A stretch of DNA of 64,000 bases, taken from NCBI GenBank assembly GCA_965140585.1, contig OZ223269.1:1056001-1120000 (forward strand), written 5' to 3'. Source of the DNA: Spirochaetia bacterium. GTDB taxonomy: Bacteria > Spirochaetota > Spirochaetia > UBA9216. The position numbers were made by a program, and so were the translations under genes. Position 1 is the stretch's first letter. Every line of letters begins with the position of its first letter. Below, piece after piece: positions 1 through 64,000 of this stretch. The notes under the pieces are model-generated. The model saw only the letters and a list, made by a program, of their open reading frames with translations, was not told the DNA's origin and ran no database searches.

Positions 1-399
1 GGTTGTCACGCAGGGAGCTGGGAAATCCTCATCAGCACACATATCGCATTTATACATCATTCTGTTACGGAATACCGGGGCATTATAGACGCAGGCTTTA
101 AGACAGGCTCGGCAGCCTATACATTTTTCACTTAAAAGCAGGACCAGACCGTCTGATTCCCGTTTGTACAGGGCCTCTGTCGGACAGACCGGTACGCAGG
201 CAGGTTCCGTACAGTGCATACAGGATGATGTGACAGTTTCACTTTTTACTTCGGGAAATACTCCGTACCATATATTTTTTACGGTGCGGTATTGAAGTCC
301 AGATTCCGCAGCTTTCCAGTTTCTGCAGGCTGTCTCACAGGCATTGCACTGAATACAGAGCTCACCGTTAAATATAAAACTTTTTTCAGTTCTACTCAT
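1..399 (-). CDS. 4Fe-4S dicluster electron-transfer subunit (DmsB/NrfC-like), runs off the window edge
   Basis: Manual translation from ATG at 399: MSRTEKSFIFNGELCIQCNACETAC..., further Cys clusters CMHCTEPACVPVCP and CIGCRACLKACVY; start overlaps the stop of the Mo-oxidoreductase. Confidence 0.88.
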   Translation of the reverse strand, partial: MSRTEKSFIFNGELCIQCNACETACRNWKAAESGLQYRTVKNIWYGVFPEVKSETVTSSCMHCTEPACVPVCPTEALYKRESDGLVLLLSEKCIGCRACLKACVYNAPVFRNRMMYKCDMCADEDFPAPCVTT

Positions 400-2656
400 A
401 TCTGCTTACCTCAACAAGGGTCTGACTAGACATTGCCGTAATGAGCGGGTCATATGCTTTTTCGGGATCTACGCTGTAAAGCAGGTTTACATTCGCCCCG
501 CCGTCAAGAACTGTATTTTCCTTAAGTCCTAGCTCGGGACAGCCCTGCCATGAACCATGCAGCATCATAACCGTATCGGGCCTGATTCCGGGATAGTATT
601 CAGCCTTTACTTTAATCCATCCATGCGGTGATTCAACCTTTACCCATTCACCGTTTTCAATTTGTCTTTCAGCAGCGGTTTCCGGGTGAATATGAAGCAG
701 AGGATGGGGCTGCATCTCTCTAAGTATTGGAACATTGCGCTGCCATGAGGCGGTGAACATCTTTGCCGTATGATAATCAGATAGCACAAGCGGATACTTC
801 GAAGTAAGTTCAGGTGTTCCTGTTATACTCTCTGGCGGCTCACGCCATTCCGGAAGAGGATTGAATCCCTCTTTTTCAAAAGTCGTATTATATAATGCGA
901 CTTTCCCCTGAGGCAGATAGGGCGGATTTCCGAAGCTGGTACTTTTTGATGCAAAAACTTTTTCGTACTTCTCATATGCCGGTTTTACATCGGGAATTTC
1001 AAAATGTCGGCCTATGGGAAGTTTTCTTAGTTCTGATATACTCATGCCATAAGGTTCAAGCATAAAATTCTGGCATGCATCCATGTCACCATTCCAGAAA
1101 TCATCGCCGTACCCCATAACTTTGCCCAGATCCAGAAAGAATTCGTAGGTCGATTTATAATCACCAAGAGGCTCTACTACAGCGTTTCTGGCCATAAGCA
1201 GATTTCCCCTTGCTTCGAACGGATGATTTGTCTCATACATTGAGGCCGTCGGCAGAACTATATCTGCGTAATCGATATCCGCCGTGCGTGTAACATCTAT
1301 CACCACATAAAAATCCAGTTTTTTGAGAGCTTTTATAACATTCCTTGTACCCCTGGTACTTAATGACGGCTGAGTTCCGGGCGATATTATTGTGCGTATA
1401 GGATAGGGTTTCTCTGTTAAAACACTTTCTATTATCCGGAAATACGCAGATGATGTCCCTTCCAGAAACGGCTGGAATGCCGGAGGGAATTCAGGCCCTA
1501 CCAGTTTGGATACCATTTCAGGGGTATAGCGTTCTGGCATATTGACTGATTTAGGCCTGGGGATTCCCGGAACGGCCCCGGGCGGTCCGCCGCCGAATAT
1601 ATTGCTGCCTTCATGATCCAGATGACCTGTTATTGCCATCATAATTGCAACTGCGCGGATAGCATCATTAGCAGCGGGCATATGCTCAACACCGTTTCCC
1701 ATATCAATCAGGGCTTTCGGGGTGTCTGCGTACAGCCTTGCAACCTCGATTATCTTACCTTTCGGGACACCGCAAATATTCTCACCCCAGGATGGAGTAT
1801 ATTTCTGGACGTGCTCTTTGAGTTCAGTAAAACCATAACACCATTTTTTTACAAACTCTTCATCATAGAGCTTCTCATTTATTATTACATGGAGCATTGA
1901 TAGAGCCAATGCAGCATCTGTACCAGGCCTGAGAGGCATCCAGATATCAGACATTCCCACATCAGGTTCAACAGATGGTTTAACAGCTATTATCTTTGCT
2001 CCACGCTGTTTAGCAGCAATGAAATCTTTTGCGATGGTCATTGCAGGGCCTGAATAAATCGGCTGACGTCCCCATAGAATAATCAGCTCAGTGTTTTTGT
2101 AGTCACAGGCCGGGGAGGCTCCTATTGTGTAGGCATATGAAAAGGCTCTCTGCATGGCGCAGATTCCACTGTGGCCGTAGTTAGGGCTGCCGTGGGAAAT
2201 CAGAAAACGCTGGATAAAGTCACTATATGTTCGTCGTGCAGGCGAAAGGATAGCAAGAGATTCAGGTCCGTAGAGCATTTTCTGTTCTTTAAGCTTTTCG
2301 GCAATAATACCAATGGCTTCATCCCATGTAATCTCAGCGAACTTTCCTTCACCTTTTTTACCTGTCCGTTTAAGCGGAGTTCTCAGCCGCTGGGATGAAT
2401 ACAGCCATTGTGGAGCTGCCTGACCCTTTGGACATAAAGCGCCGCGGTTAACCGGAGACTCTTTCATTCCCGCAGCCCTTGTAAAAATGCCGTCTTTTAT
2501 AAATGCATAGATCCCGCATCCGGCGGTCGGGCCGCACATTGCACAGAAAGTCGGAACTATCCTTTCACCGGTTTTCTCACCAATTGAAAGAGCTTCTTCA
2601 AAACATAATCCACGCTGCCGGCTGATTTTTTCTTCATCATTTTTATTCATGCTCAT
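392..2656 (-). CDS. Molybdopterin (bis-MGD) oxidoreductase catalytic subunit, DMSO-reductase superfamily, no obvious Tat signal
   Basis: N-terminal CAMCGPTAGC...CPKG Fe-S motif, RPGTDAALAL, ADIVLP, C-terminal IHPETA...GEWVKVESPHG dinucleotide-binding domain. Confidence 0.9.
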   Translation of the reverse strand: MSMNKNDEEKISRQRGLCFEEALSIGEKTGERIVPTFCAMCGPTAGCGIYAFIKDGIFTRAAGMKESPVNRGALCPKGQAAPQWLYSSQRLRTPLKRTGKKGEGKFAEITWDEAIGIIAEKLKEQKMLYGPESLAILSPARRTYSDFIQRFLISHGSPNYGHSGICAMQRAFSYAYTIGASPACDYKNTELIILWGRQPIYSGPAMTIAKDFIAAKQRGAKIIAVKPSVEPDVGMSDIWMPLRPGTDAALALSMLHVIINEKLYDEEFVKKWCYGFTELKEHVQKYTPSWGENICGVPKGKIIEVARLYADTPKALIDMGNGVEHMPAANDAIRAVAIMMAITGHLDHEGSNIFGGGPPGAVPGIPRPKSVNMPERYTPEMVSKLVGPEFPPAFQPFLEGTSSAYFRIIESVLTEKPYPIRTIISPGTQPSLSTRGTRNVIKALKKLDFYVVIDVTRTADIDYADIVLPTASMYETNHPFEARGNLLMARNAVVEPLGDYKSTYEFFLDLGKVMGYGDDFWNGDMDACQNFMLEPYGMSISELRKLPIGRHFEIPDVKPAYEKYEKVFASKSTSFGNPPYLPQGKVALYNTTFEKEGFNPLPEWREPPESITGTPELTSKYPLVLSDYHTAKMFTASWQRNVPILREMQPHPLLHIHPETAAERQIENGEWVKVESPHGWIKVKAEYYPGIRPDTVMMLHGSWQGCPELGLKENTVLDGGANVNLLYSVDPEKAYDPLITAMSSQTLVEVSRYE

Positions 2657-2769
2657 AATAATTTCAGTATAATATCATATATCATTTTTTATATGTTTAA
2701 CAAATTGAAAAAGTTATTCTGCAATCAATCAATTTACATAAAATCTGTTTTATATAAACGGAGGGGTTT

Positions 2770-4314
2770 ATGACAATTTGGAGTTTTTCTGCCGATGGCT
2801 ATGACGGGAACCTTGTTCGAATTGAGGTTGATTTGAGACGGGGTATTCCAGGTGTTGATATTATCGGGCTTCCTGACAGTGCAGTACTCGAATCAAGGGA
2901 CAGAATAAGAGCGGCTATACGCAACAGCGGGTATGAATTCCCAAGGGAAAGAGTGCTGATTAACCTGGCTCCCGCAGGATTACGAAAAGAAGGCGCATCG
3001 TTTGATCTGGCCCTTGCTGCAGGAATACTGACAGCATCAGGCGGAATTAAAAATACACCTGATAACGGAATACTGATAATGGGAGAGCTGATGCTCTCAG
3101 GTGAAATTAGACCGGTGAACGGAGTATTGTCTGCCGTCTCAGCTGCGTATAATAAAGGAATAAAAACTATTGTTGTTCCTGATGCTAATATGGCTGAAGG
3201 AGCATCTCTGGAAGGCGGGATTGTGTACGGGATCTCATCCTTGAATAATCTTCAAAAACTATTTTATGACATTGCTGAGGGAAAAAGCACAAAGAAACCG
3301 GAATTACTGGGAGAAAAATACAGGGCAGGCGAAAACCGAATTGTTGATTTTGCCGATATTCGCGGGCTGCCGGTAGTAAAAAGAGCTCTTGAGATAGCCG
3401 CTGCAGGAAGACATAATCTTTTTCTGTTCGGACCTCCGGGGGGAGGAAAAACCATGGCAGCCCGAAGCCTTGCCGGGATTCTTCCGGAATTGAGTAATGA
3501 GGAAGCTATAGAGGTAACCAAGATATATTCTACCGCAGGCCTGCTTCCTGCAGAAGCCGGACTCATGAAGCAGGCACCTTTCCGCGAACCCCACCATTCC
3601 GCCTCAGAGGAAGGCTTAATCGGTGGCGGCCGGGGAATAAAGCCCGGTGAGGTCTCTCTGGCACATCATGGTGTACTGTTTCTTGATGAAACCCCTGAGT
3701 TCCGGAAAAACCTGCTGCAGTCTCTGCGTGAACCCTCAGAAGAAGGACATGTCGATCTTGTACGTGCAGGTAAGGTGATATCTTTCCCAGCTGATTTTCA
3801 GCTTGTAATGGCGGCCAATCCCTGTCCCTGCGGTAACCTTGGAAAGCAGGACGGTATATGTACCTGCAGCAAAAAAGAAGTTATGAATTACTGGAAAAAG
3901 ATAGGCGGTGCGATGATGGACAGAATTGATATCAGAGTACCTGTTGAACCAGTGGATCCTTCTGAGTTAACAGGCCAAAATAAGGAAAACAGCAATGATG
4001 TAATAGATAAAATTGAACGAGCTGTACTTATCCAGAAGAAGCGTTTTTCCGGTGAAAACTATAAGCGCAATGCACGCATTGCCCCCTCTGGAATACGAAC
4101 TTATTGCAGGCTTGAACAGGAGGCGGAAGCGGAATTCCTGAATGCTTCAAGGCTGCTTGGGCTTTCATCAAGAGCCTGTGTTTCGGTATTGAAAACTTCA
4201 CGAACTATAGCAGATCTTGCCGGCAGAGAAGGTCTTGTGACTACCGATGATGTATTTGAGGCTATTCAGCATCGCCGTTACGGTGAACGGGATTTTTTCT
4301 GGGAAAAGGTGTAA
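2770..4314 (+). CDS. comM: YifB/ComM family Mg-chelatase-like AAA+ ATPase
   Basis: INLAPAGLRKEGASFDLA, Walker A GPPGGGKT, PFREPHHSAS, GEVSLAHHGVLFLDE, ANPCPCG. Confidence 0.93.
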   Translation: MTIWSFSADGYDGNLVRIEVDLRRGIPGVDIIGLPDSAVLESRDRIRAAIRNSGYEFPRERVLINLAPAGLRKEGASFDLALAAGILTASGGIKNTPDNGILIMGELMLSGEIRPVNGVLSAVSAAYNKGIKTIVVPDANMAEGASLEGGIVYGISSLNNLQKLFYDIAEGKSTKKPELLGEKYRAGENRIVDFADIRGLPVVKRALEIAAAGRHNLFLFGPPGGGKTMAARSLAGILPELSNEEAIEVTKIYSTAGLLPAEAGLMKQAPFREPHHSASEEGLIGGGRGIKPGEVSLAHHGVLFLDETPEFRKNLLQSLREPSEEGHVDLVRAGKVISFPADFQLVMAANPCPCGNLGKQDGICTCSKKEVMNYWKKIGGAMMDRIDIRVPVEPVDPSELTGQNKENSNDVIDKIERAVLIQKKRFSGENYKRNARIAPSGIRTYCRLEQEAEAEFLNASRLLGLSSRACVSVLKTSRTIADLAGREGLVTTDDVFEAIQHRRYGERDFFWEKV

Positions 4315-4319
4315 AAAAA

Positions 4320-4349
4320 TACCCCGTCCAGAATCAGATGGACGGGGTA
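4320..4349. terminator. Intrinsic terminator between convergent genes
   Basis: TACCCCGTCCA...TGGACGGGGTA perfect inverted repeat, preceded by an A-tract (U-tract on the - strand). Confidence 0.85.
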
Positions 4350-4373
4350 AAGGAGTAAGCCTTCGGCTTACTA

Positions 4374-5372
4374 TTATTTGATTTCGTCTTCGAACTGTCC
4401 GCCGCCGACTCTAGGTCTGACAACCTTACCCTGTTTCTCGGCTTCTCTAACCAGTTCTGCTTCTTCCTTAGCCCAGTCCCAGAAGTAGTTATCATGGGGA
4501 GAGTGCTCAGTTGCAGTTACGAACATCTCTGTTGAGAATGCATTTCTTGCTTCAGTTGCAATAATCTGTTTCCAGGGTGCTCTAATCTGCTGAGTAGTGA
4601 TTCTTCTTGTTACACGGGAACCGGTTCTCATGATAAGTTCGGCAATTTCCCATGCTCTTTTGTAGCATGCTTCTGTATCAGCACAGATTTCATTAACCAT
4701 ACCGAGGGCAAGTGCCTTTCGTGCTGTAATAATCTCGCCGGTGAGCTCTGCGTATGCAAATCTCTTGTATCCCATGAGTTCTCTCCATGCAAACTGGATA
4801 CCGTCACCTGGAACCATATTTACACGAAAGTGCATTTCTGTAGTCCATGCATCTTCAGTACAGAGTGTAATGTCATTGTACAGAACAAGGTCTGTATGGA
4901 AGGCAGCACCGTTCCAAACACCGATAGTGGGAACTTCTACATCAAAAATCTGACCTTCAATGTCATTAATTCCATCATAGTACTGGTATTCATACATCTT
5001 CCATGCTTCTGATTCCTTGGAGCTGAATTCGGTAGCTTCAGGATCCTTGCTTGAATCATTCGGATCAGGACGTCCCATTGATTTGATAAAATCCTTACCT
5101 GTACCGCCGAGAATAATTACTTCATTTTCAGGGTCACGTCCGGCCCAGTCAAAAAAGTAGTGAAGAGCCTGATGTGCAGGTGCTCCCCATCTCATTGAAT
5201 CTCCGTCAGTATGAAGTCTAGCTTCAAGAATTCCGTTTTCTCTTTTCATTATGAAGCAGTGTTTCAGTTTTTCCGAATACTCTTCAAAGGTCATGTGCGG
5301 GATAGTTCCCAGTTCCTCATGCGGAGTAAATTTTCTTTTACCTGCATCGGATTCATAATTTGCTTTAATCAT
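4374..5372 (-). CDS. Enoyl-CoA hydratase/isomerase (crotonase) family, resembling 6-oxocamphor/beta-diketone hydrolases
   Basis: KRENGILEARLHT, DPENEVIILGGTG, VPGDG, LTGEIITARKALALGMVNEI. Confidence 0.75.
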   Translation of the reverse strand: MIKANYESDAGKRKFTPHEELGTIPHMTFEEYSEKLKHCFIMKRENGILEARLHTDGDSMRWGAPAHQALHYFFDWAGRDPENEVIILGGTGKDFIKSMGRPDPNDSSKDPEATEFSSKESEAWKMYEYQYYDGINDIEGQIFDVEVPTIGVWNGAAFHTDLVLYNDITLCTEDAWTTEMHFRVNMVPGDGIQFAWRELMGYKRFAYAELTGEIITARKALALGMVNEICADTEACYKRAWEIAELIMRTGSRVTRRITTQQIRAPWKQIIATEARNAFSTEMFVTATEHSPHDNYFWDWAKEEAELVREAEKQGKVVRPRVGGGQFEDEIK

Positions 5373-5531
5373 ATTAGATCTCCAAACATAACTTTAGGTT
5401 ATTAAGTTATTACATTATAGAATGTCTAGTTTTATAAGGCAAGGGTAAATAATCAGAAATCAAAAAGAAATTTTATCCACAGTCTGTTGATTTTTGATAC
5501 TATAAGTTATATTTATAAACGGAGGCGGTTA

Positions 5532-6755
5532 ATGAAACTTTACAGCCGTGGACAGGTTCTCCTGATAACTTCGTCTGCATGTTTACTAGTATTTTTTCTT
5601 CTGTTCGGCTTCGGTTTTTTTAACCGCAGCGACAAACCTGTTACAGTAGAAAAAGTACCTGAAACAGAAACCGTTTTTGAACTTCAGACTAATGTAATTG
5701 CCGACAATAACATCCTGCCTGTATCAGAATATGAAAAATACTGTGATGATGAATTAATCAACATAAAAGTTTACGAAAGACTTAATGAGGGTGTTGTCAA
5801 TATTTCAACAGAAACACTGGGAATAAACCTTTTTCTCGAACCGGTTCCCATGGAAGGCGGTACCGGCTCCGGCTCTATTATAGATAAACGCGGATATGTA
5901 CTGACAAATTTTCATGTCGTTGAAAATGCCTACAAGGTTTATATTACCCTGTATGACGGAAGCCATTTTGAAGGTGAGGTAATAGGAAGAGACCGTGAGA
6001 ATGATCTTGCAATAGTTAAATTTGATCCTGACAACAAGGAACTGGCTACCATACCCTTCGGCCGATCTAATGATTTGAGAGTAGGTCAGAAGGTCCTGGC
6101 TATCGGCAACCCCTACGGGTATGACCGTACACTTACTACAGGTATCGTTTCCGGCCTGGGAAGACCTGTCAAAACCAATAACGGACTTGTTATTCAGGGA
6201 ATGATTCAGACCGACGCCTCTATCAATCCAGGGAACTCGGGAGGACCATTAATTGACTCTACAGGAAGAATGATCGGCATCAACACCATGATCTACAGTC
6301 CAACCGGAGGTTCAGTTGGAATTGGTTTTGCAGTACCTGTTGATTCAGCAATAAGAGTTGTTCCTGAACTTATTAATTATGGGGAAGTTAAACGTGGCTG
6401 GATAAGCATTATTCCAATTCAGCTTGACAGAAATATTGTCCGGTATGCAGAACTGACAGTTGATAAGGGTCTGCTTGTATCAGAAGTGGAGAAAAACGGT
6501 AACGCAGACAGGGCAGGTATTAACGGAGGCGACACTTCACGACCTGTCCGCTACGGCCGTGATACTATCTATCTTGGCGGTGATATTATCGTTGAGATTG
6601 ACGGTTTTAAAACTGAATCAATTGCGGACATGTTTACTGCACTTGAAGATAATAAGCCCGGTGAATTGATCGATATTGTAGTTGTAAGAAAGAAACAGAA
6701 GAAAACTCTTCAGGTGGAACTTTCTGACCGTTCTGAAGGCCTTTCCTGGGATTAA
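5532..6755 (+). CDS. htrA: HtrA/DegP family trypsin-like serine protease with PDZ domain
   Basis: LTNFHVV, DLAIVK, QTDASINPGNSGGPL; N-terminal TM; GGAGG RBS precedes ATG 5532 (track start 5487 is too far upstream). Confidence 0.92.
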   Translation: MKLYSRGQVLLITSSACLLVFFLLFGFGFFNRSDKPVTVEKVPETETVFELQTNVIADNNILPVSEYEKYCDDELINIKVYERLNEGVVNISTETLGINLFLEPVPMEGGTGSGSIIDKRGYVLTNFHVVENAYKVYITLYDGSHFEGEVIGRDRENDLAIVKFDPDNKELATIPFGRSNDLRVGQKVLAIGNPYGYDRTLTTGIVSGLGRPVKTNNGLVIQGMIQTDASINPGNSGGPLIDSTGRMIGINTMIYSPTGGSVGIGFAVPVDSAIRVVPELINYGEVKRGWISIIPIQLDRNIVRYAELTVDKGLLVSEVEKNGNADRAGINGGDTSRPVRYGRDTIYLGGDIIVEIDGFKTESIADMFTALEDNKPGELIDIVVVRKKQKKTLQVELSDRSEGLSWD

Positions 6756-6758
6756 AAT

Positions 6759-8747
6759 ATGAATGAATTTAAGGTAAAAGCTGATTTCAGTCCTGCCGGC
6801 GACCAGGGGCAGGCAATAAAAAGCCTGGCTGACGGGATCCGCAGCGGGAAGAAACTTCAGACACTCAAAGGTGTTACAGGTTCAGGCAAAACCTTTACCA
6901 TGGCCAGTATTATTCAGGAAGTACAGCTTCCGACCCTTATTCTAAGTCATAATAAAACACTTGCGGCTCAGCTGTACCGTGAGTTTCTTGATTTCTTCCC
7001 TGATAATGCAGTCGAATACTTTGTATCCTACTACGATTATTACCAGCCTGAAGCTTATGTACCTTCAAAAGATCTGTATATTGAAAAAGATTCAGACATC
7101 AACCAGGAAATAGACCGAATGCGGCTATCTGCCACATCATCACTTATTGAGCGGAAAGATGTAATAGTAATAGCAACGGTTTCCTGTATTTACGGCCTTG
7201 GAAACCCCGAAGCTTTCAAAGGGATGAGAGTCTCTGTTCACAAGGGAGATGAAACCGGATTTGACAGAATAAGCAGGGAACTGATTTCACTTCAGTATGA
7301 CCGCAACAACGATGTTCTAAAACGGGGCTGTTTCCGCATACGCGGCGATGTTATGGAGATTTATCCAGCATACATGAAGGCCGTTTACCGCATTGAGCTG
7401 GAGTGGGATAAGGTTTCAAGAATAACAATGACACATACCGTTACCGGAGAAGTTCTTGAAGAACTCGACCGCTGTACTATTTACCCGGCAAAACACTTTG
7501 TTATGCCTGAAGATCAGATGAAGCCTGCAATAGATAATATCAGGGCGGAACTTGAAGAGCGTTACAACGAACTTATGAGGGAAAATAAACTGGTTGAAGC
7601 TCAGAGGATAAAAAGCCGGACTGAATATGATATTGAGATGCTAGAAGAGCTCGGATACTGCTCCGGTATAGAAAATTATTCGAGGCCTCTGTCAGGCCGC
7701 AGGGAAGGTGAGCGGCCGGCTGTTTTAATTGATTATTTTCCAGATAATTTTCTAACCTTTATTGATGAATCCCATGTTACGCTGCCGCAGATTGGCGGTA
7801 TGTATGAGGGCGACAGATCCAGAAAAATGAATCTTGTTAATTTCGGTTTCAGGCTGCCGTCAGCTCTGGATAACAGACCGCTGTATATAGCAGAATTTGA
7901 AGCACTCACTGACAGAGTCATCTATGTTTCAGCAACACCAGGTAAGAAGGAAATTGACAGATCCGAGAATATTGCAGAGCAGGTGATCAGACCCACAGGA
8001 CTTCTCGATCCTGAGATTGAGGTAAGACCTACACATGGCCAGATCGAGGATCTTTACTCTGAAATAAAGATTAGAATTGAACGCAATGAAAGAGTCCTCG
8101 TTACGACTCTTACCAAGAAGATGTCCGAGGATCTCACAGACTACCTGTCAAACCTGGGGATCAAGGTTAGATATCTTCATTCAGAGATTGAAACCATTGA
8201 ACGTGTTGAAATTCTCAAAGAACTTCGTATTGGCACTATCGATGTAATTATTGGAATCAACCTGCTTAGAGAAGGCCTTGATCTTCCTGAAGTATCATTG
8301 ATAGCAATTCTTGATGCCGATAAAATAGGTTTTCTTAGGTCTGCAACTTCCCTAATTCAGACAATCGGAAGAGCCGCAAGAAACGCCGCCGGTCAGGTTA
8401 TTATGTATGCTGACCGGGAATCAGACGCTATGCGTGAGGCTATCGGAGAAACCGAGCGGAGACGTGCCATTCAGCAGGCATACAACGAAGAACATGGAAT
8501 TACACCGACAACTATCAAGAAAGCGGTTCAGGATATACTTACCAGAAAACGGGAAGAAAAGCAGAAGGATGAAAAAATCAGCATTGATATCATGCGTGAT
8601 AATTTCAATGTAATGATAGTCAAGGAAAGAAAGGCTTTCATCAAAGCCCTTGAAAAAGAGATGTTTGAACTTGCCAAAAATCTGGAGTTTGAAAAAGCGG
8701 CCTTTGTAAGGGATGAGATTGAAAAGCTGAAACAGCTTGGCGATTAG
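6759..8747 (+). CDS. uvrB: Excinuclease ABC subunit B
   Basis: [39 protein letters not shown]-terminal UVR domain [11 protein letters not shown]. Confidence 0.98.
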
Positions 8748-8756
8748 TAAATTAAA

Positions 8757-9329
8757 TTAATAAAAAACTGCAATACTTACTTTTGAAATCACTGTCCCAA
8801 GCGCAGCACCTGCCAGAACATCACCTGGATAGTGAACACCGTTGTAAATTCTGGAAAAACCTATAAGACCAACGTAAATAATTCCAGCCGGACTAAGCCA
8901 GGGGAATATATACAGTACAAAGGTTGAGAATACGGCAGCGGCAGCAGTGTGACCGGAGGGAAAGCTGAACTCATCAGGCGGCATTATAAGGGAATCTACA
9001 TCATCAAATTTAACAAATGGCCTGATTCTCTTGACATTTTTCTTAACCAGAAAATAAATGCTTCCCTCTACGACAAATGCGGCAACAAAGGCAGGAAGAA
9101 GCCGGAGTGCTTCAGAAGTTTTAAAGATAATATATAGGATTATTAATCCGGCGTATACCCAGCCATCTCCGATTCGTGAAACAATATAAAAGAAGTGATC
9201 CAAGAATTTATGACCGGATAACCCGTAGATTCTGTTAAAAAGAAATGAATCAGTCCGGGTAACCCCTCTAAACAATTTCATCATTCTATTCAGTTTTCTC
9301 CTGCTTAAATATGAACTAATCAGCTTCAA
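8757..9329 (-). CDS. PAP2 family membrane phosphatase
   Basis: K..VKRIRP, SFPSGH, SRIYNGVHYPGDV motifs. Confidence 0.9.
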   Translation of the reverse strand: MKLISSYLSRRKLNRMMKLFRGVTRTDSFLFNRIYGLSGHKFLDHFFYIVSRIGDGWVYAGLIILYIIFKTSEALRLLPAFVAAFVVEGSIYFLVKKNVKRIRPFVKFDDVDSLIMPPDEFSFPSGHTAAAAVFSTFVLYIFPWLSPAGIIYVGLIGFSRIYNGVHYPGDVLAGAALGTVISKVSIAVFY

Positions 9330-10230
9330 AAAGCAAGGGATCTACAGGAAAAGCTGAGACATGGGGGTAGTATTCAATATCATAAACGTCATCAATGTAA
9401 TATGAATAGTTATTATAGTATTCAAGCGCCCATGCAGTAAAAGCAAACGCTTCAGTCATGGTGATATAACCGTCAAAATTATAATCAGCGTATTGAGCAG
9501 TCTGAAGCAGAAAGTATGTAAATATTCCATGACCATATTCAGATTTTTCCAAAGATTCTTCATTAGCTCCTGCAGCTGACAGGACGGTATATGAAGCATT
9601 TGATTCAGCTCCAGTAAGATATATTGAAAAACTTTCATTTATAAAAGATATTGTATTCTCATCTTCATGATCAAAATCTGCAGGAATATAGTCAACAGTA
9701 ATATTATTATCAACAAATCCGCCGGAATTACAGCTGTCAAGAATTACAGTTATTAATCCTGCCCCTGAGGATTCGAGCATAGTTTTAAGCTTTTCAGAAT
9801 TTATAGCAGTTTCAGTATAATCAAGACTCGCTACATCATAAGGAAAAATCCAATAGGAATCATTAACTTCTCCACCATGACCGGAATAATAGAAGAGAAG
9901 CCTATCATTTTCATCCATTATAGCTGCGTAAGCATCAATATCAGCCTGAATCTGAGTTATAGTCACTTCAGTTGAAAATCTTAGAGTCACATTCCAGCCT
10001 TTTGATTCAAGTAGGTCAGCTACTGACTGGGCGTCATCATCAGTTAGATTTAAATCAGGAAGATAAAAATTCTGGCCCAAATAATTATTCTCGTCGTATA
10101 AATAATCTGCAACGCCATATACCAGTGCATATGTTTCTGCCGGGTTAGGTTCTGAGCAGGAGAGTGTAAAACTGACAATGGCCGGAATTATCAGGATAAA
10201 AAATCGTACTTCAGATATTTTTCTTTTCAT
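9316..10230 (-). CDS. Caspase-family (peptidase C14) lipoprotein
   Basis: Lipobox FTLS-C; YALVYGVADY; catalytic FYYSGHG and ILDSCNSG; HGIFTYFLL. Confidence 0.85.
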   Translation of the reverse strand: MKRKISEVRFFILIIPAIVSFTLSCSEPNPAETYALVYGVADYLYDENNYLGQNFYLPDLNLTDDDAQSVADLLESKGWNVTLRFSTEVTITQIQADIDAYAAIMDENDRLLFYYSGHGGEVNDSYWIFPYDVASLDYTETAINSEKLKTMLESSGAGLITVILDSCNSGGFVDNNITVDYIPADFDHEDENTISFINESFSIYLTGAESNASYTVLSAAGANEESLEKSEYGHGIFTYFLLQTAQYADYNFDGYITMTEAFAFTAWALEYYNNYSYYIDDVYDIEYYPHVSAFPVDPLLFEAD

Positions 10231-10763
10231 AGACTGATCCTAAGTCCGGCGTTCAATGATAAAAATAAGATTCCATCGGTCCTGATATAATATTTAAGCG
10301 GAAGAATGGCATCCAGTTGGATGGATTCTGACCGATAAACAGTCCACCCCGGTGTCAGTTTAACTGACGGAATGAAAAAGTAATTAGGTGTCAGATTGTA
10401 TTTATAAAATCCGGCCAAAAGATCCAGTGCTAAAGAGAATGATGCAGGATTTTCAAAATTGTACAGAAACTCAAGGCCTCCTTCCAACCCGCTGAATCCT
10501 GGATAACTCCATCCTCCGCCCATTCCAGAACTTCCTGTGTATAAACCTGAAACAGAAATTCCTGCGCCAAACTGCGGGCTGAATATTAACAGACCTGCTG
10601 CGGAAATTTCTCCCTCAGGCTGAGGTTTCGGATAAAAATCAGAGACAGAAGTTATATGGAAACCGCCTGCTGTTGAAAGCGTTCCGGTGAAAAAATCGTC
10701 AATAGAAAAGACTTTGAAACCGATGCATAAAAGAAGAAAGAATGTTATTATAAGTTTCTTCAT
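10227..10763 (-). CDS. Exported hypothetical protein, probable small outer-membrane beta-barrel
   Basis: Signal peptide, alternating beta-strand pattern, C-terminal AGLRISL; overlaps the caspase gene start. Confidence 0.5.
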   Translation of the reverse strand: MKKLIITFFLLLCIGFKVFSIDDFFTGTLSTAGGFHITSVSDFYPKPQPEGEISAAGLLIFSPQFGAGISVSGLYTGSSGMGGGWSYPGFSGLEGGLEFLYNFENPASFSLALDLLAGFYKYNLTPNYFFIPSVKLTPGWTVYRSESIQLDAILPLKYYIRTDGILFLSLNAGLRISL

Positions 10764-10804
10764 TACTTTAATTTACTTCTAATAGGCGGATTTTCAAAGG
10801 CTTT

Positions 10805-11206
10805 ATGAAAAAACTTCGATTTTTTTACATTATGATGATCACTGTTTTTATTGTACCTTTTTCATTGAGCGGATGCAAAGAAAAAGAGGAAGTAATTGGA
10901 GATATTTACCTTCCGCCGGCACCGCTTATTTCGGAATCTACCAGCTGGGCAGTTATTGATTCTTCATATCTCAGGCTGCGTGAACGACCTGAAGAAAATG
11001 CCAGAGTCGTCACAACACTTTGGCGGGGATATGTTCTTGAAATCATTTCAAGAGGTACGACAAGGGTCTTTATTGAAGATCAGGAAGATTACTGGTACCA
11101 GATAACCTATGACGGTCTTCAGGGGTGGGTATTCGGTTCCTACCTGTCTCTGTATGATACCAAGGATGATGCTGAAAAAGCCGCCCGCAGCGTACGCGAA
11201 CAGTAG
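10805..11206 (+). CDS. SH3-domain lipoprotein
   Basis: Lipobox SLSG-C; LRLRERP...YWYQITYDGLQGWVFGSYL bacterial SH3 pattern. Confidence 0.78.
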   Translation: MKKLRFFYIMMITVFIVPFSLSGCKEKEEVIGDIYLPPAPLISESTSWAVIDSSYLRLRERPEENARVVTTLWRGYVLEIISRGTTRVFIEDQEDYWYQITYDGLQGWVFGSYLSLYDTKDDAEKAARSVREQ

Positions 11207-11219
11207 ATGTTGTGCGTAT

Positions 11220-12167
11220 CTAATTAAATTTTTCAATACCCAGATAAATATCCTCATTCAGACTATGCCTGCCGCGGCTGTAAAATACTACAGCTTCTTC
11301 TGATTCAGTATAACCTATACACTTATACCTGCCGCCTGTGTATTCAATATTTCCGATTCTAATCTTTAGAGCCGTTTCAGATTCAACGTTTTCTAAAATG
11401 ACACAATTTTCCGGACGGAAAGTAATTATACGGGTGTCACCGTGGATATCCAGATTGACAGTATTCATCTCTCCAAGAAATCCTGCAGTAAAACTGTCTT
11501 CGGGATTCTCATACACTTCCTCAGGCGTTCCTGTCTGAAGTATTCTCCCCTTGTTCATAACGGCAATTAAATCAGACACAGCAAGAGCCTCCTCCTGATC
11601 GTGAGTAACATAAACTGCTGTAAAACCGATTTCATTCTGAATACGTTTAATCTCTGTCCGTAATTCTTTCCGGAGTTTTACATCCAGAGCACTAAGTGGT
11701 TCATCAAACAGCATCACCGGAGGGTTTGGCGCAAGAGCTCTTGCGAGCGCAATCCTCTGTTTTTCACCGCCGGATAATTCATGAATGCTGCGTTTTCTAT
11801 ATCCTGATAGTTTTACCACCTCAAGAAGTTCATCTATCCTGTAACTGATTTCTGCAGAGCTCTTTTTTTGAATCTTCAATCCATAGGCAATATTTTTTTC
11901 CACATTCATATGAGGGAAAAGAGCGTAATCCTGAAAAACCATTCCGAAATTTCTTTTCTCGGGATTCAAACGGGTAATATCAAAGGAACCGGCGCTTATA
12001 CTCCCTTTAACCGGTTTGATGAAACCGCCGATGATCCTGAGCAGAGTTGATTTCCCGCATCCGGATGGACCCAATATAGAAAGAAAATCACCGCCTGGTA
12101 TAGTGATGTCTGCTGACAGTGAAAATCCAGGATATTCAAAATATATGTTATCAATCTCTAATTTCAA
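11220..12167 (-). CDS. thiQ: ABC transporter ATP-binding protein (thiamine uptake)
   Basis: GPSGCGKST, VFQDYALFPH, LSGGEKQR, DEPLSALD; last gene of a TPP-riboswitch operon. Confidence 0.82.
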   Translation of the reverse strand: MKLEIDNIYFEYPGFSLSADITIPGGDFLSILGPSGCGKSTLLRIIGGFIKPVKGSISAGSFDITRLNPEKRNFGMVFQDYALFPHMNVEKNIAYGLKIQKKSSAEISYRIDELLEVVKLSGYRKRSIHELSGGEKQRIALARALAPNPPVMLFDEPLSALDVKLRKELRTEIKRIQNEIGFTAVYVTHDQEEALAVSDLIAVMNKGRILQTGTPEEVYENPEDSFTAGFLGEMNTVNLDIHGDTRIITFRPENCVILENVESETALKIRIGNIEYTGGRYKCIGYTESEEAVVFYSRGRHSLNEDIYLGIEKFN

Positions 12168-13834
12168 AAGAGCTCCTCATTACCGGTTTTTTCTATAATA
12201 TACAGTGAAATAACACAGATAAGCATTAAAATAGTACCCATCGCACATGCTCCGAAAAAATTATAGCTTGAGATCAATCGGTATATGGCAATGGGAATTG
12301 TAAGAATCCCGCCGTCAGAAAGAATAATTGCAGAGTTAATCTCACCTGCGGAAATACAGAATCCGAAGGCAGCAGCACTTATAACATTGGATATCACCAA
12401 AGGAAGTTCAATATCAAAAAAAACTCTTGCAGTATCCGCCCCCAAAGAACGAGCGGCATCAATCATAGACGGATTAATCTTTCGGAAAGAAGCAGTGAGG
12501 CTTCTTACTATAAAGGGCAGACCTATTACCGAATGAGCAAAAATAATCAGAATCCCCGATTTTATAAAATTCTCAGGCAAAATGGAAATTAATCTGAAAT
12601 AACCGAGCCCCAGTACAACTGTAGATATTCCGATAGGAAGCATAAAAATAATTTCAATTATTCTTCCGGTATTACCCCGGCTTTTGGCACCGACCCAGGC
12701 TGCTGATAATCCGGCTGGAAGTGAAATAAGCAGAGACCCGGCACCGAATAATAATGTATTCTTAATTGCCTTAAGCGTAATACCAGGCGTCATAATCTGT
12801 TCATACCATCTGAGGGTGTAGGAGATTTTCCCGCCCCAGCCAGTCTGAGTTTGAAAAGAACGGACAATAACAGCGGTTAAAGGACCTGCAATTATCAGAA
12901 TAATAAAAAGTATATAAACCATTGCAAAAAGTCGAGCGGGTGATGACAGACTGGAAAACCGGATTTTTTTAATACCGGCTCCTGAATCCATTGAGTTACC
13001 CGAAGAGTTTTTCTGTAGAAAAATATAAGCTGCTGTAAATACAGTTGTTAAAACTGCTCCTGCTCCTGCCAGAGCAGCTGCAGCATTTATATCAAGATTA
13101 ATTCGTGCAAGCCTGTATATTTCAACTTCAATGGTTGAAAGTGCCGGACCTCCTCCGAGAACCAGAATAACAGCAAAGCTCATAAAACAGAAAATAAATA
13201 TTAGCGAAAAAGATACAAGTACTGCCGGAATGAGCGAAGGCAGTGTTACAGTTCTGAATATTCTGATTTTGCCTGCAGAAAGGCTTTTTGCCGCCTCATA
13301 CCGGTTTTCAGGAATCTGCGACCAGGCTGAAGATATAAGCCTCAATGAAACCGGAAAATTATAAAAGACATGAGCCAGAATTATAGCCTTGAATGAATAG
13401 AGGATTTTTAACGGCGGTTGGGAAGTCCCGGTTAATGCCATAACAAAGCGGTTTAAATAGCCGCTGTTTCCAAAGGTAAGAACAAATCCCAGCACCACCA
13501 GAATTGAAGGCAGCACAAAGGGAATTGTTGTAAGACTTCTAATTAACTTCTTGCCTTTGAAATCAATTCCAGCCATTATCCAGGCGCCTGGAAGCCCCGC
13601 CAGAATAGAAAAAAAAGCGCTCAGCAGAGCCTGAAATACCGTAAATGTAATTATGTGCAGATAGTAACTGTCCGTAAAAACAGACAGCAATGCAGCAGGA
13701 GATGTACCCTTAAATACCGAAATTACCGGTATCAGAAAAAAAAGCAGTAAAACTGCTGAAGGAAAAATGAGATACAGATAATTAGTGTTGAAACTGCCGG
13801 ACTTAAATTGTCCGGCAGTAACTGAATTATTCAT
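12164..13834 (-). CDS. thiP: Thiamine ABC transporter permease (two permease domains)
   Basis: FTVFQALLS, ILAHVFYNFP, two EAA-like loops; operon context. Confidence 0.85.
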   Translation of the reverse strand: MNNSVTAGQFKSGSFNTNYLYLIFPSAVLLLFFLIPVISVFKGTSPAALLSVFTDSYYLHIITFTVFQALLSAFFSILAGLPGAWIMAGIDFKGKKLIRSLTTIPFVLPSILVVLGFVLTFGNSGYLNRFVMALTGTSQPPLKILYSFKAIILAHVFYNFPVSLRLISSAWSQIPENRYEAAKSLSAGKIRIFRTVTLPSLIPAVLVSFSLIFIFCFMSFAVILVLGGGPALSTIEVEIYRLARINLDINAAAALAGAGAVLTTVFTAAYIFLQKNSSGNSMDSGAGIKKIRFSSLSSPARLFAMVYILFIILIIAGPLTAVIVRSFQTQTGWGGKISYTLRWYEQIMTPGITLKAIKNTLLFGAGSLLISLPAGLSAAWVGAKSRGNTGRIIEIIFMLPIGISTVVLGLGYFRLISILPENFIKSGILIIFAHSVIGLPFIVRSLTASFRKINPSMIDAARSLGADTARVFFDIELPLVISNVISAAAFGFCISAGEINSAIILSDGGILTIPIAIYRLISSYNFFGACAMGTILMLICVISLYIIEKTGNEELF

Positions 13835-13841
13835 TTAAAAC

Positions 13842-14909
13842 CTAATATTTTGATGTTACCTCAAGCCACTGCTCAAGCCAGGTATCGAGGTTGCTTTCTA
13901 TTACACTTGTTGAAAGAAGCAGAGTCTTACTTGCATCCGGTGCATACTGGTAGGAATCAGGAAGTTTAGTGTCAGGATTCACAGGGAGCATGAAATTTGT
14001 AAGCGGAATTGCATTCTGAAAATCATCGGTAAGCATATACTCGATAAATTTTTCAGCAGCCTTTCTATGCTGAGCATTTTTGACGATGGCCATTGCTTCA
14101 ATCTGCATGTAATTACCTTCCTCAAAGATCAACGCACGGTACTTATCAGTTTCATCATATTCTACATGAACCGGAGGGCTTGTATTATAGCTTAATACCA
14201 TAGGAGCCTCACCAGTTGTATACATACCGTAGCCAGTATCCCAGCCGTCAGTTATAGTCAGGACGGACGGCCCGAGCCTCTTCCAGTATTCAGTAAAATC
14301 ATCGCCATAAACAGCAACTGTCCAGAGCATAAAACCCAATCCGGGGCTTGAAGTCCTTGGGTCCATCAGAATAAGAGAATCCGCATACTCTTCCTTTGTA
14401 AGATCTTCAAGTGAGGCTGGCAGATTGAACAGTCTGGTGGAGTCATAGTTAATAGAAAAATACCCGTAATCAAAGGGAACTGCATGCCATGACTCGTCAA
14501 AGACAAGATGTTCGGGAATTTTTGATGCATTTTCAGGCTTATAAGCTTCAAATACGTCTGATTCCAGTGCCTTTGCAAGCATGTTATTATCAAGACCGAT
14601 CATTATATCAGCCTTCGGGGATTCTTTTTCAAGAATAATTCTGCTTAATACAGCACCTGCATCTCCCGCAGCCCGCAGGTCAACTTTAATACCATACTTC
14701 TCTTCAAAAGGCGGAATTACCTGGGCCGCCGGACCCCAATCTGATGCAAATGAATCATAGGTGTAGATGACAAGTGTATTGTCATCAGCAGACTTTGCTG
14801 CAGCTGAATTGTCGTCATTTTTTGCACAGGATACAACTGATATACATAGTGCCGCCAACATCAATAAAGCAGAAACTTTTGTTTTCTTAGTGAAAACCGT
14901 TTTCTTCAT
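13842..14909 (-). CDS. thiB: Thiamine ABC transporter substrate-binding lipoprotein
   Basis: YTYDSFASDWGP, DPRTSSPGLGF, MVLSYNTSP; lipobox VVS-C; directly downstream of the TPP riboswitch. Confidence 0.9.
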   Translation of the reverse strand: MKKTVFTKKTKVSALLMLAALCISVVSCAKNDDNSAAAKSADDNTLVIYTYDSFASDWGPAAQVIPPFEEKYGIKVDLRAAGDAGAVLSRIILEKESPKADIMIGLDNNMLAKALESDVFEAYKPENASKIPEHLVFDESWHAVPFDYGYFSINYDSTRLFNLPASLEDLTKEEYADSLILMDPRTSSPGLGFMLWTVAVYGDDFTEYWKRLGPSVLTITDGWDTGYGMYTTGEAPMVLSYNTSPPVHVEYDETDKYRALIFEEGNYMQIEAMAIVKNAQHRKAAEKFIEYMLTDDFQNAIPLTNFMLPVNPDTKLPDSYQYAPDASKTLLLSTSVIESNLDTWLEQWLEVTSKY

Positions 14910-14950
14910 GAAAACCTCCAGAGTAGAATTTATGATGTGTGGGTAGAAAA

Positions 14951-15042
14951 TGTCTCGCTCCCTTCGCCGGCATTATCCGGATCAGGTTCAACGGGTATAA
15001 TCTCAGGACAAACGGTTTAGAACCGCAGCCACCCCACGACAG
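14951..15042 (-). promoter_or_regulatory. TPP (THI-box) riboswitch
   Basis: - strand reads GGGGTG...CTGAGATTATACCCGTTGAACCTGATCCGGATAATGCCGGCGAAGGGA, matching the TPP aptamer core, ~40 nt upstream of thiB. Confidence 0.95.
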
Positions 15043-15109
15043 TTATAATCTAATCTTAATAAACTGATGTGTCAAGAAAGTGTTTTGAAGAAAATGTGAT
15101 ACAGTATCA

Positions 15110-16471
15110 TTGAATATGTACAGTTTTAAAAATTTGATTTTCAGATTTACCCTTGTGTTCTTTCTTTTTATAAATCTATTGCTGATATCCGCAGAACCTT
15201 TTGAATCTGAGAAAGGTACTACAACCATAATGACCAGTAATGACTGTTTCGGCGGCGAATTTGTACTGGATCGGGACGATTTCAGAAGTTACGGATTCGG
15301 GATGGCGTCGGTCTTTGATGAAGGTTATTCAGCATCATTTGAATATTACGGACATACAGACAGAGAACAGAATTCAAGATCTGATGAGCTGCTTCTGGAT
15401 ATCGGTTATATTTTCAATTTTTATGAGCCCTATGGAGAACTGAGCCTATTTCCTCTTGCCGGTGCAAGGCTCACAGGAAATATCGCGGGCCAGGCTCTTC
15501 AGAATTTTGTACACAGATTCTTCGGAATTAAAGAAGTTGATATGGTATACGATGAAGGTAGAAACGATCAAATCTTGTCAGCCGATTTTACTGCAGGTCT
15601 GAGCCTTTCCTGGCAGAAAGCTTTTCCGATATTTACCGAGGCAGAACTCATCCCGGCAATTCAGACATCATTTGAATATTCTGTACCATCCGGCTACCTA
15701 TTAAACACCGCAGCTCTTTTAAAATTAAACGGGGTTTCAGATGACAGGTTCAGCTTCTTTACCGGTTATTCCATGATATCAACTGACTTCCCCGGTTCCA
15801 CCATTGATAATTCTCTCGAACTTGAAAACGGTTTTTACACAGGCTTCAAACTGGCAGCCGGAATGCTTGCATATGAGACAGTGATATATCCTCAAAGCGG
15901 TTTTGCAAACGGTTACATCAGTCTTACTCTGAATACCGGAAACCATGATAAAGTCTACTCCTACAAAAAGCCAGATTTTATCCTTGATTATATGCTTGAT
16001 CTTATTTCTTATGAAAAAGAGATCAAGATGCTCTTTCCTTTGGAGTCCGTCGGCAGTTTCCGTATCCTCCCGTTTGCTGATTTTTCATATGCAGATGCAC
16101 TTTCTGATTTCTACAATACTGAGAGGCAGGTGAGGCTGATGCAGTTATCGGCCGGAGCTCAAATTGCCTATACTCCGGGTTTCTTCTCTTCCCCTTTTGA
16201 AGTCTATGCTGGAGCCGGAGCCGGCTACAGACTGGAAAAATACTGGGATCTTGAGGATTTCATAAGCTATAGCTCCGGAATGGTACTCCAGCCTGAAGCC
16301 GGAATAAGAACTAAACCGATCGCTCTATTCCCGTCTTCCGGATTGTTTAAGCAGAACAGCAGGTACGGGATATCTATTAATTACGGACTGCAGTGGCTGC
16401 CGTTCGGAGATTTGTATGTTAAATTGCAGCACCGCTTATCGCTTGGACTTGAAATCTGGTGCGATTATTGA
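15110..16471 (+). CDS. Exported hypothetical protein, probable outer-membrane beta-barrel
   Basis: Signal peptide, aromatic/Gly-rich amphipathic strands, C-terminal LSLGLEIWCDY. Confidence 0.55.
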   Translation: MNMYSFKNLIFRFTLVFFLFINLLLISAEPFESEKGTTTIMTSNDCFGGEFVLDRDDFRSYGFGMASVFDEGYSASFEYYGHTDREQNSRSDELLLDIGYIFNFYEPYGELSLFPLAGARLTGNIAGQALQNFVHRFFGIKEVDMVYDEGRNDQILSADFTAGLSLSWQKAFPIFTEAELIPAIQTSFEYSVPSGYLLNTAALLKLNGVSDDRFSFFTGYSMISTDFPGSTIDNSLELENGFYTGFKLAAGMLAYETVIYPQSGFANGYISLTLNTGNHDKVYSYKKPDFILDYMLDLISYEKEIKMLFPLESVGSFRILPFADFSYADALSDFYNTERQVRLMQLSAGAQIAYTPGFFSSPFEVYAGAGAGYRLEKYWDLEDFISYSSGMVLQPEAGIRTKPIALFPSSGLFKQNSRYGISINYGLQWLPFGDLYVKLQHRLSLGLEIWCDY

Positions 16472-16515
16472 CAGCTGGAATTATCTGCAATAAAGTTATG
16501 CACAGGATTACTTAT

Positions 16516-18960
16516 ATGAAAAAGTTCAATACAGGATTATTAGTGCTCTCTCTGCTGACTTTCACTGCAGTTCTTTCCGGATGTGAAAACAATATCTTTG
16601 ATTTCCTGATGAACCGGGAACAGGTTGAGACTCCTTCATTTTCCAAGTCAACCGGCACATATAATTCGAAAATAAGCATAAGTATTTCTACGCTAACTGA
16701 AGATGCTGTAATTTATTATACAACCGACGGCAGCGATCCCGATACGGAGTCAACGAAATATGATTCTGAAATTGAACTCACCAGTGACGGGTCATCTTTA
16801 ACTGTGTGTGCATATGCTGTAAAAGAAGGGATGCTCGATTCTGAGACAAATTCAGCTTCCTATATAATAAACCTTCCAGACGACGAGACTCCTGACTTGC
16901 CGGGAATTCCCGAAACGATAAGTCCGGAAAATAATGCAGTAATTGAAGGTTTTTCTGACAGAACTGTATATGAGGGGCAATGGTATTTTGACTGGACAGA
17001 TGCTGCCGATGCTGAGTCTTATCAGCTTGTTGTAGCCTATGACGGAAGCGAAACCGATTTTATAGATATCACTACTGTTGACTCGGAATACTACTATACT
17101 ATCCGGGCTCAGGTTCCTGATGCTGAGTACTGGTACTGGAAGGTTTGTGCATCGGTTAATGACGATACATCAGAATGGTCTGAAGAAAGCATATTCTATG
17201 TAAACTCAAAACCTCAAAATTATGTCTACACACCTGTCTTTACTCCAGCCGGCGGGAATTATTATGAGGATACTGATGTAACTATCAGCTGTACAACAGA
17301 GGGTGCTGCAATTCATTATACCACTGACGGGAGCACACCTGATGCCTCATCAGAAATTTATTCAGAACCAATACATGTGAGCGGAGTAGGAACCTCGACA
17401 ACAATCAAGGCTATCGGAATGAAGGACGGCTATACTGATTCCGGAATCAGATCTGCTGATTATACAATTACCGATGCGTTTTACGGATACTTTAAGGTAG
17501 CCAACTCCTGGGGCATCGGCAGTTCCTGGGAAAATGTGCCGGACGGGTTTTACCGCATAACCTATGATGCAATGAAAGCTCAGAATGTTTATGCATTTAT
17601 ATATGCGGATCTGGAAGATTATTCTCCGACTCATCTTGCTGTTTTTAAAATCTCTCATGATGCCAGAAACTCATGCAAAGTGTATTTCGGGATAGGCAAT
17701 CCTGAAGACCCAATTGTCTGGAAATCATTCAATAGTGAGGAGGACTTTTCCAGTACGAATTACAGCTCATCTTTCGGCCACTGTCCAGGCGGTGAAATAC
17801 CATTTTCGGATAATGAAATGGTATTTGATGTATCTGAGTTTTCCGAATATTTCGGCAGCAATGATTTTTTCATAAGAATTGTAGATGAAAGCGGAGACAG
17901 TTATTCAGGCGGCACACTAACAAGCTTTACACTTGAGGAATATTCAGACTATAACTTTGAAAATCCTGCCCCTGTAAAAACTGTATCTGCCGGCAGTTTA
18001 CCGCTGAGTTTTACAGACGGGGAGACTGTTTCTGTTGTACTCTCCACTTCAGGATTCTCCGGCGGGACGGCTGTGGCAGCTTCTTCCGGAAGCCGAGCTT
18101 TAATCAGCAGTCTTGGTGCTTCCAGAAAACTTACTTCAAGTGAACTTTCTGAATTGAAGTCTGATTTGGGAATCGCAGAGCAGGGAAATAATTATAATTT
18201 AAAAGTTGGAGGATTCGGCACTGGACTGCGGCCTTTTGATGAGGGTGAATGGGATGCTATTGAGAATTCCACTTATATTCTTGATTCAAAACTGCTTTCA
18301 ATAGATGCAGCAGCCCTTTTCACTGACGGAGCCGGATTATCATCTATTGACTGGTCTGAGACAAAATACTTTCCGCCAATCGGTTCGCAGGGGTCGGAAG
18401 GTTCATGTGTAGCATGGTCGCTTGCATATTATATTAAAACATTTCAGCAAGCGCTTGATAACGACCGGGATGTTGCCTCTGCTTCATCAAACGGATATTC
18501 TCCTCTTAGTAAACTTGACTGGATATATTCTCCTGATTATCTCTATCATCAGATAAACGGAGGTGTAGATGCAGGTTCAAGTTATGTAACAGGGATGATG
18601 GTGCTAGATAAAAACGGCTGCTCATCATGGGCAACCATGCCTTACAGCACTTCGGACCACACTTCATGGCCCTCAGAGACAGCATGGAGGGAAGGGCAGC
18701 TTGCAAGATCAGAATATCTGAAAACAAATACTGAGTATGGAACTCTTTATTATCTAAGAGTTACAGATGACGAGGACATTCGTCTGCTTCAGACTCTTCT
18801 TGACCAGGGAATACTTGCCTCAATCAGTATTGATGCTTATCAATACAGCAATTTAAGCGATGATGATATCTGGGATGCTGACAATTATCAGCCGAGCGGA
18901 ACGAATCACGCCAACACGCTTGTGGGATATGAAGACGTTGAAGAGTACACTCATCAGTAA
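16516..18960 (+). CDS. Lipoprotein with two chitobiase/FN3-associated domains and a papain-family (C1) cysteine protease domain in permuted motif order
   Basis: Lipobox VLSG-C; two IYYTTDGS.P repeats; QGSEGSCVAW (Cys), NHANTLVGY (His), FKVANSWG (Asn). Confidence 0.8.
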   Translation: MKKFNTGLLVLSLLTFTAVLSGCENNIFDFLMNREQVETPSFSKSTGTYNSKISISISTLTEDAVIYYTTDGSDPDTESTKYDSEIELTSDGSSLTVCAYAVKEGMLDSETNSASYIINLPDDETPDLPGIPETISPENNAVIEGFSDRTVYEGQWYFDWTDAADAESYQLVVAYDGSETDFIDITTVDSEYYYTIRAQVPDAEYWYWKVCASVNDDTSEWSEESIFYVNSKPQNYVYTPVFTPAGGNYYEDTDVTISCTTEGAAIHYTTDGSTPDASSEIYSEPIHVSGVGTSTTIKAIGMKDGYTDSGIRSADYTITDAFYGYFKVANSWGIGSSWENVPDGFYRITYDAMKAQNVYAFIYADLEDYSPTHLAVFKISHDARNSCKVYFGIGNPEDPIVWKSFNSEEDFSSTNYSSSFGHCPGGEIPFSDNEMVFDVSEFSEYFGSNDFFIRIVDESGDSYSGGTLTSFTLEEYSDYNFENPAPVKTVSAGSLPLSFTDGETVSVVLSTSGFSGGTAVAASSGSRALISSLGASRKLTSSELSELKSDLGIAEQGNNYNLKVGGFGTGLRPFDEGEWDAIENSTYILDSKLLSIDAAALFTDGAGLSSIDWSETKYFPPIGSQGSEGSCVAWSLAYYIKTFQQALDNDRDVASASSNGYSPLSKLDWIYSPDYLYHQINGGVDAGSSYVTGMMVLDKNGCSSWATMPYSTSDHTSWPSETAWREGQLARSEYLKTNTEYGTLYYLRVTDDEDIRLLQTLLDQGILASISIDAYQYSNLSDDDIWDADNYQPSGTNHANTLVGYEDVEEYTHQ

Positions 18961-19148
18961 TTAAACTCATATGTCCCGATATCAGGGTTTCCGCTTCTGG
19001 TATTATCAAAATTACAGCAGGACAGCGGAAAAGAGTCCGGTTCAAACTCATCCGATCCGGACTTTACTGATTCAAGTAATTTATATAATCTAAACAGCGG
19101 TTCATTAAGCACCGGACTGGGTGCAATCGGTTTTTAGATACAAAAGGA

Positions 19149-19667
19149 TCAATTCATAGATATTTTGTAATCTGTTGTACCGTCTGTAATTAATAGGAAC
19201 TTCATTTCTTCATCAAGAACCGTCATCGTGAAACCTTCCGACTCGGAAAATTCAGGGATACCGAACACAAAATCAAGCTCACTGTCTTTCAGCATATACA
19301 GGCTGACCCCCTCTTTGCGCATTGTGCCAAGGAACATAAAACGGTTAGTATTATAAACAGGCTCACTTTCAGGTTCGGATATAATTTCAGTTTGATCTGT
19401 TTTTTGCCGTCCCTCACTGTAGAACATATTAGTCATTTGCAGTGCCGGTATATCAGATTTTTGATTTTCTATTATTTTGGTGGTAATTTCAGCAGAGTCA
19501 TCAGCTTTATTCTGTAAAGATTGAGTAGTGTCTGATTCGATCCTATTTGTTGTATTCCTTTCTACCATAACCTCAGGAGGGAGAATGAAGAGCAGGGTAA
19601 TATATACTGCAGAAGCAGTTATTGCTGTTATCAGGATTGCCTTAATTACCGTTGAAACCTTTGCCAT
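19149..19667 (-). CDS. Hypothetical bitopic membrane protein at the end of the T2SS operon (GspC/PilP-like position)
   Basis: N-terminal TM, low-complexity linker, C-terminal FMFLGTM small beta domain. Confidence 0.45.
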   Translation of the reverse strand: MAKVSTVIKAILITAITASAVYITLLFILPPEVMVERNTTNRIESDTTQSLQNKADDSAEITTKIIENQKSDIPALQMTNMFYSEGRQKTDQTEIISEPESEPVYNTNRFMFLGTMRKEGVSLYMLKDSELDFVFGIPEFSESEGFTMTVLDEEMKFLLITDGTTDYKISMN

Positions 19668-19675
19668 TATTTCTC

Positions 19676-20746
19676 CTAATCAGAGATGATTCTGCTGATA
19701 ATCTGAATCACCCTTTTTCTTTCAATGTAATCAACATCATCCCCCGGTCGATATGATAAACTGATATCTGGAATTTCAGCAATAACTGTTATATATTTTT
19801 TTTCTTCAATGGTTATTTGTATTTCCCAAAACCAGGTTTTGATACCAAGATAATCAAAGATAGGGTGTGAGACATCATCAATCGTAAAGACTGATTTCAG
19901 TTCATCAGTTAAAAACTCTCTGCTTTCCCTGCTTTGAATAATCAAACTGTAAGCTCTATCGGGATAAGGCAGGGGACTGTTTCCAAAATCATATTTGAGG
20001 ATTCTGATCAAAAGTTCTTCAGGTATGAAATGAATATTCATAACCGGAACAGCGCAGATAAAGGGATAAAGCTCATCAATATTGTTTTCCATGATTGTTT
20101 GAAGATTATTGTTTGACAATGCAGTATTATTCATTCTTTCATTTTGAACCTTTCGTCTGAAAGATTCAGAGCCGGAATCATTTCCAGTGCGAATGTTATA
20201 TAACTCAGTAAGCGCCAGTTCATCAGCAATGTTTATATTCATGTAACTTTGTACAGTCGCATATTTTAGAACAGCATCATCCGAAAGAAACTCATCCTGT
20301 ACCCCCAGAAGGCTTGGGAAAAGACCATTATCATGCCGATACTGTTCAAGCTCCGACATGGATTTACCATCTATAAAAAGCAATTTATTAATATCTGTAC
20401 CGTCAATGATTTCATCTCTGAAAAAGTTTAAGTTAACTCTGCTCGAAATACCTATCATCGATACAGAGAAGTCTTCACTATTCAATGATTGTATTCTGTT
20501 CCAAACAGGATCAATAAGAGAATCCGATTCTGGAGAATTATCTTCAAGAATAGCATCAATAATCTCTTCTACAGTATCCTTAACTTTTTTTTCGTTTATA
20601 ATATCTGAAAGCATTGGGACATCTTGTCTTCTGGATGATATTACATATGATAGACCGATAAAAATAATTGACAGAAAAACTATCAGCATAAAAGCATAAG
20701 TGGTTGCAAATCCTTCGGTTAACTTTTCAAGTTTTTTATCAGTCAT
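19676..20746 (-). CDS. GspK-like minor pseudopilin
   Basis: MTDKKLEKLTEG|FATTYAFMLIVFL class III signal lacking E5; SRVNLN and MNINIA motifs. Confidence 0.65.
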   Translation of the reverse strand: MTDKKLEKLTEGFATTYAFMLIVFLSIIFIGLSYVISSRRQDVPMLSDIINEKKVKDTVEEIIDAILEDNSPESDSLIDPVWNRIQSLNSEDFSVSMIGISSRVNLNFFRDEIIDGTDINKLLFIDGKSMSELEQYRHDNGLFPSLLGVQDEFLSDDAVLKYATVQSYMNINIADELALTELYNIRTGNDSGSESFRRKVQNERMNNTALSNNNLQTIMENNIDELYPFICAVPVMNIHFIPEELLIRILKYDFGNSPLPYPDRAYSLIIQSRESREFLTDELKSVFTIDDVSHPIFDYLGIKTWFWEIQITIEEKKYITVIAEIPDISLSYRPGDDVDYIERKRVIQIISRIISD

Positions 20747-21254
20747 CCGAATTTCCATAAACAAGAGAGTGACTGCCGAAAAGTAGCTTATATCTGCATG
20801 CATTCTGATTTGAATCAATTAATATAATTTGTATTCCGCATGTAATTTCATCAATTATCAAAGGTTCAAAATAGCCTATTTTTAAATTATGAAAAACGAT
20901 CTGAGTTTCATCATTTCCTTTAATATTTAAACCTTCTGCAGTAAAAGCGAGTTTGATAACTGAATCTTTACTGCCTTTACTATATGGAAGTTCAATACTT
21001 TTAGATTCACTTTGAAACACAGGATATTCTTCCCAGAATGGTATCTGAATATCATTACATAATTTTTCCAACAGAATATCAGCCTGCACAGCTTCTTTCA
21101 GAAAGATATTCTTTTCCAGGATAGAATTGAAACTGACAAATAACTTCTGTCCACCCATAAACAGCAGCAGAGATGCAAGTGATAGAATAAAAACAGCAAC
21201 AACCGTTTCTGTCAGCGTGAAGCCTTCTTCCAATACGGATAATTTATTCTTCAT
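20739..21254 (-). CDS. Prepilin-type pseudopilin (GspJ-like)
   Basis: EEG|FTLTETVVAVFIL N-methylation motif. Confidence 0.75.
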   Translation of the reverse strand: MKNKLSVLEEGFTLTETVVAVFILSLASLLLFMGGQKLFVSFNSILEKNIFLKEAVQADILLEKLCNDIQIPFWEEYPVFQSESKSIELPYSKGSKDSVIKLAFTAEGLNIKGNDETQIVFHNLKIGYFEPLIIDEITCGIQIILIDSNQNACRYKLLFGSHSLVYGNSDD

Positions 21255-21462
21255 TATAAATAAACTTTCCCGAATCTATTAAATCGTTATTTGTCGCAAT
21301 AAACTCATAGTATGCTGATTCTCGCTTTACCGAGATTTTAATTATAGATGTGTACAAACCGGTTAATGAAATTATAAAGACTGCAATAATAATAACTGCA
21401 ACCAAAGAGTCAAATAAAATATATCCCTCAGTCAAACTATTTGGATGATAACACTTTTTCAA
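21244..21462 (-). CDS. Small pseudopilin-like protein (GspI-like)
   Basis: TEG|YILFDSLVAVIII degenerate class III signal; overlaps both neighbours. Confidence 0.55.
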   Translation of the reverse strand: MKKCYHPNSLTEGYILFDSLVAVIIIAVFIISLTGLYTSIIKISVKRESAYYEFIATNNDLIDSGKFIYNEE

Positions 21463-22006
21463 TTTCCATCTCCAGTCCGCTTAACGGTTCAAGCGAATAT
21501 CCGGACTCTCTTAGCCGGTTCAGATATGTTTGACTATCTATATATTTACCCTGATAAAAACTGCATACCGCTGCAAGATATATCAAAACAGGATCTGCTT
21601 CTGCAATTTTGAAAGCTCTGTCAAGCTGCTGTTGAGCTTTTACATAGTCTCTTTTTTTAATATCAGCTTCAATTGCACTTTTTAAGAAACTTAATGATGA
21701 CATTTTAAGATACATGACCTGTTTGGGATCGAAGAAATCAATATCGGTTTCTATTGTCTCAAAACCGGCTTTTGTAATGCTTACATGATATTTTCCTGAA
21801 TCAAGATCCGGAATAATAAATCGCCCGTCAATATCTGAAGTATATTCTTTATCACTATTAACTGTAACCAACGCTCCTGTGACAGGATTATTATAATTAT
21901 CAAATATGATTCCGGCTAAATTTGCTGGAAAAAAGTTCTTTGGTGCAGATGCACATCCAGTTAAGACGGAAATTAAAATGAGAATTATAATATTTAACTT
22001 TTTCAT
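21437..22006 (-). CDS. Lipoprotein with carboxypeptidase-regulatory-like domain and TPR (possible pilotin role)
   Basis: Lipobox LTG-C; GIIFDNYNNPVTGALV...SDIDGRF...GKYHVSITKAGF; helical TPR-like C-terminus. Confidence 0.65.
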   Translation of the reverse strand: MKKLNIIILILISVLTGCASAPKNFFPANLAGIIFDNYNNPVTGALVTVNSDKEYTSDIDGRFIIPDLDSGKYHVSITKAGFETIETDIDFFDPKQVMYLKMSSLSFLKSAIEADIKKRDYVKAQQQLDRAFKIAEADPVLIYLAAVCSFYQGKYIDSQTYLNRLRESGYSLEPLSGLEMEIEKVLSSK

Positions 22007-22569
22007 TATTTTCTCCCTGTAAAAGAATCGCTGATGATAAAGTTTATCATCAATGCCAAACTGTAATTATTTTTTTCAGAATTATAGCCTAGAGACATCT
22101 GAGCAATATCAATTTTCTTTTGGTATTCATAAAGAAACTGAAGGTATTCCAGTATTTCGTTAATTTTGCCTTCAACGGAAATGTTTATACGTTCAGGATC
22201 TGTAGACTCATTTGTGTTGTAGTTATTTACAATCACTCTTCGATTTTCTGCAGCATCGATGATTAGATTGCAAAACTCATAAAATTTTATATTATCCTCA
22301 TAAAAAAGAGATGTTACAATTTCATTATATCTGTTTTCAGCGTATTCAAATTCTTTAGACAATTTGATGTATTCAGTTTGAAGATCTGACAAGCTGCAAG
22401 TATTTTCCAATTGGGATATTCTGTTGCGACTGCTTTTTATACCGTTTAGATTCCATCCGATAAACAGTATTATCGGGATAAGCAGGGTTAACAAAAGAAT
22501 TCTCAACAGTATTTTTCTATCTCTATACATTAAAATGTCCTGATAATGAAAATCTGAAACCATTATCAT
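22006..22569 (-). CDS. GspM/PilO-like assembly platform protein
   Basis: Single TM, coiled coil, C-terminal INISVEG...ILEYL ferredoxin-like pattern; operon position. Confidence 0.55.
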   Translation of the reverse strand: MIMVSDFHYQDILMYRDRKILLRILLLTLLIPIILFIGWNLNGIKSSRNRISQLENTCSLSDLQTEYIKLSKEFEYAENRYNEIVTSLFYEDNIKFYEFCNLIIDAAENRRVIVNNYNTNESTDPERINISVEGKINEILEYLQFLYEYQKKIDIAQMSLGYNSEKNNYSLALMINFIISDSFTGRK

Positions 22570-23494
22570 TTTCCTGTATCCTCTGAATACTTACATCTGA
22601 AAACAAATTGTTTTTGGATAGACGATCGGATATAACAATCGGGCTTTCACTCTCAGCTTCAACTGAAAAAGTATTTTTTTGAATCGAAATCCTTCTAATT
22701 TTCAAATCATCTCCGACAGTCTCATAGATAGCAATTAATAAACTATAAGGATTGCCGATATCTTCGATACTAAGCGTATCAATTGATGACCGGACTTCCA
22801 AAATCTTTTTTTCAATTTCTGTATTACGATTCTGAAATTGAATAATCTGATTTTGAACGGCAATACGTTTAGAAACTTCATAATCGAGAAGCACTGAATA
22901 TCTGTAACTTGCCCCTCCGATTAGAAAAAGGAGAAGTGCTGTAATAATATAAAAAGAACGAAAACTTACAGCTCTGCTGTCTCTGATCTTTTTGAAACGA
23001 TGGAATTCAGAAAACCGGGGCAGCTTATAAATGTGACCTGGCTCAACTTTAGGAAAATCATAACTCTCCTTTCCATCAATAAATAACCAGCCGGTAATAA
23101 TACCTGGATTTAACAAATCAGGATCATGATAATCTGTCAACATAGATCGAACAGGCGCATTGTCCTTGAATATGATTTTTTCTATAACCTTATCATTTGA
23201 TATACAAAGGATATCAATATCAATTAATTTTACTGATAAATCATGCAGTAGAAAAACAGGAACAAAGGGTTTTTTACTACCGAAATTAATTCCTGTATCC
23301 TTTGTGATAAAAACAATTATTGCCGTTTTCTGATTATACAATCGGTAGGTGTACTCATATGCCCCGTTGTTTCCAGGATAAATTGAATGTATCTTCGAGT
23401 CTATATATTGTTCAGGAGATAAGTTATCTCTGTTCTCCGGGATTTCCAGAAACCGTACATCATAGTCTTCCCTGGATAAAACTTTCTCAGGCAT
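22523..23494 (-). CDS. GspL/PilN-like assembly platform protein
   Basis: Cytoplasmic N-domain, central TM, coiled coil, FSDVSI...FRFSLS C-terminal domain; follows gspG. Confidence 0.55.
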   Translation of the reverse strand: MPEKVLSREDYDVRFLEIPENRDNLSPEQYIDSKIHSIYPGNNGAYEYTYRLYNQKTAIIVFITKDTGINFGSKKPFVPVFLLHDLSVKLIDIDILCISNDKVIEKIIFKDNAPVRSMLTDYHDPDLLNPGIITGWLFIDGKESYDFPKVEPGHIYKLPRFSEFHRFKKIRDSRAVSFRSFYIITALLLFLIGGASYRYSVLLDYEVSKRIAVQNQIIQFQNRNTEIEKKILEVRSSIDTLSIEDIGNPYSLLIAIYETVGDDLKIRRISIQKNTFSVEAESESPIVISDRLSKNNLFSDVSIQRIQENDNGFRFSLSGHFNV

Positions 23495-23934
23495 CAGTTG
23501 TCCCAGGATGTGATATCCTTTTCAAGATTCTCTCCGCCTTCAAGACCGTCCGCACCAAACGATCTTATACCGAAGGGCAGTCCGTTCGGCCCGGGAACTG
23601 TGTATTCGAACTTGTTGCCCCATGGATCATCCGGAACTTCCTTTTCGAGATAAGGACCATTCCAGTCTTCCGGTACAGGTGAGATATTGGTCTTTTTCCA
23701 AAGCGCATCAAGGCCCTGGTCCTGTGTAGGGAACTGTCTGTTATCAAAAAAATAAGAGTTAAGTGCAAGACTCAGGTTTTCAATCTGAGTTCTGGCAGTT
23801 ACGATTTTAGCCTTGTCAATATATTTAAATGCTATAAACCCGACTGAACTTGTTAAGATCAGCACTATCGCTATAACAATGAGTGTTTCAACAAAGGTCC
23901 AGCCTTCTTCAAGTTTTTTCTTTATGTCTTTCAT
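23494..23934 (-). CDS. gspG: Type II secretion major pseudopilin
   Basis: EEG|WTFVETLIVIAI; FPTQDQGLDAL, WNGPYL, DPWGNKFEY, SFGADGLEGG. Confidence 0.93.
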   Translation of the reverse strand: MKDIKKKLEEGWTFVETLIVIAIVLILTSSVGFIAFKYIDKAKIVTARTQIENLSLALNSYFFDNRQFPTQDQGLDALWKKTNISPVPEDWNGPYLEKEVPDDPWGNKFEYTVPGPNGLPFGIRSFGADGLEGGENLEKDITSWDN

Positions 23935-23953
23935 TACTACTCCTGAAGTTTTA

Positions 23954-25006
23954 TTATGCTATTGTTCCGAACAGGGAAAACAGCGGTACAATGAAATTGA
24001 GTATGAGATAAATTATTATTGCTCCTACTATCACAGTCAGCAGAGGTTCTATAATCCCAAGAAGCCTTGTAGTGAGATTTTCAATCTCTGATTCATAATA
24101 AATCCGAAGCTGTGCAAATACATGCTCAGTCTGACCGGTATTTTCCCCAATACCTATCCACTGAATCATTCGAGGCGGAATTTCCCTGTGAACCGAGAAT
24201 GCCTTGTATAAACCGCGGCCGGAAACCAGCTCCTTATTAACTAAACGGAAAATTTCTTTAAGTGCTTCATTGCTGCAGACTTCCTTTGCTTCCAGGACTG
24301 CAGAAGAGAGTGGAATTCCATGTTTTGTCAGGGTTTCAACAGCAAAGGAAAAATTGAAAATATCTATCGTCTTAATTATATTCGATAGAACAGGGATCTT
24401 TATAAGAAGGCCGTCTGTTGTCCGTTTAAAACCTTCAACATTCTTACGTGTGAAAATTGCAGAGATAAATAGAATAATAAACAAAATAAAAACAGTCCCG
24501 GCAATCTGGAGCCCGGTTATCTTTGCCTGGAAAGATTCGAGCTGCGAACTGTTTCCGGCTATCTCACTGAAAAGCTCTTCGATTTTCGGAATTCCCAGAA
24601 TCATCAGAAAGAAAAGCCCGGTAAACAACATCACAAGTATCATTAAGGGATATATTGATGCATTAATAAACTTGTCATGGACTTTTTTGTTTCTTTCCAG
24701 ATAGGTTTTCAAAGTAGGCAATATGGTAGATAAAGAACCTATTCGATCTCCGATATTTATCAGTCCACTGTATAAGGGAGGCAGAACATAAACACCTTTA
24801 TCAAGCAAACCCGAAAGTGAGTTTCCTTTTTTCAATCCTTCTTCAAGGTAGGTTGTAAGATGCTTTAGTTTATTGCCTGTAGTGAAGCTATTAATCATCT
24901 GTATTGAATTATAAACTGATAGACCGGAGTTCAACAGAAGAGAGAGATTTGATGTAAAATCAAGAAGCTCTTTTGTTTTCAGCTGCCTGTAATTCCGCTT
25001 AATCAT
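23954..25006 (-). CDS. gspF: Type II secretion inner-membrane platform protein F
   Basis: LSLLLNSGL, IGDRIGSL, SIYP, GENTG, IEPLL duplicated T2SSF domains. Confidence 0.88.
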   Translation of the reverse strand: MIKRNYRQLKTKELLDFTSNLSLLLNSGLSVYNSIQMINSFTTGNKLKHLTTYLEEGLKKGNSLSGLLDKGVYVLPPLYSGLINIGDRIGSLSTILPTLKTYLERNKKVHDKFINASIYPLMILVMLFTGLFFLMILGIPKIEELFSEIAGNSSQLESFQAKITGLQIAGTVFILFIILFISAIFTRKNVEGFKRTTDGLLIKIPVLSNIIKTIDIFNFSFAVETLTKHGIPLSSAVLEAKEVCSNEALKEIFRLVNKELVSGRGLYKAFSVHREIPPRMIQWIGIGENTGQTEHVFAQLRIYYESEIENLTTRLLGIIEPLLTVIVGAIIIYLILNFIVPLFSLFGTIA

Positions 25007-26472
25007 ATAACTCTCTCAATTTCTGCGAGGTCAGTGACACCATCAATGGTCTTCTGCAAGCCATTTTTAAACAGCACAGAATATTTTTCTTTTTCTAGTT
25101 GTGCTGCCAGAATATTATTAGGTGAGTTTTTTACTATTAACTCTTCGAGTTCCGGAGATTTTACAAAACATTCTGCAACTGTTGTACGTCCGGAATATCC
25201 TGTGAAGCTGCACTCCGGACATCCCTGATGGTGAAAGCCCGATTCGGTTTCAAGTCCGTATTGTGCATAAATAGATTTTTCTGCTGTAGAGAGTTTTATT
25301 TCTTTCCTGCAGGCTGGGCATAAAACCCTGACAAGCCTCTGAGCAACTGCACCGCGTAGAATTGCCGCGAGCAGGTATGATTCTACTCCCATATTTATAA
25401 GACGATGTACAGATGACACTGCGTCATTTGTATGAAGAGACGAGAGCACAAGATGCCCTGTGAGAGCTGCTCGAACGGCAAGCTGTGCTGTATCGGAATC
25501 CCTTATTTCTCCAACCATAATAATATTCGGATCCTGCCGTAAAACACGTCTGAGCAGGGAATGGAAGGTCAGTCTGATTTCATCGTTCGTCTGAATCTGA
25601 TTAACTCCGTCTATACTGTATTCTACAGGATCCTCAATAGTAACAATTTTATTTGACTGATGATCAAGGTTACGAATAATAGCATTCAGACTGGTCGTTT
25701 TACCGGAACCTGTTGGACCGGTGAACAGTACAAGACCATGCGGCTGATTATAAAGGTGAACAATGTTCTTCTTTACAGATTCGGAAAAACCAAGTTCATC
25801 AATACCAAGAAGTGACCCTTTCCGGTTGAAAAGGCGGAGCACTATCGATTCTCCTCCTGTGATGGGAACAATTGAAAGCCTCATGTCCAGTTCAACCCCG
25901 GCTATACTGACTGAGATTCGGCCGTCCTGTGGCAGCCTTCTTTCCATAATGTTCAAATCTGCCATTATCTTAATACGGCTTGAAACAGGAGAGAAAAATG
26001 CAGCATCGTATTCCATGGCCTGAACCAGCACACCATCTATACGGTAGCGTATTGACAGTCTGTCTGTACGGCCCTCAATATGAATATCTGAAGCCTTTTT
26101 TCGAATGGCTTCAATAAATATAGAGTTGACCAGGTTTATGATTGGAGCATCATCAGTAAAAGTATCTATCTCAATATGCATATCCGGACCGGAAGACGCT
26201 TGATAAGCGTCTGCGCCGGATAGTGCCCGGCCCAAATAAATTGTAAAATCTTCTGGCTCAATCTCAATAAACTCAACAGCTCCACGGTGAAAATCTATTA
26301 TTTCATCAATCAGCTCCTGACTGTACGGATAACATATCCCTGTAATTGATATTCCGTTTTCATTAAGGCCAAGCTTGAGAACTTTATTTTTCTCCATGAA
26401 CTTAACTGCATACTGTTCATTAATAGGCGGGAGGGGTTCGTAATCTTTAATTGCGGCTTTCGGGATGTTCAT
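25003..26472 (-). CDS. gspE: Type II secretion ATPase
   Basis: ASDIHIE, RLPQDGR, TGPTGSGKTTSL, TIEDPVE, LRQDPNIIMVGEIRD, GHLVLSSLHTND, tetra-Cys motif. Confidence 0.93.
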   Translation of the reverse strand: MNIPKAAIKDYEPLPPINEQYAVKFMEKNKVLKLGLNENGISITGICYPYSQELIDEIIDFHRGAVEFIEIEPEDFTIYLGRALSGADAYQASSGPDMHIEIDTFTDDAPIINLVNSIFIEAIRKKASDIHIEGRTDRLSIRYRIDGVLVQAMEYDAAFFSPVSSRIKIMADLNIMERRLPQDGRISVSIAGVELDMRLSIVPITGGESIVLRLFNRKGSLLGIDELGFSESVKKNIVHLYNQPHGLVLFTGPTGSGKTTSLNAIIRNLDHQSNKIVTIEDPVEYSIDGVNQIQTNDEIRLTFHSLLRRVLRQDPNIIMVGEIRDSDTAQLAVRAALTGHLVLSSLHTNDAVSSVHRLINMGVESYLLAAILRGAVAQRLVRVLCPACRKEIKLSTAEKSIYAQYGLETESGFHHQGCPECSFTGYSGRTTVAECFVKSPELEELIVKNSPNNILAAQLEKEKYSVLFKNGLQKTIDGVTDLAEIERVI

Positions 26473-28640
26473 GATTTCGGGAAAAACTCTTTTGACAGTC
26501 TTGTAATTTCTTCTTCTACCGACAGAGCCGAATCAACTGCAGTCTCTTCTTCAAGATAGGGAACCAGGTAAACTACAAACTCGGTATTTTCTTCGGTATC
26601 ACTGATCTTCCTGAATAAAAAGCCGATAAGCGGAATATCTCCAAGAATTGGGACTTTTGATACGGATTCGGTTACTTCCTTCTGCATCAAACCACCGATT
26701 ACAATGGGTTTTCCCGATGGTGTGCGTAAGTGGGTATTTATAATTCTTTCTGTTGTAGGAGGAAGCTCGTCTTCGCTGCTTTCACTGTCGCTTTCCTTTG
26801 AAATAGTCGATTCGACTTCCATAGTGATCATATTATCACCGGAGACCCATCCGGTTATTTCCATAAAAAGTCCTGTTGAGATCTCGCTTGTAACACCTGT
26901 GTATGTAATATCTCCGTCATCATCAACTTCCGGTTCACGGTAACGGTAGGTTGAGCTGTTCTGAAAACTGACTGTCTGGCCGGATAGTCCATGCAGAGTA
27001 GTATCAGCCATTACCTCGGCTGTGCTGTTGCTCAGTTTTGTATCCAGCTCAACAGCAAACAGATATCCAAATGTAGAAAGGATATCAAAATCAAGCGACA
27101 GCAGATTACCTACAGTTCCAAGAAAAGCTGATTCACTGTCATCCTTGGATGCCGAATTAGATACGCTGATGCCGAAATCAAGCCCCTTGCTCTTTTGGTA
27201 CTGAATTATCATAAGCTTGTATCTAAGCTGGGGAGCCGGAACATCAATTTCTGCAACCAGTGATTTTAGATATTCCAACCTTGAACTGCTTCCGATAAAA
27301 TATACGGACGACATGCTGCCGGTGTCCTTGAAATCATCAGTGGTAAACGGGGGAGGCGGGTTGCCAAGAAAATCTTCGGCCTTCAGATACTTGAAAGTCA
27401 GTACATGTGATTCCCTGGGAACATCCATTGCTGCAAGCAGTCCTTCAACTTCGATTTTCTGCTGAGCAGTATAAAATCCCAAAAACGAATGCGCATCCTT
27501 CAATACAATAGGCTGGGGCGCCTTAAGCCTCTGCGGGAAAGCCTCAATTGCTGTCGAGGGTTCCATAAAATCCAGGGTAAAGGTATAGTACTCTTTGTCG
27601 GTCTGGGGCTTGTCTATTGCCTTTAAGTAGTCTTTGAGCGGTCTTAATTCTTCAAGGCTTCCGCTTAGGATAAGAGAATTCCTGTCCTTATCGATTTTGT
27701 AGAAATTGCTGGAGCTTAGAAGATTAGGCAGCAGGGATGGCACATCCTCAGCCGAGATGTATTTTAGAGTATAGTACTCGGAAAGCTTGTACTGCTTAAG
27801 AATATCCTGACGGTTTATGTCGAAAAGATAGTATATTTCATTATTTACAGTGTAATCACCGCCGGTCTGCACAAGAAGAAGCCGCAGAAGTTCATCAAAA
27901 CTTTTATCTGTATATTCAAGATCCTTCAGTGACGCGGATGATTTAAAAAGCAGGACGTATTCTTTGTCCGCTTTTTTAAATAGTTCGTCGATGACGGAGA
28001 GTAAATCTCCGCGGTCTAAGTTCAGGTAGTAACTGTTATCACCGGCAACAGTTATAGACTCCTGCTCGGCCTTTCCAGTTCCTGAGCTTTGGGTGTCCAG
28101 CTCTCTTTTTATATAAAAGTAATCGTTATCTACATACAGGGAATAATCAGAAAAACGGGAAGTTATCATAGCAAGAAAACTTTCCGGAGTTATTTCTACA
28201 CTGTTAAGAGTCAGCCTGTCTGAGGGCAGGGGATCGAATAAAATGGTTTTCCCGATGATTTTAGACGCTTCCTGTAAAATATTAAAAAGATTTGCATCAA
28301 TAGTCCTGATTGAAAACAAACCTGTTTCAGATATATAAACTGCATCTATTCTTGATATCGAATAAATTTTATCACCAATCTTTTTATAAAAGAAACCGTA
28401 TTTTTTACTGAGACTGTCAAGAGCTTCCTCAAAAGTTGTATCCGAGAATCGGTATGTGACCGTTCCTGTTACAGTATCATCCGGAAGTATTGAATAGCCG
28501 GCAGTTGAACCAAGGGCGATGAGAACATCAGCCAAAGGTTTGTTTTTAAACTCTATGCTTTTAATTATCTCATCTGCATAGATGTGATACTGTGTAAAGA
28601 TAATAAGGATCATACTAATCAGGCACAATCTAATTTTCAT
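26469..28640 (-). CDS. gspD: Secretin (type II secretion outer-membrane channel)
   Basis: Signal peptide, repeated N domains, C-terminal SGKPIVIGGLM...KVPILGDIPLIGFLF...TEFVVYLVP. Confidence 0.88.
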   Translation of the reverse strand: MKIRLCLISMILIIFTQYHIYADEIIKSIEFKNKPLADVLIALGSTAGYSILPDDTVTGTVTYRFSDTTFEEALDSLSKKYGFFYKKIGDKIYSISRIDAVYISETGLFSIRTIDANLFNILQEASKIIGKTILFDPLPSDRLTLNSVEITPESFLAMITSRFSDYSLYVDNDYFYIKRELDTQSSGTGKAEQESITVAGDNSYYLNLDRGDLLSVIDELFKKADKEYVLLFKSSASLKDLEYTDKSFDELLRLLLVQTGGDYTVNNEIYYLFDINRQDILKQYKLSEYYTLKYISAEDVPSLLPNLLSSSNFYKIDKDRNSLILSGSLEELRPLKDYLKAIDKPQTDKEYYTFTLDFMEPSTAIEAFPQRLKAPQPIVLKDAHSFLGFYTAQQKIEVEGLLAAMDVPRESHVLTFKYLKAEDFLGNPPPPFTTDDFKDTGSMSSVYFIGSSSRLEYLKSLVAEIDVPAPQLRYKLMIIQYQKSKGLDFGISVSNSASKDDSESAFLGTVGNLLSLDFDILSTFGYLFAVELDTKLSNSTAEVMADTTLHGLSGQTVSFQNSSTYRYREPEVDDDGDITYTGVTSEISTGLFMEITGWVSGDNMITMEVESTISKESDSESSEDELPPTTERIINTHLRTPSGKPIVIGGLMQKEVTESVSKVPILGDIPLIGFLFRKISDTEENTEFVVYLVPYLEEETAVDSALSVEEEITRLSKEFFPKS

Positions 28641-28734
28641 CAGCTATTTCCTGCAAATTTCTTTTATTTGATATGCTCGCTGAAAAGTGAAAACGCTGAT
28701 TTGTTCGAATTACTTCAGATTTGCTGAATAATTT

Positions 28735-29151
28735 CTATATAATTAGAAAAACTATTGTAGGAATGGATAAAAAGGGTGCGAAAGCGATTCTTTTTTGTTT
28801 GATTTCTTTTTTAAATATCAAGTATAGAATTGCCATATATACAAGTGCAATAACACTTGCGGATAGAAGAATTATCAGCCAAATACGAATCCCATGAAGA
28901 ACTGCTATAGAAGCAGAAAGAATTGCATCTCCAAGACCGAGGTTTCCGGAAGTTAATATGTGAATTACTATGAAAAAGAGAAAACCAGTTAGAACATTTA
29001 GAATAATGAAAAACTCATTACTTTTCATCATAACTTTTTCTGAAATAACAATACTTAGCAGGAGTATGTTTAACACAAGCGGGATCTTGTAAGTTAAGTA
29101 ATCAATTACTGAAATCATTAAGAGAATAAAAATTAAAATAACTTTTGCCAT
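28735..29151 (-). CDS. Prepilin peptidase (A24 domain only)
   Basis: SVIDYLTYKIP, LGLGDA, IAFAPFL; no N-terminal Cys/Zn domain. Confidence 0.82.
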   Translation of the reverse strand: MAKVILIFILLMISVIDYLTYKIPLVLNILLLSIVISEKVMMKSNEFFIILNVLTGFLFFIVIHILTSGNLGLGDAILSASIAVLHGIRIWLIILLSASVIALVYMAILYLIFKKEIKQKRIAFAPFLSIPTIVFLII

Positions 29152-29226
29152 TCATTATTAAAACAACAAAATAGCTTTTTAAATTCATTTTTTAGCGATT
29201 TATAAATCCAGCATAGTATGACTAAA

Positions 29227-29580
29227 TTAAATGAAACGCCCTGGAGATACCTGAAATATTTCAGCAAGTTTGTGAGCGGTTGATTTACTAATGCCTCTTG
29301 AACCGTTTTCCATTGCGGAAACATTCTGCTTAACCATTCCAAGCTTTTCAGCCAGCTCAGGCTGACTCATTCCAGCTCTTTTTCTATACCGCTTGAGGGT
29401 ATTACCAGGCTCTGTTTTGTTTTTCTTATTCTGATACCAACTGGTTTCTGAAATATCAATAAGTTCTTCATCATCGATTACTTCAACGTTTTTATAGTGA
29501 TTCTGGAGGAAGTTTAAGAGTTCTTCCGAAATTATATCTGCTGAAATTTCAATATGGGGCTTTTTCACGACTGCCAACAT
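29227..29580 (-). CDS. XRE-family HTH protein (antitoxin-like), no cognate toxin seen
   Basis: PGNTLKRYRKRAGMSQPELAEKLG...VSAMENGSRGIS; GGAGG RBS. Confidence 0.85.
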   Translation of the reverse strand: MLAVVKKPHIEISADIISEELLNFLQNHYKNVEVIDDEELIDISETSWYQNKKNKTEPGNTLKRYRKRAGMSQPELAEKLGMVKQNVSAMENGSRGISKSTAHKLAEIFQVSPGRFI

Positions 29581-30282
29581 AATAAACCTCCAATTCCATA
29601 TAATAAATTAGTTTATATTCAGATAGATTCAGAAAATTTTCTCATCTTGGAAGTATTTACAGAGGCATCTTATGGAGATATAGGGGTTCTGGTTACAAAT
29701 CCTGAAAATCCTATAAAGGGTAGAATATATCTTTTTGCGCATCAGTATGCTCAGGATCACGATACAGATGGTGTAACGAAATATTACAACAATCATGATG
29801 AGTTACACTTTTTAGATTTAAATGGCAATGAGATAACAACAATGCCAAGTAGTTATAGTAACGCAGGATATGTAGAGGCTGGTGACTGGATAGGTTTAAT
29901 GGGCGGAAACGGTGGTTTTAAGCCGCATATCCATATGGAAGTCTATGAGTACTTTGATGAAGTTGTAGAAAAACACAGCGGTTTGGTGAATGGAACACCT
30001 TTTAACGAAATAGTTACAGTAATTAATGAAAATATCGGTGTTACTACAGCAATCGAAAATGTAGAGAAGAGTATAAATTGGCAGAGAGTTGATCCTAGAA
30101 CAGTATTCATACAGGATTTATTTATTGACAATGACAGTTTTGCAAATGATACTGCAGCAATAATTAAACAGTTAAATGAGCATGATGAATACTGGCCGAA
30201 CACAACAATCGATAAAGAAAACAAGTACAGACAATTCTTCAAACCTTGGGAAAAATGGACGAAGATTACAGGAGCTGAGTAA
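29554..30282 (+). pseudogene. Orphan, probably 5'-truncated M23-peptidase-like toxin tip
   Basis: YLFAHQ, VEAGDWIGLMGGNG, PHIHMEV (HxH), VDP; the ORF start overlaps the opposite-strand HTH gene, and there is no signal peptide or upstream HxxxD. Confidence 0.6.
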
Positions 30283-30284
30283 GA

Positions 30285-31427
30285 ATGAAGAAAATCTATA
30301 TAATTTTATTATTAACAATCAATATTGGTTTAAACATTTATGCAGAACCGCCTGTTATTGAGCTCGAAACAGAAAGTCTATCATCTATGAATGTATATTC
30401 TTTTGATAATTACTGGTTTGAAAATCATTATGTTTATCTATCCGGAAGTGGTGGTAGCCGTTTTAAGAATGTACAGACTTTTGAAGAAGGTTTTTTTGAT
30501 TCAACAAAAGAGATAAAGACAATTCTTGGAACTTATGGAGATAATTTTTTAGTCTCAAGAAATAAACAAGACCAAAGTAATAAATATTTAGATGAAAATG
30601 GTTTTATTGATATATATATCTACAATCCAAGAGAAGATTCATATAAGCAGTTAGATAAAATAGTAGGTGGTACGGCAAAAAGTGATATAAAATATCTGTT
30701 CCATTATCATGATGAGTATTTACTATGCACAAGATCCACCGATGGCACCTATGATTATGGAAGACAAGTATTGATAAATTACGAAACCGGTGAAGAAATG
30801 TTCCTTCCCCCCGGAGGTCTAATGGTAGATCTTTCACCCGACAAATTGACAGGGTTGTACTATCGTCGTAATGAGAGAGAATATCAAATTAAAAAAATTG
30901 GAGAGCGAGGGTCTGTGTTGGGTACTTATAATAATTTAATAAGTGATGACAGGAATTCTTTTTTTATAACAAATGATTTATTTGCATTACAATTTAATGA
31001 AGATCTTAGAATCTTTAATATGAATTGTCAATTACAAGTAACTTTCAAATACCTCATACCTAAAGGTACAAACTTAAATCCAATACATTTCAAAAAGTTT
31101 CGAAATTCCCAATATGGGTATTTTGGTCCTGATTATACACTTGTAAAAGCACCAGATATTTATCCTTACCTCGACGAACTTGGTCTCTTGTTCCACCCAA
31201 CTACTGCAACCTTGAACGATGACCGCGTCCGCATGCGCGAATGGCCCCTGCTTGACGCACAGCACGTAGCCTTCCTTAAACAGGACGAAGAAGTAGAAGT
31301 CCTCGACCGCAGTGGCATAAAAGTTCAGATAGACGACATGAACGACTACTGGTACAAAGTAAAACGCTCAGACGGTACAGAAGGATGGACATACGGCTAC
31401 TTCCTCGATTTAGCCGAAGAAGAATAA
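30285..31427 (+). CDS. Exported protein with C-terminal SH3 domain; putative immunity protein of the orphan tip
   Basis: Signal peptide; LNDDRVRMREWP...YWYKVKRSDGTEGWTYGYFL; starts 2 nt after the tip ORF. Confidence 0.65.
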   Translation: MKKIYIILLLTINIGLNIYAEPPVIELETESLSSMNVYSFDNYWFENHYVYLSGSGGSRFKNVQTFEEGFFDSTKEIKTILGTYGDNFLVSRNKQDQSNKYLDENGFIDIYIYNPREDSYKQLDKIVGGTAKSDIKYLFHYHDEYLLCTRSTDGTYDYGRQVLINYETGEEMFLPPGGLMVDLSPDKLTGLYYRRNEREYQIKKIGERGSVLGTYNNLISDDRNSFFITNDLFALQFNEDLRIFNMNCQLQVTFKYLIPKGTNLNPIHFKKFRNSQYGYFGPDYTLVKAPDIYPYLDELGLLFHPTTATLNDDRVRMREWPLLDAQHVAFLKQDEEVEVLDRSGIKVQIDDMNDYWYKVKRSDGTEGWTYGYFLDLAEEE

Positions 31428-31432
31428 TTACA

Positions 31433-31458
31433 GCGCAGGGTAAGAAGCCCTGCGTTTT
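31433..31458 (+). terminator. Intrinsic terminator
   Basis: GCGCAGGG-taagaag-CCCTGCGT followed by T residues. Confidence 0.6.
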
Positions 31459-31518
31459 GTTTATTATAACGAAATAACAGTTCATTGATAATTAAGAGAA
31501 GGACACCCTCCGGTGTAA

Positions 31519-31887
31519 TCAGAGTACAAAACGGCGCCACATTAAACTGTTGTTTTTGAAATTGAACAGATAGCCAACTTTTAATTTAGAAATATGTAAA
31601 TAATTCAAAAGCTGAGCTTCCATTGCCGGAGAGAAAGAGTTTACAGCCTTAAGTTCCAATATAATCTTATTATCAACAACAATATCTGCAAAGAATTCAC
31701 CTACAAGCTGATTACGGTGAAAAACATTCAAAGGCTGCTGAGCCTGAAACGGAACACAAAGATACTCAAGTTCTACTTCGAAAGCCTTTTGATAAACTGA
31801 TTCCAAGAGGCCTTGTCCAACTGAACGGTGAACTGAATGAGCAGCAGATAAAACAATACTTGATAATTCTTCATAAATTAATGCCAT
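31519..31887 (-). CDS. GxxExxY protein (PD-(D/E)xK_3 nuclease-like family)
   Basis: VHRSVGQGLLESVYQKA, ADIVVDNKIILELKA, QLLNYL, GYLFNF; AGGAG RBS favours ATG 31887. Confidence 0.92.
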   Translation of the reverse strand: MALIYEELSSIVLSAAHSVHRSVGQGLLESVYQKAFEVELEYLCVPFQAQQPLNVFHRNQLVGEFFADIVVDNKIILELKAVNSFSPAMEAQLLNYLHISKLKVGYLFNFKNNSLMWRRFVL

Positions 31888-31893
31888 GATGCA

Positions 31894-32025
31894 ACTCCTG
31901 TTTTTCTTCAAACCACTAAGTCTGTTTTCGAGGAGTCAAGGTTCCAAAAGCAGCAAAGCTGCTTTCGGACTTAGCCTTGACCTTGACGGCTCGAAAACAG
32001 ACAGTACAATGAAAAAAGCAGGAGT
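31894..32025. repeat. ~130-nt imperfect hairpin in the GxxExxY leader
   Basis: Nested pairs ACTCCTG/CAGGAGT, GTCTGTTTTCGAG/CTCGAAAACAGAC, GTCAAGG/CCTTGAC, AAAGCAGC/GCTGCTTT. Confidence 0.8.
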
Positions 32026-32037
32026 GAATGAGGAAGA

Positions 32038-32171
32038 TTTAACCACGGAAAAGATCACGGCAAGAGTAAGAGAAATTAATTCTTTAAATCTTACCTAGAC
32101 CTCTTACAAAGCCTGGCCCTATATTAACTGTGTGCACCCGCAAAGCCCGACCCGATATTACCGTGGTTAAA
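32038..32171. repeat. Element bounded by an 11-bp perfect inverted repeat
   Basis: TTTAACCACGG (32038-32048) and CCGTGGTTAAA (32161-32171). Confidence 0.6.
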
Positions 32172-32240
32172 CAAACTCGTTTGGAACACAAACAAGTGAA
32201 GAATCAAGAACTTTTTATATTTCTCAATTTAAAGAAAACT

Positions 32241-32330
32241 GCGTTAGGGATGGTAAGGGCGCCGACAGGCGGTTGAAAACCGAAGGTTTTTAACGGAACC
32301 CCTGAACAGCCCGGCCGATAGGCAACGCCC
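32241..32330 (-). ncRNA. Structured repeat copy 1, Flavo-1-like RNA motif
   Basis: - strand GGGCGTTGCC...GGCCGGGCTG...GGGGTTC[hairpin]CCGCCTGTCGGCGCCCT...ATCCCTAACGC; family assignment is from recollection of the motif ends, not a search. Confidence 0.5.
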
Positions 32331-32342
32331 AAATAAATAAGA

Positions 32343-32570
32343 AACTACACCCAAGCATTTGAACTGCCCGAAGGCCTTGTATCGATGACCTGGTATGCCC
32401 TTGACAACCACGATTACCGTGAAGAAACCCACATAGAAGTATTCAACATAGACACAATAGCTCCGGTAACCCAGCTTACAACCGACGGCGAACAGTATGA
32501 AGAAGGCTGTTTCAACGCAGAGACGATGACACTTTCATTAAGCTCAAGCGACGAAACAAGCGGAGTACTT
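32343..32570 (+). pseudogene. Internal fragment of an Ig-like (OmpL47/Big-type) repeat protein
   Basis: NYTQAFELPEGLVSMTWYALDNHDYREE...IDTIAPVT...SSSDETSGV; no proper start or end. Confidence 0.6.
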
Positions 32571-32773
32571 GGTACCTTGAAGTTGAGAATGAGGATGCGG
32601 TACTCATAGGCGAAGGAAACGAGCATTACTTACATACCTGTACTTGCGGCATCGCTTTCGATGCTGCTTTCTGGAATAGACTATTTAAAATAACATATTG
32701 TAAACCCACAGCATCCGACTATATATTACCATATTTATAAATAATATTTAGTTATTCTTTTACAAACTACAAC

Positions 32774-32899
32774 GCGTTACGGACCTGGAGGGCGCCGATA
32801 GGCGGTCGAATAAAAAGCCGGAGGCTTTTATTTGACTGAACCCCGGAATGGCCGGACCCGGAACGGAAAAGCAAAGCTTTTTTGTGCAGGGGAACGCCC
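32774..32899 (-). ncRNA. Structured repeat copy 2, Flavo-1-like RNA motif
   Basis: Shares GCGTTA...AGGGCGCCGA.AGGCGG[hairpin]GAACCCC.GAA...AACGCCC (+ strand) with copy 1, but with different hairpin inserts. Confidence 0.5.
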
Positions 32900-33031
32900 G
32901 ATAAAAATACCATATCCTGTATAACAGCCGACCGGCCTTTAATAATAAAATATAAATTATTTTAATCAATATTTTTCTCTTTTTTAAATCAACATGGATT
33001 TTTAATGTTTCTTTGAATAAAAGGAATATCT

Positions 33032-36000
33032 ATGAAAAAATATTTAATTTTAAAAGTATTATTTTTCTTATTAATTTGTATACATCCAATTTTTTCACAA
33101 ACACTATTAATCCCGGATGGCTATGCAGAGGAAACTTTAATCCTGTACTTATATAATGATGAAGGAAGTTTAAAAACAAGTGATACTAAACCTACTGAAA
33201 TTGCAAGTGACTCAATAATCTGTTTTAATATCAATCTATTAGTCAACGGTCTTTTCAACAATCAAAATACAACCTACGCCAGAGAAAATACTACAATAAA
33301 AATTCTGATAAAAAATTTAAATAATGAAATTGCATATGAATTCACAAATGATATAGGTTTAGATGGTGGTGTTTTTAATAAAAATGTTTTAATCCCCAAA
33401 AATCATTATATGCAGGTTACTATAACCAAAGCATGTACCTGGACGGTTTCAATTCCCGGAGGGATAAACTACCACTATGCAAGTTATGATTTCAGTCATA
33501 CATCCGGTTCAACTTATCAAGATACAATTGGTCCTTCTGAAGATGGTGTTTTTCAAGTAGATGGAACATATGTTAATGGCTATGATAAAGATGGAAATAC
33601 AATAAATCAAGTTTTTACTCCCGATAATTTCAATATTTCATGCGAGGTTTTAGATACTGCTCAAGACGTTTCACACTATTGGCCGTCAACCGAAGGCGTT
33701 TATTCATCCGGGATAAAAGGATACACAATCTCCGTTTCAAATACGTCTATAGTTAAAAAGTTTTATTCTAAACTTAAAGAAGTTCCTATTTTTAATGGAA
33801 TTAATATTAATACTGGTTCATATACTATAAGCGGGTATGTGTCAGATAACGCTTCTCATAATAGTGATATCGATTCAAAAGATGTATTTTTTGATACTAC
33901 AGGACCGGCAGCGCCATCGTCTGAAAATATTTTCATCAATGAATCAAGCCTCTTTGAACAGGGAATTTTAAAAAATATTTACACAACTAGTCCAATTATT
34001 ATTTCTTCCACTGTCCCTGAGGATTCAGGAGATATTAGAGCAGGTGTTAGTTCAGATGATGGATTTATAGAATTATTTCAAAATAATATCCTGTTAGACA
34101 CCTACAATCCAAATACACTGATAGATTTGTCAAGCGGAGTATATCAGGCATCTATATATTTTAATGACAAATTGGGAAATATCGGTAATAAATCAAATAT
34201 AAATTTCAACATTGATAATATCCCCCCTGAAGCGCCTTTATTCAAATCACTTGCGCATTGTTTTCCGAGCTCTAATGACAGCACCCTGATTTTCATTCCA
34301 ACGGGAACAGAAGACATCATATCATGGCTTCCAGCAATGGATGGCACTGAACAATGGCAAAGCGGCACCGATGAGGATGATTATAAGCTTAGGATAACTA
34401 ATCCGCATATACTTCAAGGCCAGACAGTATTATCGGCAGACATGAACCAAATTCAACTGAATGATGGCTGTTTTACGGTTAAAATCCCACAGGAAAGCAG
34501 CGGTTTAAATGAAAGTGTAGATTATTACTATATTTACGTTACAGCTTCTGATAAAGCCGGGAATAAAGTTGAAAGCGAGTACACGTTAAAAGTCAGAACT
34601 CTGCCTGAGAATATTGATGACATTGAAATCATCGAGAATGATGGTAAATATTATTTTGAATGGACATATAACAATAAAGGCGGTGCTGAAGGTTATTGTT
34701 TTGATATAGTCATTAGAGATCCCTCAGATCAAATAGAAATATGGAATAATAGCGATGAAATATTATGGGAAGAAGATAAAACTTACAAAATTCAAATACC
34801 TGCAGAATTTATTGAACAAAATAAATTAAAAACAAAACTTGAGTATGTAGCAGACATATACGTTGATAAGGGTGCAGCACTTGAAAACATACAGAATCAT
34901 ACAAAAATAAGTTTCAGGTTACAGAATATTCTTCCTGACTTATCCCCTGATAACGATTTTATAATTCCTGATACAGGTGAAATATTTAAAGCAGGATTCC
35001 CTTCTCATGAACTGATTCAGAGTAAGGATGCAGAAGGCGATTTACTTGGACTCAAGCTTTATTATAAAAAAGTGTCAGAATCATTGTATAAGGATGTTGA
35101 TGCAGGTTTTTCCGGTTCAGGACTTCCTCTTTTATCAATAAATGATGAAACAGATAATATTCCTGTTCTATCAGAAACTGGGGTATATGATTGCTATCTT
35201 GAAATAACAGAATATTACTACGATTGGGACGGTTCTCTAAAAGTTTGGGAAGATTTTGAGAATAGCAGTTCCTATCTTTCCTTTGAACGTTGGCGTTCTG
35301 ATATTCGGCAATTCGCTATAGATAATGCCCCGCCATCTGGAACCTTAACTGCTAAATCAGGTTCTGAAGAGAGTTTGATTGATCTTCATGCATCTATTCA
35401 CGACTGGAGCGGGGCTGCCAGCAGCGGTGTTTCTGAAATCATAATATGGAATGATGTGAATGGTACCGGTTACTCCTCTATAAGTAACAACATTTCAGAT
35501 GTGTCCTCTGATATCGGGTACTTAGTTGAAGTTTCTGATCCTGATGGAATGAATATTACCGGATGGCCGATGGAACTCATAGACACTCTCGTTTGTACCA
35601 AAATGATTGTTTATGATAATGTCGGAAACTATTCAGATGTAATATCCGTTACCGGTGATACAGATAACAATCCACCCGAAGTAGTAATAAATCAATCATT
35701 ATTGGAAACCCGTGTCGGCGAAATATGGCACTGCCCATCCGAAATTTCCTTCTACTCTGCAATTGATCCGGATGGAGATGAACTTAGCTTTTTCTGGGAT
35801 TTCGATGATGGATACACCAGCACCGAAGCATACCCGACACACAGCTATACAGAAAGCGGAGAGTTTACAGTAACACTCAAAGTGAGTGACTGGTGGGGAC
35901 AAAGTACTGAAGTCAATTTTATTTTAGATGCATTAAATACGACATCAGGTGAGCTTCTGGTTAGTGAAACCTGGAGCGGAGAACACATACTTACCGGCGT

Positions 36001-36505
36001 AGTTGTTGTTCCAGCAGGATTAAGTCTGACTATATCTGAAGGAACATTGGTTTGCACTACAGCTGATACCGGAATTACTGTTTTGGAAGGAGCTTCTATT
36101 GAAATTAAGGGAACCCCAACATCTTCAGCAATTATTGGTCCTCTATTTTCCGCTGAACCGATGCCTTATTGGAATGGTCTTCTCATAAAAGGTGAAGGAA
36201 ATATCACATTTACTAAGTTTTCAAATGCTGACAGGGCTGTTGCTGCTGGTCCTTTTTCTACAGTCACAATTTATAATTGTAATTTTACCGATAACCGTAT
36301 AGGCCTTCACATTGTAAGTTCATCGGTAATCCTGTCGGGTGAAAATAGCTTTACAGGTAATATCTGGTACGGCATCAAGGAAGATTTTGTTACGGAACAT
36401 CCGGATCTAAATGGATGCCTGTTTAGTGAAAATAAAAATGATTATTACCATCAGGACCTGCTCATCCTGCATGGAAATGAACTTATCGAATATATCGAAA
36501 ATTAA
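33032..36505 (+). CDS. Large exported protein with Ig-like/FN3 repeats, PKD domain and C-terminal beta-helix
   Basis: Signal peptide; D.AGN/D..PP repeats; DPDGDELSFFWDFDDG...PTHSYTESGEFTVTLKVSD; ETWSG...VVPAGLSLTI. Confidence 0.8.
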   Translation: MKKYLILKVLFFLLICIHPIFSQTLLIPDGYAEETLILYLYNDEGSLKTSDTKPTEIASDSIICFNINLLVNGLFNNQNTTYARENTTIKILIKNLNNEIAYEFTNDIGLDGGVFNKNVLIPKNHYMQVTITKACTWTVSIPGGINYHYASYDFSHTSGSTYQDTIGPSEDGVFQVDGTYVNGYDKDGNTINQVFTPDNFNISCEVLDTAQDVSHYWPSTEGVYSSGIKGYTISVSNTSIVKKFYSKLKEVPIFNGININTGSYTISGYVSDNASHNSDIDSKDVFFDTTGPAAPSSENIFINESSLFEQGILKNIYTTSPIIISSTVPEDSGDIRAGVSSDDGFIELFQNNILLDTYNPNTLIDLSSGVYQASIYFNDKLGNIGNKSNINFNIDNIPPEAPLFKSLAHCFPSSNDSTLIFIPTGTEDIISWLPAMDGTEQWQSGTDEDDYKLRITNPHILQGQTVLSADMNQIQLNDGCFTVKIPQESSGLNESVDYYYIYVTASDKAGNKVESEYTLKVRTLPENIDDIEIIENDGKYYFEWTYNNKGGAEGYCFDIVIRDPSDQIEIWNNSDEILWEEDKTYKIQIPAEFIEQNKLKTKLEYVADIYVDKGAALENIQNHTKISFRLQNILPDLSPDNDFIIPDTGEIFKAGFPSHELIQSKDAEGDLLGLKLYYKKVSESLYKDVDAGFSGSGLPLLSINDETDNIPVLSETGVYDCYLEITEYYYDWDGSLKVWEDFENSSSYLSFERWRSDIRQFAIDNAPPSGTLTAKSGSEESLIDLHASIHDWSGAASSGVSEIIIWNDVNGTGYSSISNNISDVSSDIGYLVEVSDPDGMNITGWPMELIDTLVCTKMIVYDNVGNYSDVISVTGDTDNNPPEVVINQSLLETRVGEIWHCPSEISFYSAIDPDGDELSFFWDFDDGYTSTEAYPTHSYTESGEFTVTLKVSDWWGQSTEVNFILDALNTTSGELLVSETWSGEHILTGVVVVPAGLSLTISEGTLVCTTADTGITVLEGASIEIKGTPTSSAIIGPLFSAEPMPYWNGLLIKGEGNITFTKFSNADRAVAAGPFSTVTIYNCNFTDNRIGLHIVSSSVILSGENSFTGNIWYGIKEDFVTEHPDLNGCLFSENKNDYYHQDLLILHGNELIEYIEN

Positions 36506-36510
36506 AAAAG

Positions 36511-39500
36511 GTGAGTGTAAAAATGAAAATATCAGGAAGAATATCAATTATCATAGTTTTATTGTTTCTATCTCTGTCTAATATCCATGCTGCAGCAGGA
36601 AATCTTGAGCTGAGTGTAACAGGAGCTTCCAATAATACAGATGTGTTGAATCCTGCTGAGTATGCAGTAGATGATAGTATACTGACCTATTGGATGCTTT
36701 ATCCTGAAGAAACTGAAGGCTGGTTTGAAATCACTCTTAATGAATTATCATGCATTTATGCAATTGAGCTTTCTGGAACTCTTGATTTAGAAAATATTAT
36801 TAACTTTGAATACGATTCAAACGGAATCTGGAAAAGTTTTCTCAATCACGAACTTACTGCCATTAGCTCGAGTGGCGAATATATTGATGTATCCGCTTAT
36901 AAAATAGTAACCGATAAAATCAGGGTTTATCTGCAAGGTGAAGATACAAGTTACAGCAACATTGAAGATCTTAAGGTTTTTGGTGAGAGTTTTTCTGATA
37001 CATATCATAAATTTAACATAAAAAACATTAGCGGAGAAGAAAACATCTTCCACCCCTTATCAAACCTGTCAGATGAGAACACAAAAACTTATTGGGAAAC
37101 AGAAAGTATAGGGAACTGGGTGATAAATTTACTTCGCGGGGCAAGAAACTGGATTACAGAATGCTTTGAGAACGGAAACTTTAATTTTAGAAACCAGGAT
37201 ACGATGTGGAAAAATGAAAATGGTGCGGTGATTAGCTTACAGAGCTCATCTAAAATATATCGAATTAAAGCCTATCTTTCTGAAGATTATACCGGAGACG
37301 CCAGAATTAATTACCTGGCTGATGGTGAATGGACAGAAATTACAGTAATTGAAGAGGAGAATATAACTCCAGGCTGGCATATTATTGATATACCGTATGG
37401 TTTGGAAGCTGATTCAATTCAATTAATTTCTGATAAAACCAGTAGCACAGGCAGTTGGTGGTCATGGCTTTTCGGTTCCGACTCATCAGAAATTTCAGGA
37501 CTTTGTGAAATTGAATTCTGGGGTAAATCATATAGTCCTGTAACTGAGGCTCTAGCATTTTTCATCGAAGATACAGATTTAAACTCAGGGTTGAATGGCA
37601 TTTTTGATGCGTCTATATCTGATAATTATAAGGTTGAATTTATTCTGAATGTTAATTCCGGAAACTGTATAATTGCTGAAATAAACGGGAATCAGATTCA
37701 AGTTCCTCTATTAAAAGAAACAGATGGAGCCTTTTTTTATCAGGTTAAAATTGATAATGATTTACTTTGGAATGGAGACAACTTCCTAAGACTTGAGTCC
37801 CTTGACAATCATCTTATCCGCGGTTCAATTTCCGGTATTTCAAGAACGGGCATTCTTAACAATATTGGAGTACCGGATTATTTTACAGCAGATTCAACCG
37901 GTTATTATGAGATCGATCTTAATTCGGAAATTTCACTTGAAGAAGTTCTATTGACAACTAATAATATTTTCAATGAGAGGATTTTTTACAGATCAGAAAA
38001 TCAATGGTTTGAATTAACCTGGAGCGCGTTAACTTCTCATACATTAAAATATTCGGTTTATCTTTCAGAATCAGGAAATAATGTTAACCTGTCAGCTGAT
38101 TGCATACGAATTGAAGGATTGACATCGGGAACGCAATACGGGGTTACAGTTAAAGGCAGTAGAATAACCGATAGTGCTCCGCAGATTCAAATGTATTGGC
38201 CAAAAAATGGTGAAGTTATTGAACAAAGCAAACTCGGTACAATGTTCGCGGTAGGTTATGTCGATGATGAGAATGCTGTTATCAGTCTTAATGATGAAGA
38301 GGCACAGAATATCGGTAACCTTTTCTGGATTGCAAATATGCCGGGTAATATTATCACAGACGGTGAATATGCACTTCATATATCTGCAACGGATTTAGAA
38401 GGAAGGACCACTGAGAAAACTATATATTGGTCAAATATTGACAGCAATGTCTATAGTTGTGATCTGAGTGAAGAAATTATTTATACTCTTGATGATACAA
38501 TCAAAGTAGAAGGAAGGACTAATCCCTCAGCTTCTGTATATATCAATGAAGAAATAGTTGACGGCAGCAGCCGGCTCTATTCTAAAGATGTAGAACTTAT
38601 TCCGGGACTTAATATTATTACGATTAAATTCGTTCATCGGACACAGGGTATATTCGCACTGCTTCAGAGGCGGGTCTTCCTTGTCACAACAGAACCTGTT
38701 CTTGAAATTAGCAAGCCTGACGATATCGATTATACATCAGCACAGCAGATTGATTTGACAGGTATTTTATCAGTTGCCGGAGCATACGAAATTGAATGCG
38801 AAGATTATGAAGTGCAAGATGATGGAACTTTGTTTACTGTTGCTTCAGTAAGTCTTGTAAGTGGAGTCAATAATAATATTATAGTAACTTTGACGGATCA
38901 ATTCGGGAGAACTTCTACCGACAGCGTATCTGTTTTCTGTGATGTAAATACTCCGGTGTTAACAGGTTTATCACCGGAAAGAGGTTCAATACTATCTGAA
39001 AGTGTAAATACTTTTGTAATCACAGTCTCAGATGAAAGTGAGCTTTCAGTTTTTATGAATGGTTTGGTAGTACCCGGAGGAAGCGGAATATTTGAAAAGA
39101 CAATCTCTCTTTCAGACGGGTTTTATTCACTTCCCCTGGTTTTAAAGGATCAGGCTGGAAATACTAGGCAGGATTATCTTGATTATACAGTGGATACTGT
39201 ACCACCGGTTGATTTTACAGTTGATGTAACACCTGCCGGTTGGACTTCTGATAATCATCCTGTAATCAGTTTTAAAACGACGGATGCCACATCCGGTATT
39301 GATTACTACGAGATATCAATTGATGAAGGCAGCTACTATGTAATTAAAAGCCCGTACCAGCTGCCTGTTCAGGATGAAGGTGAGCACACAATTGCTGTTA
39401 GAGCTGTAGATAAAGCAGGACATATGACATATTCATATGCCGAAACAAAAACCGATACAATTCTACCCGAAGCTCTTACAACTTTCGATATAATTCCTGG

Positions 39501-42500
39501 AAATGCTGAGCTTAATCTATATTGGTCTGACGGTGAATCCGATGTAATTTCATATGAAATTATTAGAAGTCCTCAATGGGATGATGGAGAACAGCTTTGC
39601 ATTTCAAGAAGAGAAGATAATCAGGTATTTACCGATACCGAAGTATTAAACGGCTTTGAATATTCCTACAAAGTACGTGCTGTTGATCGTGCAGAGAATA
39701 AGAGCGGTTTTACCGCTACGATAAATGCTGTACCGGGTATTGAAACACAGGTTATTCCTGACAGCGGAAAGGTAAAAGCCGAGTATGAAACATCTGTGCT
39801 GTTTATAAATACAGAAAGCCTGCCTCCGGATGCTCAAAGTATACGAATAGCTGAACTTGCACCGGATTGGATAGAAGCTGAAGCCTTGAATTTTGAACAT
39901 ACTTTTGTTGGTTCGGTATACGATTTCACTCTGCTCGACAGTAATGATGAAGAAACCTCGCCTGGAATACTTTTTTCAGAATCCTATATAGGTGTACTAG
40001 ATTATGATCCTTCATTGCTACCATCCGGTTATTCTGAAGAAAACATCAGTGTTTACAGCTTTGATAAAAGATGGGGTAGATGGAGCAAACTGAAAAACTG
40101 TGCTGTAGATCCGGAGAACAATAAGGTTGTATTCAGTTCAAATCACTTTTCGCTCTATACTCCAGTCGCAGATTCCGTGGAAGATATTTCACCTGAGGAA
40201 ATCGCTGATTCAGGATATTCTCCATTTGGAACATATGTAAATCACGAAGGTTTCACCGTCAGTCCGCAGGGAGGGAATGCACATACTAGCGTTACTGAAC
40301 TTGTTTTAAGTGGACCCAATGGGTTTGATTTTGAACTTAAACGTTACTATGATCTTTCGGTTGCAAAAAGCGATACCCATGCGGACGTCCCTGTAGATGT
40401 AGTGAAATATCTTGAAAACCAGGGAGACTATGCTTATTCAATGGGGAATGGGTGGCGATTAAATCTTCCTTATATAAAGAATGCATCAGCTCAGCAATAT
40501 CTTATTATGCCTGATGGAAGTATGTTTGGTTTTAAATCGCTTCAATTAACGAATACTCCCGCTAAATCAGATAAGCGAAGCCTTATACTTGAATCACATA
40601 GCGGTGAACATTTCTCATTATTAGTCACACAGACGGAAAATGACAAAGAGGTATATTTTATTGGAGCAGGAGGCTCTAGTGAACAAAGCTGGATTAGTAC
40701 CTCATATACACTTACTCTGACAGATGGAAAACAATATATATTTGATGGAAAAGGAAGAACCACAGAAATTAAAAGCAGCGATGAAGAGTTTTCAATCAGT
40801 GTCAGCTATGCAAGTGGCAGCTATGAAATTGATAAAATATCAGATTCAGTTGGCCGATATCTTTCCTTTGAATATGCTGAAACTTCTGATTCTATAGATA
40901 TGCCATACATAAAAAAAATAAGTCTTGATTCAGCAGATCCATATAGAAGAAGCATCAGCTACACTCAGGAAAACGGTTACCTTATCTCTTCAATTGATAC
41001 TGGAGGAAGAAACTGGTCCTATGGATATGGCAATGAATATTATGTCGGAGGACCCAAAAATCCAGTCCCATTCAGTCTAACCGAAGCTCTTAAAGAATTT
41101 AATGATGATACAGATTTATATGATATTATTTCAAATCTGGCCGAACCAGTATCAGAATATACATACAAACCACTGTCAACAATCGAAGGTCCTGGTATGG
41201 GCAGAATTGAAGCAACATACGATACTGTTCATCCTAGTGACGATGAAAACGCATATTGCAGAGTTCTGACAAAGCAGGTAACTGTTTACAATGATTATGC
41301 TGCAGGAAGTGACGACAGTGTTAGAGCAACTATGTACGATTATGATTTTACAGATGCTGATAGTGACTACGGCTATTACATTTCAAAAAGTATTGTTGAT
41401 GAACTTAATCACAATAGATATATCGCATATAATTATGAATTCAAAAAACTAACAAAGACCTACTGGAGCGAGGAAGATGGAATCATCACTTCAGAAACAA
41501 TAGAAGATGATGAAAATTCAGGAAGCCGTTTTAATAATGAAAAATGGTATGAGAAAATAAATAACAGCAGCTCAAATTTAAAACTATTAAAAACAAAAAC
41601 TAAAAGCTATGCCGAAGAGACTGATGTAAATCCGTCATCCGAAAAAATAACACATGGTTTAGGAAATGATAGTATAACTACCAATTACACTTATGATGAT
41701 TGGGGTAATAGAACGGTAATTGAAGAGACTTCAGTTGCGGGTTCACGAGTACGTAAAAATATCACTTACCGTGACTATTCCAGCGGTGAAAGTGCATCAG
41801 GAGCTTCATATAAAGAATATTCTGAATCAGGACTTATAAATGAAAACGTGCCTGCCCGAATAAAGAATCTTGTAATTAAAGAACAAGTTACTAACTATAC
41901 TCCCTTAATTGACTCATTAGGGACAGGTGGTAATAATGCGGGAACTGCTGTGAAAGCATACAATTATTATTCATACGATGATAAGGGCAGACTAAACGGA
42001 AAATCGGTTTGGGACTCTTCAAATAATGTATGGAATAAAACTTTATATACTTGGAACAGTGCAGGGGACCTTTCCTCAATTACAGATTCTGAAAATCATG
42101 TTACATCATTCACCTATGATGCTAATCATTATATTTTAACCAAGACAGAAAAAGCTGTTACCGATGCTGATGGAAATCCGACTGATATAAAGTGGCAGTA
42201 TAAATATAATTACGCTGGATGGTTGATAAGTGAAACCGATCCCCGACAGAAGACTACTACAACAGCCTTTGACAAACTGGGTAGGGTTGTATCAAAAACA
42301 GAACCCGGAGACGCGGGGGACAACTATATCATCAATGTTTTTTACAATGATATTCCTGGACTATTGTATTCAACAATGACGGATTCACTTGGAAGAAAGA
42401 TTGTCAGAGAATATAACGATCTATCACAGATGGTTAAGCAGAGCAGCTACCTGGATTCAGCTACTGCATCTGTTATAGAGCTTGGATATGATCGCTTCGG

Positions 42501-45500
42501 AAAAGTAACAAAGATGATTAATCCCAATGCCGGTATGACAGATGCTGGTGATATACATGAGTATGTAACCTGGTACAGATATAATGCTCTTGGACGACTA
42601 AGCGAGATTTCATATCCATACAGGACATCAACTGGGGCTGTTTCAAAAACTATGGATTATAACTACGATACAAATACTCTCACCATCACGGATGAAGAAA
42701 ATAATCAAAGCACCGAAATCTATGATATGAGAGGAAATGTTATAAAGAAAAGTCAGGTTGTTGATGATGAAACAATCATTACTGAATTCTGGTATGACGG
42801 ACTTGGAAATCTGATTGCACAGGAAGGTCCATATCCTGACGCCGTAATAACAAAAAAATATAACAGTCTGAATCAATTAGTAAAACTGAGTATGCCTCTG
42901 AATACATTTTACGAAGGAGGCTCTATTGATACCAGTATCGCAATACGTCCTGTAACCGAATATTTTTATGACAGCAAGGGCAACAATGTTAAAGAAACAA
43001 GGATGTCCTCTGAAGGAATAAGGATCATAAAAAAACAATACGATGAACTTGGAAGAATTATAAAGATAAAGAACTTTCTTGATGATGAACAATTAAATGA
43101 AGAGTTTATCTACTATGACGAAAATGGAAATGTTACACGTAAAATTGATCCGAACGGATGTGAAACATCCTACACTTACACACCTGGGAACAATGTTGAG
43201 ACAGAGACAGATGCAGAACATGGTGTAACAAGCTATGAATACTATGATGACGGACTTGTCAAGTCAGCAGTAGACCCAAGAGGAAACAGCGGTAATTACC
43301 CGTCTCTTGATTTCAAAGTGACTTATGAATATGACAAGCTTAAAAGACTTTCTCGAGTTGAGCTTCCTCCCAAGAATGACGGAGGAGCAAGGACTTCTGT
43401 ATATTTTGAATACGATTTAAGAGGTAATTTAGTAAAGCAGACCGATGTAGACGGTCTTGTTACAGAATATAAGTATACACCTAGACAATGGGTGGAACAG
43501 AAAAGCATAACGGGTGATGGAAAGAGTTACATCACTTCCAATGAATATAACAGAAGAGGTAAACTTAAAAAAATTACTGATCCAAGAAATCAGAGTACAA
43601 ACATGGATTATGATGAACTCGGACGATTGATATATTCAAGAACCTCAGAGAATACAATAAACAGATTTGATTATGATGAAGCAGGGAATATTATTGAAAA
43701 AAAGTGGTATGGTAGAGACGGAATCAATGTAATTCAAATTTCCCAGAAGTTTGAATATGATCCTTACCAAAGACTAATAAAACAATTCGCCCCTGTTAAA
43801 TCTGAAGAAACAAGCGTTATTATTGAAAAAGCATACGGTTATGACAGATTCGGTAATATGAGCTTTGAAACAGATGCGCTTGGAAACAGTATCATATACA
43901 GTTATGACAGTCTGAACCGACTTGTCAGAGAGGAATCAGATGCCGGATTCTTAAAAGAATTTGATTATGATTATGGAGGGAGGCTCATTGAAAATGTTGA
44001 TTCAAACGGTAATAGAAGCATTTATCTCTATGATGATCGCGGACTTCTTTTAAGCAGAAACATCACCGGACCAAATGGAGAAAAATCTGTTACTTTTGCA
44101 TATGATGAAGCAGGCGAGGTAAAATGGTCATCTGATGATGACGTTTTTACCGGGTACAACGGAGCTGTCTCCACATCACCGGAATCCTATCTACCGGATG
44201 TATATGGAAGGATAAATTCAGTTGAAACGAGTATGGATGGTAAATCTTTCAATACATTTTATGAATATAATCCGTCGGATTTGGTGACTGGTATTACATC
44301 CCCTGATGGTGGAAGAGTTGGTTACAATTATAACCTTCTTGGTGAGTTACAATCAATAGAAGGCTATATAGATTCTGCACCCGTATATGATGCCGTAGGC
44401 TTGATAAAATCTATTACTGCATCAAACGGTGTATGCCTTTCACTGGAATATGATGGAGAAAGCCGACTTACGTCGAGGATATTCAGTGGTCAGGAGGCTG
44501 AGTATGTTAAAAAATATTCGCTTGATTATGATGAAGCAGGTAATATTTCTGACCTGATAAAAAATGATTCTGCTTTTGCAAGTACATATAATTATGATCT
44601 GAATAACAGACTATTATCGGATTACCTGAGAGAAGATTTCGCGGTCAATCCTGAAAATACATCTAATCAGGAAACACTTTATATCGAAGCAGATGATGTG
44701 AACGGTCAGAATATACTGGTTGAAACTAAGGGGACAGAAATCTTTCTTGACTATGCAGCTGGAAGTATTGGTGTTGATCTGAACGGAAACTACAAGGTAG
44801 CAAGAATTGAACTTACATCGAAGGATAAAACACGTGTAAAGGCTGAGAACCTGAGGGTATTCGTAAGTGATGACAATACTGAAAACAGTTATGCGGAACA
44901 GAAGGATTTTACCGTCAATGACGCTGAAACCGGCGGATTTGAAATAACACTTAAAAAACTTGTAAAAACCCGCTATATCAAAGTCATGACTGATTTCAAT
45001 GAAAGGGATATTGATTATACCCCTCTTAGAACCTTAAGCGAATTCAAAGGATCTCCGGAAGACATTCTAAAAATATATCATTATGTATCGCTTAGAAATG
45101 AAACATATTCATACGATGATGCAGGCAACAGGACAAGTCTTGATGTCTCATATACCGGAAACAGTACAGACTTTGGAACTATTTCCAATACTTACCTTTA
45201 TTATCCGAAGACAAACCGTCTTATTACGGATGGTAATTACTCCTTTCAGTATGATGCAAACGGGAATATGACAGCAAAAGGAAAATCCCTTATTGTTGAC
45301 AGCATTGTAGTTTCGGTCTCTGCTATGACAGACTGGAGCAGCTTTTCTGACAGCACATCAGGTATAACTTTCTCTGATAGCGATGAATTATGGAATTACA
45401 GCTATGATGTTCTGAACCGTTTAATTCGAGTATCAAAGAACGGGACAATAGTGGCGTCCTATACTTATAATGCTGATGGATTACGTGTTAAAAAAGAAAA

Positions 45501-46560
45501 GGAAGAAAGAACTGACTATTATGTATTCGATCTTAACGGAAATGTCCTCTATGAAGAGAAATTTAATTCTACCTGGTCAAAATATATTTATATAAAAACT
45601 ACGAAATTTGCCCGTGAAGATGGTATAGTAGGAGAAGCAATGAGTAAAAAGTACTATTACCATACAGATCATCTTGGTTCAACAGTCATGATAACAGATG
45701 AAGAAGCTGATGTTATATGGGATTGTGAATATACACCCTTCGGTGAATTAAATAACAAGCAGAATTTTGCAGAGCAAAAAACACAGTTCACAGGAAAAGA
45801 CTTTGATCCTGACACAGGCCTTTATTACTACAATGCCAGATGGTATGACCCGAATCTGGGTAGATTCACTACAGAAGACCCCATAAGAGACGGCCTAAAC
45901 TGGTACATCTACGCTAACAATAATCCGCTGAAGTTTGTTGACCCGACTGGGTTGGCGCCAAGGAATTTATCATACGAGGAACGTAAAGCTTACATAGATA
46001 GTATAAAATCTTGGACTAATAATAATTTGGCTAAAAACTACAGTGATTATCAATGTGCAGGACTGACAACAGTTGTAGCTAATGAAGCAATGAAGGCATC
46101 TACAGGAAACTCAGAGTATTTTAAAGAATTAACTCATAATGGTAATAATCTTACTGACTTAAAAGGGTCTCAACCAATAGCTGCTGATTTTGCCCCAAAT
46201 ACATCTGATGCCAAAAATAATATCTCTTATTATAAAGATGGTTCTGGAAACAACTATACTGATATTAAACAAGCATTTGAAGATGGAATCATTGAGCCTG
46301 GAACTATTGGTGTTTTTGGCTCCAATTCTCCAGATGAATATAGTGGACATGTTTTTACAGTACAGAATATTCGAGAAGAAGACGGTGTTATAACAATGGA
46401 TATTATTGAAGGCCATTCAGCAGAAGGGAGATCTTCAGAAATTTCTAAAAATATAACCATAGATAATTTTCAAGAGTATATCGATAATACTGGTGAATTT
46501 TATGGTTTTGGTGAAATTGGTGTTGGGAGTGCATTAGAACAACCTCCCGAGGGGCCGTAA
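36511..46560 (+). CDS. Signal-peptide RHS/YD-repeat polymorphic toxin: discoidin, Ig-like and FN3 N-terminal region, RHS core, Cys/His amidase-like C-terminal tip
   Basis: Many YD..GR repeats; YYYHTDHLGST, FTGKDFDPDTGLYYYNARWYDPNLGRFTTEDP, NPLKFVDPTG; N-terminal Sec signal ending NIHA. Confidence 0.92.
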   Translation: MSVKMKISGRISIIIVLLFLSLSNIHAAAGNLELSVTGASNNTDVLNPAEYAVDDSILTYWMLYPEETEGWFEITLNELSCIYAIELSGTLDLENIINFEYDSNGIWKSFLNHELTAISSSGEYIDVSAYKIVTDKIRVYLQGEDTSYSNIEDLKVFGESFSDTYHKFNIKNISGEENIFHPLSNLSDENTKTYWETESIGNWVINLLRGARNWITECFENGNFNFRNQDTMWKNENGAVISLQSSSKIYRIKAYLSEDYTGDARINYLADGEWTEITVIEEENITPGWHIIDIPYGLEADSIQLISDKTSSTGSWWSWLFGSDSSEISGLCEIEFWGKSYSPVTEALAFFIEDTDLNSGLNGIFDASISDNYKVEFILNVNSGNCIIAEINGNQIQVPLLKETDGAFFYQVKIDNDLLWNGDNFLRLESLDNHLIRGSISGISRTGILNNIGVPDYFTADSTGYYEIDLNSEISLEEVLLTTNNIFNERIFYRSENQWFELTWSALTSHTLKYSVYLSESGNNVNLSADCIRIEGLTSGTQYGVTVKGSRITDSAPQIQMYWPKNGEVIEQSKLGTMFAVGYVDDENAVISLNDEEAQNIGNLFWIANMPGNIITDGEYALHISATDLEGRTTEKTIYWSNIDSNVYSCDLSEEIIYTLDDTIKVEGRTNPSASVYINEEIVDGSSRLYSKDVELIPGLNIITIKFVHRTQGIFALLQRRVFLVTTEPVLEISKPDDIDYTSAQQIDLTGILSVAGAYEIECEDYEVQDDGTLFTVASVSLVSGVNNNIIVTLTDQFGRTSTDSVSVFCDVNTPVLTGLSPERGSILSESVNTFVITVSDESELSVFMNGLVVPGGSGIFEKTISLSDGFYSLPLVLKDQAGNTRQDYLDYTVDTVPPVDFTVDVTPAGWTSDNHPVISFKTTDATSGIDYYEISIDEGSYYVIKSPYQLPVQDEGEHTIAVRAVDKAGHMTYSYAETKTDTILPEALTTFDIIPGNAELNLYWSDGESDVISYEIIRSPQWDDGEQLCISRREDNQVFTDTEVLNGFEYSYKVRAVDRAENKSGFTATINAVPGIETQVIPDSGKVKAEYETSVLFINTESLPPDAQSIRIAELAPDWIEAEALNFEHTFVGSVYDFTLLDSNDEETSPGILFSESYIGVLDYDPSLLPSGYSEENISVYSFDKRWGRWSKLKNCAVDPENNKVVFSSNHFSLYTPVADSVEDISPEEIADSGYSPFGTYVNHEGFTVSPQGGNAHTSVTELVLSGPNGFDFELKRYYDLSVAKSDTHADVPVDVVKYLENQGDYAYSMGNGWRLNLPYIKNASAQQYLIMPDGSMFGFKSLQLTNTPAKSDKRSLILESHSGEHFSLLVTQTENDKEVYFIGAGGSSEQSWISTSYTLTLTDGKQYIFDGKGRTTEIKSSDEEFSISVSYASGSYEIDKISDSVGRYLSFEYAETSDSIDMPYIKKISLDSADPYRRSISYTQENGYLISSIDTGGRNWSYGYGNEYYVGGPKNPVPFSLTEALKEFNDDTDLYDIISNLAEPVSEYTYKPLSTIEGPGMGRIEATYDTVHPSDDENAYCRVLTKQVTVYNDYAAGSDDSVRATMYDYDFTDADSDYGYYISKSIVDELNHNRYIAYNYEFKKLTKTYWSEEDGIITSETIEDDENSGSRFNNEKWYEKINNSSSNLKLLKTKTKSYAEETDVNPSSEKITHGLGNDSITTNYTYDDWGNRTVIEETSVAGSRVRKNITYRDYSSGESASGASYKEYSESGLINENVPARIKNLVIKEQVTNYTPLIDSLGTGGNNAGTAVKAYNYYSYDDKGRLNGKSVWDSSNNVWNKTLYTWNSAGDLSSITDSENHVTSFTYDANHYILTKTEKAVTDADGNPTDIKWQYKYNYAGWLISETDPRQKTTTTAFDKLGRVVSKTEPGDAGDNYIINVFYNDIPGLLYSTMTDSLGRKIVREYNDLSQMVKQSSYLDSATASVIELGYDRFGKVTKMINPNAGMTDAGDIHEYVTWYRYNALGRLSEISYPYRTSTGAVSKTMDYNYDTNTLTITDEENNQSTEIYDMRGNVIKKSQVVDDETIITEFWYDGLGNLIAQEGPYPDAVITKKYNSLNQLVKLSMPLNTFYEGGSIDTSIAIRPVTEYFYDSKGNNVKETRMSSEGIRIIKKQYDELGRIIKIKNFLDDEQLNEEFIYYDENGNVTRKIDPNGCETSYTYTPGNNVETETDAEHGVTSYEYYDDGLVKSAVDPRGNSGNYPSLDFKVTYEYDKLKRLSRVELPPKNDGGARTSVYFEYDLRGNLVKQTDVDGLVTEYKYTPRQWVEQKSITGDGKSYITSNEYNRRGKLKKITDPRNQSTNMDYDELGRLIYSRTSENTINRFDYDEAGNIIEKKWYGRDGINVIQISQKFEYDPYQRLIKQFAPVKSEETSVIIEKAYGYDRFGNMSFETDALGNSIIYSYDSLNRLVREESDAGFLKEFDYDYGGRLIENVDSNGNRSIYLYDDRGLLLSRNITGPNGEKSVTFAYDEAGEVKWSSDDDVFTGYNGAVSTSPESYLPDVYGRINSVETSMDGKSFNTFYEYNPSDLVTGITSPDGGRVGYNYNLLGELQSIEGYIDSAPVYDAVGLIKSITASNGVCLSLEYDGESRLTSRIFSGQEAEYVKKYSLDYDEAGNISDLIKNDSAFASTYNYDLNNRLLSDYLREDFAVNPENTSNQETLYIEADDVNGQNILVETKGTEIFLDYAAGSIGVDLNGNYKVARIELTSKDKTRVKAENLRVFVSDDNTENSYAEQKDFTVNDAETGGFEITLKKLVKTRYIKVMTDFNERDIDYTPLRTLSEFKGSPEDILKIYHYVSLRNETYSYDDAGNRTSLDVSYTGNSTDFGTISNTYLYYPKTNRLITDGNYSFQYDANGNMTAKGKSLIVDSIVVSVSAMTDWSSFSDSTSGITFSDSDELWNYSYDVLNRLIRVSKNGTIVASYTYNADGLRVKKEKEERTDYYVFDLNGNVLYEEKFNSTWSKYIYIKTTKFAREDGIVGEAMSKKYYYHTDHLGSTVMITDEEADVIWDCEYTPFGELNNKQNFAEQKTQFTGKDFDPDTGLYYYNARWYDPNLGRFTTEDPIRDGLNWYIYANNNPLKFVDPTGLAPRNLSYEERKAYIDSIKSWTNNNLAKNYSDYQCAGLTTVVANEAMKASTGNSEYFKELTHNGNNLTDLKGSQPIAADFAPNTSDAKNNISYYKDGSGNNYTDIKQAFEDGIIEPGTIGVFGSNSPDEYSGHVFTVQNIREEDGVITMDIIEGHSAEGRSSEISKNITIDNFQEYIDNTGEFYGFGEIGVGSALEQPPEGP

Positions 46561-46562
46561 AT

Positions 46563-47273
46563 ATGAAATTAAAAATTATTTTAATTATTTTTCTTTTTAA
46601 TATTTCTTTAGCTTATAGTGATGAAATCATAGATTATAAAAATACGGATACTGTCTATTGTGAATCTATTATCAAATGTGGCCCAGATTATCTGGGCATA
46701 TATTCATATGGCAAGGAAAATGAGGAGAAAAATAAGTATAAATCATTAGTAATCGCTTTCGATAAAGATAAAAATGTCTTTGATTCTGAAATGATCACTT
46801 ATATGAGGGATGACCAAAACTATATCTTTACTAATGATAAATATATAATTTTGAGAATACACTTCCCTAATACTTCTACTCCTCATTTCTTGATATTCTC
46901 ATCGGAGACACAAAAAATCTCTGTAATATCTTCTGAATTACCTTGGGTTGCACAATTTTTCGTTTATAAAAATATACTTTACTATTCTTCTTATAAAGGG
47001 GCACCAAATATTAATTATATAGATTTAAATACTGGTATGAGATTTAAATATAAAGATTTTTATATCCCAGGTGCGAGTTTTGTTGTTGAAGACAATGAAG
47101 TATATGCTGTATGCAATAGTAGATATCCAAAGACAGCATTTTTAATAGATGAAGATGGTATTAAGAAAGTTGATAAGTCTTTTGAGACTAACTATAACAA
47201 CATTCGATTAGATGAATATGTAGTTGAAGAATATATCCCTTTTGAAGAATTAAGGTATAAACCTTCTTTATAA
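46563..47273 (+). CDS. Exported protein, putative cognate immunity protein
   Basis: Starts 2 nt after the RHS stop; signal peptide MKLKIILIIFLFNISLAYS; very AT-rich like the tip. Confidence 0.65.
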   Translation: MKLKIILIIFLFNISLAYSDEIIDYKNTDTVYCESIIKCGPDYLGIYSYGKENEEKNKYKSLVIAFDKDKNVFDSEMITYMRDDQNYIFTNDKYIILRIHFPNTSTPHFLIFSSETQKISVISSELPWVAQFFVYKNILYYSSYKGAPNINYIDLNTGMRFKYKDFYIPGASFVVEDNEVYAVCNSRYPKTAFLIDEDGIKKVDKSFETNYNNIRLDEYVVEEYIPFEELRYKPSL

Positions 47274-47280
47274 TAATAAT

Positions 47281-47670
47281 TCTCCCGCCCACAAATTTCG
47301 TCTAACGCCCGTTAGACGAACCCGAAAGGGCGGCGAGGGGAAATGCAATGCCGGCAGATTTTGTAACAACGGGTTGTTGTACGAAGTCTGCCGGTTAATT
47401 ATATAAACCACCTTACAGATTTAATGTATCAAAAACGGTTAGAGCTCCGGGCCTGAACGTGCAGTTTCCCGAGCCGGTTTTGGGCGGGAGAGAGAAGATA
47501 CGCTTCATGTTGGGAGCAAATAAAGGTTGCAAGGGTACGCTGCGGTTTTCCCCCCTTGGCCGCCCCCCAGACCCCCTGCTTACCCCCCTTTCCCTGCTTA
47601 GGTACCGGGTTTGACCCGGGGGGCTCAAAAGGGGTGACAACCTCCGCCGGGCTCCGCCTTGCCCTTGCAA
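47281..47670. repeat. GC-rich, palindrome-dense non-coding region
   Basis: IRs TCTCCCGCCCA/TGGGCGGGAGA, TTCGTCTAACG/CGTTAGACGAA, CCGGCAGA/TCTGCCGG, TTGCAAGGG/CCCTTGCAA; five C-runs. Confidence 0.65.
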
Positions 47671-47741
47671 GAGATTAATAGTTACTGATGTTTTGTTCAA
47701 ATAAAAAGAATCTGATGTTCTTCGAGAAAGCTGTGATCTTT

Positions 47742-48020
47742 CTAGAGAAGCTGTAAAAAGCGTGATGCAGGACCCTGCGGTTTATTACGCCCAGATTCCC
47801 AGGCTTCAACAGTTTTGATAGATAATCCAATAGCTTCAGCGATAATCATCTGAGACAGATTCAGAGATTCTCTGATTTTTTTGATTTTCGTCGCGTTATA
47901 TTCAGGAACAGGAGAAACTGTAACTTTACGTCTTTTAACGTTTTTAAGATTACCATTGCTCACTTCAAGAGCCTCATTTAATCCGGTCATAATAGAGTTG
48001 AAATATGTATTCTTTTTCAT
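47742..48020 (-). CDS. HigA-like HTH antitoxin, possibly shortened by a premature stop
   Basis: FNSIMTGLNEAL...IKKIRESLNLSQ...TVEAWESGRNKPQGPASR; the frame continues KDHSFLEEHQILFI after the TAG. Confidence 0.8.
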   Translation of the reverse strand: MKKNTYFNSIMTGLNEALEVSNGNLKNVKRRKVTVSPVPEYNATKIKKIRESLNLSQMIIAEAIGLSIKTVEAWESGRNKPQGPASRFLQLL

Positions 48021-48180
48021 TTTTGGCCTCCCTGCTTTCTCAGGTTTGCTTTTATTTGTTCGATAACAGACTTAATCTGTTTCTTTTCACCCTGTGATAA
48101 ACTTTCCTGCACATTCTTTTTGAAGCATGCAATCATGTAGATTTGTTCGAAGTAGGCAAAATCAACATGAAGAAATCTAT
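48017..48180 (-). pseudogene. 3' remnant of a RelE/HigB-like toxin gene
   Basis: Manual translation RFLHVDFAYFEQIYMIACFKKNVQESLSQGEKKQIKSVIEQIKANLRKQGGQK*; TGA overlaps the antitoxin ATG; 5' half absent. Confidence 0.72.
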
Positions 48181-48190
48181 TTTCCGCAAC

Positions 48191-49243
48191 TCAAAAACAC
48201 CGTCCGTATTTTTCCTTGGCACAGAAACCCAGATCACACTTATAACAAATCTCGTTAACCAGCGGCTTATCTTCTGCAAAGGCTTTAATATTTTCAAGCG
48301 TGGTTTCTGCTATATTGTTCAGCGCCTCACCGGTAAAAAAAGCCTGGTGAGATGTAATAAGCACATTATGGAATGTCATTAGCCTGGCCAGGATATCATC
48401 TTCAATTGTTGCAGAGGAATAATCTTCAAAAAAATAGTCTGCCTCCTCTTCATAGACATCGAGACCGGCAGAACCAATCCTTCCTGATTTTAATCCTTCA
48501 ATTAGATCTGCAGAGTTAACAAGGCTTCCGCGTCCTGTATTGATTATCATAACTCCAGGTTTCATGGTCTCGATAGATTTTGTATTTATCATATGCCTTG
48601 TTTCGGCTGTAAGGGGACAGTGCAGTGAAATGATATCCGAGCTCTTATACAGGGTCTGCAGATCAACATATTCGACGTCATACTTATCTGAAAACTCTTT
48701 ATCATGATAACTGTCAAAAGCCATTATTTTCATTCCGAATCCATGTAGAATTTTTATTAGTATCCGGCCGATTTTTCCAGTTCCAATAACTCCGGCTGTT
48801 TTACCGTTCATATCAAATCCCAGCAGACCGTCTATGTTGAAATTGTTATCACGCACTCGATAATAAGCCCTGTGTGTTTTTCTGTTCAAGGCAAGCATTA
48901 AGGCGACTGCATGCTCAGCTACCGCATATGGTGAGTAAGCGGGAACCCTTAAAACATGTATACGCTTGAAAACAGCCTTAAGATCTACATTATTATAGCC
49001 TGCGGATCTTAAGACTATAAGTTTAATTCGGTTATCAGCTAAAATATCTGCAACTTCACTGGATATTTCATCGTTTACAAAAGCACAAACGACATCGTAA
49101 CCTTTAGAAAGCGCTGCGGTATTACGATTCAGTCTTGTTTTCAGGTATGTCAAATCAAAACCATAGAATTTGTTTGTTCGGTCGAAGGAAAGTTCATCAT
49201 AGGGCTTAGAATCATAAAAAATCACTTTCATATTCATATGCAA
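48191..49243 (-). CDS. ldhA: D-lactate dehydrogenase (D-2-hydroxyacid dehydrogenase)
   Basis: LRSAGYNNVD, VPAYSPYAVAEH, GTGKIG, SLHCPL, INTGRG, LDVYEEE, TSHQAFFT. Confidence 0.92.
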   Translation of the reverse strand: MHMNMKVIFYDSKPYDELSFDRTNKFYGFDLTYLKTRLNRNTAALSKGYDVVCAFVNDEISSEVADILADNRIKLIVLRSAGYNNVDLKAVFKRIHVLRVPAYSPYAVAEHAVALMLALNRKTHRAYYRVRDNNFNIDGLLGFDMNGKTAGVIGTGKIGRILIKILHGFGMKIMAFDSYHDKEFSDKYDVEYVDLQTLYKSSDIISLHCPLTAETRHMINTKSIETMKPGVMIINTGRGSLVNSADLIEGLKSGRIGSAGLDVYEEEADYFFEDYSSATIEDDILARLMTFHNVLITSHQAFFTGEALNNIAETTLENIKAFAEDKPLVNEICYKCDLGFCAKEKYGRCF

Positions 49244-49301
49244 CTCCGTAATAAATATTATTATTTATTGCACAAGAATCAAGAAAAGTATGAGTCAAAA
49301 A

Positions 49302-49350
49302 AAATAGACTTACATAAAGCATCATCACAATACCTTACATAAGTCTATTT
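49302..49350 (-). terminator. Terminator downstream of ssrA
   Basis: AAATAGACTTA...TAAGTCTATTT inverted repeat with an adjacent A-tract. Confidence 0.5.
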
Positions 49351-49352
49351 CA

Positions 49353-49713
49353 TGGAGGTGGCGGGAATCGAACCCGCGTCCTAATGGGCCCGCCGTAAAC
49401 GTCTACAAGCTTAGTTTCTTCTTAGTTTTTTCGAACGAAGCACGGTGAAAAAACGAACCAACTTCATCTATATTCCGCAAAAATGTCCCTGCTAAAGTAC
49501 AGACCCGATAACAGGTAAGCCCCGGTTTCTTTCAGGAGCAACCGGTCTTAGGAGCAGCATCCCGGTGTCCCGCGCTGCGTTAATTAAGCAGCTAAAGCGT
49601 AATCAGCTTCGAAATTATCTTCGGCAATTACATTTAGGTTCCAGTTTAAAGAGTTAGAGCTCTGCCTGCAGTCTACAACGATGACATCCACCAGTCGAAA
49701 CCAGTGCACCCCC
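49353..49713 (-). ncRNA. ssrA: tmRNA, tag peptide (A)AEDNFEADYALAA
   Basis: 5' GGGGGTGCACTGGTTTCGAC; 3' GACGCGGGTTCGATTCCCGCCACCTCCA; tag frame 49625-49584 ending ALAA-TAA; smpB nearby. Confidence 0.96.
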
Positions 49714-49767
49714 GTTTATAGTAGGATGATAATACTTAAAATAGGGTGGAAAATCAAGTAAAAACTT

Positions 49768-50736
49768 GTGTTAAAGCAGGACAGCATTCATAATAAATAT
49801 ATGAATGAACTCCTGCCAAGAATAATTCCAATTTTTCTGTTAATCCTTGCCGGTTATCTGTTAAAGCGGACATCAATTATCAGTGATAACAATCTTAAGT
49901 TTTTAAAGACGATGACTGTCACTTTGTTTCTTCCGTGCAGTCTTTTTCTGGCATTCACGTCCATTAATCTTTCAGTCAATTATCTAATGCTTTTCATTTT
50001 AACTCTTGTTTTTATGATTATTCTATTTGCAGCTGGAAGGCTTCTGAAAATGACAAGACTTTTCAGCAGGATTTATACTGCCGAGTTTTTCACCGGTTTT
50101 GAATTCGGAATGGTTGGAGTTGCACTTTTCAGTGCCGTATTCGGAGCTGAAGGGCTAGCTGTAATTTCACTTGTCGGCCTGGGACATGAACTTTTTATAT
50201 GGTTTATTTATCTTCCTTTTCTTAAGTCTCATTCCGAAGGCAAACCAGGAATTGCAGCCTCACTGGCCGGTTTTATAAAATCACCCATTATAATCGCAAT
50301 ACTTATTGCAGTCATACTTAATGTCTTTAATCTGAAACCTTCTTTTATATACGGTTCCGGCGTTATTACAGCCGTAACCTGGCTCTCTCAGGCAACAGTT
50401 CCGGTGGTTCTGCTGATAGTAGGGGCAGGTATAAATCTTCATAATATTGAATTCGGCAGGAGTTTTATTTTCACAATTACAAGGCTGGTAATAGTTCTAC
50501 TGCTGGGATATGTCTTCTATTTCATTCTGATAAAAATAATACCGGAACTTCCTGAACTGTTTTTCTATGCATGGTTCACCTTTGTACTTCTGCCTCCTCC
50601 TTTTATCATACCGATATATATTGGAGCAGAGCATAAAGAGGATATGAATTTCTTCTCGAATACAATTATTTTGTATACTCTGACGGGTCTTATTCTTTTT
50701 GTAATTTTTCTGATGATTTTTCCGCCTGCAGTATAA
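49768..50736 (+). CDS. AEC (auxin efflux carrier) family transporter
   Basis: IIPIFLLILAGYLLK, FLPCSLF, IKSPIIIAIL; about 10 TM segments. Confidence 0.75.
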   Translation: MLKQDSIHNKYMNELLPRIIPIFLLILAGYLLKRTSIISDNNLKFLKTMTVTLFLPCSLFLAFTSINLSVNYLMLFILTLVFMIILFAAGRLLKMTRLFSRIYTAEFFTGFEFGMVGVALFSAVFGAEGLAVISLVGLGHELFIWFIYLPFLKSHSEGKPGIAASLAGFIKSPIIIAILIAVILNVFNLKPSFIYGSGVITAVTWLSQATVPVVLLIVGAGINLHNIEFGRSFIFTITRLVIVLLLGYVFYFILIKIIPELPELFFYAWFTFVLLPPPFIIPIYIGAEHKEDMNFFSNTIILYTLTGLILFVIFLMIFPPAV

Positions 50737-50757
50737 GCAACATACCTGATGTGTGCT

Positions 50758-51249
50758 TTACAGATGCTGACGGAATTCCCTCTCTATAGAACGTTTTTCA
50801 TCACGTTCTTTAATGGTATTTCTCTTGTCCTGCACATTCTTACCGCGGCAAAGTCCAAGCTCTATCTTTATTTTGCTGTTTTTAAGATAAACCTTAAGAG
50901 GAATGAGGGTAATTCCTTTCTCATCCACTTTTCGGGAAAGACGTTTAATTTCCTGTTTATGAGCAAGCAGTTTTCTGTTCCTGTCGGGATCATGATTATT
51001 TATATTTCCAAAATCATAGGGAGATATATGAAATGCAACCATCCACAGTTCAAGGTTCTTAACTATGCAGTAACTGTCGCTGAAAGAGAACTTACCATTT
51101 CGAAGCGACTTTACTTCTGTTCCCATTAATTCAATACCGCACTCAAGCCTGTCTTCAATTTCATAATTAAAACGGGCTTTTCGGTTATCGGCAAGAACTT
51201 TTATGCCTTCTGAGGTAAATTCATTTTTCTTGTTTTTCTTTGCTGCCAT
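50758..51249 (-). CDS. smpB: SsrA-binding protein
   Basis: NRKARFNY, GIELMGTEVKSLR, RKLLAHKQEI, DKRNTIKER. Confidence 0.97.
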   Translation of the reverse strand: MAAKKNKKNEFTSEGIKVLADNRKARFNYEIEDRLECGIELMGTEVKSLRNGKFSFSDSYCIVKNLELWMVAFHISPYDFGNINNHDPDRNRKLLAHKQEIKRLSRKVDEKGITLIPLKVYLKNSKIKIELGLCRGKNVQDKRNTIKERDEKRSIEREFRQHL

Positions 51250-51250
51250 T

Positions 51251-52804
51251 TTATTCTTTTACCAGTATCACTCTGAATCCGCTGAACTCTGTGCACCATG
51301 ATGGAGGCTGAGAACCTCTTGTGGATACTGTGACTGTATCGATCTTATTTGCCCAGCTACCGCCCCGTACAGATTTTTCAACCGCCTGGTAATTTTCAAT
51401 CGAAAGGGTATTTAAAGCAGGATCTCTTGATGATATCAGGTATCCGGCAGGTGAGTACCAGTTGTCACACCATTCCCAGAGATTTCCATGAATATCATAA
51501 ATACCACTTGAATTGGGAAAACGACCTGTTATAGAAAGAGCGGAGCCGGGTTCACTTTCGGCAAACACACCGGTATTCTGCTCTTCTGTTGCGGCAGCCC
51601 ATTCCCATTGAATCTCATCCGGAAGCCCGGCTGTATATCCGCTGAATGAAGCAGGTAGTTTTCCGGTCAGCCATGAGCAGAAAGCCTCTGCAGCATACCA
51701 TGAAATAAAATTAGCAGGTGAATCATCATATAAAGAATCGAACGTTTTAAGATAGTCTTCGTTTACCAGATTGTCTGAAATAAGAGCAGACAGATTATCA
51801 GCACTCCATTTCGGATTTTCGTTTAGAAACTGCCGGTATAAGCCTGCAGTCACCTCACGATCCATGATGAAAAAATCACCGACTGCAGCCGGAAATGGAA
51901 AATTGTTGCCATCGCTTCCCATAAGAAACTGACCGCCTGAAAGTCGTACAAATCTTATTCCGAACAGATTCACAGCCGAGGATGCGGCAGGATGATCATT
52001 GCTGAAATCTCTTAAAAAGCCGCTGTATTCTTCCTGAACTGCAGGAAACCAGTTAAGTCCTGACTCACGATCCTCATCAGAAAGCACACTGTACATCCAG
52101 AAAGGAATATTATCATATTCTCTTGCAAGTTCTGAAAAGAAAGGAAGAGTAGTAAATGATTCAGTAATAGCCTGATCGAAATCGACCTTATTCCCGCGTA
52201 TCTGTTCAAATATCATAACAGCATTAAAAAAGTCCTGAAGAAGATAGTCAGTATGAACAAACGACATTATGTTGTATAAAAAATCATACATTACTGCTTC
52301 GTTTGTATATCCGGTATCCTGAAGAGCCTTAAAAAAACTGCTTAAAACAGGCTCCGGCTGATAATTTTCATAATATGAATCAATCATTCCCCAGTTCGAA
52401 AATACTGTAAAAGTATGATTAAAAAATCCTTCCGGATCTGTAAGTTCAAGCTGTGCGCTGTATTCAACCTTTTTGGGTGCAAATAAGGAAGCAAAAAACC
52501 GGTTTCCGCTTTCCAGCGTTTCGTTATAAACTGAAAAATAATCACGCTCAATAACAAGCTCATGACTGCCTCCGGGAACAAAAACACGGCAGGGTGTTGC
52601 TCCCTGATATTGTCCGTCTATCATAACTCTTGCTCCTGAAGGAGCTGAACTGAATAAGTATACTGATCCCGGTTTGATTATTCCCGGAAGAAATAACAGA
52701 ATAAAGAGAATCAGTGCGAGAATAACTGCATAAAGTACAGTAAGATACTTTCCGGGATGAACGCCGAAAATTGGTTTAAGTTTAACTATGTCTTCCTCAA
52801 GCAT
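51251..52804 (-). CDS. PEGA + FGE-sulfatase (SUMF1/GldK-like) domain membrane protein
   Basis: SAPSGARVMIDG...GATP; EVT..Y..F, LPDEIQWEWAA, GIYDIHGNLWEWC, RGGSW, GFRV. Confidence 0.85.
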   Translation of the reverse strand: MLEEDIVKLKPIFGVHPGKYLTVLYAVILALILFILLFLPGIIKPGSVYLFSSAPSGARVMIDGQYQGATPCRVFVPGGSHELVIERDYFSVYNETLESGNRFFASLFAPKKVEYSAQLELTDPEGFFNHTFTVFSNWGMIDSYYENYQPEPVLSSFFKALQDTGYTNEAVMYDFLYNIMSFVHTDYLLQDFFNAVMIFEQIRGNKVDFDQAITESFTTLPFFSELAREYDNIPFWMYSVLSDEDRESGLNWFPAVQEEYSGFLRDFSNDHPAASSAVNLFGIRFVRLSGGQFLMGSDGNNFPFPAAVGDFFIMDREVTAGLYRQFLNENPKWSADNLSALISDNLVNEDYLKTFDSLYDDSPANFISWYAAEAFCSWLTGKLPASFSGYTAGLPDEIQWEWAAATEEQNTGVFAESEPGSALSITGRFPNSSGIYDIHGNLWEWCDNWYSPAGYLISSRDPALNTLSIENYQAVEKSVRGGSWANKIDTVTVSTRGSQPPSWCTEFSGFRVILVKE

Positions 52805-52862
52805 ACAATGAGATTATATTTATATGTCTCCCTTGTCAACGTTCAGGATAACATGATATTGT

Positions 52863-53855
52863 TTGCTCATGGCAACTTCAACCGATAGCTGGAATAACAG
52901 AGTACAGTCTGTAACCGAGAATCTGCTCTCAAAAAGACGGGAACGGATTCGTATAAAAAAAGAGAAGGCAAAGGCCAAGAATCCTGTTCTTGACTGGATA
53001 GAAGCTTTCATCTGGGCAGCTGTTGTTGTATTAATTATCAACCAGTATTTTTTTCAGGCTTACCAGATTCCGACCCCTTCTATGGTAGAAACCCTTAAAG
53101 TAAAAGACCGTATTTTTGTAAATAAACTTATCTACGGACCTGAACTTGTTCCCGGAAATTTCAAGGTTGACGGTTTTAGAAAACCTGCCAGAAACGAAGT
53201 TATTATTTTTGAAAGCCCGACATATCTCTCACGCGGACCGGTTTTTGATGTAGCCCAGAGAATTATCTATATGATTACATTCTCGCTTGTTGATATAGAC
53301 AAGGACCAGTACGGAAACCCCAAGGCTCACTTCCTGATCAAGCGTGCAATGGCACATGAAGGTGATTCTATTAAAATTGCTGACGGTGAAGTCCAGCTCA
53401 AGCCTGCAGGTTTCGATACATGGATGCCTGAAACAGACTTAAAGGAAATCACCGGAAAAACGTATCAGACAAGAAGGCTTATTAACGCAGATGAATATGA
53501 CGGCATAAGAGCCGCCGCTTTTATCGATGCTTATGATGATACCGGTATCCAGCCCAACAGTGTTGACAGCGAAATAGCTTCGGCATCGAATTCACAGTAT
53601 ACCGATATGTATTCCTGGAGCGGATACCGTTATCAGGCGCTTTACGAAGTTAATCCGCACCTTCATCAGTACGGCGGTGCATGGCGAAAAATAAGCACCG
53701 GATGGTTTATACCTGAAGGCTGGATTTTCCCTATGGGTGATAACAGAGATAATTCACGCGATGCAAGATACTTCGGACCAGTCAGCCTTGATAAAGTTCT
53801 TGGCAGGGCAATATTCAAGTACTGGCCTGCAGGACGTATCGGCGTAATTAGATAG
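52863..53855 (+). CDS. lepB: Signal peptidase I
   Basis: YQIPTPSMVETL, DRIFVNK, LIKR, MGDNRDNSRDAR; start probably ATG 52869. Confidence 0.92.
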   Translation: MLMATSTDSWNNRVQSVTENLLSKRRERIRIKKEKAKAKNPVLDWIEAFIWAAVVVLIINQYFFQAYQIPTPSMVETLKVKDRIFVNKLIYGPELVPGNFKVDGFRKPARNEVIIFESPTYLSRGPVFDVAQRIIYMITFSLVDIDKDQYGNPKAHFLIKRAMAHEGDSIKIADGEVQLKPAGFDTWMPETDLKEITGKTYQTRRLINADEYDGIRAAAFIDAYDDTGIQPNSVDSEIASASNSQYTDMYSWSGYRYQALYEVNPHLHQYGGAWRKISTGWFIPEGWIFPMGDNRDNSRDARYFGPVSLDKVLGRAIFKYWPAGRIGVIR

Positions 53856-53865
53856 GCAGGAGCAG

Positions 53866-54624
53866 TTGAGCTATAGAAGCAGAAAAGACAGGTATCGCAG
53901 TTCATCATACAGCGGATATCATAAGGCCGGAAATCACATTGTCAAACGGATTATTATATTTCTGCTAATCCTCTTTATCACCTTTGAAGCAATATCTTCA
54001 TTGTTTATTTCCACCTTTAAAATGGAATCCATATCAATGGAACCGACTATCAGTGCCGGTGACAATCTTATTGCAACTCCGGTGTTCTTTCATCCGGAAA
54101 TACCATTTACAGGAATTACCTTTCCAGGGATTAGAAACCCGAGACGGGGCGAAATAATTTTGTATAAACCTTCTTTTTATTCAGAGATGCCCTGGTACAT
54201 TAAAGTTCCGGACAGCATTATCAGATTTTTCACTATTCAGAAAAAAGGTTTTCCCGGTTATGAAGATACCTGGTCTAACAGCCTGATGATGAAACGTGTC
54301 ATTGGAATACCCGGTGATACAATTAAGTTTGAAAACAATGAAGTTCTTATAAAACCATCAGGTAAAAGTTACTTCTTTTCCGAAAAAGAAATTCTGCAGA
54401 CCGAATATACAATTACCAGATACCCGACTCCGGATAACTGGCCGGATAATTTTCCATTTGCCGGGAATATGGATGAAATCTCACTTGGTGAAGATCAGTA
54501 TCTTCTGCTTGGAGACAACAGATCGATGTCTAACGACTCATATTATCAGGGGCCGGTAGATAAAAAGAATATTGCAGCAAAGGTTATATTGAAATACGTA
54601 CCATCAATTGAAATTCCCCAATGA
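53866..54624 (+). CDS. lepB: Signal peptidase I, second tandem paralog
   Basis: SMEPTI, MKRVIGIPGD, LGDNRSMSNDS. Confidence 0.88.
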   Translation: MSYRSRKDRYRSSSYSGYHKAGNHIVKRIIIFLLILFITFEAISSLFISTFKMESISMEPTISAGDNLIATPVFFHPEIPFTGITFPGIRNPRRGEIILYKPSFYSEMPWYIKVPDSIIRFFTIQKKGFPGYEDTWSNSLMMKRVIGIPGDTIKFENNEVLIKPSGKSYFFSEKEILQTEYTITRYPTPDNWPDNFPFAGNMDEISLGEDQYLLLGDNRSMSNDSYYQGPVDKKNIAAKVILKYVPSIEIPQ

Positions 54625-55799
54625 GTTTTTCACTTTACTTTCATATTCCTTTTTGTCAAAAAAAATGTGACTACTGCGATTTTTATTCTGTTGATTGCAG
54701 AAGTACCGATACTTCGCAGATTAAAAAACTTACCGAGTTAATGCTTGATGAACTTTCAGCAAGGCTTGATATCATCCAACCGGAATGTATAGATTCAATA
54801 TTCATAGGCGGAGGAACACCGTCGTCTCTGCCCGATAAAATCTTCGAGAACTTTCTTTCCGGAATCAGCCGAAGAACGCATGGACTTGTCTCCGGTGACT
54901 GTGAATTTACAACCGAAGCAAATCCTGAAAGCTGCTCAGAGTCTTTCATGAAAATTTCATCAGACCATGGAGTCAACCGGCTCAGTCTTGGTGTTCAGAG
55001 TTTTGATGAAACGGTACTTAAACATATTGGTCGGGGTGTTTATCCCGAAGATGTATATACTGAGGTTGAACAGATCGGAACGTTCTGGAAGGGAAGGCTG
55101 TCACTTGATCTAATATCAGGAACCGGATTTAACATCCTTCATGATCTTCAAAAAGCCGTACAGCTTAAGCCTGCTCATCTTTCGGTTTATTCTCTTACCA
55201 TAGAAGAGGAAACTCCGCTTTCTAATAGAAAAATTAAAAATGACTTTATACCCGCTGATGAGGATAGTCAGCTGGAAAGCCTGAAACAAACTTATAATTT
55301 TCTTAAAACTAAGGGATACAACCGGTATGAAATATCAAATTACTGCAAACCGGGAATGGAATCGGTCCATAATTGTGCCTACTGGCGAATGCAGTCATAT
55401 GAGGGAATTGGTCCCGGAGCCTTTTCATCCGCTTACGATTCTATGAGAGCCTTCAGAAGAGCCAATCCTGCTGATATCCATAAATATCTTGAATGTAAAA
55501 GCGCAGAGGATTTACTGAATATTTCTGAAACAGAGCTTATCGACGGGATCGATTATATTTTTGAACACTACATGATGGGCTATCGGATGGATTCAGGTCC
55601 GGACAGGACGGTCTTTGAGTCCAGATTCGGAGTCCCGCCTTATTCTCTTATACCTGAGACACTTACAAGGTGGCGTAACTACGGCTATAAAATAGATAAA
55701 GAAGGCCGTATAGACTTCAATCTTTCATGTAATCTTAATTCTTTTCTTGCTGATATCTATTCCGAGCTGGAAGAATCTACATTTTTGAAAAAAAAGTAA
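54621..55799 (+). CDS. hemW: Radical SAM heme chaperone HemW (HemN-like)
   Basis: LYFHIPFCQKKCDYCDF, GGGTPS, EANPE, RLSLGVQSF, YEISNY. Confidence 0.88.
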   Translation: MSFSLYFHIPFCQKKCDYCDFYSVDCRSTDTSQIKKLTELMLDELSARLDIIQPECIDSIFIGGGTPSSLPDKIFENFLSGISRRTHGLVSGDCEFTTEANPESCSESFMKISSDHGVNRLSLGVQSFDETVLKHIGRGVYPEDVYTEVEQIGTFWKGRLSLDLISGTGFNILHDLQKAVQLKPAHLSVYSLTIEEETPLSNRKIKNDFIPADEDSQLESLKQTYNFLKTKGYNRYEISNYCKPGMESVHNCAYWRMQSYEGIGPGAFSSAYDSMRAFRRANPADIHKYLECKSAEDLLNISETELIDGIDYIFEHYMMGYRMDSGPDRTVFESRFGVPPYSLIPETLTRWRNYGYKIDKEGRIDFNLSCNLNSFLADIYSELEESTFLKKK

Positions 55800-55985
55800 A
55801 TTTTTTTCTTTACCGCATCAAAAGCTATATACTTAAGTCTTTGATGTATACTTAAAAATACTTTCTGTATTTTGAGGTATTCCGTCAAAAAAGCTTCAAG
55901 AGCAAATTTCGGTATCTTTTTACACTGTTGAGAAGGTCGTGACAAATCGTTATAACATAATAAAGAAATATACACAGGAGATGAA

Positions 55986-57269
55986 ATGTACTCTGCACTT
56001 GAAAAATACGATCCGCAGATGTTTGAACTCATTAAACAGGAAGAAGCACGCCAGAGCGGCGTACTCAGACTTATACCTTCTGAGAACTATGTATCTCAGG
56101 CAGTAAGAATGGCAACAGGCAGCTGTCTGACCAACAAATATTCTGAAGGCTATCCCGGGAAAAGATATTATGAAGGTCAGCAGATCACTGACCTGGTAGA
56201 GAATCTGGCAAGGGACCGTGCCACCAAGGTTTTTAAAGCAGATCATGCCAACGTTCAGCCTTACTCAGGCTCTGTTGCAAACCTCGGAGCCTATAATACT
56301 CTCATTAAACCCGGCCAGAAGATTATGGGACTTAACCTTAGTTCCGGCGGCCATCTGACTCACGGATCAAAGGTAAGTATAACCAGTAAATTTTTTGAGG
56401 CTGTTAACTACAGCGTTAAAGAAGACGGCTACCTTGATTATGATGAGATCAGGGATATGGCAATTAGAGAAAAACCTGATGTAATTGTATCAGGAACAAC
56501 TGCCTACCCCAGAGCCATTGATTTTGAAATCTTTGGAAATATCGCAAAAGAAGTGGGTGCTTTCCATGTCAGTGATATAGCCCACCTTTCAGGTCTTGTA
56601 GTTGCAGGTCTGCATAAATCTCCGGTTCCATACGCTGACATAGTTTCAACTACCACACACAAGACCCTTCGAGGACCAAGAGGCGGTATGCTTCTGTGTA
56701 AAGCAGAACATGCTGCAAAACTGGACAAGGCAATAATGCCCGGCCAGCAGGGCGGTCCGCATATGCATACGATAGCTGCAATAGCAGTTGCTCTTGCAGA
56801 GGCAGACACCCAGGAATTTATTCTCTATGCACAGCAGATTCTGAAAAACTCAAAGAGGCTCTCTGAAAAACTCATGGAAAAAGGTTTTGACCTTGTAACA
56901 GGCGGAACTGATAACCACATAATTCTGATTGACCTCAGAAAAAAGAATATCCCGGGCAGAGATTTTGCCAAGGCACTGGACAGAGCAAGAATAGTTGCCA
57001 ACTTTAACACTGTTCCGCATGATCCGGCACCTCCTACAAAACCGAACGGTCTGAGGATCGGTACTCCAGCTATTACAACCAGAGGAATGATGGAACCTGA
57101 AATGGATATTCTTGCAGGTCTTATCTCAAAAGTTGCTGACAATTTAGGCAATGAAGAAGTTATTTCCCAGGTCGGAAAAGAAGTTCTTGAATTAACTTCA
57201 AGATTTCCCGTTCCTGAACATTTTATAATTCCGAAAAAGAACGGCAACCCGCCGTTTGGTGCACTATAA
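55986..57269 (+). CDS. glyA: Serine hydroxymethyltransferase
   Basis: LIPSENY, NKYSEGYPGKRYY, GGHLTHG, TTTHKTLRGPRGG, LRIGTPAITTRG. Confidence 0.97.
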   Translation: MYSALEKYDPQMFELIKQEEARQSGVLRLIPSENYVSQAVRMATGSCLTNKYSEGYPGKRYYEGQQITDLVENLARDRATKVFKADHANVQPYSGSVANLGAYNTLIKPGQKIMGLNLSSGGHLTHGSKVSITSKFFEAVNYSVKEDGYLDYDEIRDMAIREKPDVIVSGTTAYPRAIDFEIFGNIAKEVGAFHVSDIAHLSGLVVAGLHKSPVPYADIVSTTTHKTLRGPRGGMLLCKAEHAAKLDKAIMPGQQGGPHMHTIAAIAVALAEADTQEFILYAQQILKNSKRLSEKLMEKGFDLVTGGTDNHIILIDLRKKNIPGRDFAKALDRARIVANFNTVPHDPAPPTKPNGLRIGTPAITTRGMMEPEMDILAGLISKVADNLGNEEVISQVGKEVLELTSRFPVPEHFIIPKKNGNPPFGAL

Positions 57270-57295
57270 GTATACCTTTATAAAATATGGAGATC

Positions 57296-57326
57296 GGGAC
57301 TGGCCTTATGGTCAGTCCCTTTTTTT
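57296..57326 (+). terminator. Intrinsic terminator after glyA
   Basis: GGGACTGGCC-ttat-GGTCAGTCCC followed by TTTTTTT. Confidence 0.8.
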
Positions 57327-58049
57327 CAGGTATTCGATCATCTGTTCGCAGAACTCTCCCAGATCGGAAAACCTTTTCCACGCAGACGAATCCAGCGGTG
57401 TTGCCATATCATTAACAATTATAATTCTTCCACCGGAGCGGACTGTCTGAACAGGGATCGAGGCGGCAGGCTGTACTGTAAGACTCGACCCCAGAACAAA
57501 CATTAAATCTGAACGCGCAGCCTCGGTAAAAGCCGTTTCTATTGCTCCTGCAGGAAGCTGTTCACCGAAAAAAGTAATATCAGGTTTAATTATTCCCCCG
57601 CAATCTGAACAGACGGGTAGTTTATCCTGCTGTACACTCAATGCAACTTTTTCATATGTGTAACTCTTACTGCAGGAGAGACAATGATGTATCGCAGGGG
57701 TTCCATGAACCTCTACAACCCCTGTATTGCCTGCTTTCTGGTGAAGCAGATCAATATTCTGTGTAATAACCCGTTTAAGAAGCCCCTTCTGCTCAAGCAT
57801 TGCCAGCATGCGGTGTACAATACCGGGATCTTTATCTTCAATATTGTAAATAAAATCTTTTGTCCGGCTATAGTAAAATGAGGGGTCCCTGTGAAAGTAG
57901 TCAATATCAAAAATCTTATCAGTATCAGGATCATTGTAAAGTCCGTTTTTGCCCCTGAAATCACGAATTCCTGAAAACGTAGAAACTCCGGCTCCAGTGA
58001 ATGCCGTACAGTAAATATCTTCCGACAGAAAATTAAATATTTCTTTCAT
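57312..58049 (-). CDS. cobB: NAD-dependent protein deacylase (sirtuin)
   Basis: FTGAGVSTFSGIRDFRG, ITQNID, HG...CLSC...CSDC, KPDITFFGE, GSSLTVQPA; start probably MKEIF at 58049. Confidence 0.9.
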   Translation of the reverse strand: MKEIFNFLSEDIYCTAFTGAGVSTFSGIRDFRGKNGLYNDPDTDKIFDIDYFHRDPSFYYSRTKDFIYNIEDKDPGIVHRMLAMLEQKGLLKRVITQNIDLLHQKAGNTGVVEVHGTPAIHHCLSCSKSYTYEKVALSVQQDKLPVCSDCGGIIKPDITFFGEQLPAGAIETAFTEAARSDLMFVLGSSLTVQPAASIPVQTVRSGGRIIIVNDMATPLDSSAWKRFSDLGEFCEQMIEYLKKRD

Positions 58050-58050
58050 A

Positions 58051-58533
58051 TTAAACACCGGCAGGGGATTCAAGAAAAACCTTATCGGGGTTTTCATTCT
58101 GACCTGTCATCATATCAGCTATTCGCTGTATTGAAGAAAGCAGCATATTCTGCTCCCAGGTCTGCAGTTTTTCATATCTGCCTATAAACGTTTCATCAAG
58201 AAGAGATGGCTCCTTTGAAATTATCTCATGAGCCTTTTCGGTTACTCTTACCATAACCCGTCGTTTATCATTGTCTGTTTTCATTCTGGACAGAATTTCC
58301 TTCTGTTCAAGCCTTTCAACAATATTTGTCACTGTAGCCTGACTTAGACTTATAATTTTTGCCAGCTTTCCTACGGAGATTTCACCTTCATCTGCAATGA
58401 CCTTGATAATTATCAGCTGTGGTCCGGTAAGTCCGTAGTGCTTAACAAGCTTCTTTGAATGAAGATCTGTACATCTTATTATTTGTCTGAGAGAAATTAG
58501 CATGTCATAGTAAACACTGTCATCGTTAAGCAT
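58051..58533 (-). CDS. MarR-family regulator (EctR/CosR-like)
   Basis: SLRQIIRCTDLHSKKLVKHYGLTGPQL, SLSQATVTNIVERLE, DKRRV, WEQNMLLSSIQRIADMM. Confidence 0.85.
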   Translation of the reverse strand: MLNDDSVYYDMLISLRQIIRCTDLHSKKLVKHYGLTGPQLIIIKVIADEGEISVGKLAKIISLSQATVTNIVERLEQKEILSRMKTDNDKRRVMVRVTEKAHEIISKEPSLLDETFIGRYEKLQTWEQNMLLSSIQRIADMMTGQNENPDKVFLESPAGV

Positions 58534-58779
58534 CTATATTCCTTTTCATAGAATTACTGATTTCAACACTATAAACCAAGCATTATTTCTAATCAAGTTT
58601 TTATTATTTACAACACTAAACACTTGAAAAAAGAAATATTATAAGTAAAATATTATTAAATGGTTACTTAATAAGTAAATACATATACTTCAAACAATGC
58701 AATTTCGATACGTCCTTTTAATATTCAATTAAATAGCTTTGAATTGTAATTAAAGATTTTTTTTATGGAGAATAAATTT

Positions 58780-58935
58780 ATGCATAACAATGAAACAGTA
58801 AAATTCAGCTGCCCTTCATGCGGTAAGGGCCTGAGAGTACCTAAGGAAAAAGCCGGCTTAAAAGGCCGCTGTCCTGCATGCGGAACACGAATCGATATTC
58901 CGTTTAAATCAAACCTTCGTGAGGATGAGGGCTGA
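58780..58935 (+). CDS. 51-aa zinc-ribbon protein (absent from the ORF track)
   Basis: MHNNETVKFSCPSCGKGLRVPKEKAGLKGRCPACGTRIDIPFKSNLREDEG*; GGAGA RBS at 58767-58771. Confidence 0.75.
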   Translation: MHNNETVKFSCPSCGKGLRVPKEKAGLKGRCPACGTRIDIPFKSNLREDEG

Positions 58936-58960
58936 TACTCAACATTGAGCGGCAACACTC

Positions 58961-58990
58961 TTGACACCAGATTTTTCGGTATGGTAACTT
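58961..58990 (+). promoter_or_regulatory. Putative sigma70 promoter for yebC-ruvCAB-queA
   Basis: TTGACA-18 nt-TAACTT with an upstream TG. Confidence 0.45.
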
Positions 58991-59035
58991 GTTCGAACAG
59001 CAATAATTAAATTACAATTATGCAAAGGAGATACC

Positions 59036-59782
59036 ATGTCAGGCCACAGTAAATGGCATACTATTAAACATAAAAAAGGTGCAGCAGACGCTAAACGAGG
59101 TAAAATTTTTACCAAGATTATCAAGGAAATTACTGTTGCAGCTAAAATGGGCGGCGGCGATATTGAAGCCAACCCCAGACTCAGGACAATAGTTCTTAAA
59201 GCCAAAGACGCCAATATGCCCAAGGATAACATTGAAAGGGCAATCAAGAAAGGAACAGGCGATCTTGACGGCGTAAGCTATACTGAGGGTATGTATGAAG
59301 GTTATGGTGTCGGAGGAGTTGCCATCATGGTTGAAACTCTCACAGACAACAAAAACCGTACAGCTGCCGATGTTAGAAGTATCTTTTCAAAGGCAGGCGG
59401 AAACCTGGGTGAAAACGGATGTGTTTCATACATGTTCAACCGTAAAGGTGTTATTACATTCAGTACAGAAAACTGCTCTGAAGATGAAATTTTCAACGCG
59501 GCTCTTGAAGCCGGTGCAGAAGATGTTGCTACTGATGAAGATGTAATCGAAGTAACAACTGATCCGGATGATTTTGAAGCTGTTGTTAATGCGCTTGAAA
59601 AAGCAGGTTTTAAAAGAGACAGTGCCGAAATTACAATGGTAGCTGATCAGACTATCACCCTTGATAATGAAAAAACCGGAAAAGTACTCAAACTCATTGA
59701 TAAGCTTGAAGACAATGACGATGTCCAGAATGTTTACTCGAACCTGGAAATCCCGGATGACTACGACCCAGATATAGAATAG
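59036..59782 (+). CDS. yebC: YebC/PmpR family protein
   Basis: [49 protein letters not shown]. Confidence 0.96.
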
Positions 59783-60280
59783 ATGGTAAGAATCCTGGGG
59801 TTGGACCCCGGACTTGCTTCAACCGGATGGGGAGTTTTAGACGCTGACAGCAGCCGGTTTCAACCGGTTGCCTACGGCAGCATTGAAACAGACAAGTCGC
59901 TGTCCACCGGTAACAGACTGAAAATAATCCATGAAAAATGTGAAGAACTCATCAGAGATTTTAAGCCTGCCATCGCAGGAATAGAAAGCCTTTTCTTCGC
60001 GAAGAATGTGACAAGCGCCATTCCCGTAGCTCAGGCACGCGGAGTGCTCCTGCTGGTACTTGCCCAGAATAATATCTCCGCCTCAGAATTTACTCCTCAG
60101 CAGATCAAGCAGTCGCTGACGGGGAATGGACGAGCGGATAAAACTGCTGTTCAGGAAATGGTGAAGATGATTCTCGGTATGGAGGAAATTCCTCAGCCTG
60201 ATCATGCCGCGGATGCTTTAGCAGCGGCTGTCTGTGGTTTCAACGCCTACCTGATGGCTTCAAGGGGAGTTATTGCATGA
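59783..60280 (+). CDS. ruvC: Holliday junction resolvase
   Basis: ILGLDPG, IESLFF, QARGV, G.GRADK, DHAADALA. Confidence 0.96.
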   Translation: MVRILGLDPGLASTGWGVLDADSSRFQPVAYGSIETDKSLSTGNRLKIIHEKCEELIRDFKPAIAGIESLFFAKNVTSAIPVAQARGVLLLVLAQNNISASEFTPQQIKQSLTGNGRADKTAVQEMVKMILGMEEIPQPDHAADALAAAVCGFNAYLMASRGVIA

Positions 60281-60873
60281 TAAACAGTATAAGCGGAATA
60301 ATTACAGGCAAGGACGAATCTTCTGTTTTTATAGAAAACAGCGGAATCGAATGGCAGATTCTGATGCCCTTTAATTCCATCACAAAGATGCCTAAAACAG
60401 GAGAAGAAGCCCGTATACTTGTTTATCTTCATCATCGTGAAGATGTAATGCAGCTCTACGGCTTTTATGATAAACGTGAGCGTTCTCTGTTTTTTGATCT
60501 TCTGAAGGTGGGAGGCATAGGTCCTAAACAGGCTGTTCGTATACTTTCGGGAATAGAGGTTGATGCTTTTATCAGACAGCTTGATGAAAACGATGTTGAC
60601 GCTCTGACAAGGCTTCCTGGACTCGGTAAAAAAACCGCCCAGAAGATTGTACTCACCTTGAGAGGCAAATTAAGTCTTGATGAAGAGACTTCCTCATCCG
60701 GCAGCCATAGTGATATAATAAACGCACTTACAGACATGGGCTTTGACCGGAAGAAAGCAGAAACAGCGGTTAGAAAGGCAGCTGATGAACTTTCGGCTGC
60801 TTCCGACAACGGTGACGCCGCAGATTTTGAAAAAGATCTATTTAAAAAAGCCATTGTCATGCTCAGCAGCTGA
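60277..60873 (+). CDS. ruvA: Holliday junction branch migration protein A
   Basis: [36 protein letters not shown]. Confidence 0.95.
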
Positions 60874-60892
60874 CTTTTATTGGGGACGTGTA

Positions 60893-61960
60893 ATGCCTGA
60901 CAGCAAAGATAATCATGACAGTATACTCTCGGGGAATTATGTTCCCGGAACGGATAGTAAAGAAAACGGTTTACGGCCTCAAAAGTTAACCGATTTTCAG
61001 GGCCAGGATGCACTTAAAAGCAACCTTGATATATTCATAAAAGCAGCCAATGAAAGAGAGGAAAGTCTCGATCATGTATTTCTCTGCGGCCCTCCCGGAC
61101 TCGGAAAAACTACTCTGGCCGGAATTATTTCAAATGAGCTTAATGCAGACTTCAAGGTTACAAGTGCACCTGCTATTGAAAAGCCGAAAGATCTTGCAGG
61201 TATACTTACAAGTATTACCGAGAGAAGTGTTTTCTTTATAGACGAGATTCACCGCTTAAAGCCTGCCATCGAAGAAATGCTTTATATAGCAATGGAAGAT
61301 TACGAGATGGACTGGGTCATAGGACAGGGACCGTCTGCCAGGAATATCCGTATTCCAATTCCTCCGTTTACGCTTATCGGAGCTACAACCAAAGCAGGAC
61401 AGGTGGCAAGTCCGCTTTACAGCAGATTCGGAATCTCATTCAGAATGAATTTCTACGAAACAAAGGATATTATCAGCATCCTTAAACGCTCTTCAGGAAT
61501 TCTTGGCATAAACATAGACGAGGATGCTGTTGCACTTCTTGCCCAATGTTCCCGCGGAACTCCCCGTGTAGCAAACAGGCTGCTCAGAAGAATGCGGGAT
61601 TTTGCTCAGGTTGAAGGACTTGATACTATTAACAGGAAGATCATCTCGAATGGATTAAAGCGGCTTGAAATTGATAAAATGGGGCTGGAGCGGCAGGACC
61701 GTGAGATTTTAAGACTGATCATCGAGCGCTACAGCGGCGGACCGGTAGGTGCAGAAACACTGGCGATATCCGCCGGCGAAGCCGTAGAATCGCTTGAAGA
61801 TTTTTACGAACCCTATCTGATTCAGCAGGGATTTATAAAACGTACTCCGAGGGGAAGAATGGTGACAGCACTTGCTTATCAGCATTTAGGGCTGAAAGTT
61901 CCCCCGTCAATCAATACTTTATTGCAGGAAAAGGATGAAGACCAGCAGCTTCTTTTTTGA
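60893..61960 (+). CDS. ruvB: Holliday junction branch migration helicase B
   Basis: [49 protein letters not shown]; start probably ATG 60893. Confidence 0.97.
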
Positions 61961-62972
61961 TCTCCCTGAAGATCTAATAGCACAGTATCCCGCTGAAAAA
62001 CGCGGTGAATCAAGATTATTACTTATGGACCGGAAAAACGGTGATTCACTTACAGATTATATGGTTTCAGATTTTCCCAAACTGATTCCCGAGGGCTCAC
62101 TTGTTGTATTCAACAACTCACGTGTTAGAAAAGCCCGACTGTATGCGGAATCTGAAACCGGAGCCAGGATTGAATTTCTTCTGCTTCGCAATCTCGATGA
62201 AGGTGAAGGCATCAAATGGCTTGCAATGGTTTCCAAGTCAAAAAAACAGAAACCGGGCAGAAAATATAAATTCGATGACGGACTTGAAGCCGTTATCACC
62301 GAAATAGACGGAAGTAACAGAGTAATTGAGTTCTCCCATCCGGTTAATGATAACTGGCTTGACACCAATGGTCATATTCCATTACCGCCCTACATTAAAC
62401 GGGATGATGCTGCAGCAGACGCTGAAAGGTATCAAACTGTATTCTCTCAGAAAACAGGCTCAGTAGCAGCGCCCACAGCCGGCCTTCATTTTACAGATGA
62501 TATTCTTTCAGCTATAAAAAAGCGCGGGATAGAGACAGTAAGCCTGACTCTTCACGTCGGCCTTGGAACGTTTCTCCCTGTCAGGACCGAGGATATCACC
62601 GAGCATAAGATGCATTCTGAGGATTATGAAATATCCGAGGAGACCGCCGCGGTAATTAACAGGGCTGTTGCAGATAAAAGACCTGTAACCGCAGTAGGAA
62701 CAACATCAGTTCGAACCCTCGAATCCGAAGCGAAGCGCTGGAACTCTGCCGAGGTCAGGCCGGGCTGCAGAAGCACCGATATTTTTATCTATCCCGGATA
62801 TGATTTCAGGCTTGTAACCCATATGTTTACAAACTTTCATACCCCTGAATCTTCACTGCTGATGCTAGTATCAGCCTTTGCGGGAAAGGACAGCATAATG
62901 AAAACATATTCTGAAGCTGTTAGACGAAAATACCGGTTTTTCTCGTACGGCGATGCCATGTATATACGTTAA
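61935..62972 (+). CDS. queA: S-adenosylmethionine:tRNA ribosyltransferase-isomerase
   Basis: [55 protein letters not shown]. Confidence 0.97.
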
Positions 62973-63046
62973 AATTTATCTGAATTACAGTTTTTAAGAC
63001 CTCTATCTTGAATAATTCGGAATCTACCGGTAAGATCTCAACCTGT

Positions 63047-64000
63047 ATGAAGATTGTAATACTAGGCGCCGGTTCACGCGGCTATCAGATTGCAAGACAT
63101 CTTATCGAAGAGAAAAAAGATGTAGTGCTGATTGAATCTGATCCTAAAAAGGCATCATACGCGTCGTCCAAGCTTGACTGCCTTGTTATAAACGGTTCAG
63201 GAACTTCTATTGAGGTTCTGAAGGATGCCGGTATCGAAGATACCGATATGTTCATCACAATGACAGATTCTGATGAAGTAAACATGGTTGCCTGCGGGCT
63301 TGTTTCCAGCGAATTCAACGTTGAACATAAGATTGCAAGCATTAGAAACCTGACATATATAGGCTCTCACGGGCTGTCGGGCTCAATTCTTGGAATTGAT
63401 TACATAGTCAATCCTGAAGCCGAGGCTGCAAATACCATCTATGAAATAGTTGATAAGGGTGTTTTCAGCGATATGATTTCTTTCCAGAAATCAGGACTGC
63501 TTCTTCACAACATTCACGTTACCGAAAAATCTCTCTTTCTGAATAAGGATGTTAAAACAATAAGAAATTCGATTAATGATGAGTTTCTTATTGCGGCTAT
63601 ACATCGAAAACACAGATTGATTGTGCCTTCCGGCGACACAGTAATTCATGAGAACGATACTCTTTCGATAGTAGCCGAGCAGTCTGGTGTTGAAAAAGTT
63701 TTTAAGGCCCTGGGTAAGCAGAAGAAGAAACTTAAGAAGATTCTTCTTGTCGGCGGCAGTAAAACAGCACGCTTTCTGCTTAAAAACTTTTCAGCTGCCG
63801 ATCGAAGGCTTTTTGCCCTGGTCGATCAGGACAGTGAAGTCTGTAAGAGCTTCGCAGAGCAGTTCCCTGAGATTCTCATAATTAAATCCGATGTAACAGA
63901 TGAGACGCTCTATGAGGATGAGGATATCGCAAGCTACGACCTCATCATCACCCTGACCAGTAATGATGAGCTGAATATTCTTACTGCCATTTATGCAAGG
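63047..64000 (+). CDS. trkA: Trk potassium uptake NAD-binding subunit, runs off the window edge
   Basis: Manual translation MKIVILGAGSRGYQIARHL...VVLIE...TDSDEVN; second Rossmann motif ILLVGGSK. Confidence 0.88.
   Translation, partial: MKIVILGAGSRGYQIARHLIEEKKDVVLIESDPKKASYASSKLDCLVINGSGTSIEVLKDAGIEDTDMFITMTDSDEVNMVACGLVSSEFNVEHKIASIRNLTYIGSHGLSGSILGIDYIVNPEAEAANTIYEIVDKGVFSDMISFQKSGLLLHNIHVTEKSLFLNKDVKTIRNSINDEFLIAAIHRKHRLIVPSGDTVIHENDTLSIVAEQSGVEKVFKALGKQKKKLKKILLVGGSKTARFLLKNFSAADRRLFALVDQDSEVCKSFAEQFPEILIIKSDVTDETLYEDEDIASYDLIITLTSNDELNILTAIYAR

Follow-up and report, generated by a model that had tools for sequence, protein, structure and literature searches.

A type II secretion system encoded beside giant RHS toxin genes suggests an export route for polymorphic toxins in spirochaetes

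In many spirochaetes the genes of a type II secretion system (T2SS) lie beside giant RHS genes, which suggests that the machine exports these weapons against neighbours. We propose that the main role of a spirochaete T2SS subfamily is probably to let giant RHS polymorphic toxins, exported by Sec, out through the outer membrane or to display them on the surface, with export inferred from gene linkage only. The original prediction was of a T2SS dedicated to a giant RHS toxin; its core idea, that a giant RHS protein exported by Sec leaves through the T2SS, is well supported by comparative genomics, whereas "dedicated" has exceptions in both directions. For the question of how signal-peptide RHS toxins leave bacteria with two membranes, a candidate machine can now be named, one linked with RHS proteins of three classes in spirochaetes from the gut, the mouth and sediments. 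If the proposal is correct, the T2SS gains a role in polymorphic-toxin warfare, the limit on its cargo size rises, and a natural minimal secretin functions without a motor.

The window, the 64,000-nucleotide stretch of spirochaete DNA analysed here, carries what is, by gene content, a near-complete T2SS set (Table 1). Its secretin, assembly ATPase and inner-membrane platform match Pfam families above cut-off, and a GspG-type major pseudopilin and a prepilin peptidase accompany them. The NCBIfam equivalog cut-offs are not reached for the D, E and F proteins, the minor pseudopilins and the GspC-, L- and M-like proteins are assigned from weak profile matches and position only, and no GspH-like gene was seen in this copy. 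The predicted arrangement, a T2SS gene set divergent from PKD and RHS genes, was borne out by Pfam and NCBIfam, weakly for the minor pseudopilins and the L and M proteins. The conserved lipoprotein encoded within the cluster may have a pilotin-like role.

Table 1. Features of the T2SS-RHS locus, in window coordinates
Feature	Position	Strand	Evidence or remark
GspC-like protein (weakly assigned) with membrane anchor at the N-terminus	19149..19667	-	family conserved across loci; T2SSC E 0.07 in one member
GspK-like minor pseudopilin	19676..20818	-	position; N-terminus resembling pilins; most loci have homologues; no Pfam match
GspJ-like minor pseudopilin	20739..21254	-	N_methyl E 0.0047, TIGR02532 E 0.0078
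GspI-like minor pseudopilin, 72 aa	21244..21462	-	ComGE E 7e-4; conserved family
Conserved lipoprotein, carboxypeptidase-regulatory-like domain and TPR	21437..22006	-	retained even in motor-less loci
GspM-like protein	22006..22569	-	family membership; T2SSM E 0.008 for same-position gene of another locus
GspL/PilN-like protein	22523..23494	-	PilN E 0.008
GspG major pseudopilin	23494..23934	-	TIGR01710 123.5 bits (cut-off 88.85); PF08334 5e-34
GspF inner-membrane platform	23954..25006	-	PF00482 1.4e-38
GspE ATPase, Walker A and two CxxC	25003..26472	-	PF00437 2.4e-126; top NCBIfam match TIGR02533, below its cut-off
GspD secretin, spirochaete clade	26469..28640	-	PF00263 2.6e-30, PF03958, STN; clade survey
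A24 prepilin peptidase	28735..29151	-	PF01478 1.6e-6, above cut-off
Inserted debris	29227..32609	.	HTH gene, M23-like fragment, SH3b protein, GxxExxY nuclease gene, short Ig-like fragment; absent from C7 paralogue
Truncated M23-like fragment (supposed second tip)	29554-30282		within inserted debris
Signal-peptide SH3b protein	30285-31427		within inserted debris
Class A partner: Ig/PKD domains after a signal peptide, conserved beta-helix-like domain at the C-terminus	33032..36505	+	immediately 5' of class A RHS genes
Giant RHS protein, 3349 aa	36511..46560	+	RHS_repeat 3.8e-66; TIGR03696 above cut-off
HFS motif (H1212-F-S)	40144..40152	+	alignment A4
Toxin tip, 201 aa (about 22 kDa), predicted CHAP/NlpC-P60 papain-like fold	45955..46560	+	C3182, H3280, E3300
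Protein with signal peptide, 236 aa, matching no family; candidate immunity protein of the periplasm	46563..47273	+	position and N-terminus
Double-hairpin element, ~140 bp	47290..47425	.	present 3' of each of three RHS tip cassettes in source genome

The RHS protein (36511-46560) begins with a signal peptide and an F5/8- and Ig-like N-terminal part, followed by a ZU5-like HFS module, a YD shell, a DPxG protease core and a polymorphic tip. Its YD repeats and an RHS-associated core ending in DPxG place it among the RHS polymorphic toxins, and the shell and protease core find counterparts among solved structures (E down to 4e-32). The expectation that it has no recognisable PAAR/VgrG, WXG100/LXG or TpsA export domain agrees with a Pfam/NCBIfam profile search, in which no PAAR, VgrG, WXG/LXG or TPS domain was matched. 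VgrG and TssC were also not found in the source genome (98.5% complete; search controls positive), and export by a T6SS was rejected on the grounds that the protein has no PAAR/VgrG domain and that no T6SS genes were found. In a crude hydropathy scan, the PKD partner, the RHS protein and the product of the gene 3' of it all had a charged-then-hydrophobic N-terminus; the Sec-type signal peptides foreseen for the first two hold up as signal-peptide-like N-termini. The H and F of the HFS motif, a predicted N-terminal self-cleavage site, are invariant across class A and B RHS proteins (8/8 aligned). ZU5 (PF00791) matches were obtained for three of eight RHS members, the window protein not among them (best E 5.5e-4; Atlas lead 0.85), and comparison of the HFS module with PDB sequences gave nothing useful.

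Modelling confidently assigns the window tip a CHAP/NlpC-P60-type fold, in line with the cell-wall-hydrolase tip originally proposed. The model is alignment-based (pLDDT 93), replaces a poor single-sequence fold (pLDDT 42), and is papain-like with a Cys-His pair. Its best structural matches are nearly all cell-wall hydrolases (Z 8-9); it aligns with MagC at VIA Z 9.0 (rmsd 3.5, 153 aligned) and with Ly7917 at VIA Z 8.8 (rmsd 3.9, 139 aligned), and Foldseek gave a best E of 0.016. The Cys, His and Glu are conserved in the tip alignment, the His being invariant (18/18) and the Cys occurring in every one of the 15 rows that reach its position, and the CHAP profile is matched by half of the tip relatives (9/18, best E 1.2e-6). 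PDB sequence searches with the tip returned nothing useful. Among its lower-ranked structural matches, the same fold acts on other substrates.

The whole T2SS-partner-RHS unit is repeated on contig C7 of the source genome with a different tip, and both secretins of this genome and all of its GspE, GspF and GspG genes lie within the two complete paralogous loci. The C7 locus is flanked by IS genes, their identity judged from sequence. Similarity between the window RHS protein (contig C6) and its C7 paralogue stops at DPTG; the C7 tip is unrelated, its comparison with PDB sequences yielded nothing useful, and the gene downstream of it has no clear signal peptide. Tips and the genes that follow them likewise vary across the RHS loci surveyed, an exchangeable tip being paired with a variable small gene, and cell-wall families are matched in only 5 of the 27 tips scanned. 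RHS tips are polymorphic and, to judge by these matches, not always peptidoglycan-directed. The suggestion that the system targets peptidoglycan stands for the window tip, by its modelled fold, but not for the system at large, given the unrelated C7 tip and the family matches. An exported immunity-like gene had been proposed to follow the RHS gene; its position and signal-peptide-like N-terminus fit, the immunity role stays a candidate one, and a homologue search with the protein returned only itself. An Rfam search with the double-hairpin element found nothing, and a promoter scan gave consensus matches only.

The claim that did not survive concerned a second tip plus exported-protein cassette nearby. 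At C7 only ~100 bp separate the A24 and PKD genes, against a 3.9-kb stretch in the window, and this stretch is therefore an insertion outside the conserved unit. The supposed tip within it is a truncated piece, M23-like, of a protein that is not an RHS: in five longer homologues (618-1544 aa) the same region forms an M23-like domain at the C-terminus, none of the five carries an RHS annotation, and none of the three scanned has a Pfam RHS repeat. An HxxxD-type motif lies upstream in the three homologues inspected and is missing from the window ORF. We rejected this ORF as an RHS orphan tip, since it has no RHS core and its homologues are non-RHS proteins.

Linkage was surveyed in 78 genomes of the same class, with a full-length RHS defined as a frame of 1900 aa or more. 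Such a gene is present in 16 of the 25 genomes that carry this secretin clade and in 1 of the 53 that do not (Fisher test, p 2e-9, a statistic that treats related genomes as independent and is therefore not taken as a probability). The original prediction would be in difficulty if orthologous T2SS clusters were usually unlinked to RHS genes; instead, the RHS gene adjoins the secretin gene in 14 of the 16 same-class genomes that have both the clade and a full-length RHS. For other secretin clades, 8 of the 9 listed same-contig secretin-RHS pairs are separated by 75 kb to 1.26 Mb. Among 80 named loci, an RHS gene lies within 10 kb at 22, and RHS-partner genes lie within that distance at 20 more. 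Breznakiella homolactica, which can be cultivated, carries the full system (locus L093). The clade is linked to three unrelated RHS architectures, downstream or divergent, and the secretins sort by RHS class (clade support 98 for class B and 100 for class C in a quick tree). Because the unit recurs on C7 and across the phylum, the linkage goes beyond chance; shared inheritance of one island explains part of it.

The linkage could also arise if the T2SS exported large surface proteins in general, such as adhesins and hydrolases, with RHS proteins as frequent cargo or mobile-island hitch-hikers that may exit by general lipoprotein translocation, vesicles or lysis. The exceptions that weigh against "dedicated", beside the recurrent linkage that favours it, speak for this explanation. 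Intact RHS genes occur without an intact secretin in two complete genomes, G065, which has two of them and no secretin, and G332, where the RHS lies 3.2 Mb away from a broken T2SS. Conversely, no RHS core was found in the T2SS-bearing complete genomes G094 and G347, G210 combines a T2SS with RHS tips only, and in G048 a T2SS is present and no RHS was found. The T2SS of G347 neighbours a 4977-aa Ig protein, rejected as an RHS because it has no RHS repeats. In other bacterial classes, related RHS proteins have a lipoprotein-like signal at the start and are encoded at a distance from the secretin, and the IS genes around the C7 locus would fit a hitch-hiker. Nevertheless, linkage is kept where gene order has changed and holds in three RHS classes, the subclades of secretins follow RHS class, and in same-class genomes without the secretin the RHS is nearly always cut to short frames (13/14; a split gene in G030); we regard general export as improbable. 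Also against the T2SS-RHS proposal, in G134 and G120 the RHS sits on contigs other than that of the T2SS, and a T2SS is visible at only 2 of 17 metagenome loci with the class A partner-RHS pair, many of these loci being short.

Four Treponema genomes of genus g2 lack GspE, GspF and GspG genome-wide; their 400-aa secretin is intact, no longer has the N-terminal periplasmic domains and has been relocated between two accessory genes directly upstream of the RHS gene. The named T. putidum record L104 has the same short-secretin layout; a fifth g2 genome has lost the short secretin and retains two RHS genes. With GspE, F and G missing, a pseudopilus cannot be needed in g2, a point against T2SS export. 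A distinct delivery route, tentative and rather unlikely as it is, would have an RHS-specialised secretin family that is motor-less in oral and animal treponemes, having shed ATPase, platform and pseudopilus there, where the short secretin and four accessory proteins pass the giant RHS protein or the tip alone across the outer membrane. The same short secretins beside RHS genes in g2 and in T. putidum, together with a tip of only about 22 kDa, would also fit a shell that docks under the secretin with partner proteins while nothing but the released tip goes through, the pseudopilus being helpful but dispensable, as in this lineage. However, the long adhesin-like Ig and F5/8 regions of the RHS protein make sense only extracellularly, and the fifth genome has two RHS genes without a short secretin; we give passage of the tip alone a low probability.

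That the machine builds a short type IV-like filament tipped with the RHS protein and its partner, for adhesion or for delivery on contact, is very improbable: T2SS and type IV pili have parts in common, according to the accessible text of PMC6668835, and the partner and RHS N-terminus look adhesin-like, but the score of the major pilin clears the cut-off for GspG, the source genome has only two GspE copies and no PilT-like second ATPase at E 0.01, and the motor-less lineage has no pilin; a type IVa pilus was rejected on the pilin and ATPase results.

The preferred reading, export of giant RHS toxins through the T2SS, starts from elements established by sequence or model, namely the T2SS genes, signal-peptide-like N-termini, RHS shell and protease core, conserved HFS/HFT module, CHAP-like tip, DPxG tip exchange and recurrent linkage. 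First, the partner and the RHS protein would cross the inner membrane via Sec and fold in the periplasm. Second, the DPxG core would cleave off the 22-kDa tip, which would be retained in the shell while the exported immunity protein shields the producer's wall. Third, the secretin and pseudopilus would bring the folded RHS protein, probably with its partner, to the surface, where, fourth, cleavage at HFS would release the shell from the adhesive N-terminal part. Finally, the tip would reach a neighbour, the window tip cutting peptidoglycan cross-links and other copies delivering other tips. The usual cargo of a T2SS is far below 370 kDa, the size of the RHS substrate, which counts against T2SS export.

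With the classical T2SS (Gsp/Xcp/Out), and with second, cargo-linked T2SSs such as Pseudomonas Hxc, the spirochaete locus shares a secretin, GspE, GspF, GspG, a prepilin peptidase and Sec-exported cargo encoded nearby, along with candidate minor pseudopilins and L/M-like proteins. It differs in its divergent secretin clade, in an extra conserved lipoprotein, in the GspH-like gene not seen in the window copy, and in its linked cargo, a 200-390-kDa polymorphic toxin; one lineage has only a short secretin. No description of a T2SS-RHS link was found in the main texts of the openly accessible papers searched; Additional File 1 of Zhang et al. 2012 could list these loci. Going by the accessible text of PMC7259588, the nearest precedent is Bcn-A of Xanthomonas perforans, a 1398-aa RHS/YD antibacterial protein with an immunity gene, whose activity is lost in a mutant of the secretin xpsD; that secretin belongs to a general T2SS that also exports two proteases, and for Bcn-A that text describes neither a T2SS cluster linked to RHS nor a ZU5 module or partner. 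Zhang et al. 2012 described signal-peptide and ZU5-SpvB RHS toxins, with an N-terminal self-cleaving ZU5 before the RHS repeats and polymorphic tips, and listed "T2SS" as an export route, spirochaetes included (PMC3482391). In the main text available, however, "T2SS" means the general secretory pathway, apart from dedicated systems, a TcdB/TcaC-like route is assigned to the ZU5-SpvB toxins, and no RHS-linked secretin cluster appears, unlike in the spirochaete loci (PMC3482391). In its accessible part, a treponeme genome survey lists RHS/YD genes for T. pedis and T. denticola and reports no complete secretion system (PMC8049484).

The T6SS RHS effectors (RhsA, RhsP, Tse5, Tre23) and the Tc B/C subunits have a similar YD shell and DPxG core; in contrast, the window RHS protein has no PAAR/VgrG, carries a signal peptide and is more than twice the size, and its genome yielded no T6SS genes. 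WapA and bacterial teneurin-like proteins are likewise Sec-exported shells; their N-termini are adhesive, their tips polymorphic, and they come with immunity genes (PMC13018210). For these related shell toxins, the accessible text of that 2026 paper finds no obvious delivery machinery, whereas the spirochaete locus encodes a candidate machine next door (PMC13018210).

The T2SS operon of the window lies divergent from a giant RHS protein and its Ig/PKD/beta-helix-like partner. The major pseudopilin scores above the GspG cut-off, and three minor-pseudopilin-like genes, together with L-, M- and C-like genes, were assigned by weak matches or position. G+C is mostly 0.30-0.43 in this block versus about 0.36-0.47 in the flanks, so that composition sets the block apart only weakly. 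Its right edge (47413-48020) carries an HTH antitoxin-like gene and a palindromic stretch rich in G+C. Convergent with the operon is a CHB_HEX_C lipoprotein, a possible second cargo.

Features of the window and copies of the 140-bp element in the host genome
Feature	Location	Strand	Remarks
CHB_HEX_C lipoprotein	16459-18960		two CHB_HEX_C domains, papain-like C-terminal region (judged from sequence); absent at C7 locus
T2SS operon	19149-29151	-	secretin, GspE-type ATPase, GspF, GspG-type major pseudopilin, A24 peptidase by profile matches
Lipoprotein	21437-22006	-	conserved across most related loci
Ig/PKD protein (partner)	33032-36505	+	1157 aa; signal-peptide-like N-terminus (crude hydropathy scan)
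RHS protein	36511-46560	+	3349 aa; signal-peptide-like N-terminus (crude hydropathy scan)
RHS tip	45955-46560	+	last 201 residues (about 22 kDa)
Orphan	46563-47273	+	236 aa; signal-peptide-like N-terminus (crude hydropathy scan)
140-bp element copies	window 47290-47425; contig C7:598794; contig C1:254923		82-91% identity; fold z -3.1

The window RHS combines F5/8 and Ig-like domains, YD repeats and an RHS core, and solved RHS structures match its shell. Its tip starts after DPTGL, at the end of the core, and belongs to a family of 24 proteins. In an alignment of 17 members plus the query, most of them behind an RHS core, a His is invariant, a Cys is present in 15/15 rows covering its position, and an E/Q-G motif follows. 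The CHAP profile matched 9/18 of these sequences (best E 1.2e-6). An alignment-based model (pLDDT 93) found MagC (Z 9.0), endolysin Ly7917 (8.8), MepS (8.4) and other CHAP/NlpC-P60 enzymes as its best structural matches, a consistent list with middling Z values; Foldseek returned nothing under E 0.001. A predicted peptidoglycan hydrolase is the best reading, in keeping with the cell-wall-hydrolase tip of the original prediction.

A second tip, proposed for the ORF at 29554-30282, was mis-assigned: there is no core remnant, and its five longer homologues, up to about 1500 aa long, have no RHS annotation and, in the three scanned with Pfam, no RHS repeats. In these five homologues the region is a C-terminal M23-like domain, and their upstream motif is missing from the window copy. 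A signal-peptide SH3b protein lies behind this fragment, and 29554-31427 is a remnant of a different secreted system.

The pairing of a T2SS with a giant RHS and partner is real, matched by a second copy on contig C7 of the same genome and by linkage in our survey. The C7 locus has the same eleven T2SS genes and the A24 peptidase, plus a divergent partner and an RHS of 3339 aa; it lacks the 29.2-32.6 kb stretch, and its A24 and partner starts are about 100 bp apart. Identity to the window is 94% for GspG, 83% for the secretin and 65% for the RHS up to residue 3148, with similarity ending at DPTG; neither the tip nor the next gene is related to its window counterpart. The C7 tip (C7:597785-598354, or L002:13785-14354) had no Pfam, NCBIfam or PDB match, and its last 70 residues are reminiscent of BECR-type RNase tips; the gene behind it has no clear signal peptide. 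An orphan RHS core-plus-tip lies on contig C1. The 140-bp element, which has two hairpins and no Rfam match, lies behind each of these three tip cassettes and has no further copy in the genome. The conserved core and this element could be homology arms for tip exchange, the element being the second arm. All secretins and GspE/F/G genes found in the genome belong to the two T2SS loci, and searches of it for VgrG and TssC found neither.

Across 401 phylum genomes, the secretin clade (E 1e-49 or better) was present in 35, with a partial match in one more. It occurs in 25 of 78 same-class genomes (families f2-f12, with f10 and f12 membership taken from numbering), 16 of which encode a full-length RHS, defined as a core inside an open frame of at least 1900 aa. 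Core and secretin are 2-21 kb apart in 13 of these 16; in G260 the RHS begins inside the T2SS operon and then runs off the contig, and the RHS is unlinked in G359, where it lies on another contig, and in G332, where 3.2 Mb separate it from a broken T2SS. RHS cores occur in 14/53 same-class genomes without the clade; any secretin was found in 0/14 of these, and only G065 has full-length frames. Outside the class, G044 is linked (27 kb), G032, G120, G134, G175 and G104, all fragmented assemblies, carry large RHS frames on contigs other than the secretin's, and G048, G162, G176 and G077 showed no RHS core. Among nine control genomes, with another secretin clade and both positions given on one contig, 8/9 pairs are separated by 75 kb to 1.26 Mb. 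The ninth (G057) is adjacent: its secretin, with its own ATPase/platform genes, directly adjoins an HFS-type RHS (L178/L179, contig C81), possibly an independent origin of the pairing.

A 10-kb scan of the best 80 of 139 named loci, which overlaps the genome survey and is not summed with it, found an RHS gene in 22, RHS-partner genes only in 20 and neither in 38 (26 with <19 kb of sequence); L079 and L093 proved linked on longer reading, so the 10-kb limit undercounts. Carriers include Treponema putidum ATCC 700334 (L104), T. socranskii ATCC 35535 (L115), Breznakiella homolactica (L093) and an Oceanispirochaeta bin (L079), arranged divergently as in the window. The clade also appears in metagenome bins titled Lachnospiraceae, Clostridia and Eubacteriales (L111, L130, L135), which may reflect mis-binning or transfer.

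The RHS proteins fall into class A, as in the window (Ig-rich N-terminus, HFS module with the predicted self-cleavage motif, beta-helix partner), class B (HFT module, SpvB, FG-GAP and TcdB-mid domains, four accessory proteins) and class C (DUF6531 and a clostripain-family lipoprotein). In class C loci (e.g., L029:9390-10754) the C11 lipoprotein gene precedes an RHS without the HFS module, and its product may process the RHS N-terminus in trans. Most RHS genes lie downstream of the operon, and some are divergent (L086, L101, L146, L161). A quick tree built from 84 secretin C-terminal halves places 27/29 class B rows in one clade (support 98) and 16/18 class C rows in another (support 100); class A is scattered and one small clade mixes B and C. 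This fits secretin-RHS co-divergence with occasional cargo swaps, though common ancestry alone would cluster labels too. Among 27 tips scanned were four YkuD, one NlpC/P60, one C39-like and one M91 match (only one above its curated cut-off), four unrelated weak matches and 16 without a match. Tip and next gene were parsable in 24 of 29 RHS examined, and 18/24 next genes encode a hydrophobic N-terminus, with one case doubtful.

We consider it probable that the full T2SS machine exports the RHS. Sec would export the RHS into the periplasm, where it would fold and self-cleave with the tip enclosed, pass through the secretin, be released at HFS and be delivered to a neighboring cell. Enclosure and self-cleavage are properties of known RHS proteins, carried over here. 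Passage of the tip only, or without a motor, is unlikely. Four genomes of the Treponema lineage genus g2 encode a secretin of 400 aa that has a signal peptide of its own and lacks the N-terminal (periplasmic) domains, its gene lying between two accessory genes immediately ahead of the RHS; genome-wide searches of these and G065, with positive controls detected, found no GspE, GspF or GspG. This secretin is kept intact, trimmed and relocated, which suggests that it is what the RHS requires of the machine. G065, with two RHS genes retained after its loss, shows that the lineage may be decaying instead. Short secretins lie among RHS accessory genes at L025/L026, L047, L048, L049, L104 and L105.

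A loose T2SS-RHS association, likewise improbable, sits poorly with the recurrent linkage. The original prediction of a dedicated T2SS holds for that linkage and is weaker on strict dedication, where exceptions run both ways: T2SS without RHS (G094 and G347, both complete; tips only in G210), RHS without an intact secretin (G065, G332), and a T2SS in view in only 2/17 class A metagenome loci. Related RHS giants in other spirochaete classes lie away from their secretin, although 5/5 such genomes tested have one. In those classes (L171-L175, L182-L185, L189, L190), giant RHS start with lipoprotein-like signals behind about 500-aa lipoproteins, with no secretin seen in the stretches read. At L023:2510-17443, a 4977-aa signal-peptide Ig-repeat protein is divergent from a T2SS with no RHS behind. 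A pilus-tip model is very improbable.

The best classification of the system is as a spirochaete-wide T2SS subfamily that is coupled to RHS polymorphic toxins. Main-text passages of the open literature searched yielded no description of an RHS-linked T2SS. In the portions consulted, Zhang et al. 2012 give 'T2SS', defined as the general secretory pathway, for many toxins and connect ZU5-SpvB RHS with a TcdB/TcaC-like route (PMC3482391), and Denise et al. 2019 place T2SS in Spirochaetes, cargo not given (PMC6668835). Treponeme papers describe long genes with YD repeats and report 'no complete secretion systems' (PMC3747143, PMC8049484); in a microarray table, the T. denticola YD genes and their neighbors appear together as down-regulated in a mutant (PMC7586716). 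X. perforans makes the RHS bacteriocin Bcn-A, which loses its activity when xpsD is mutated (PMC7259588).
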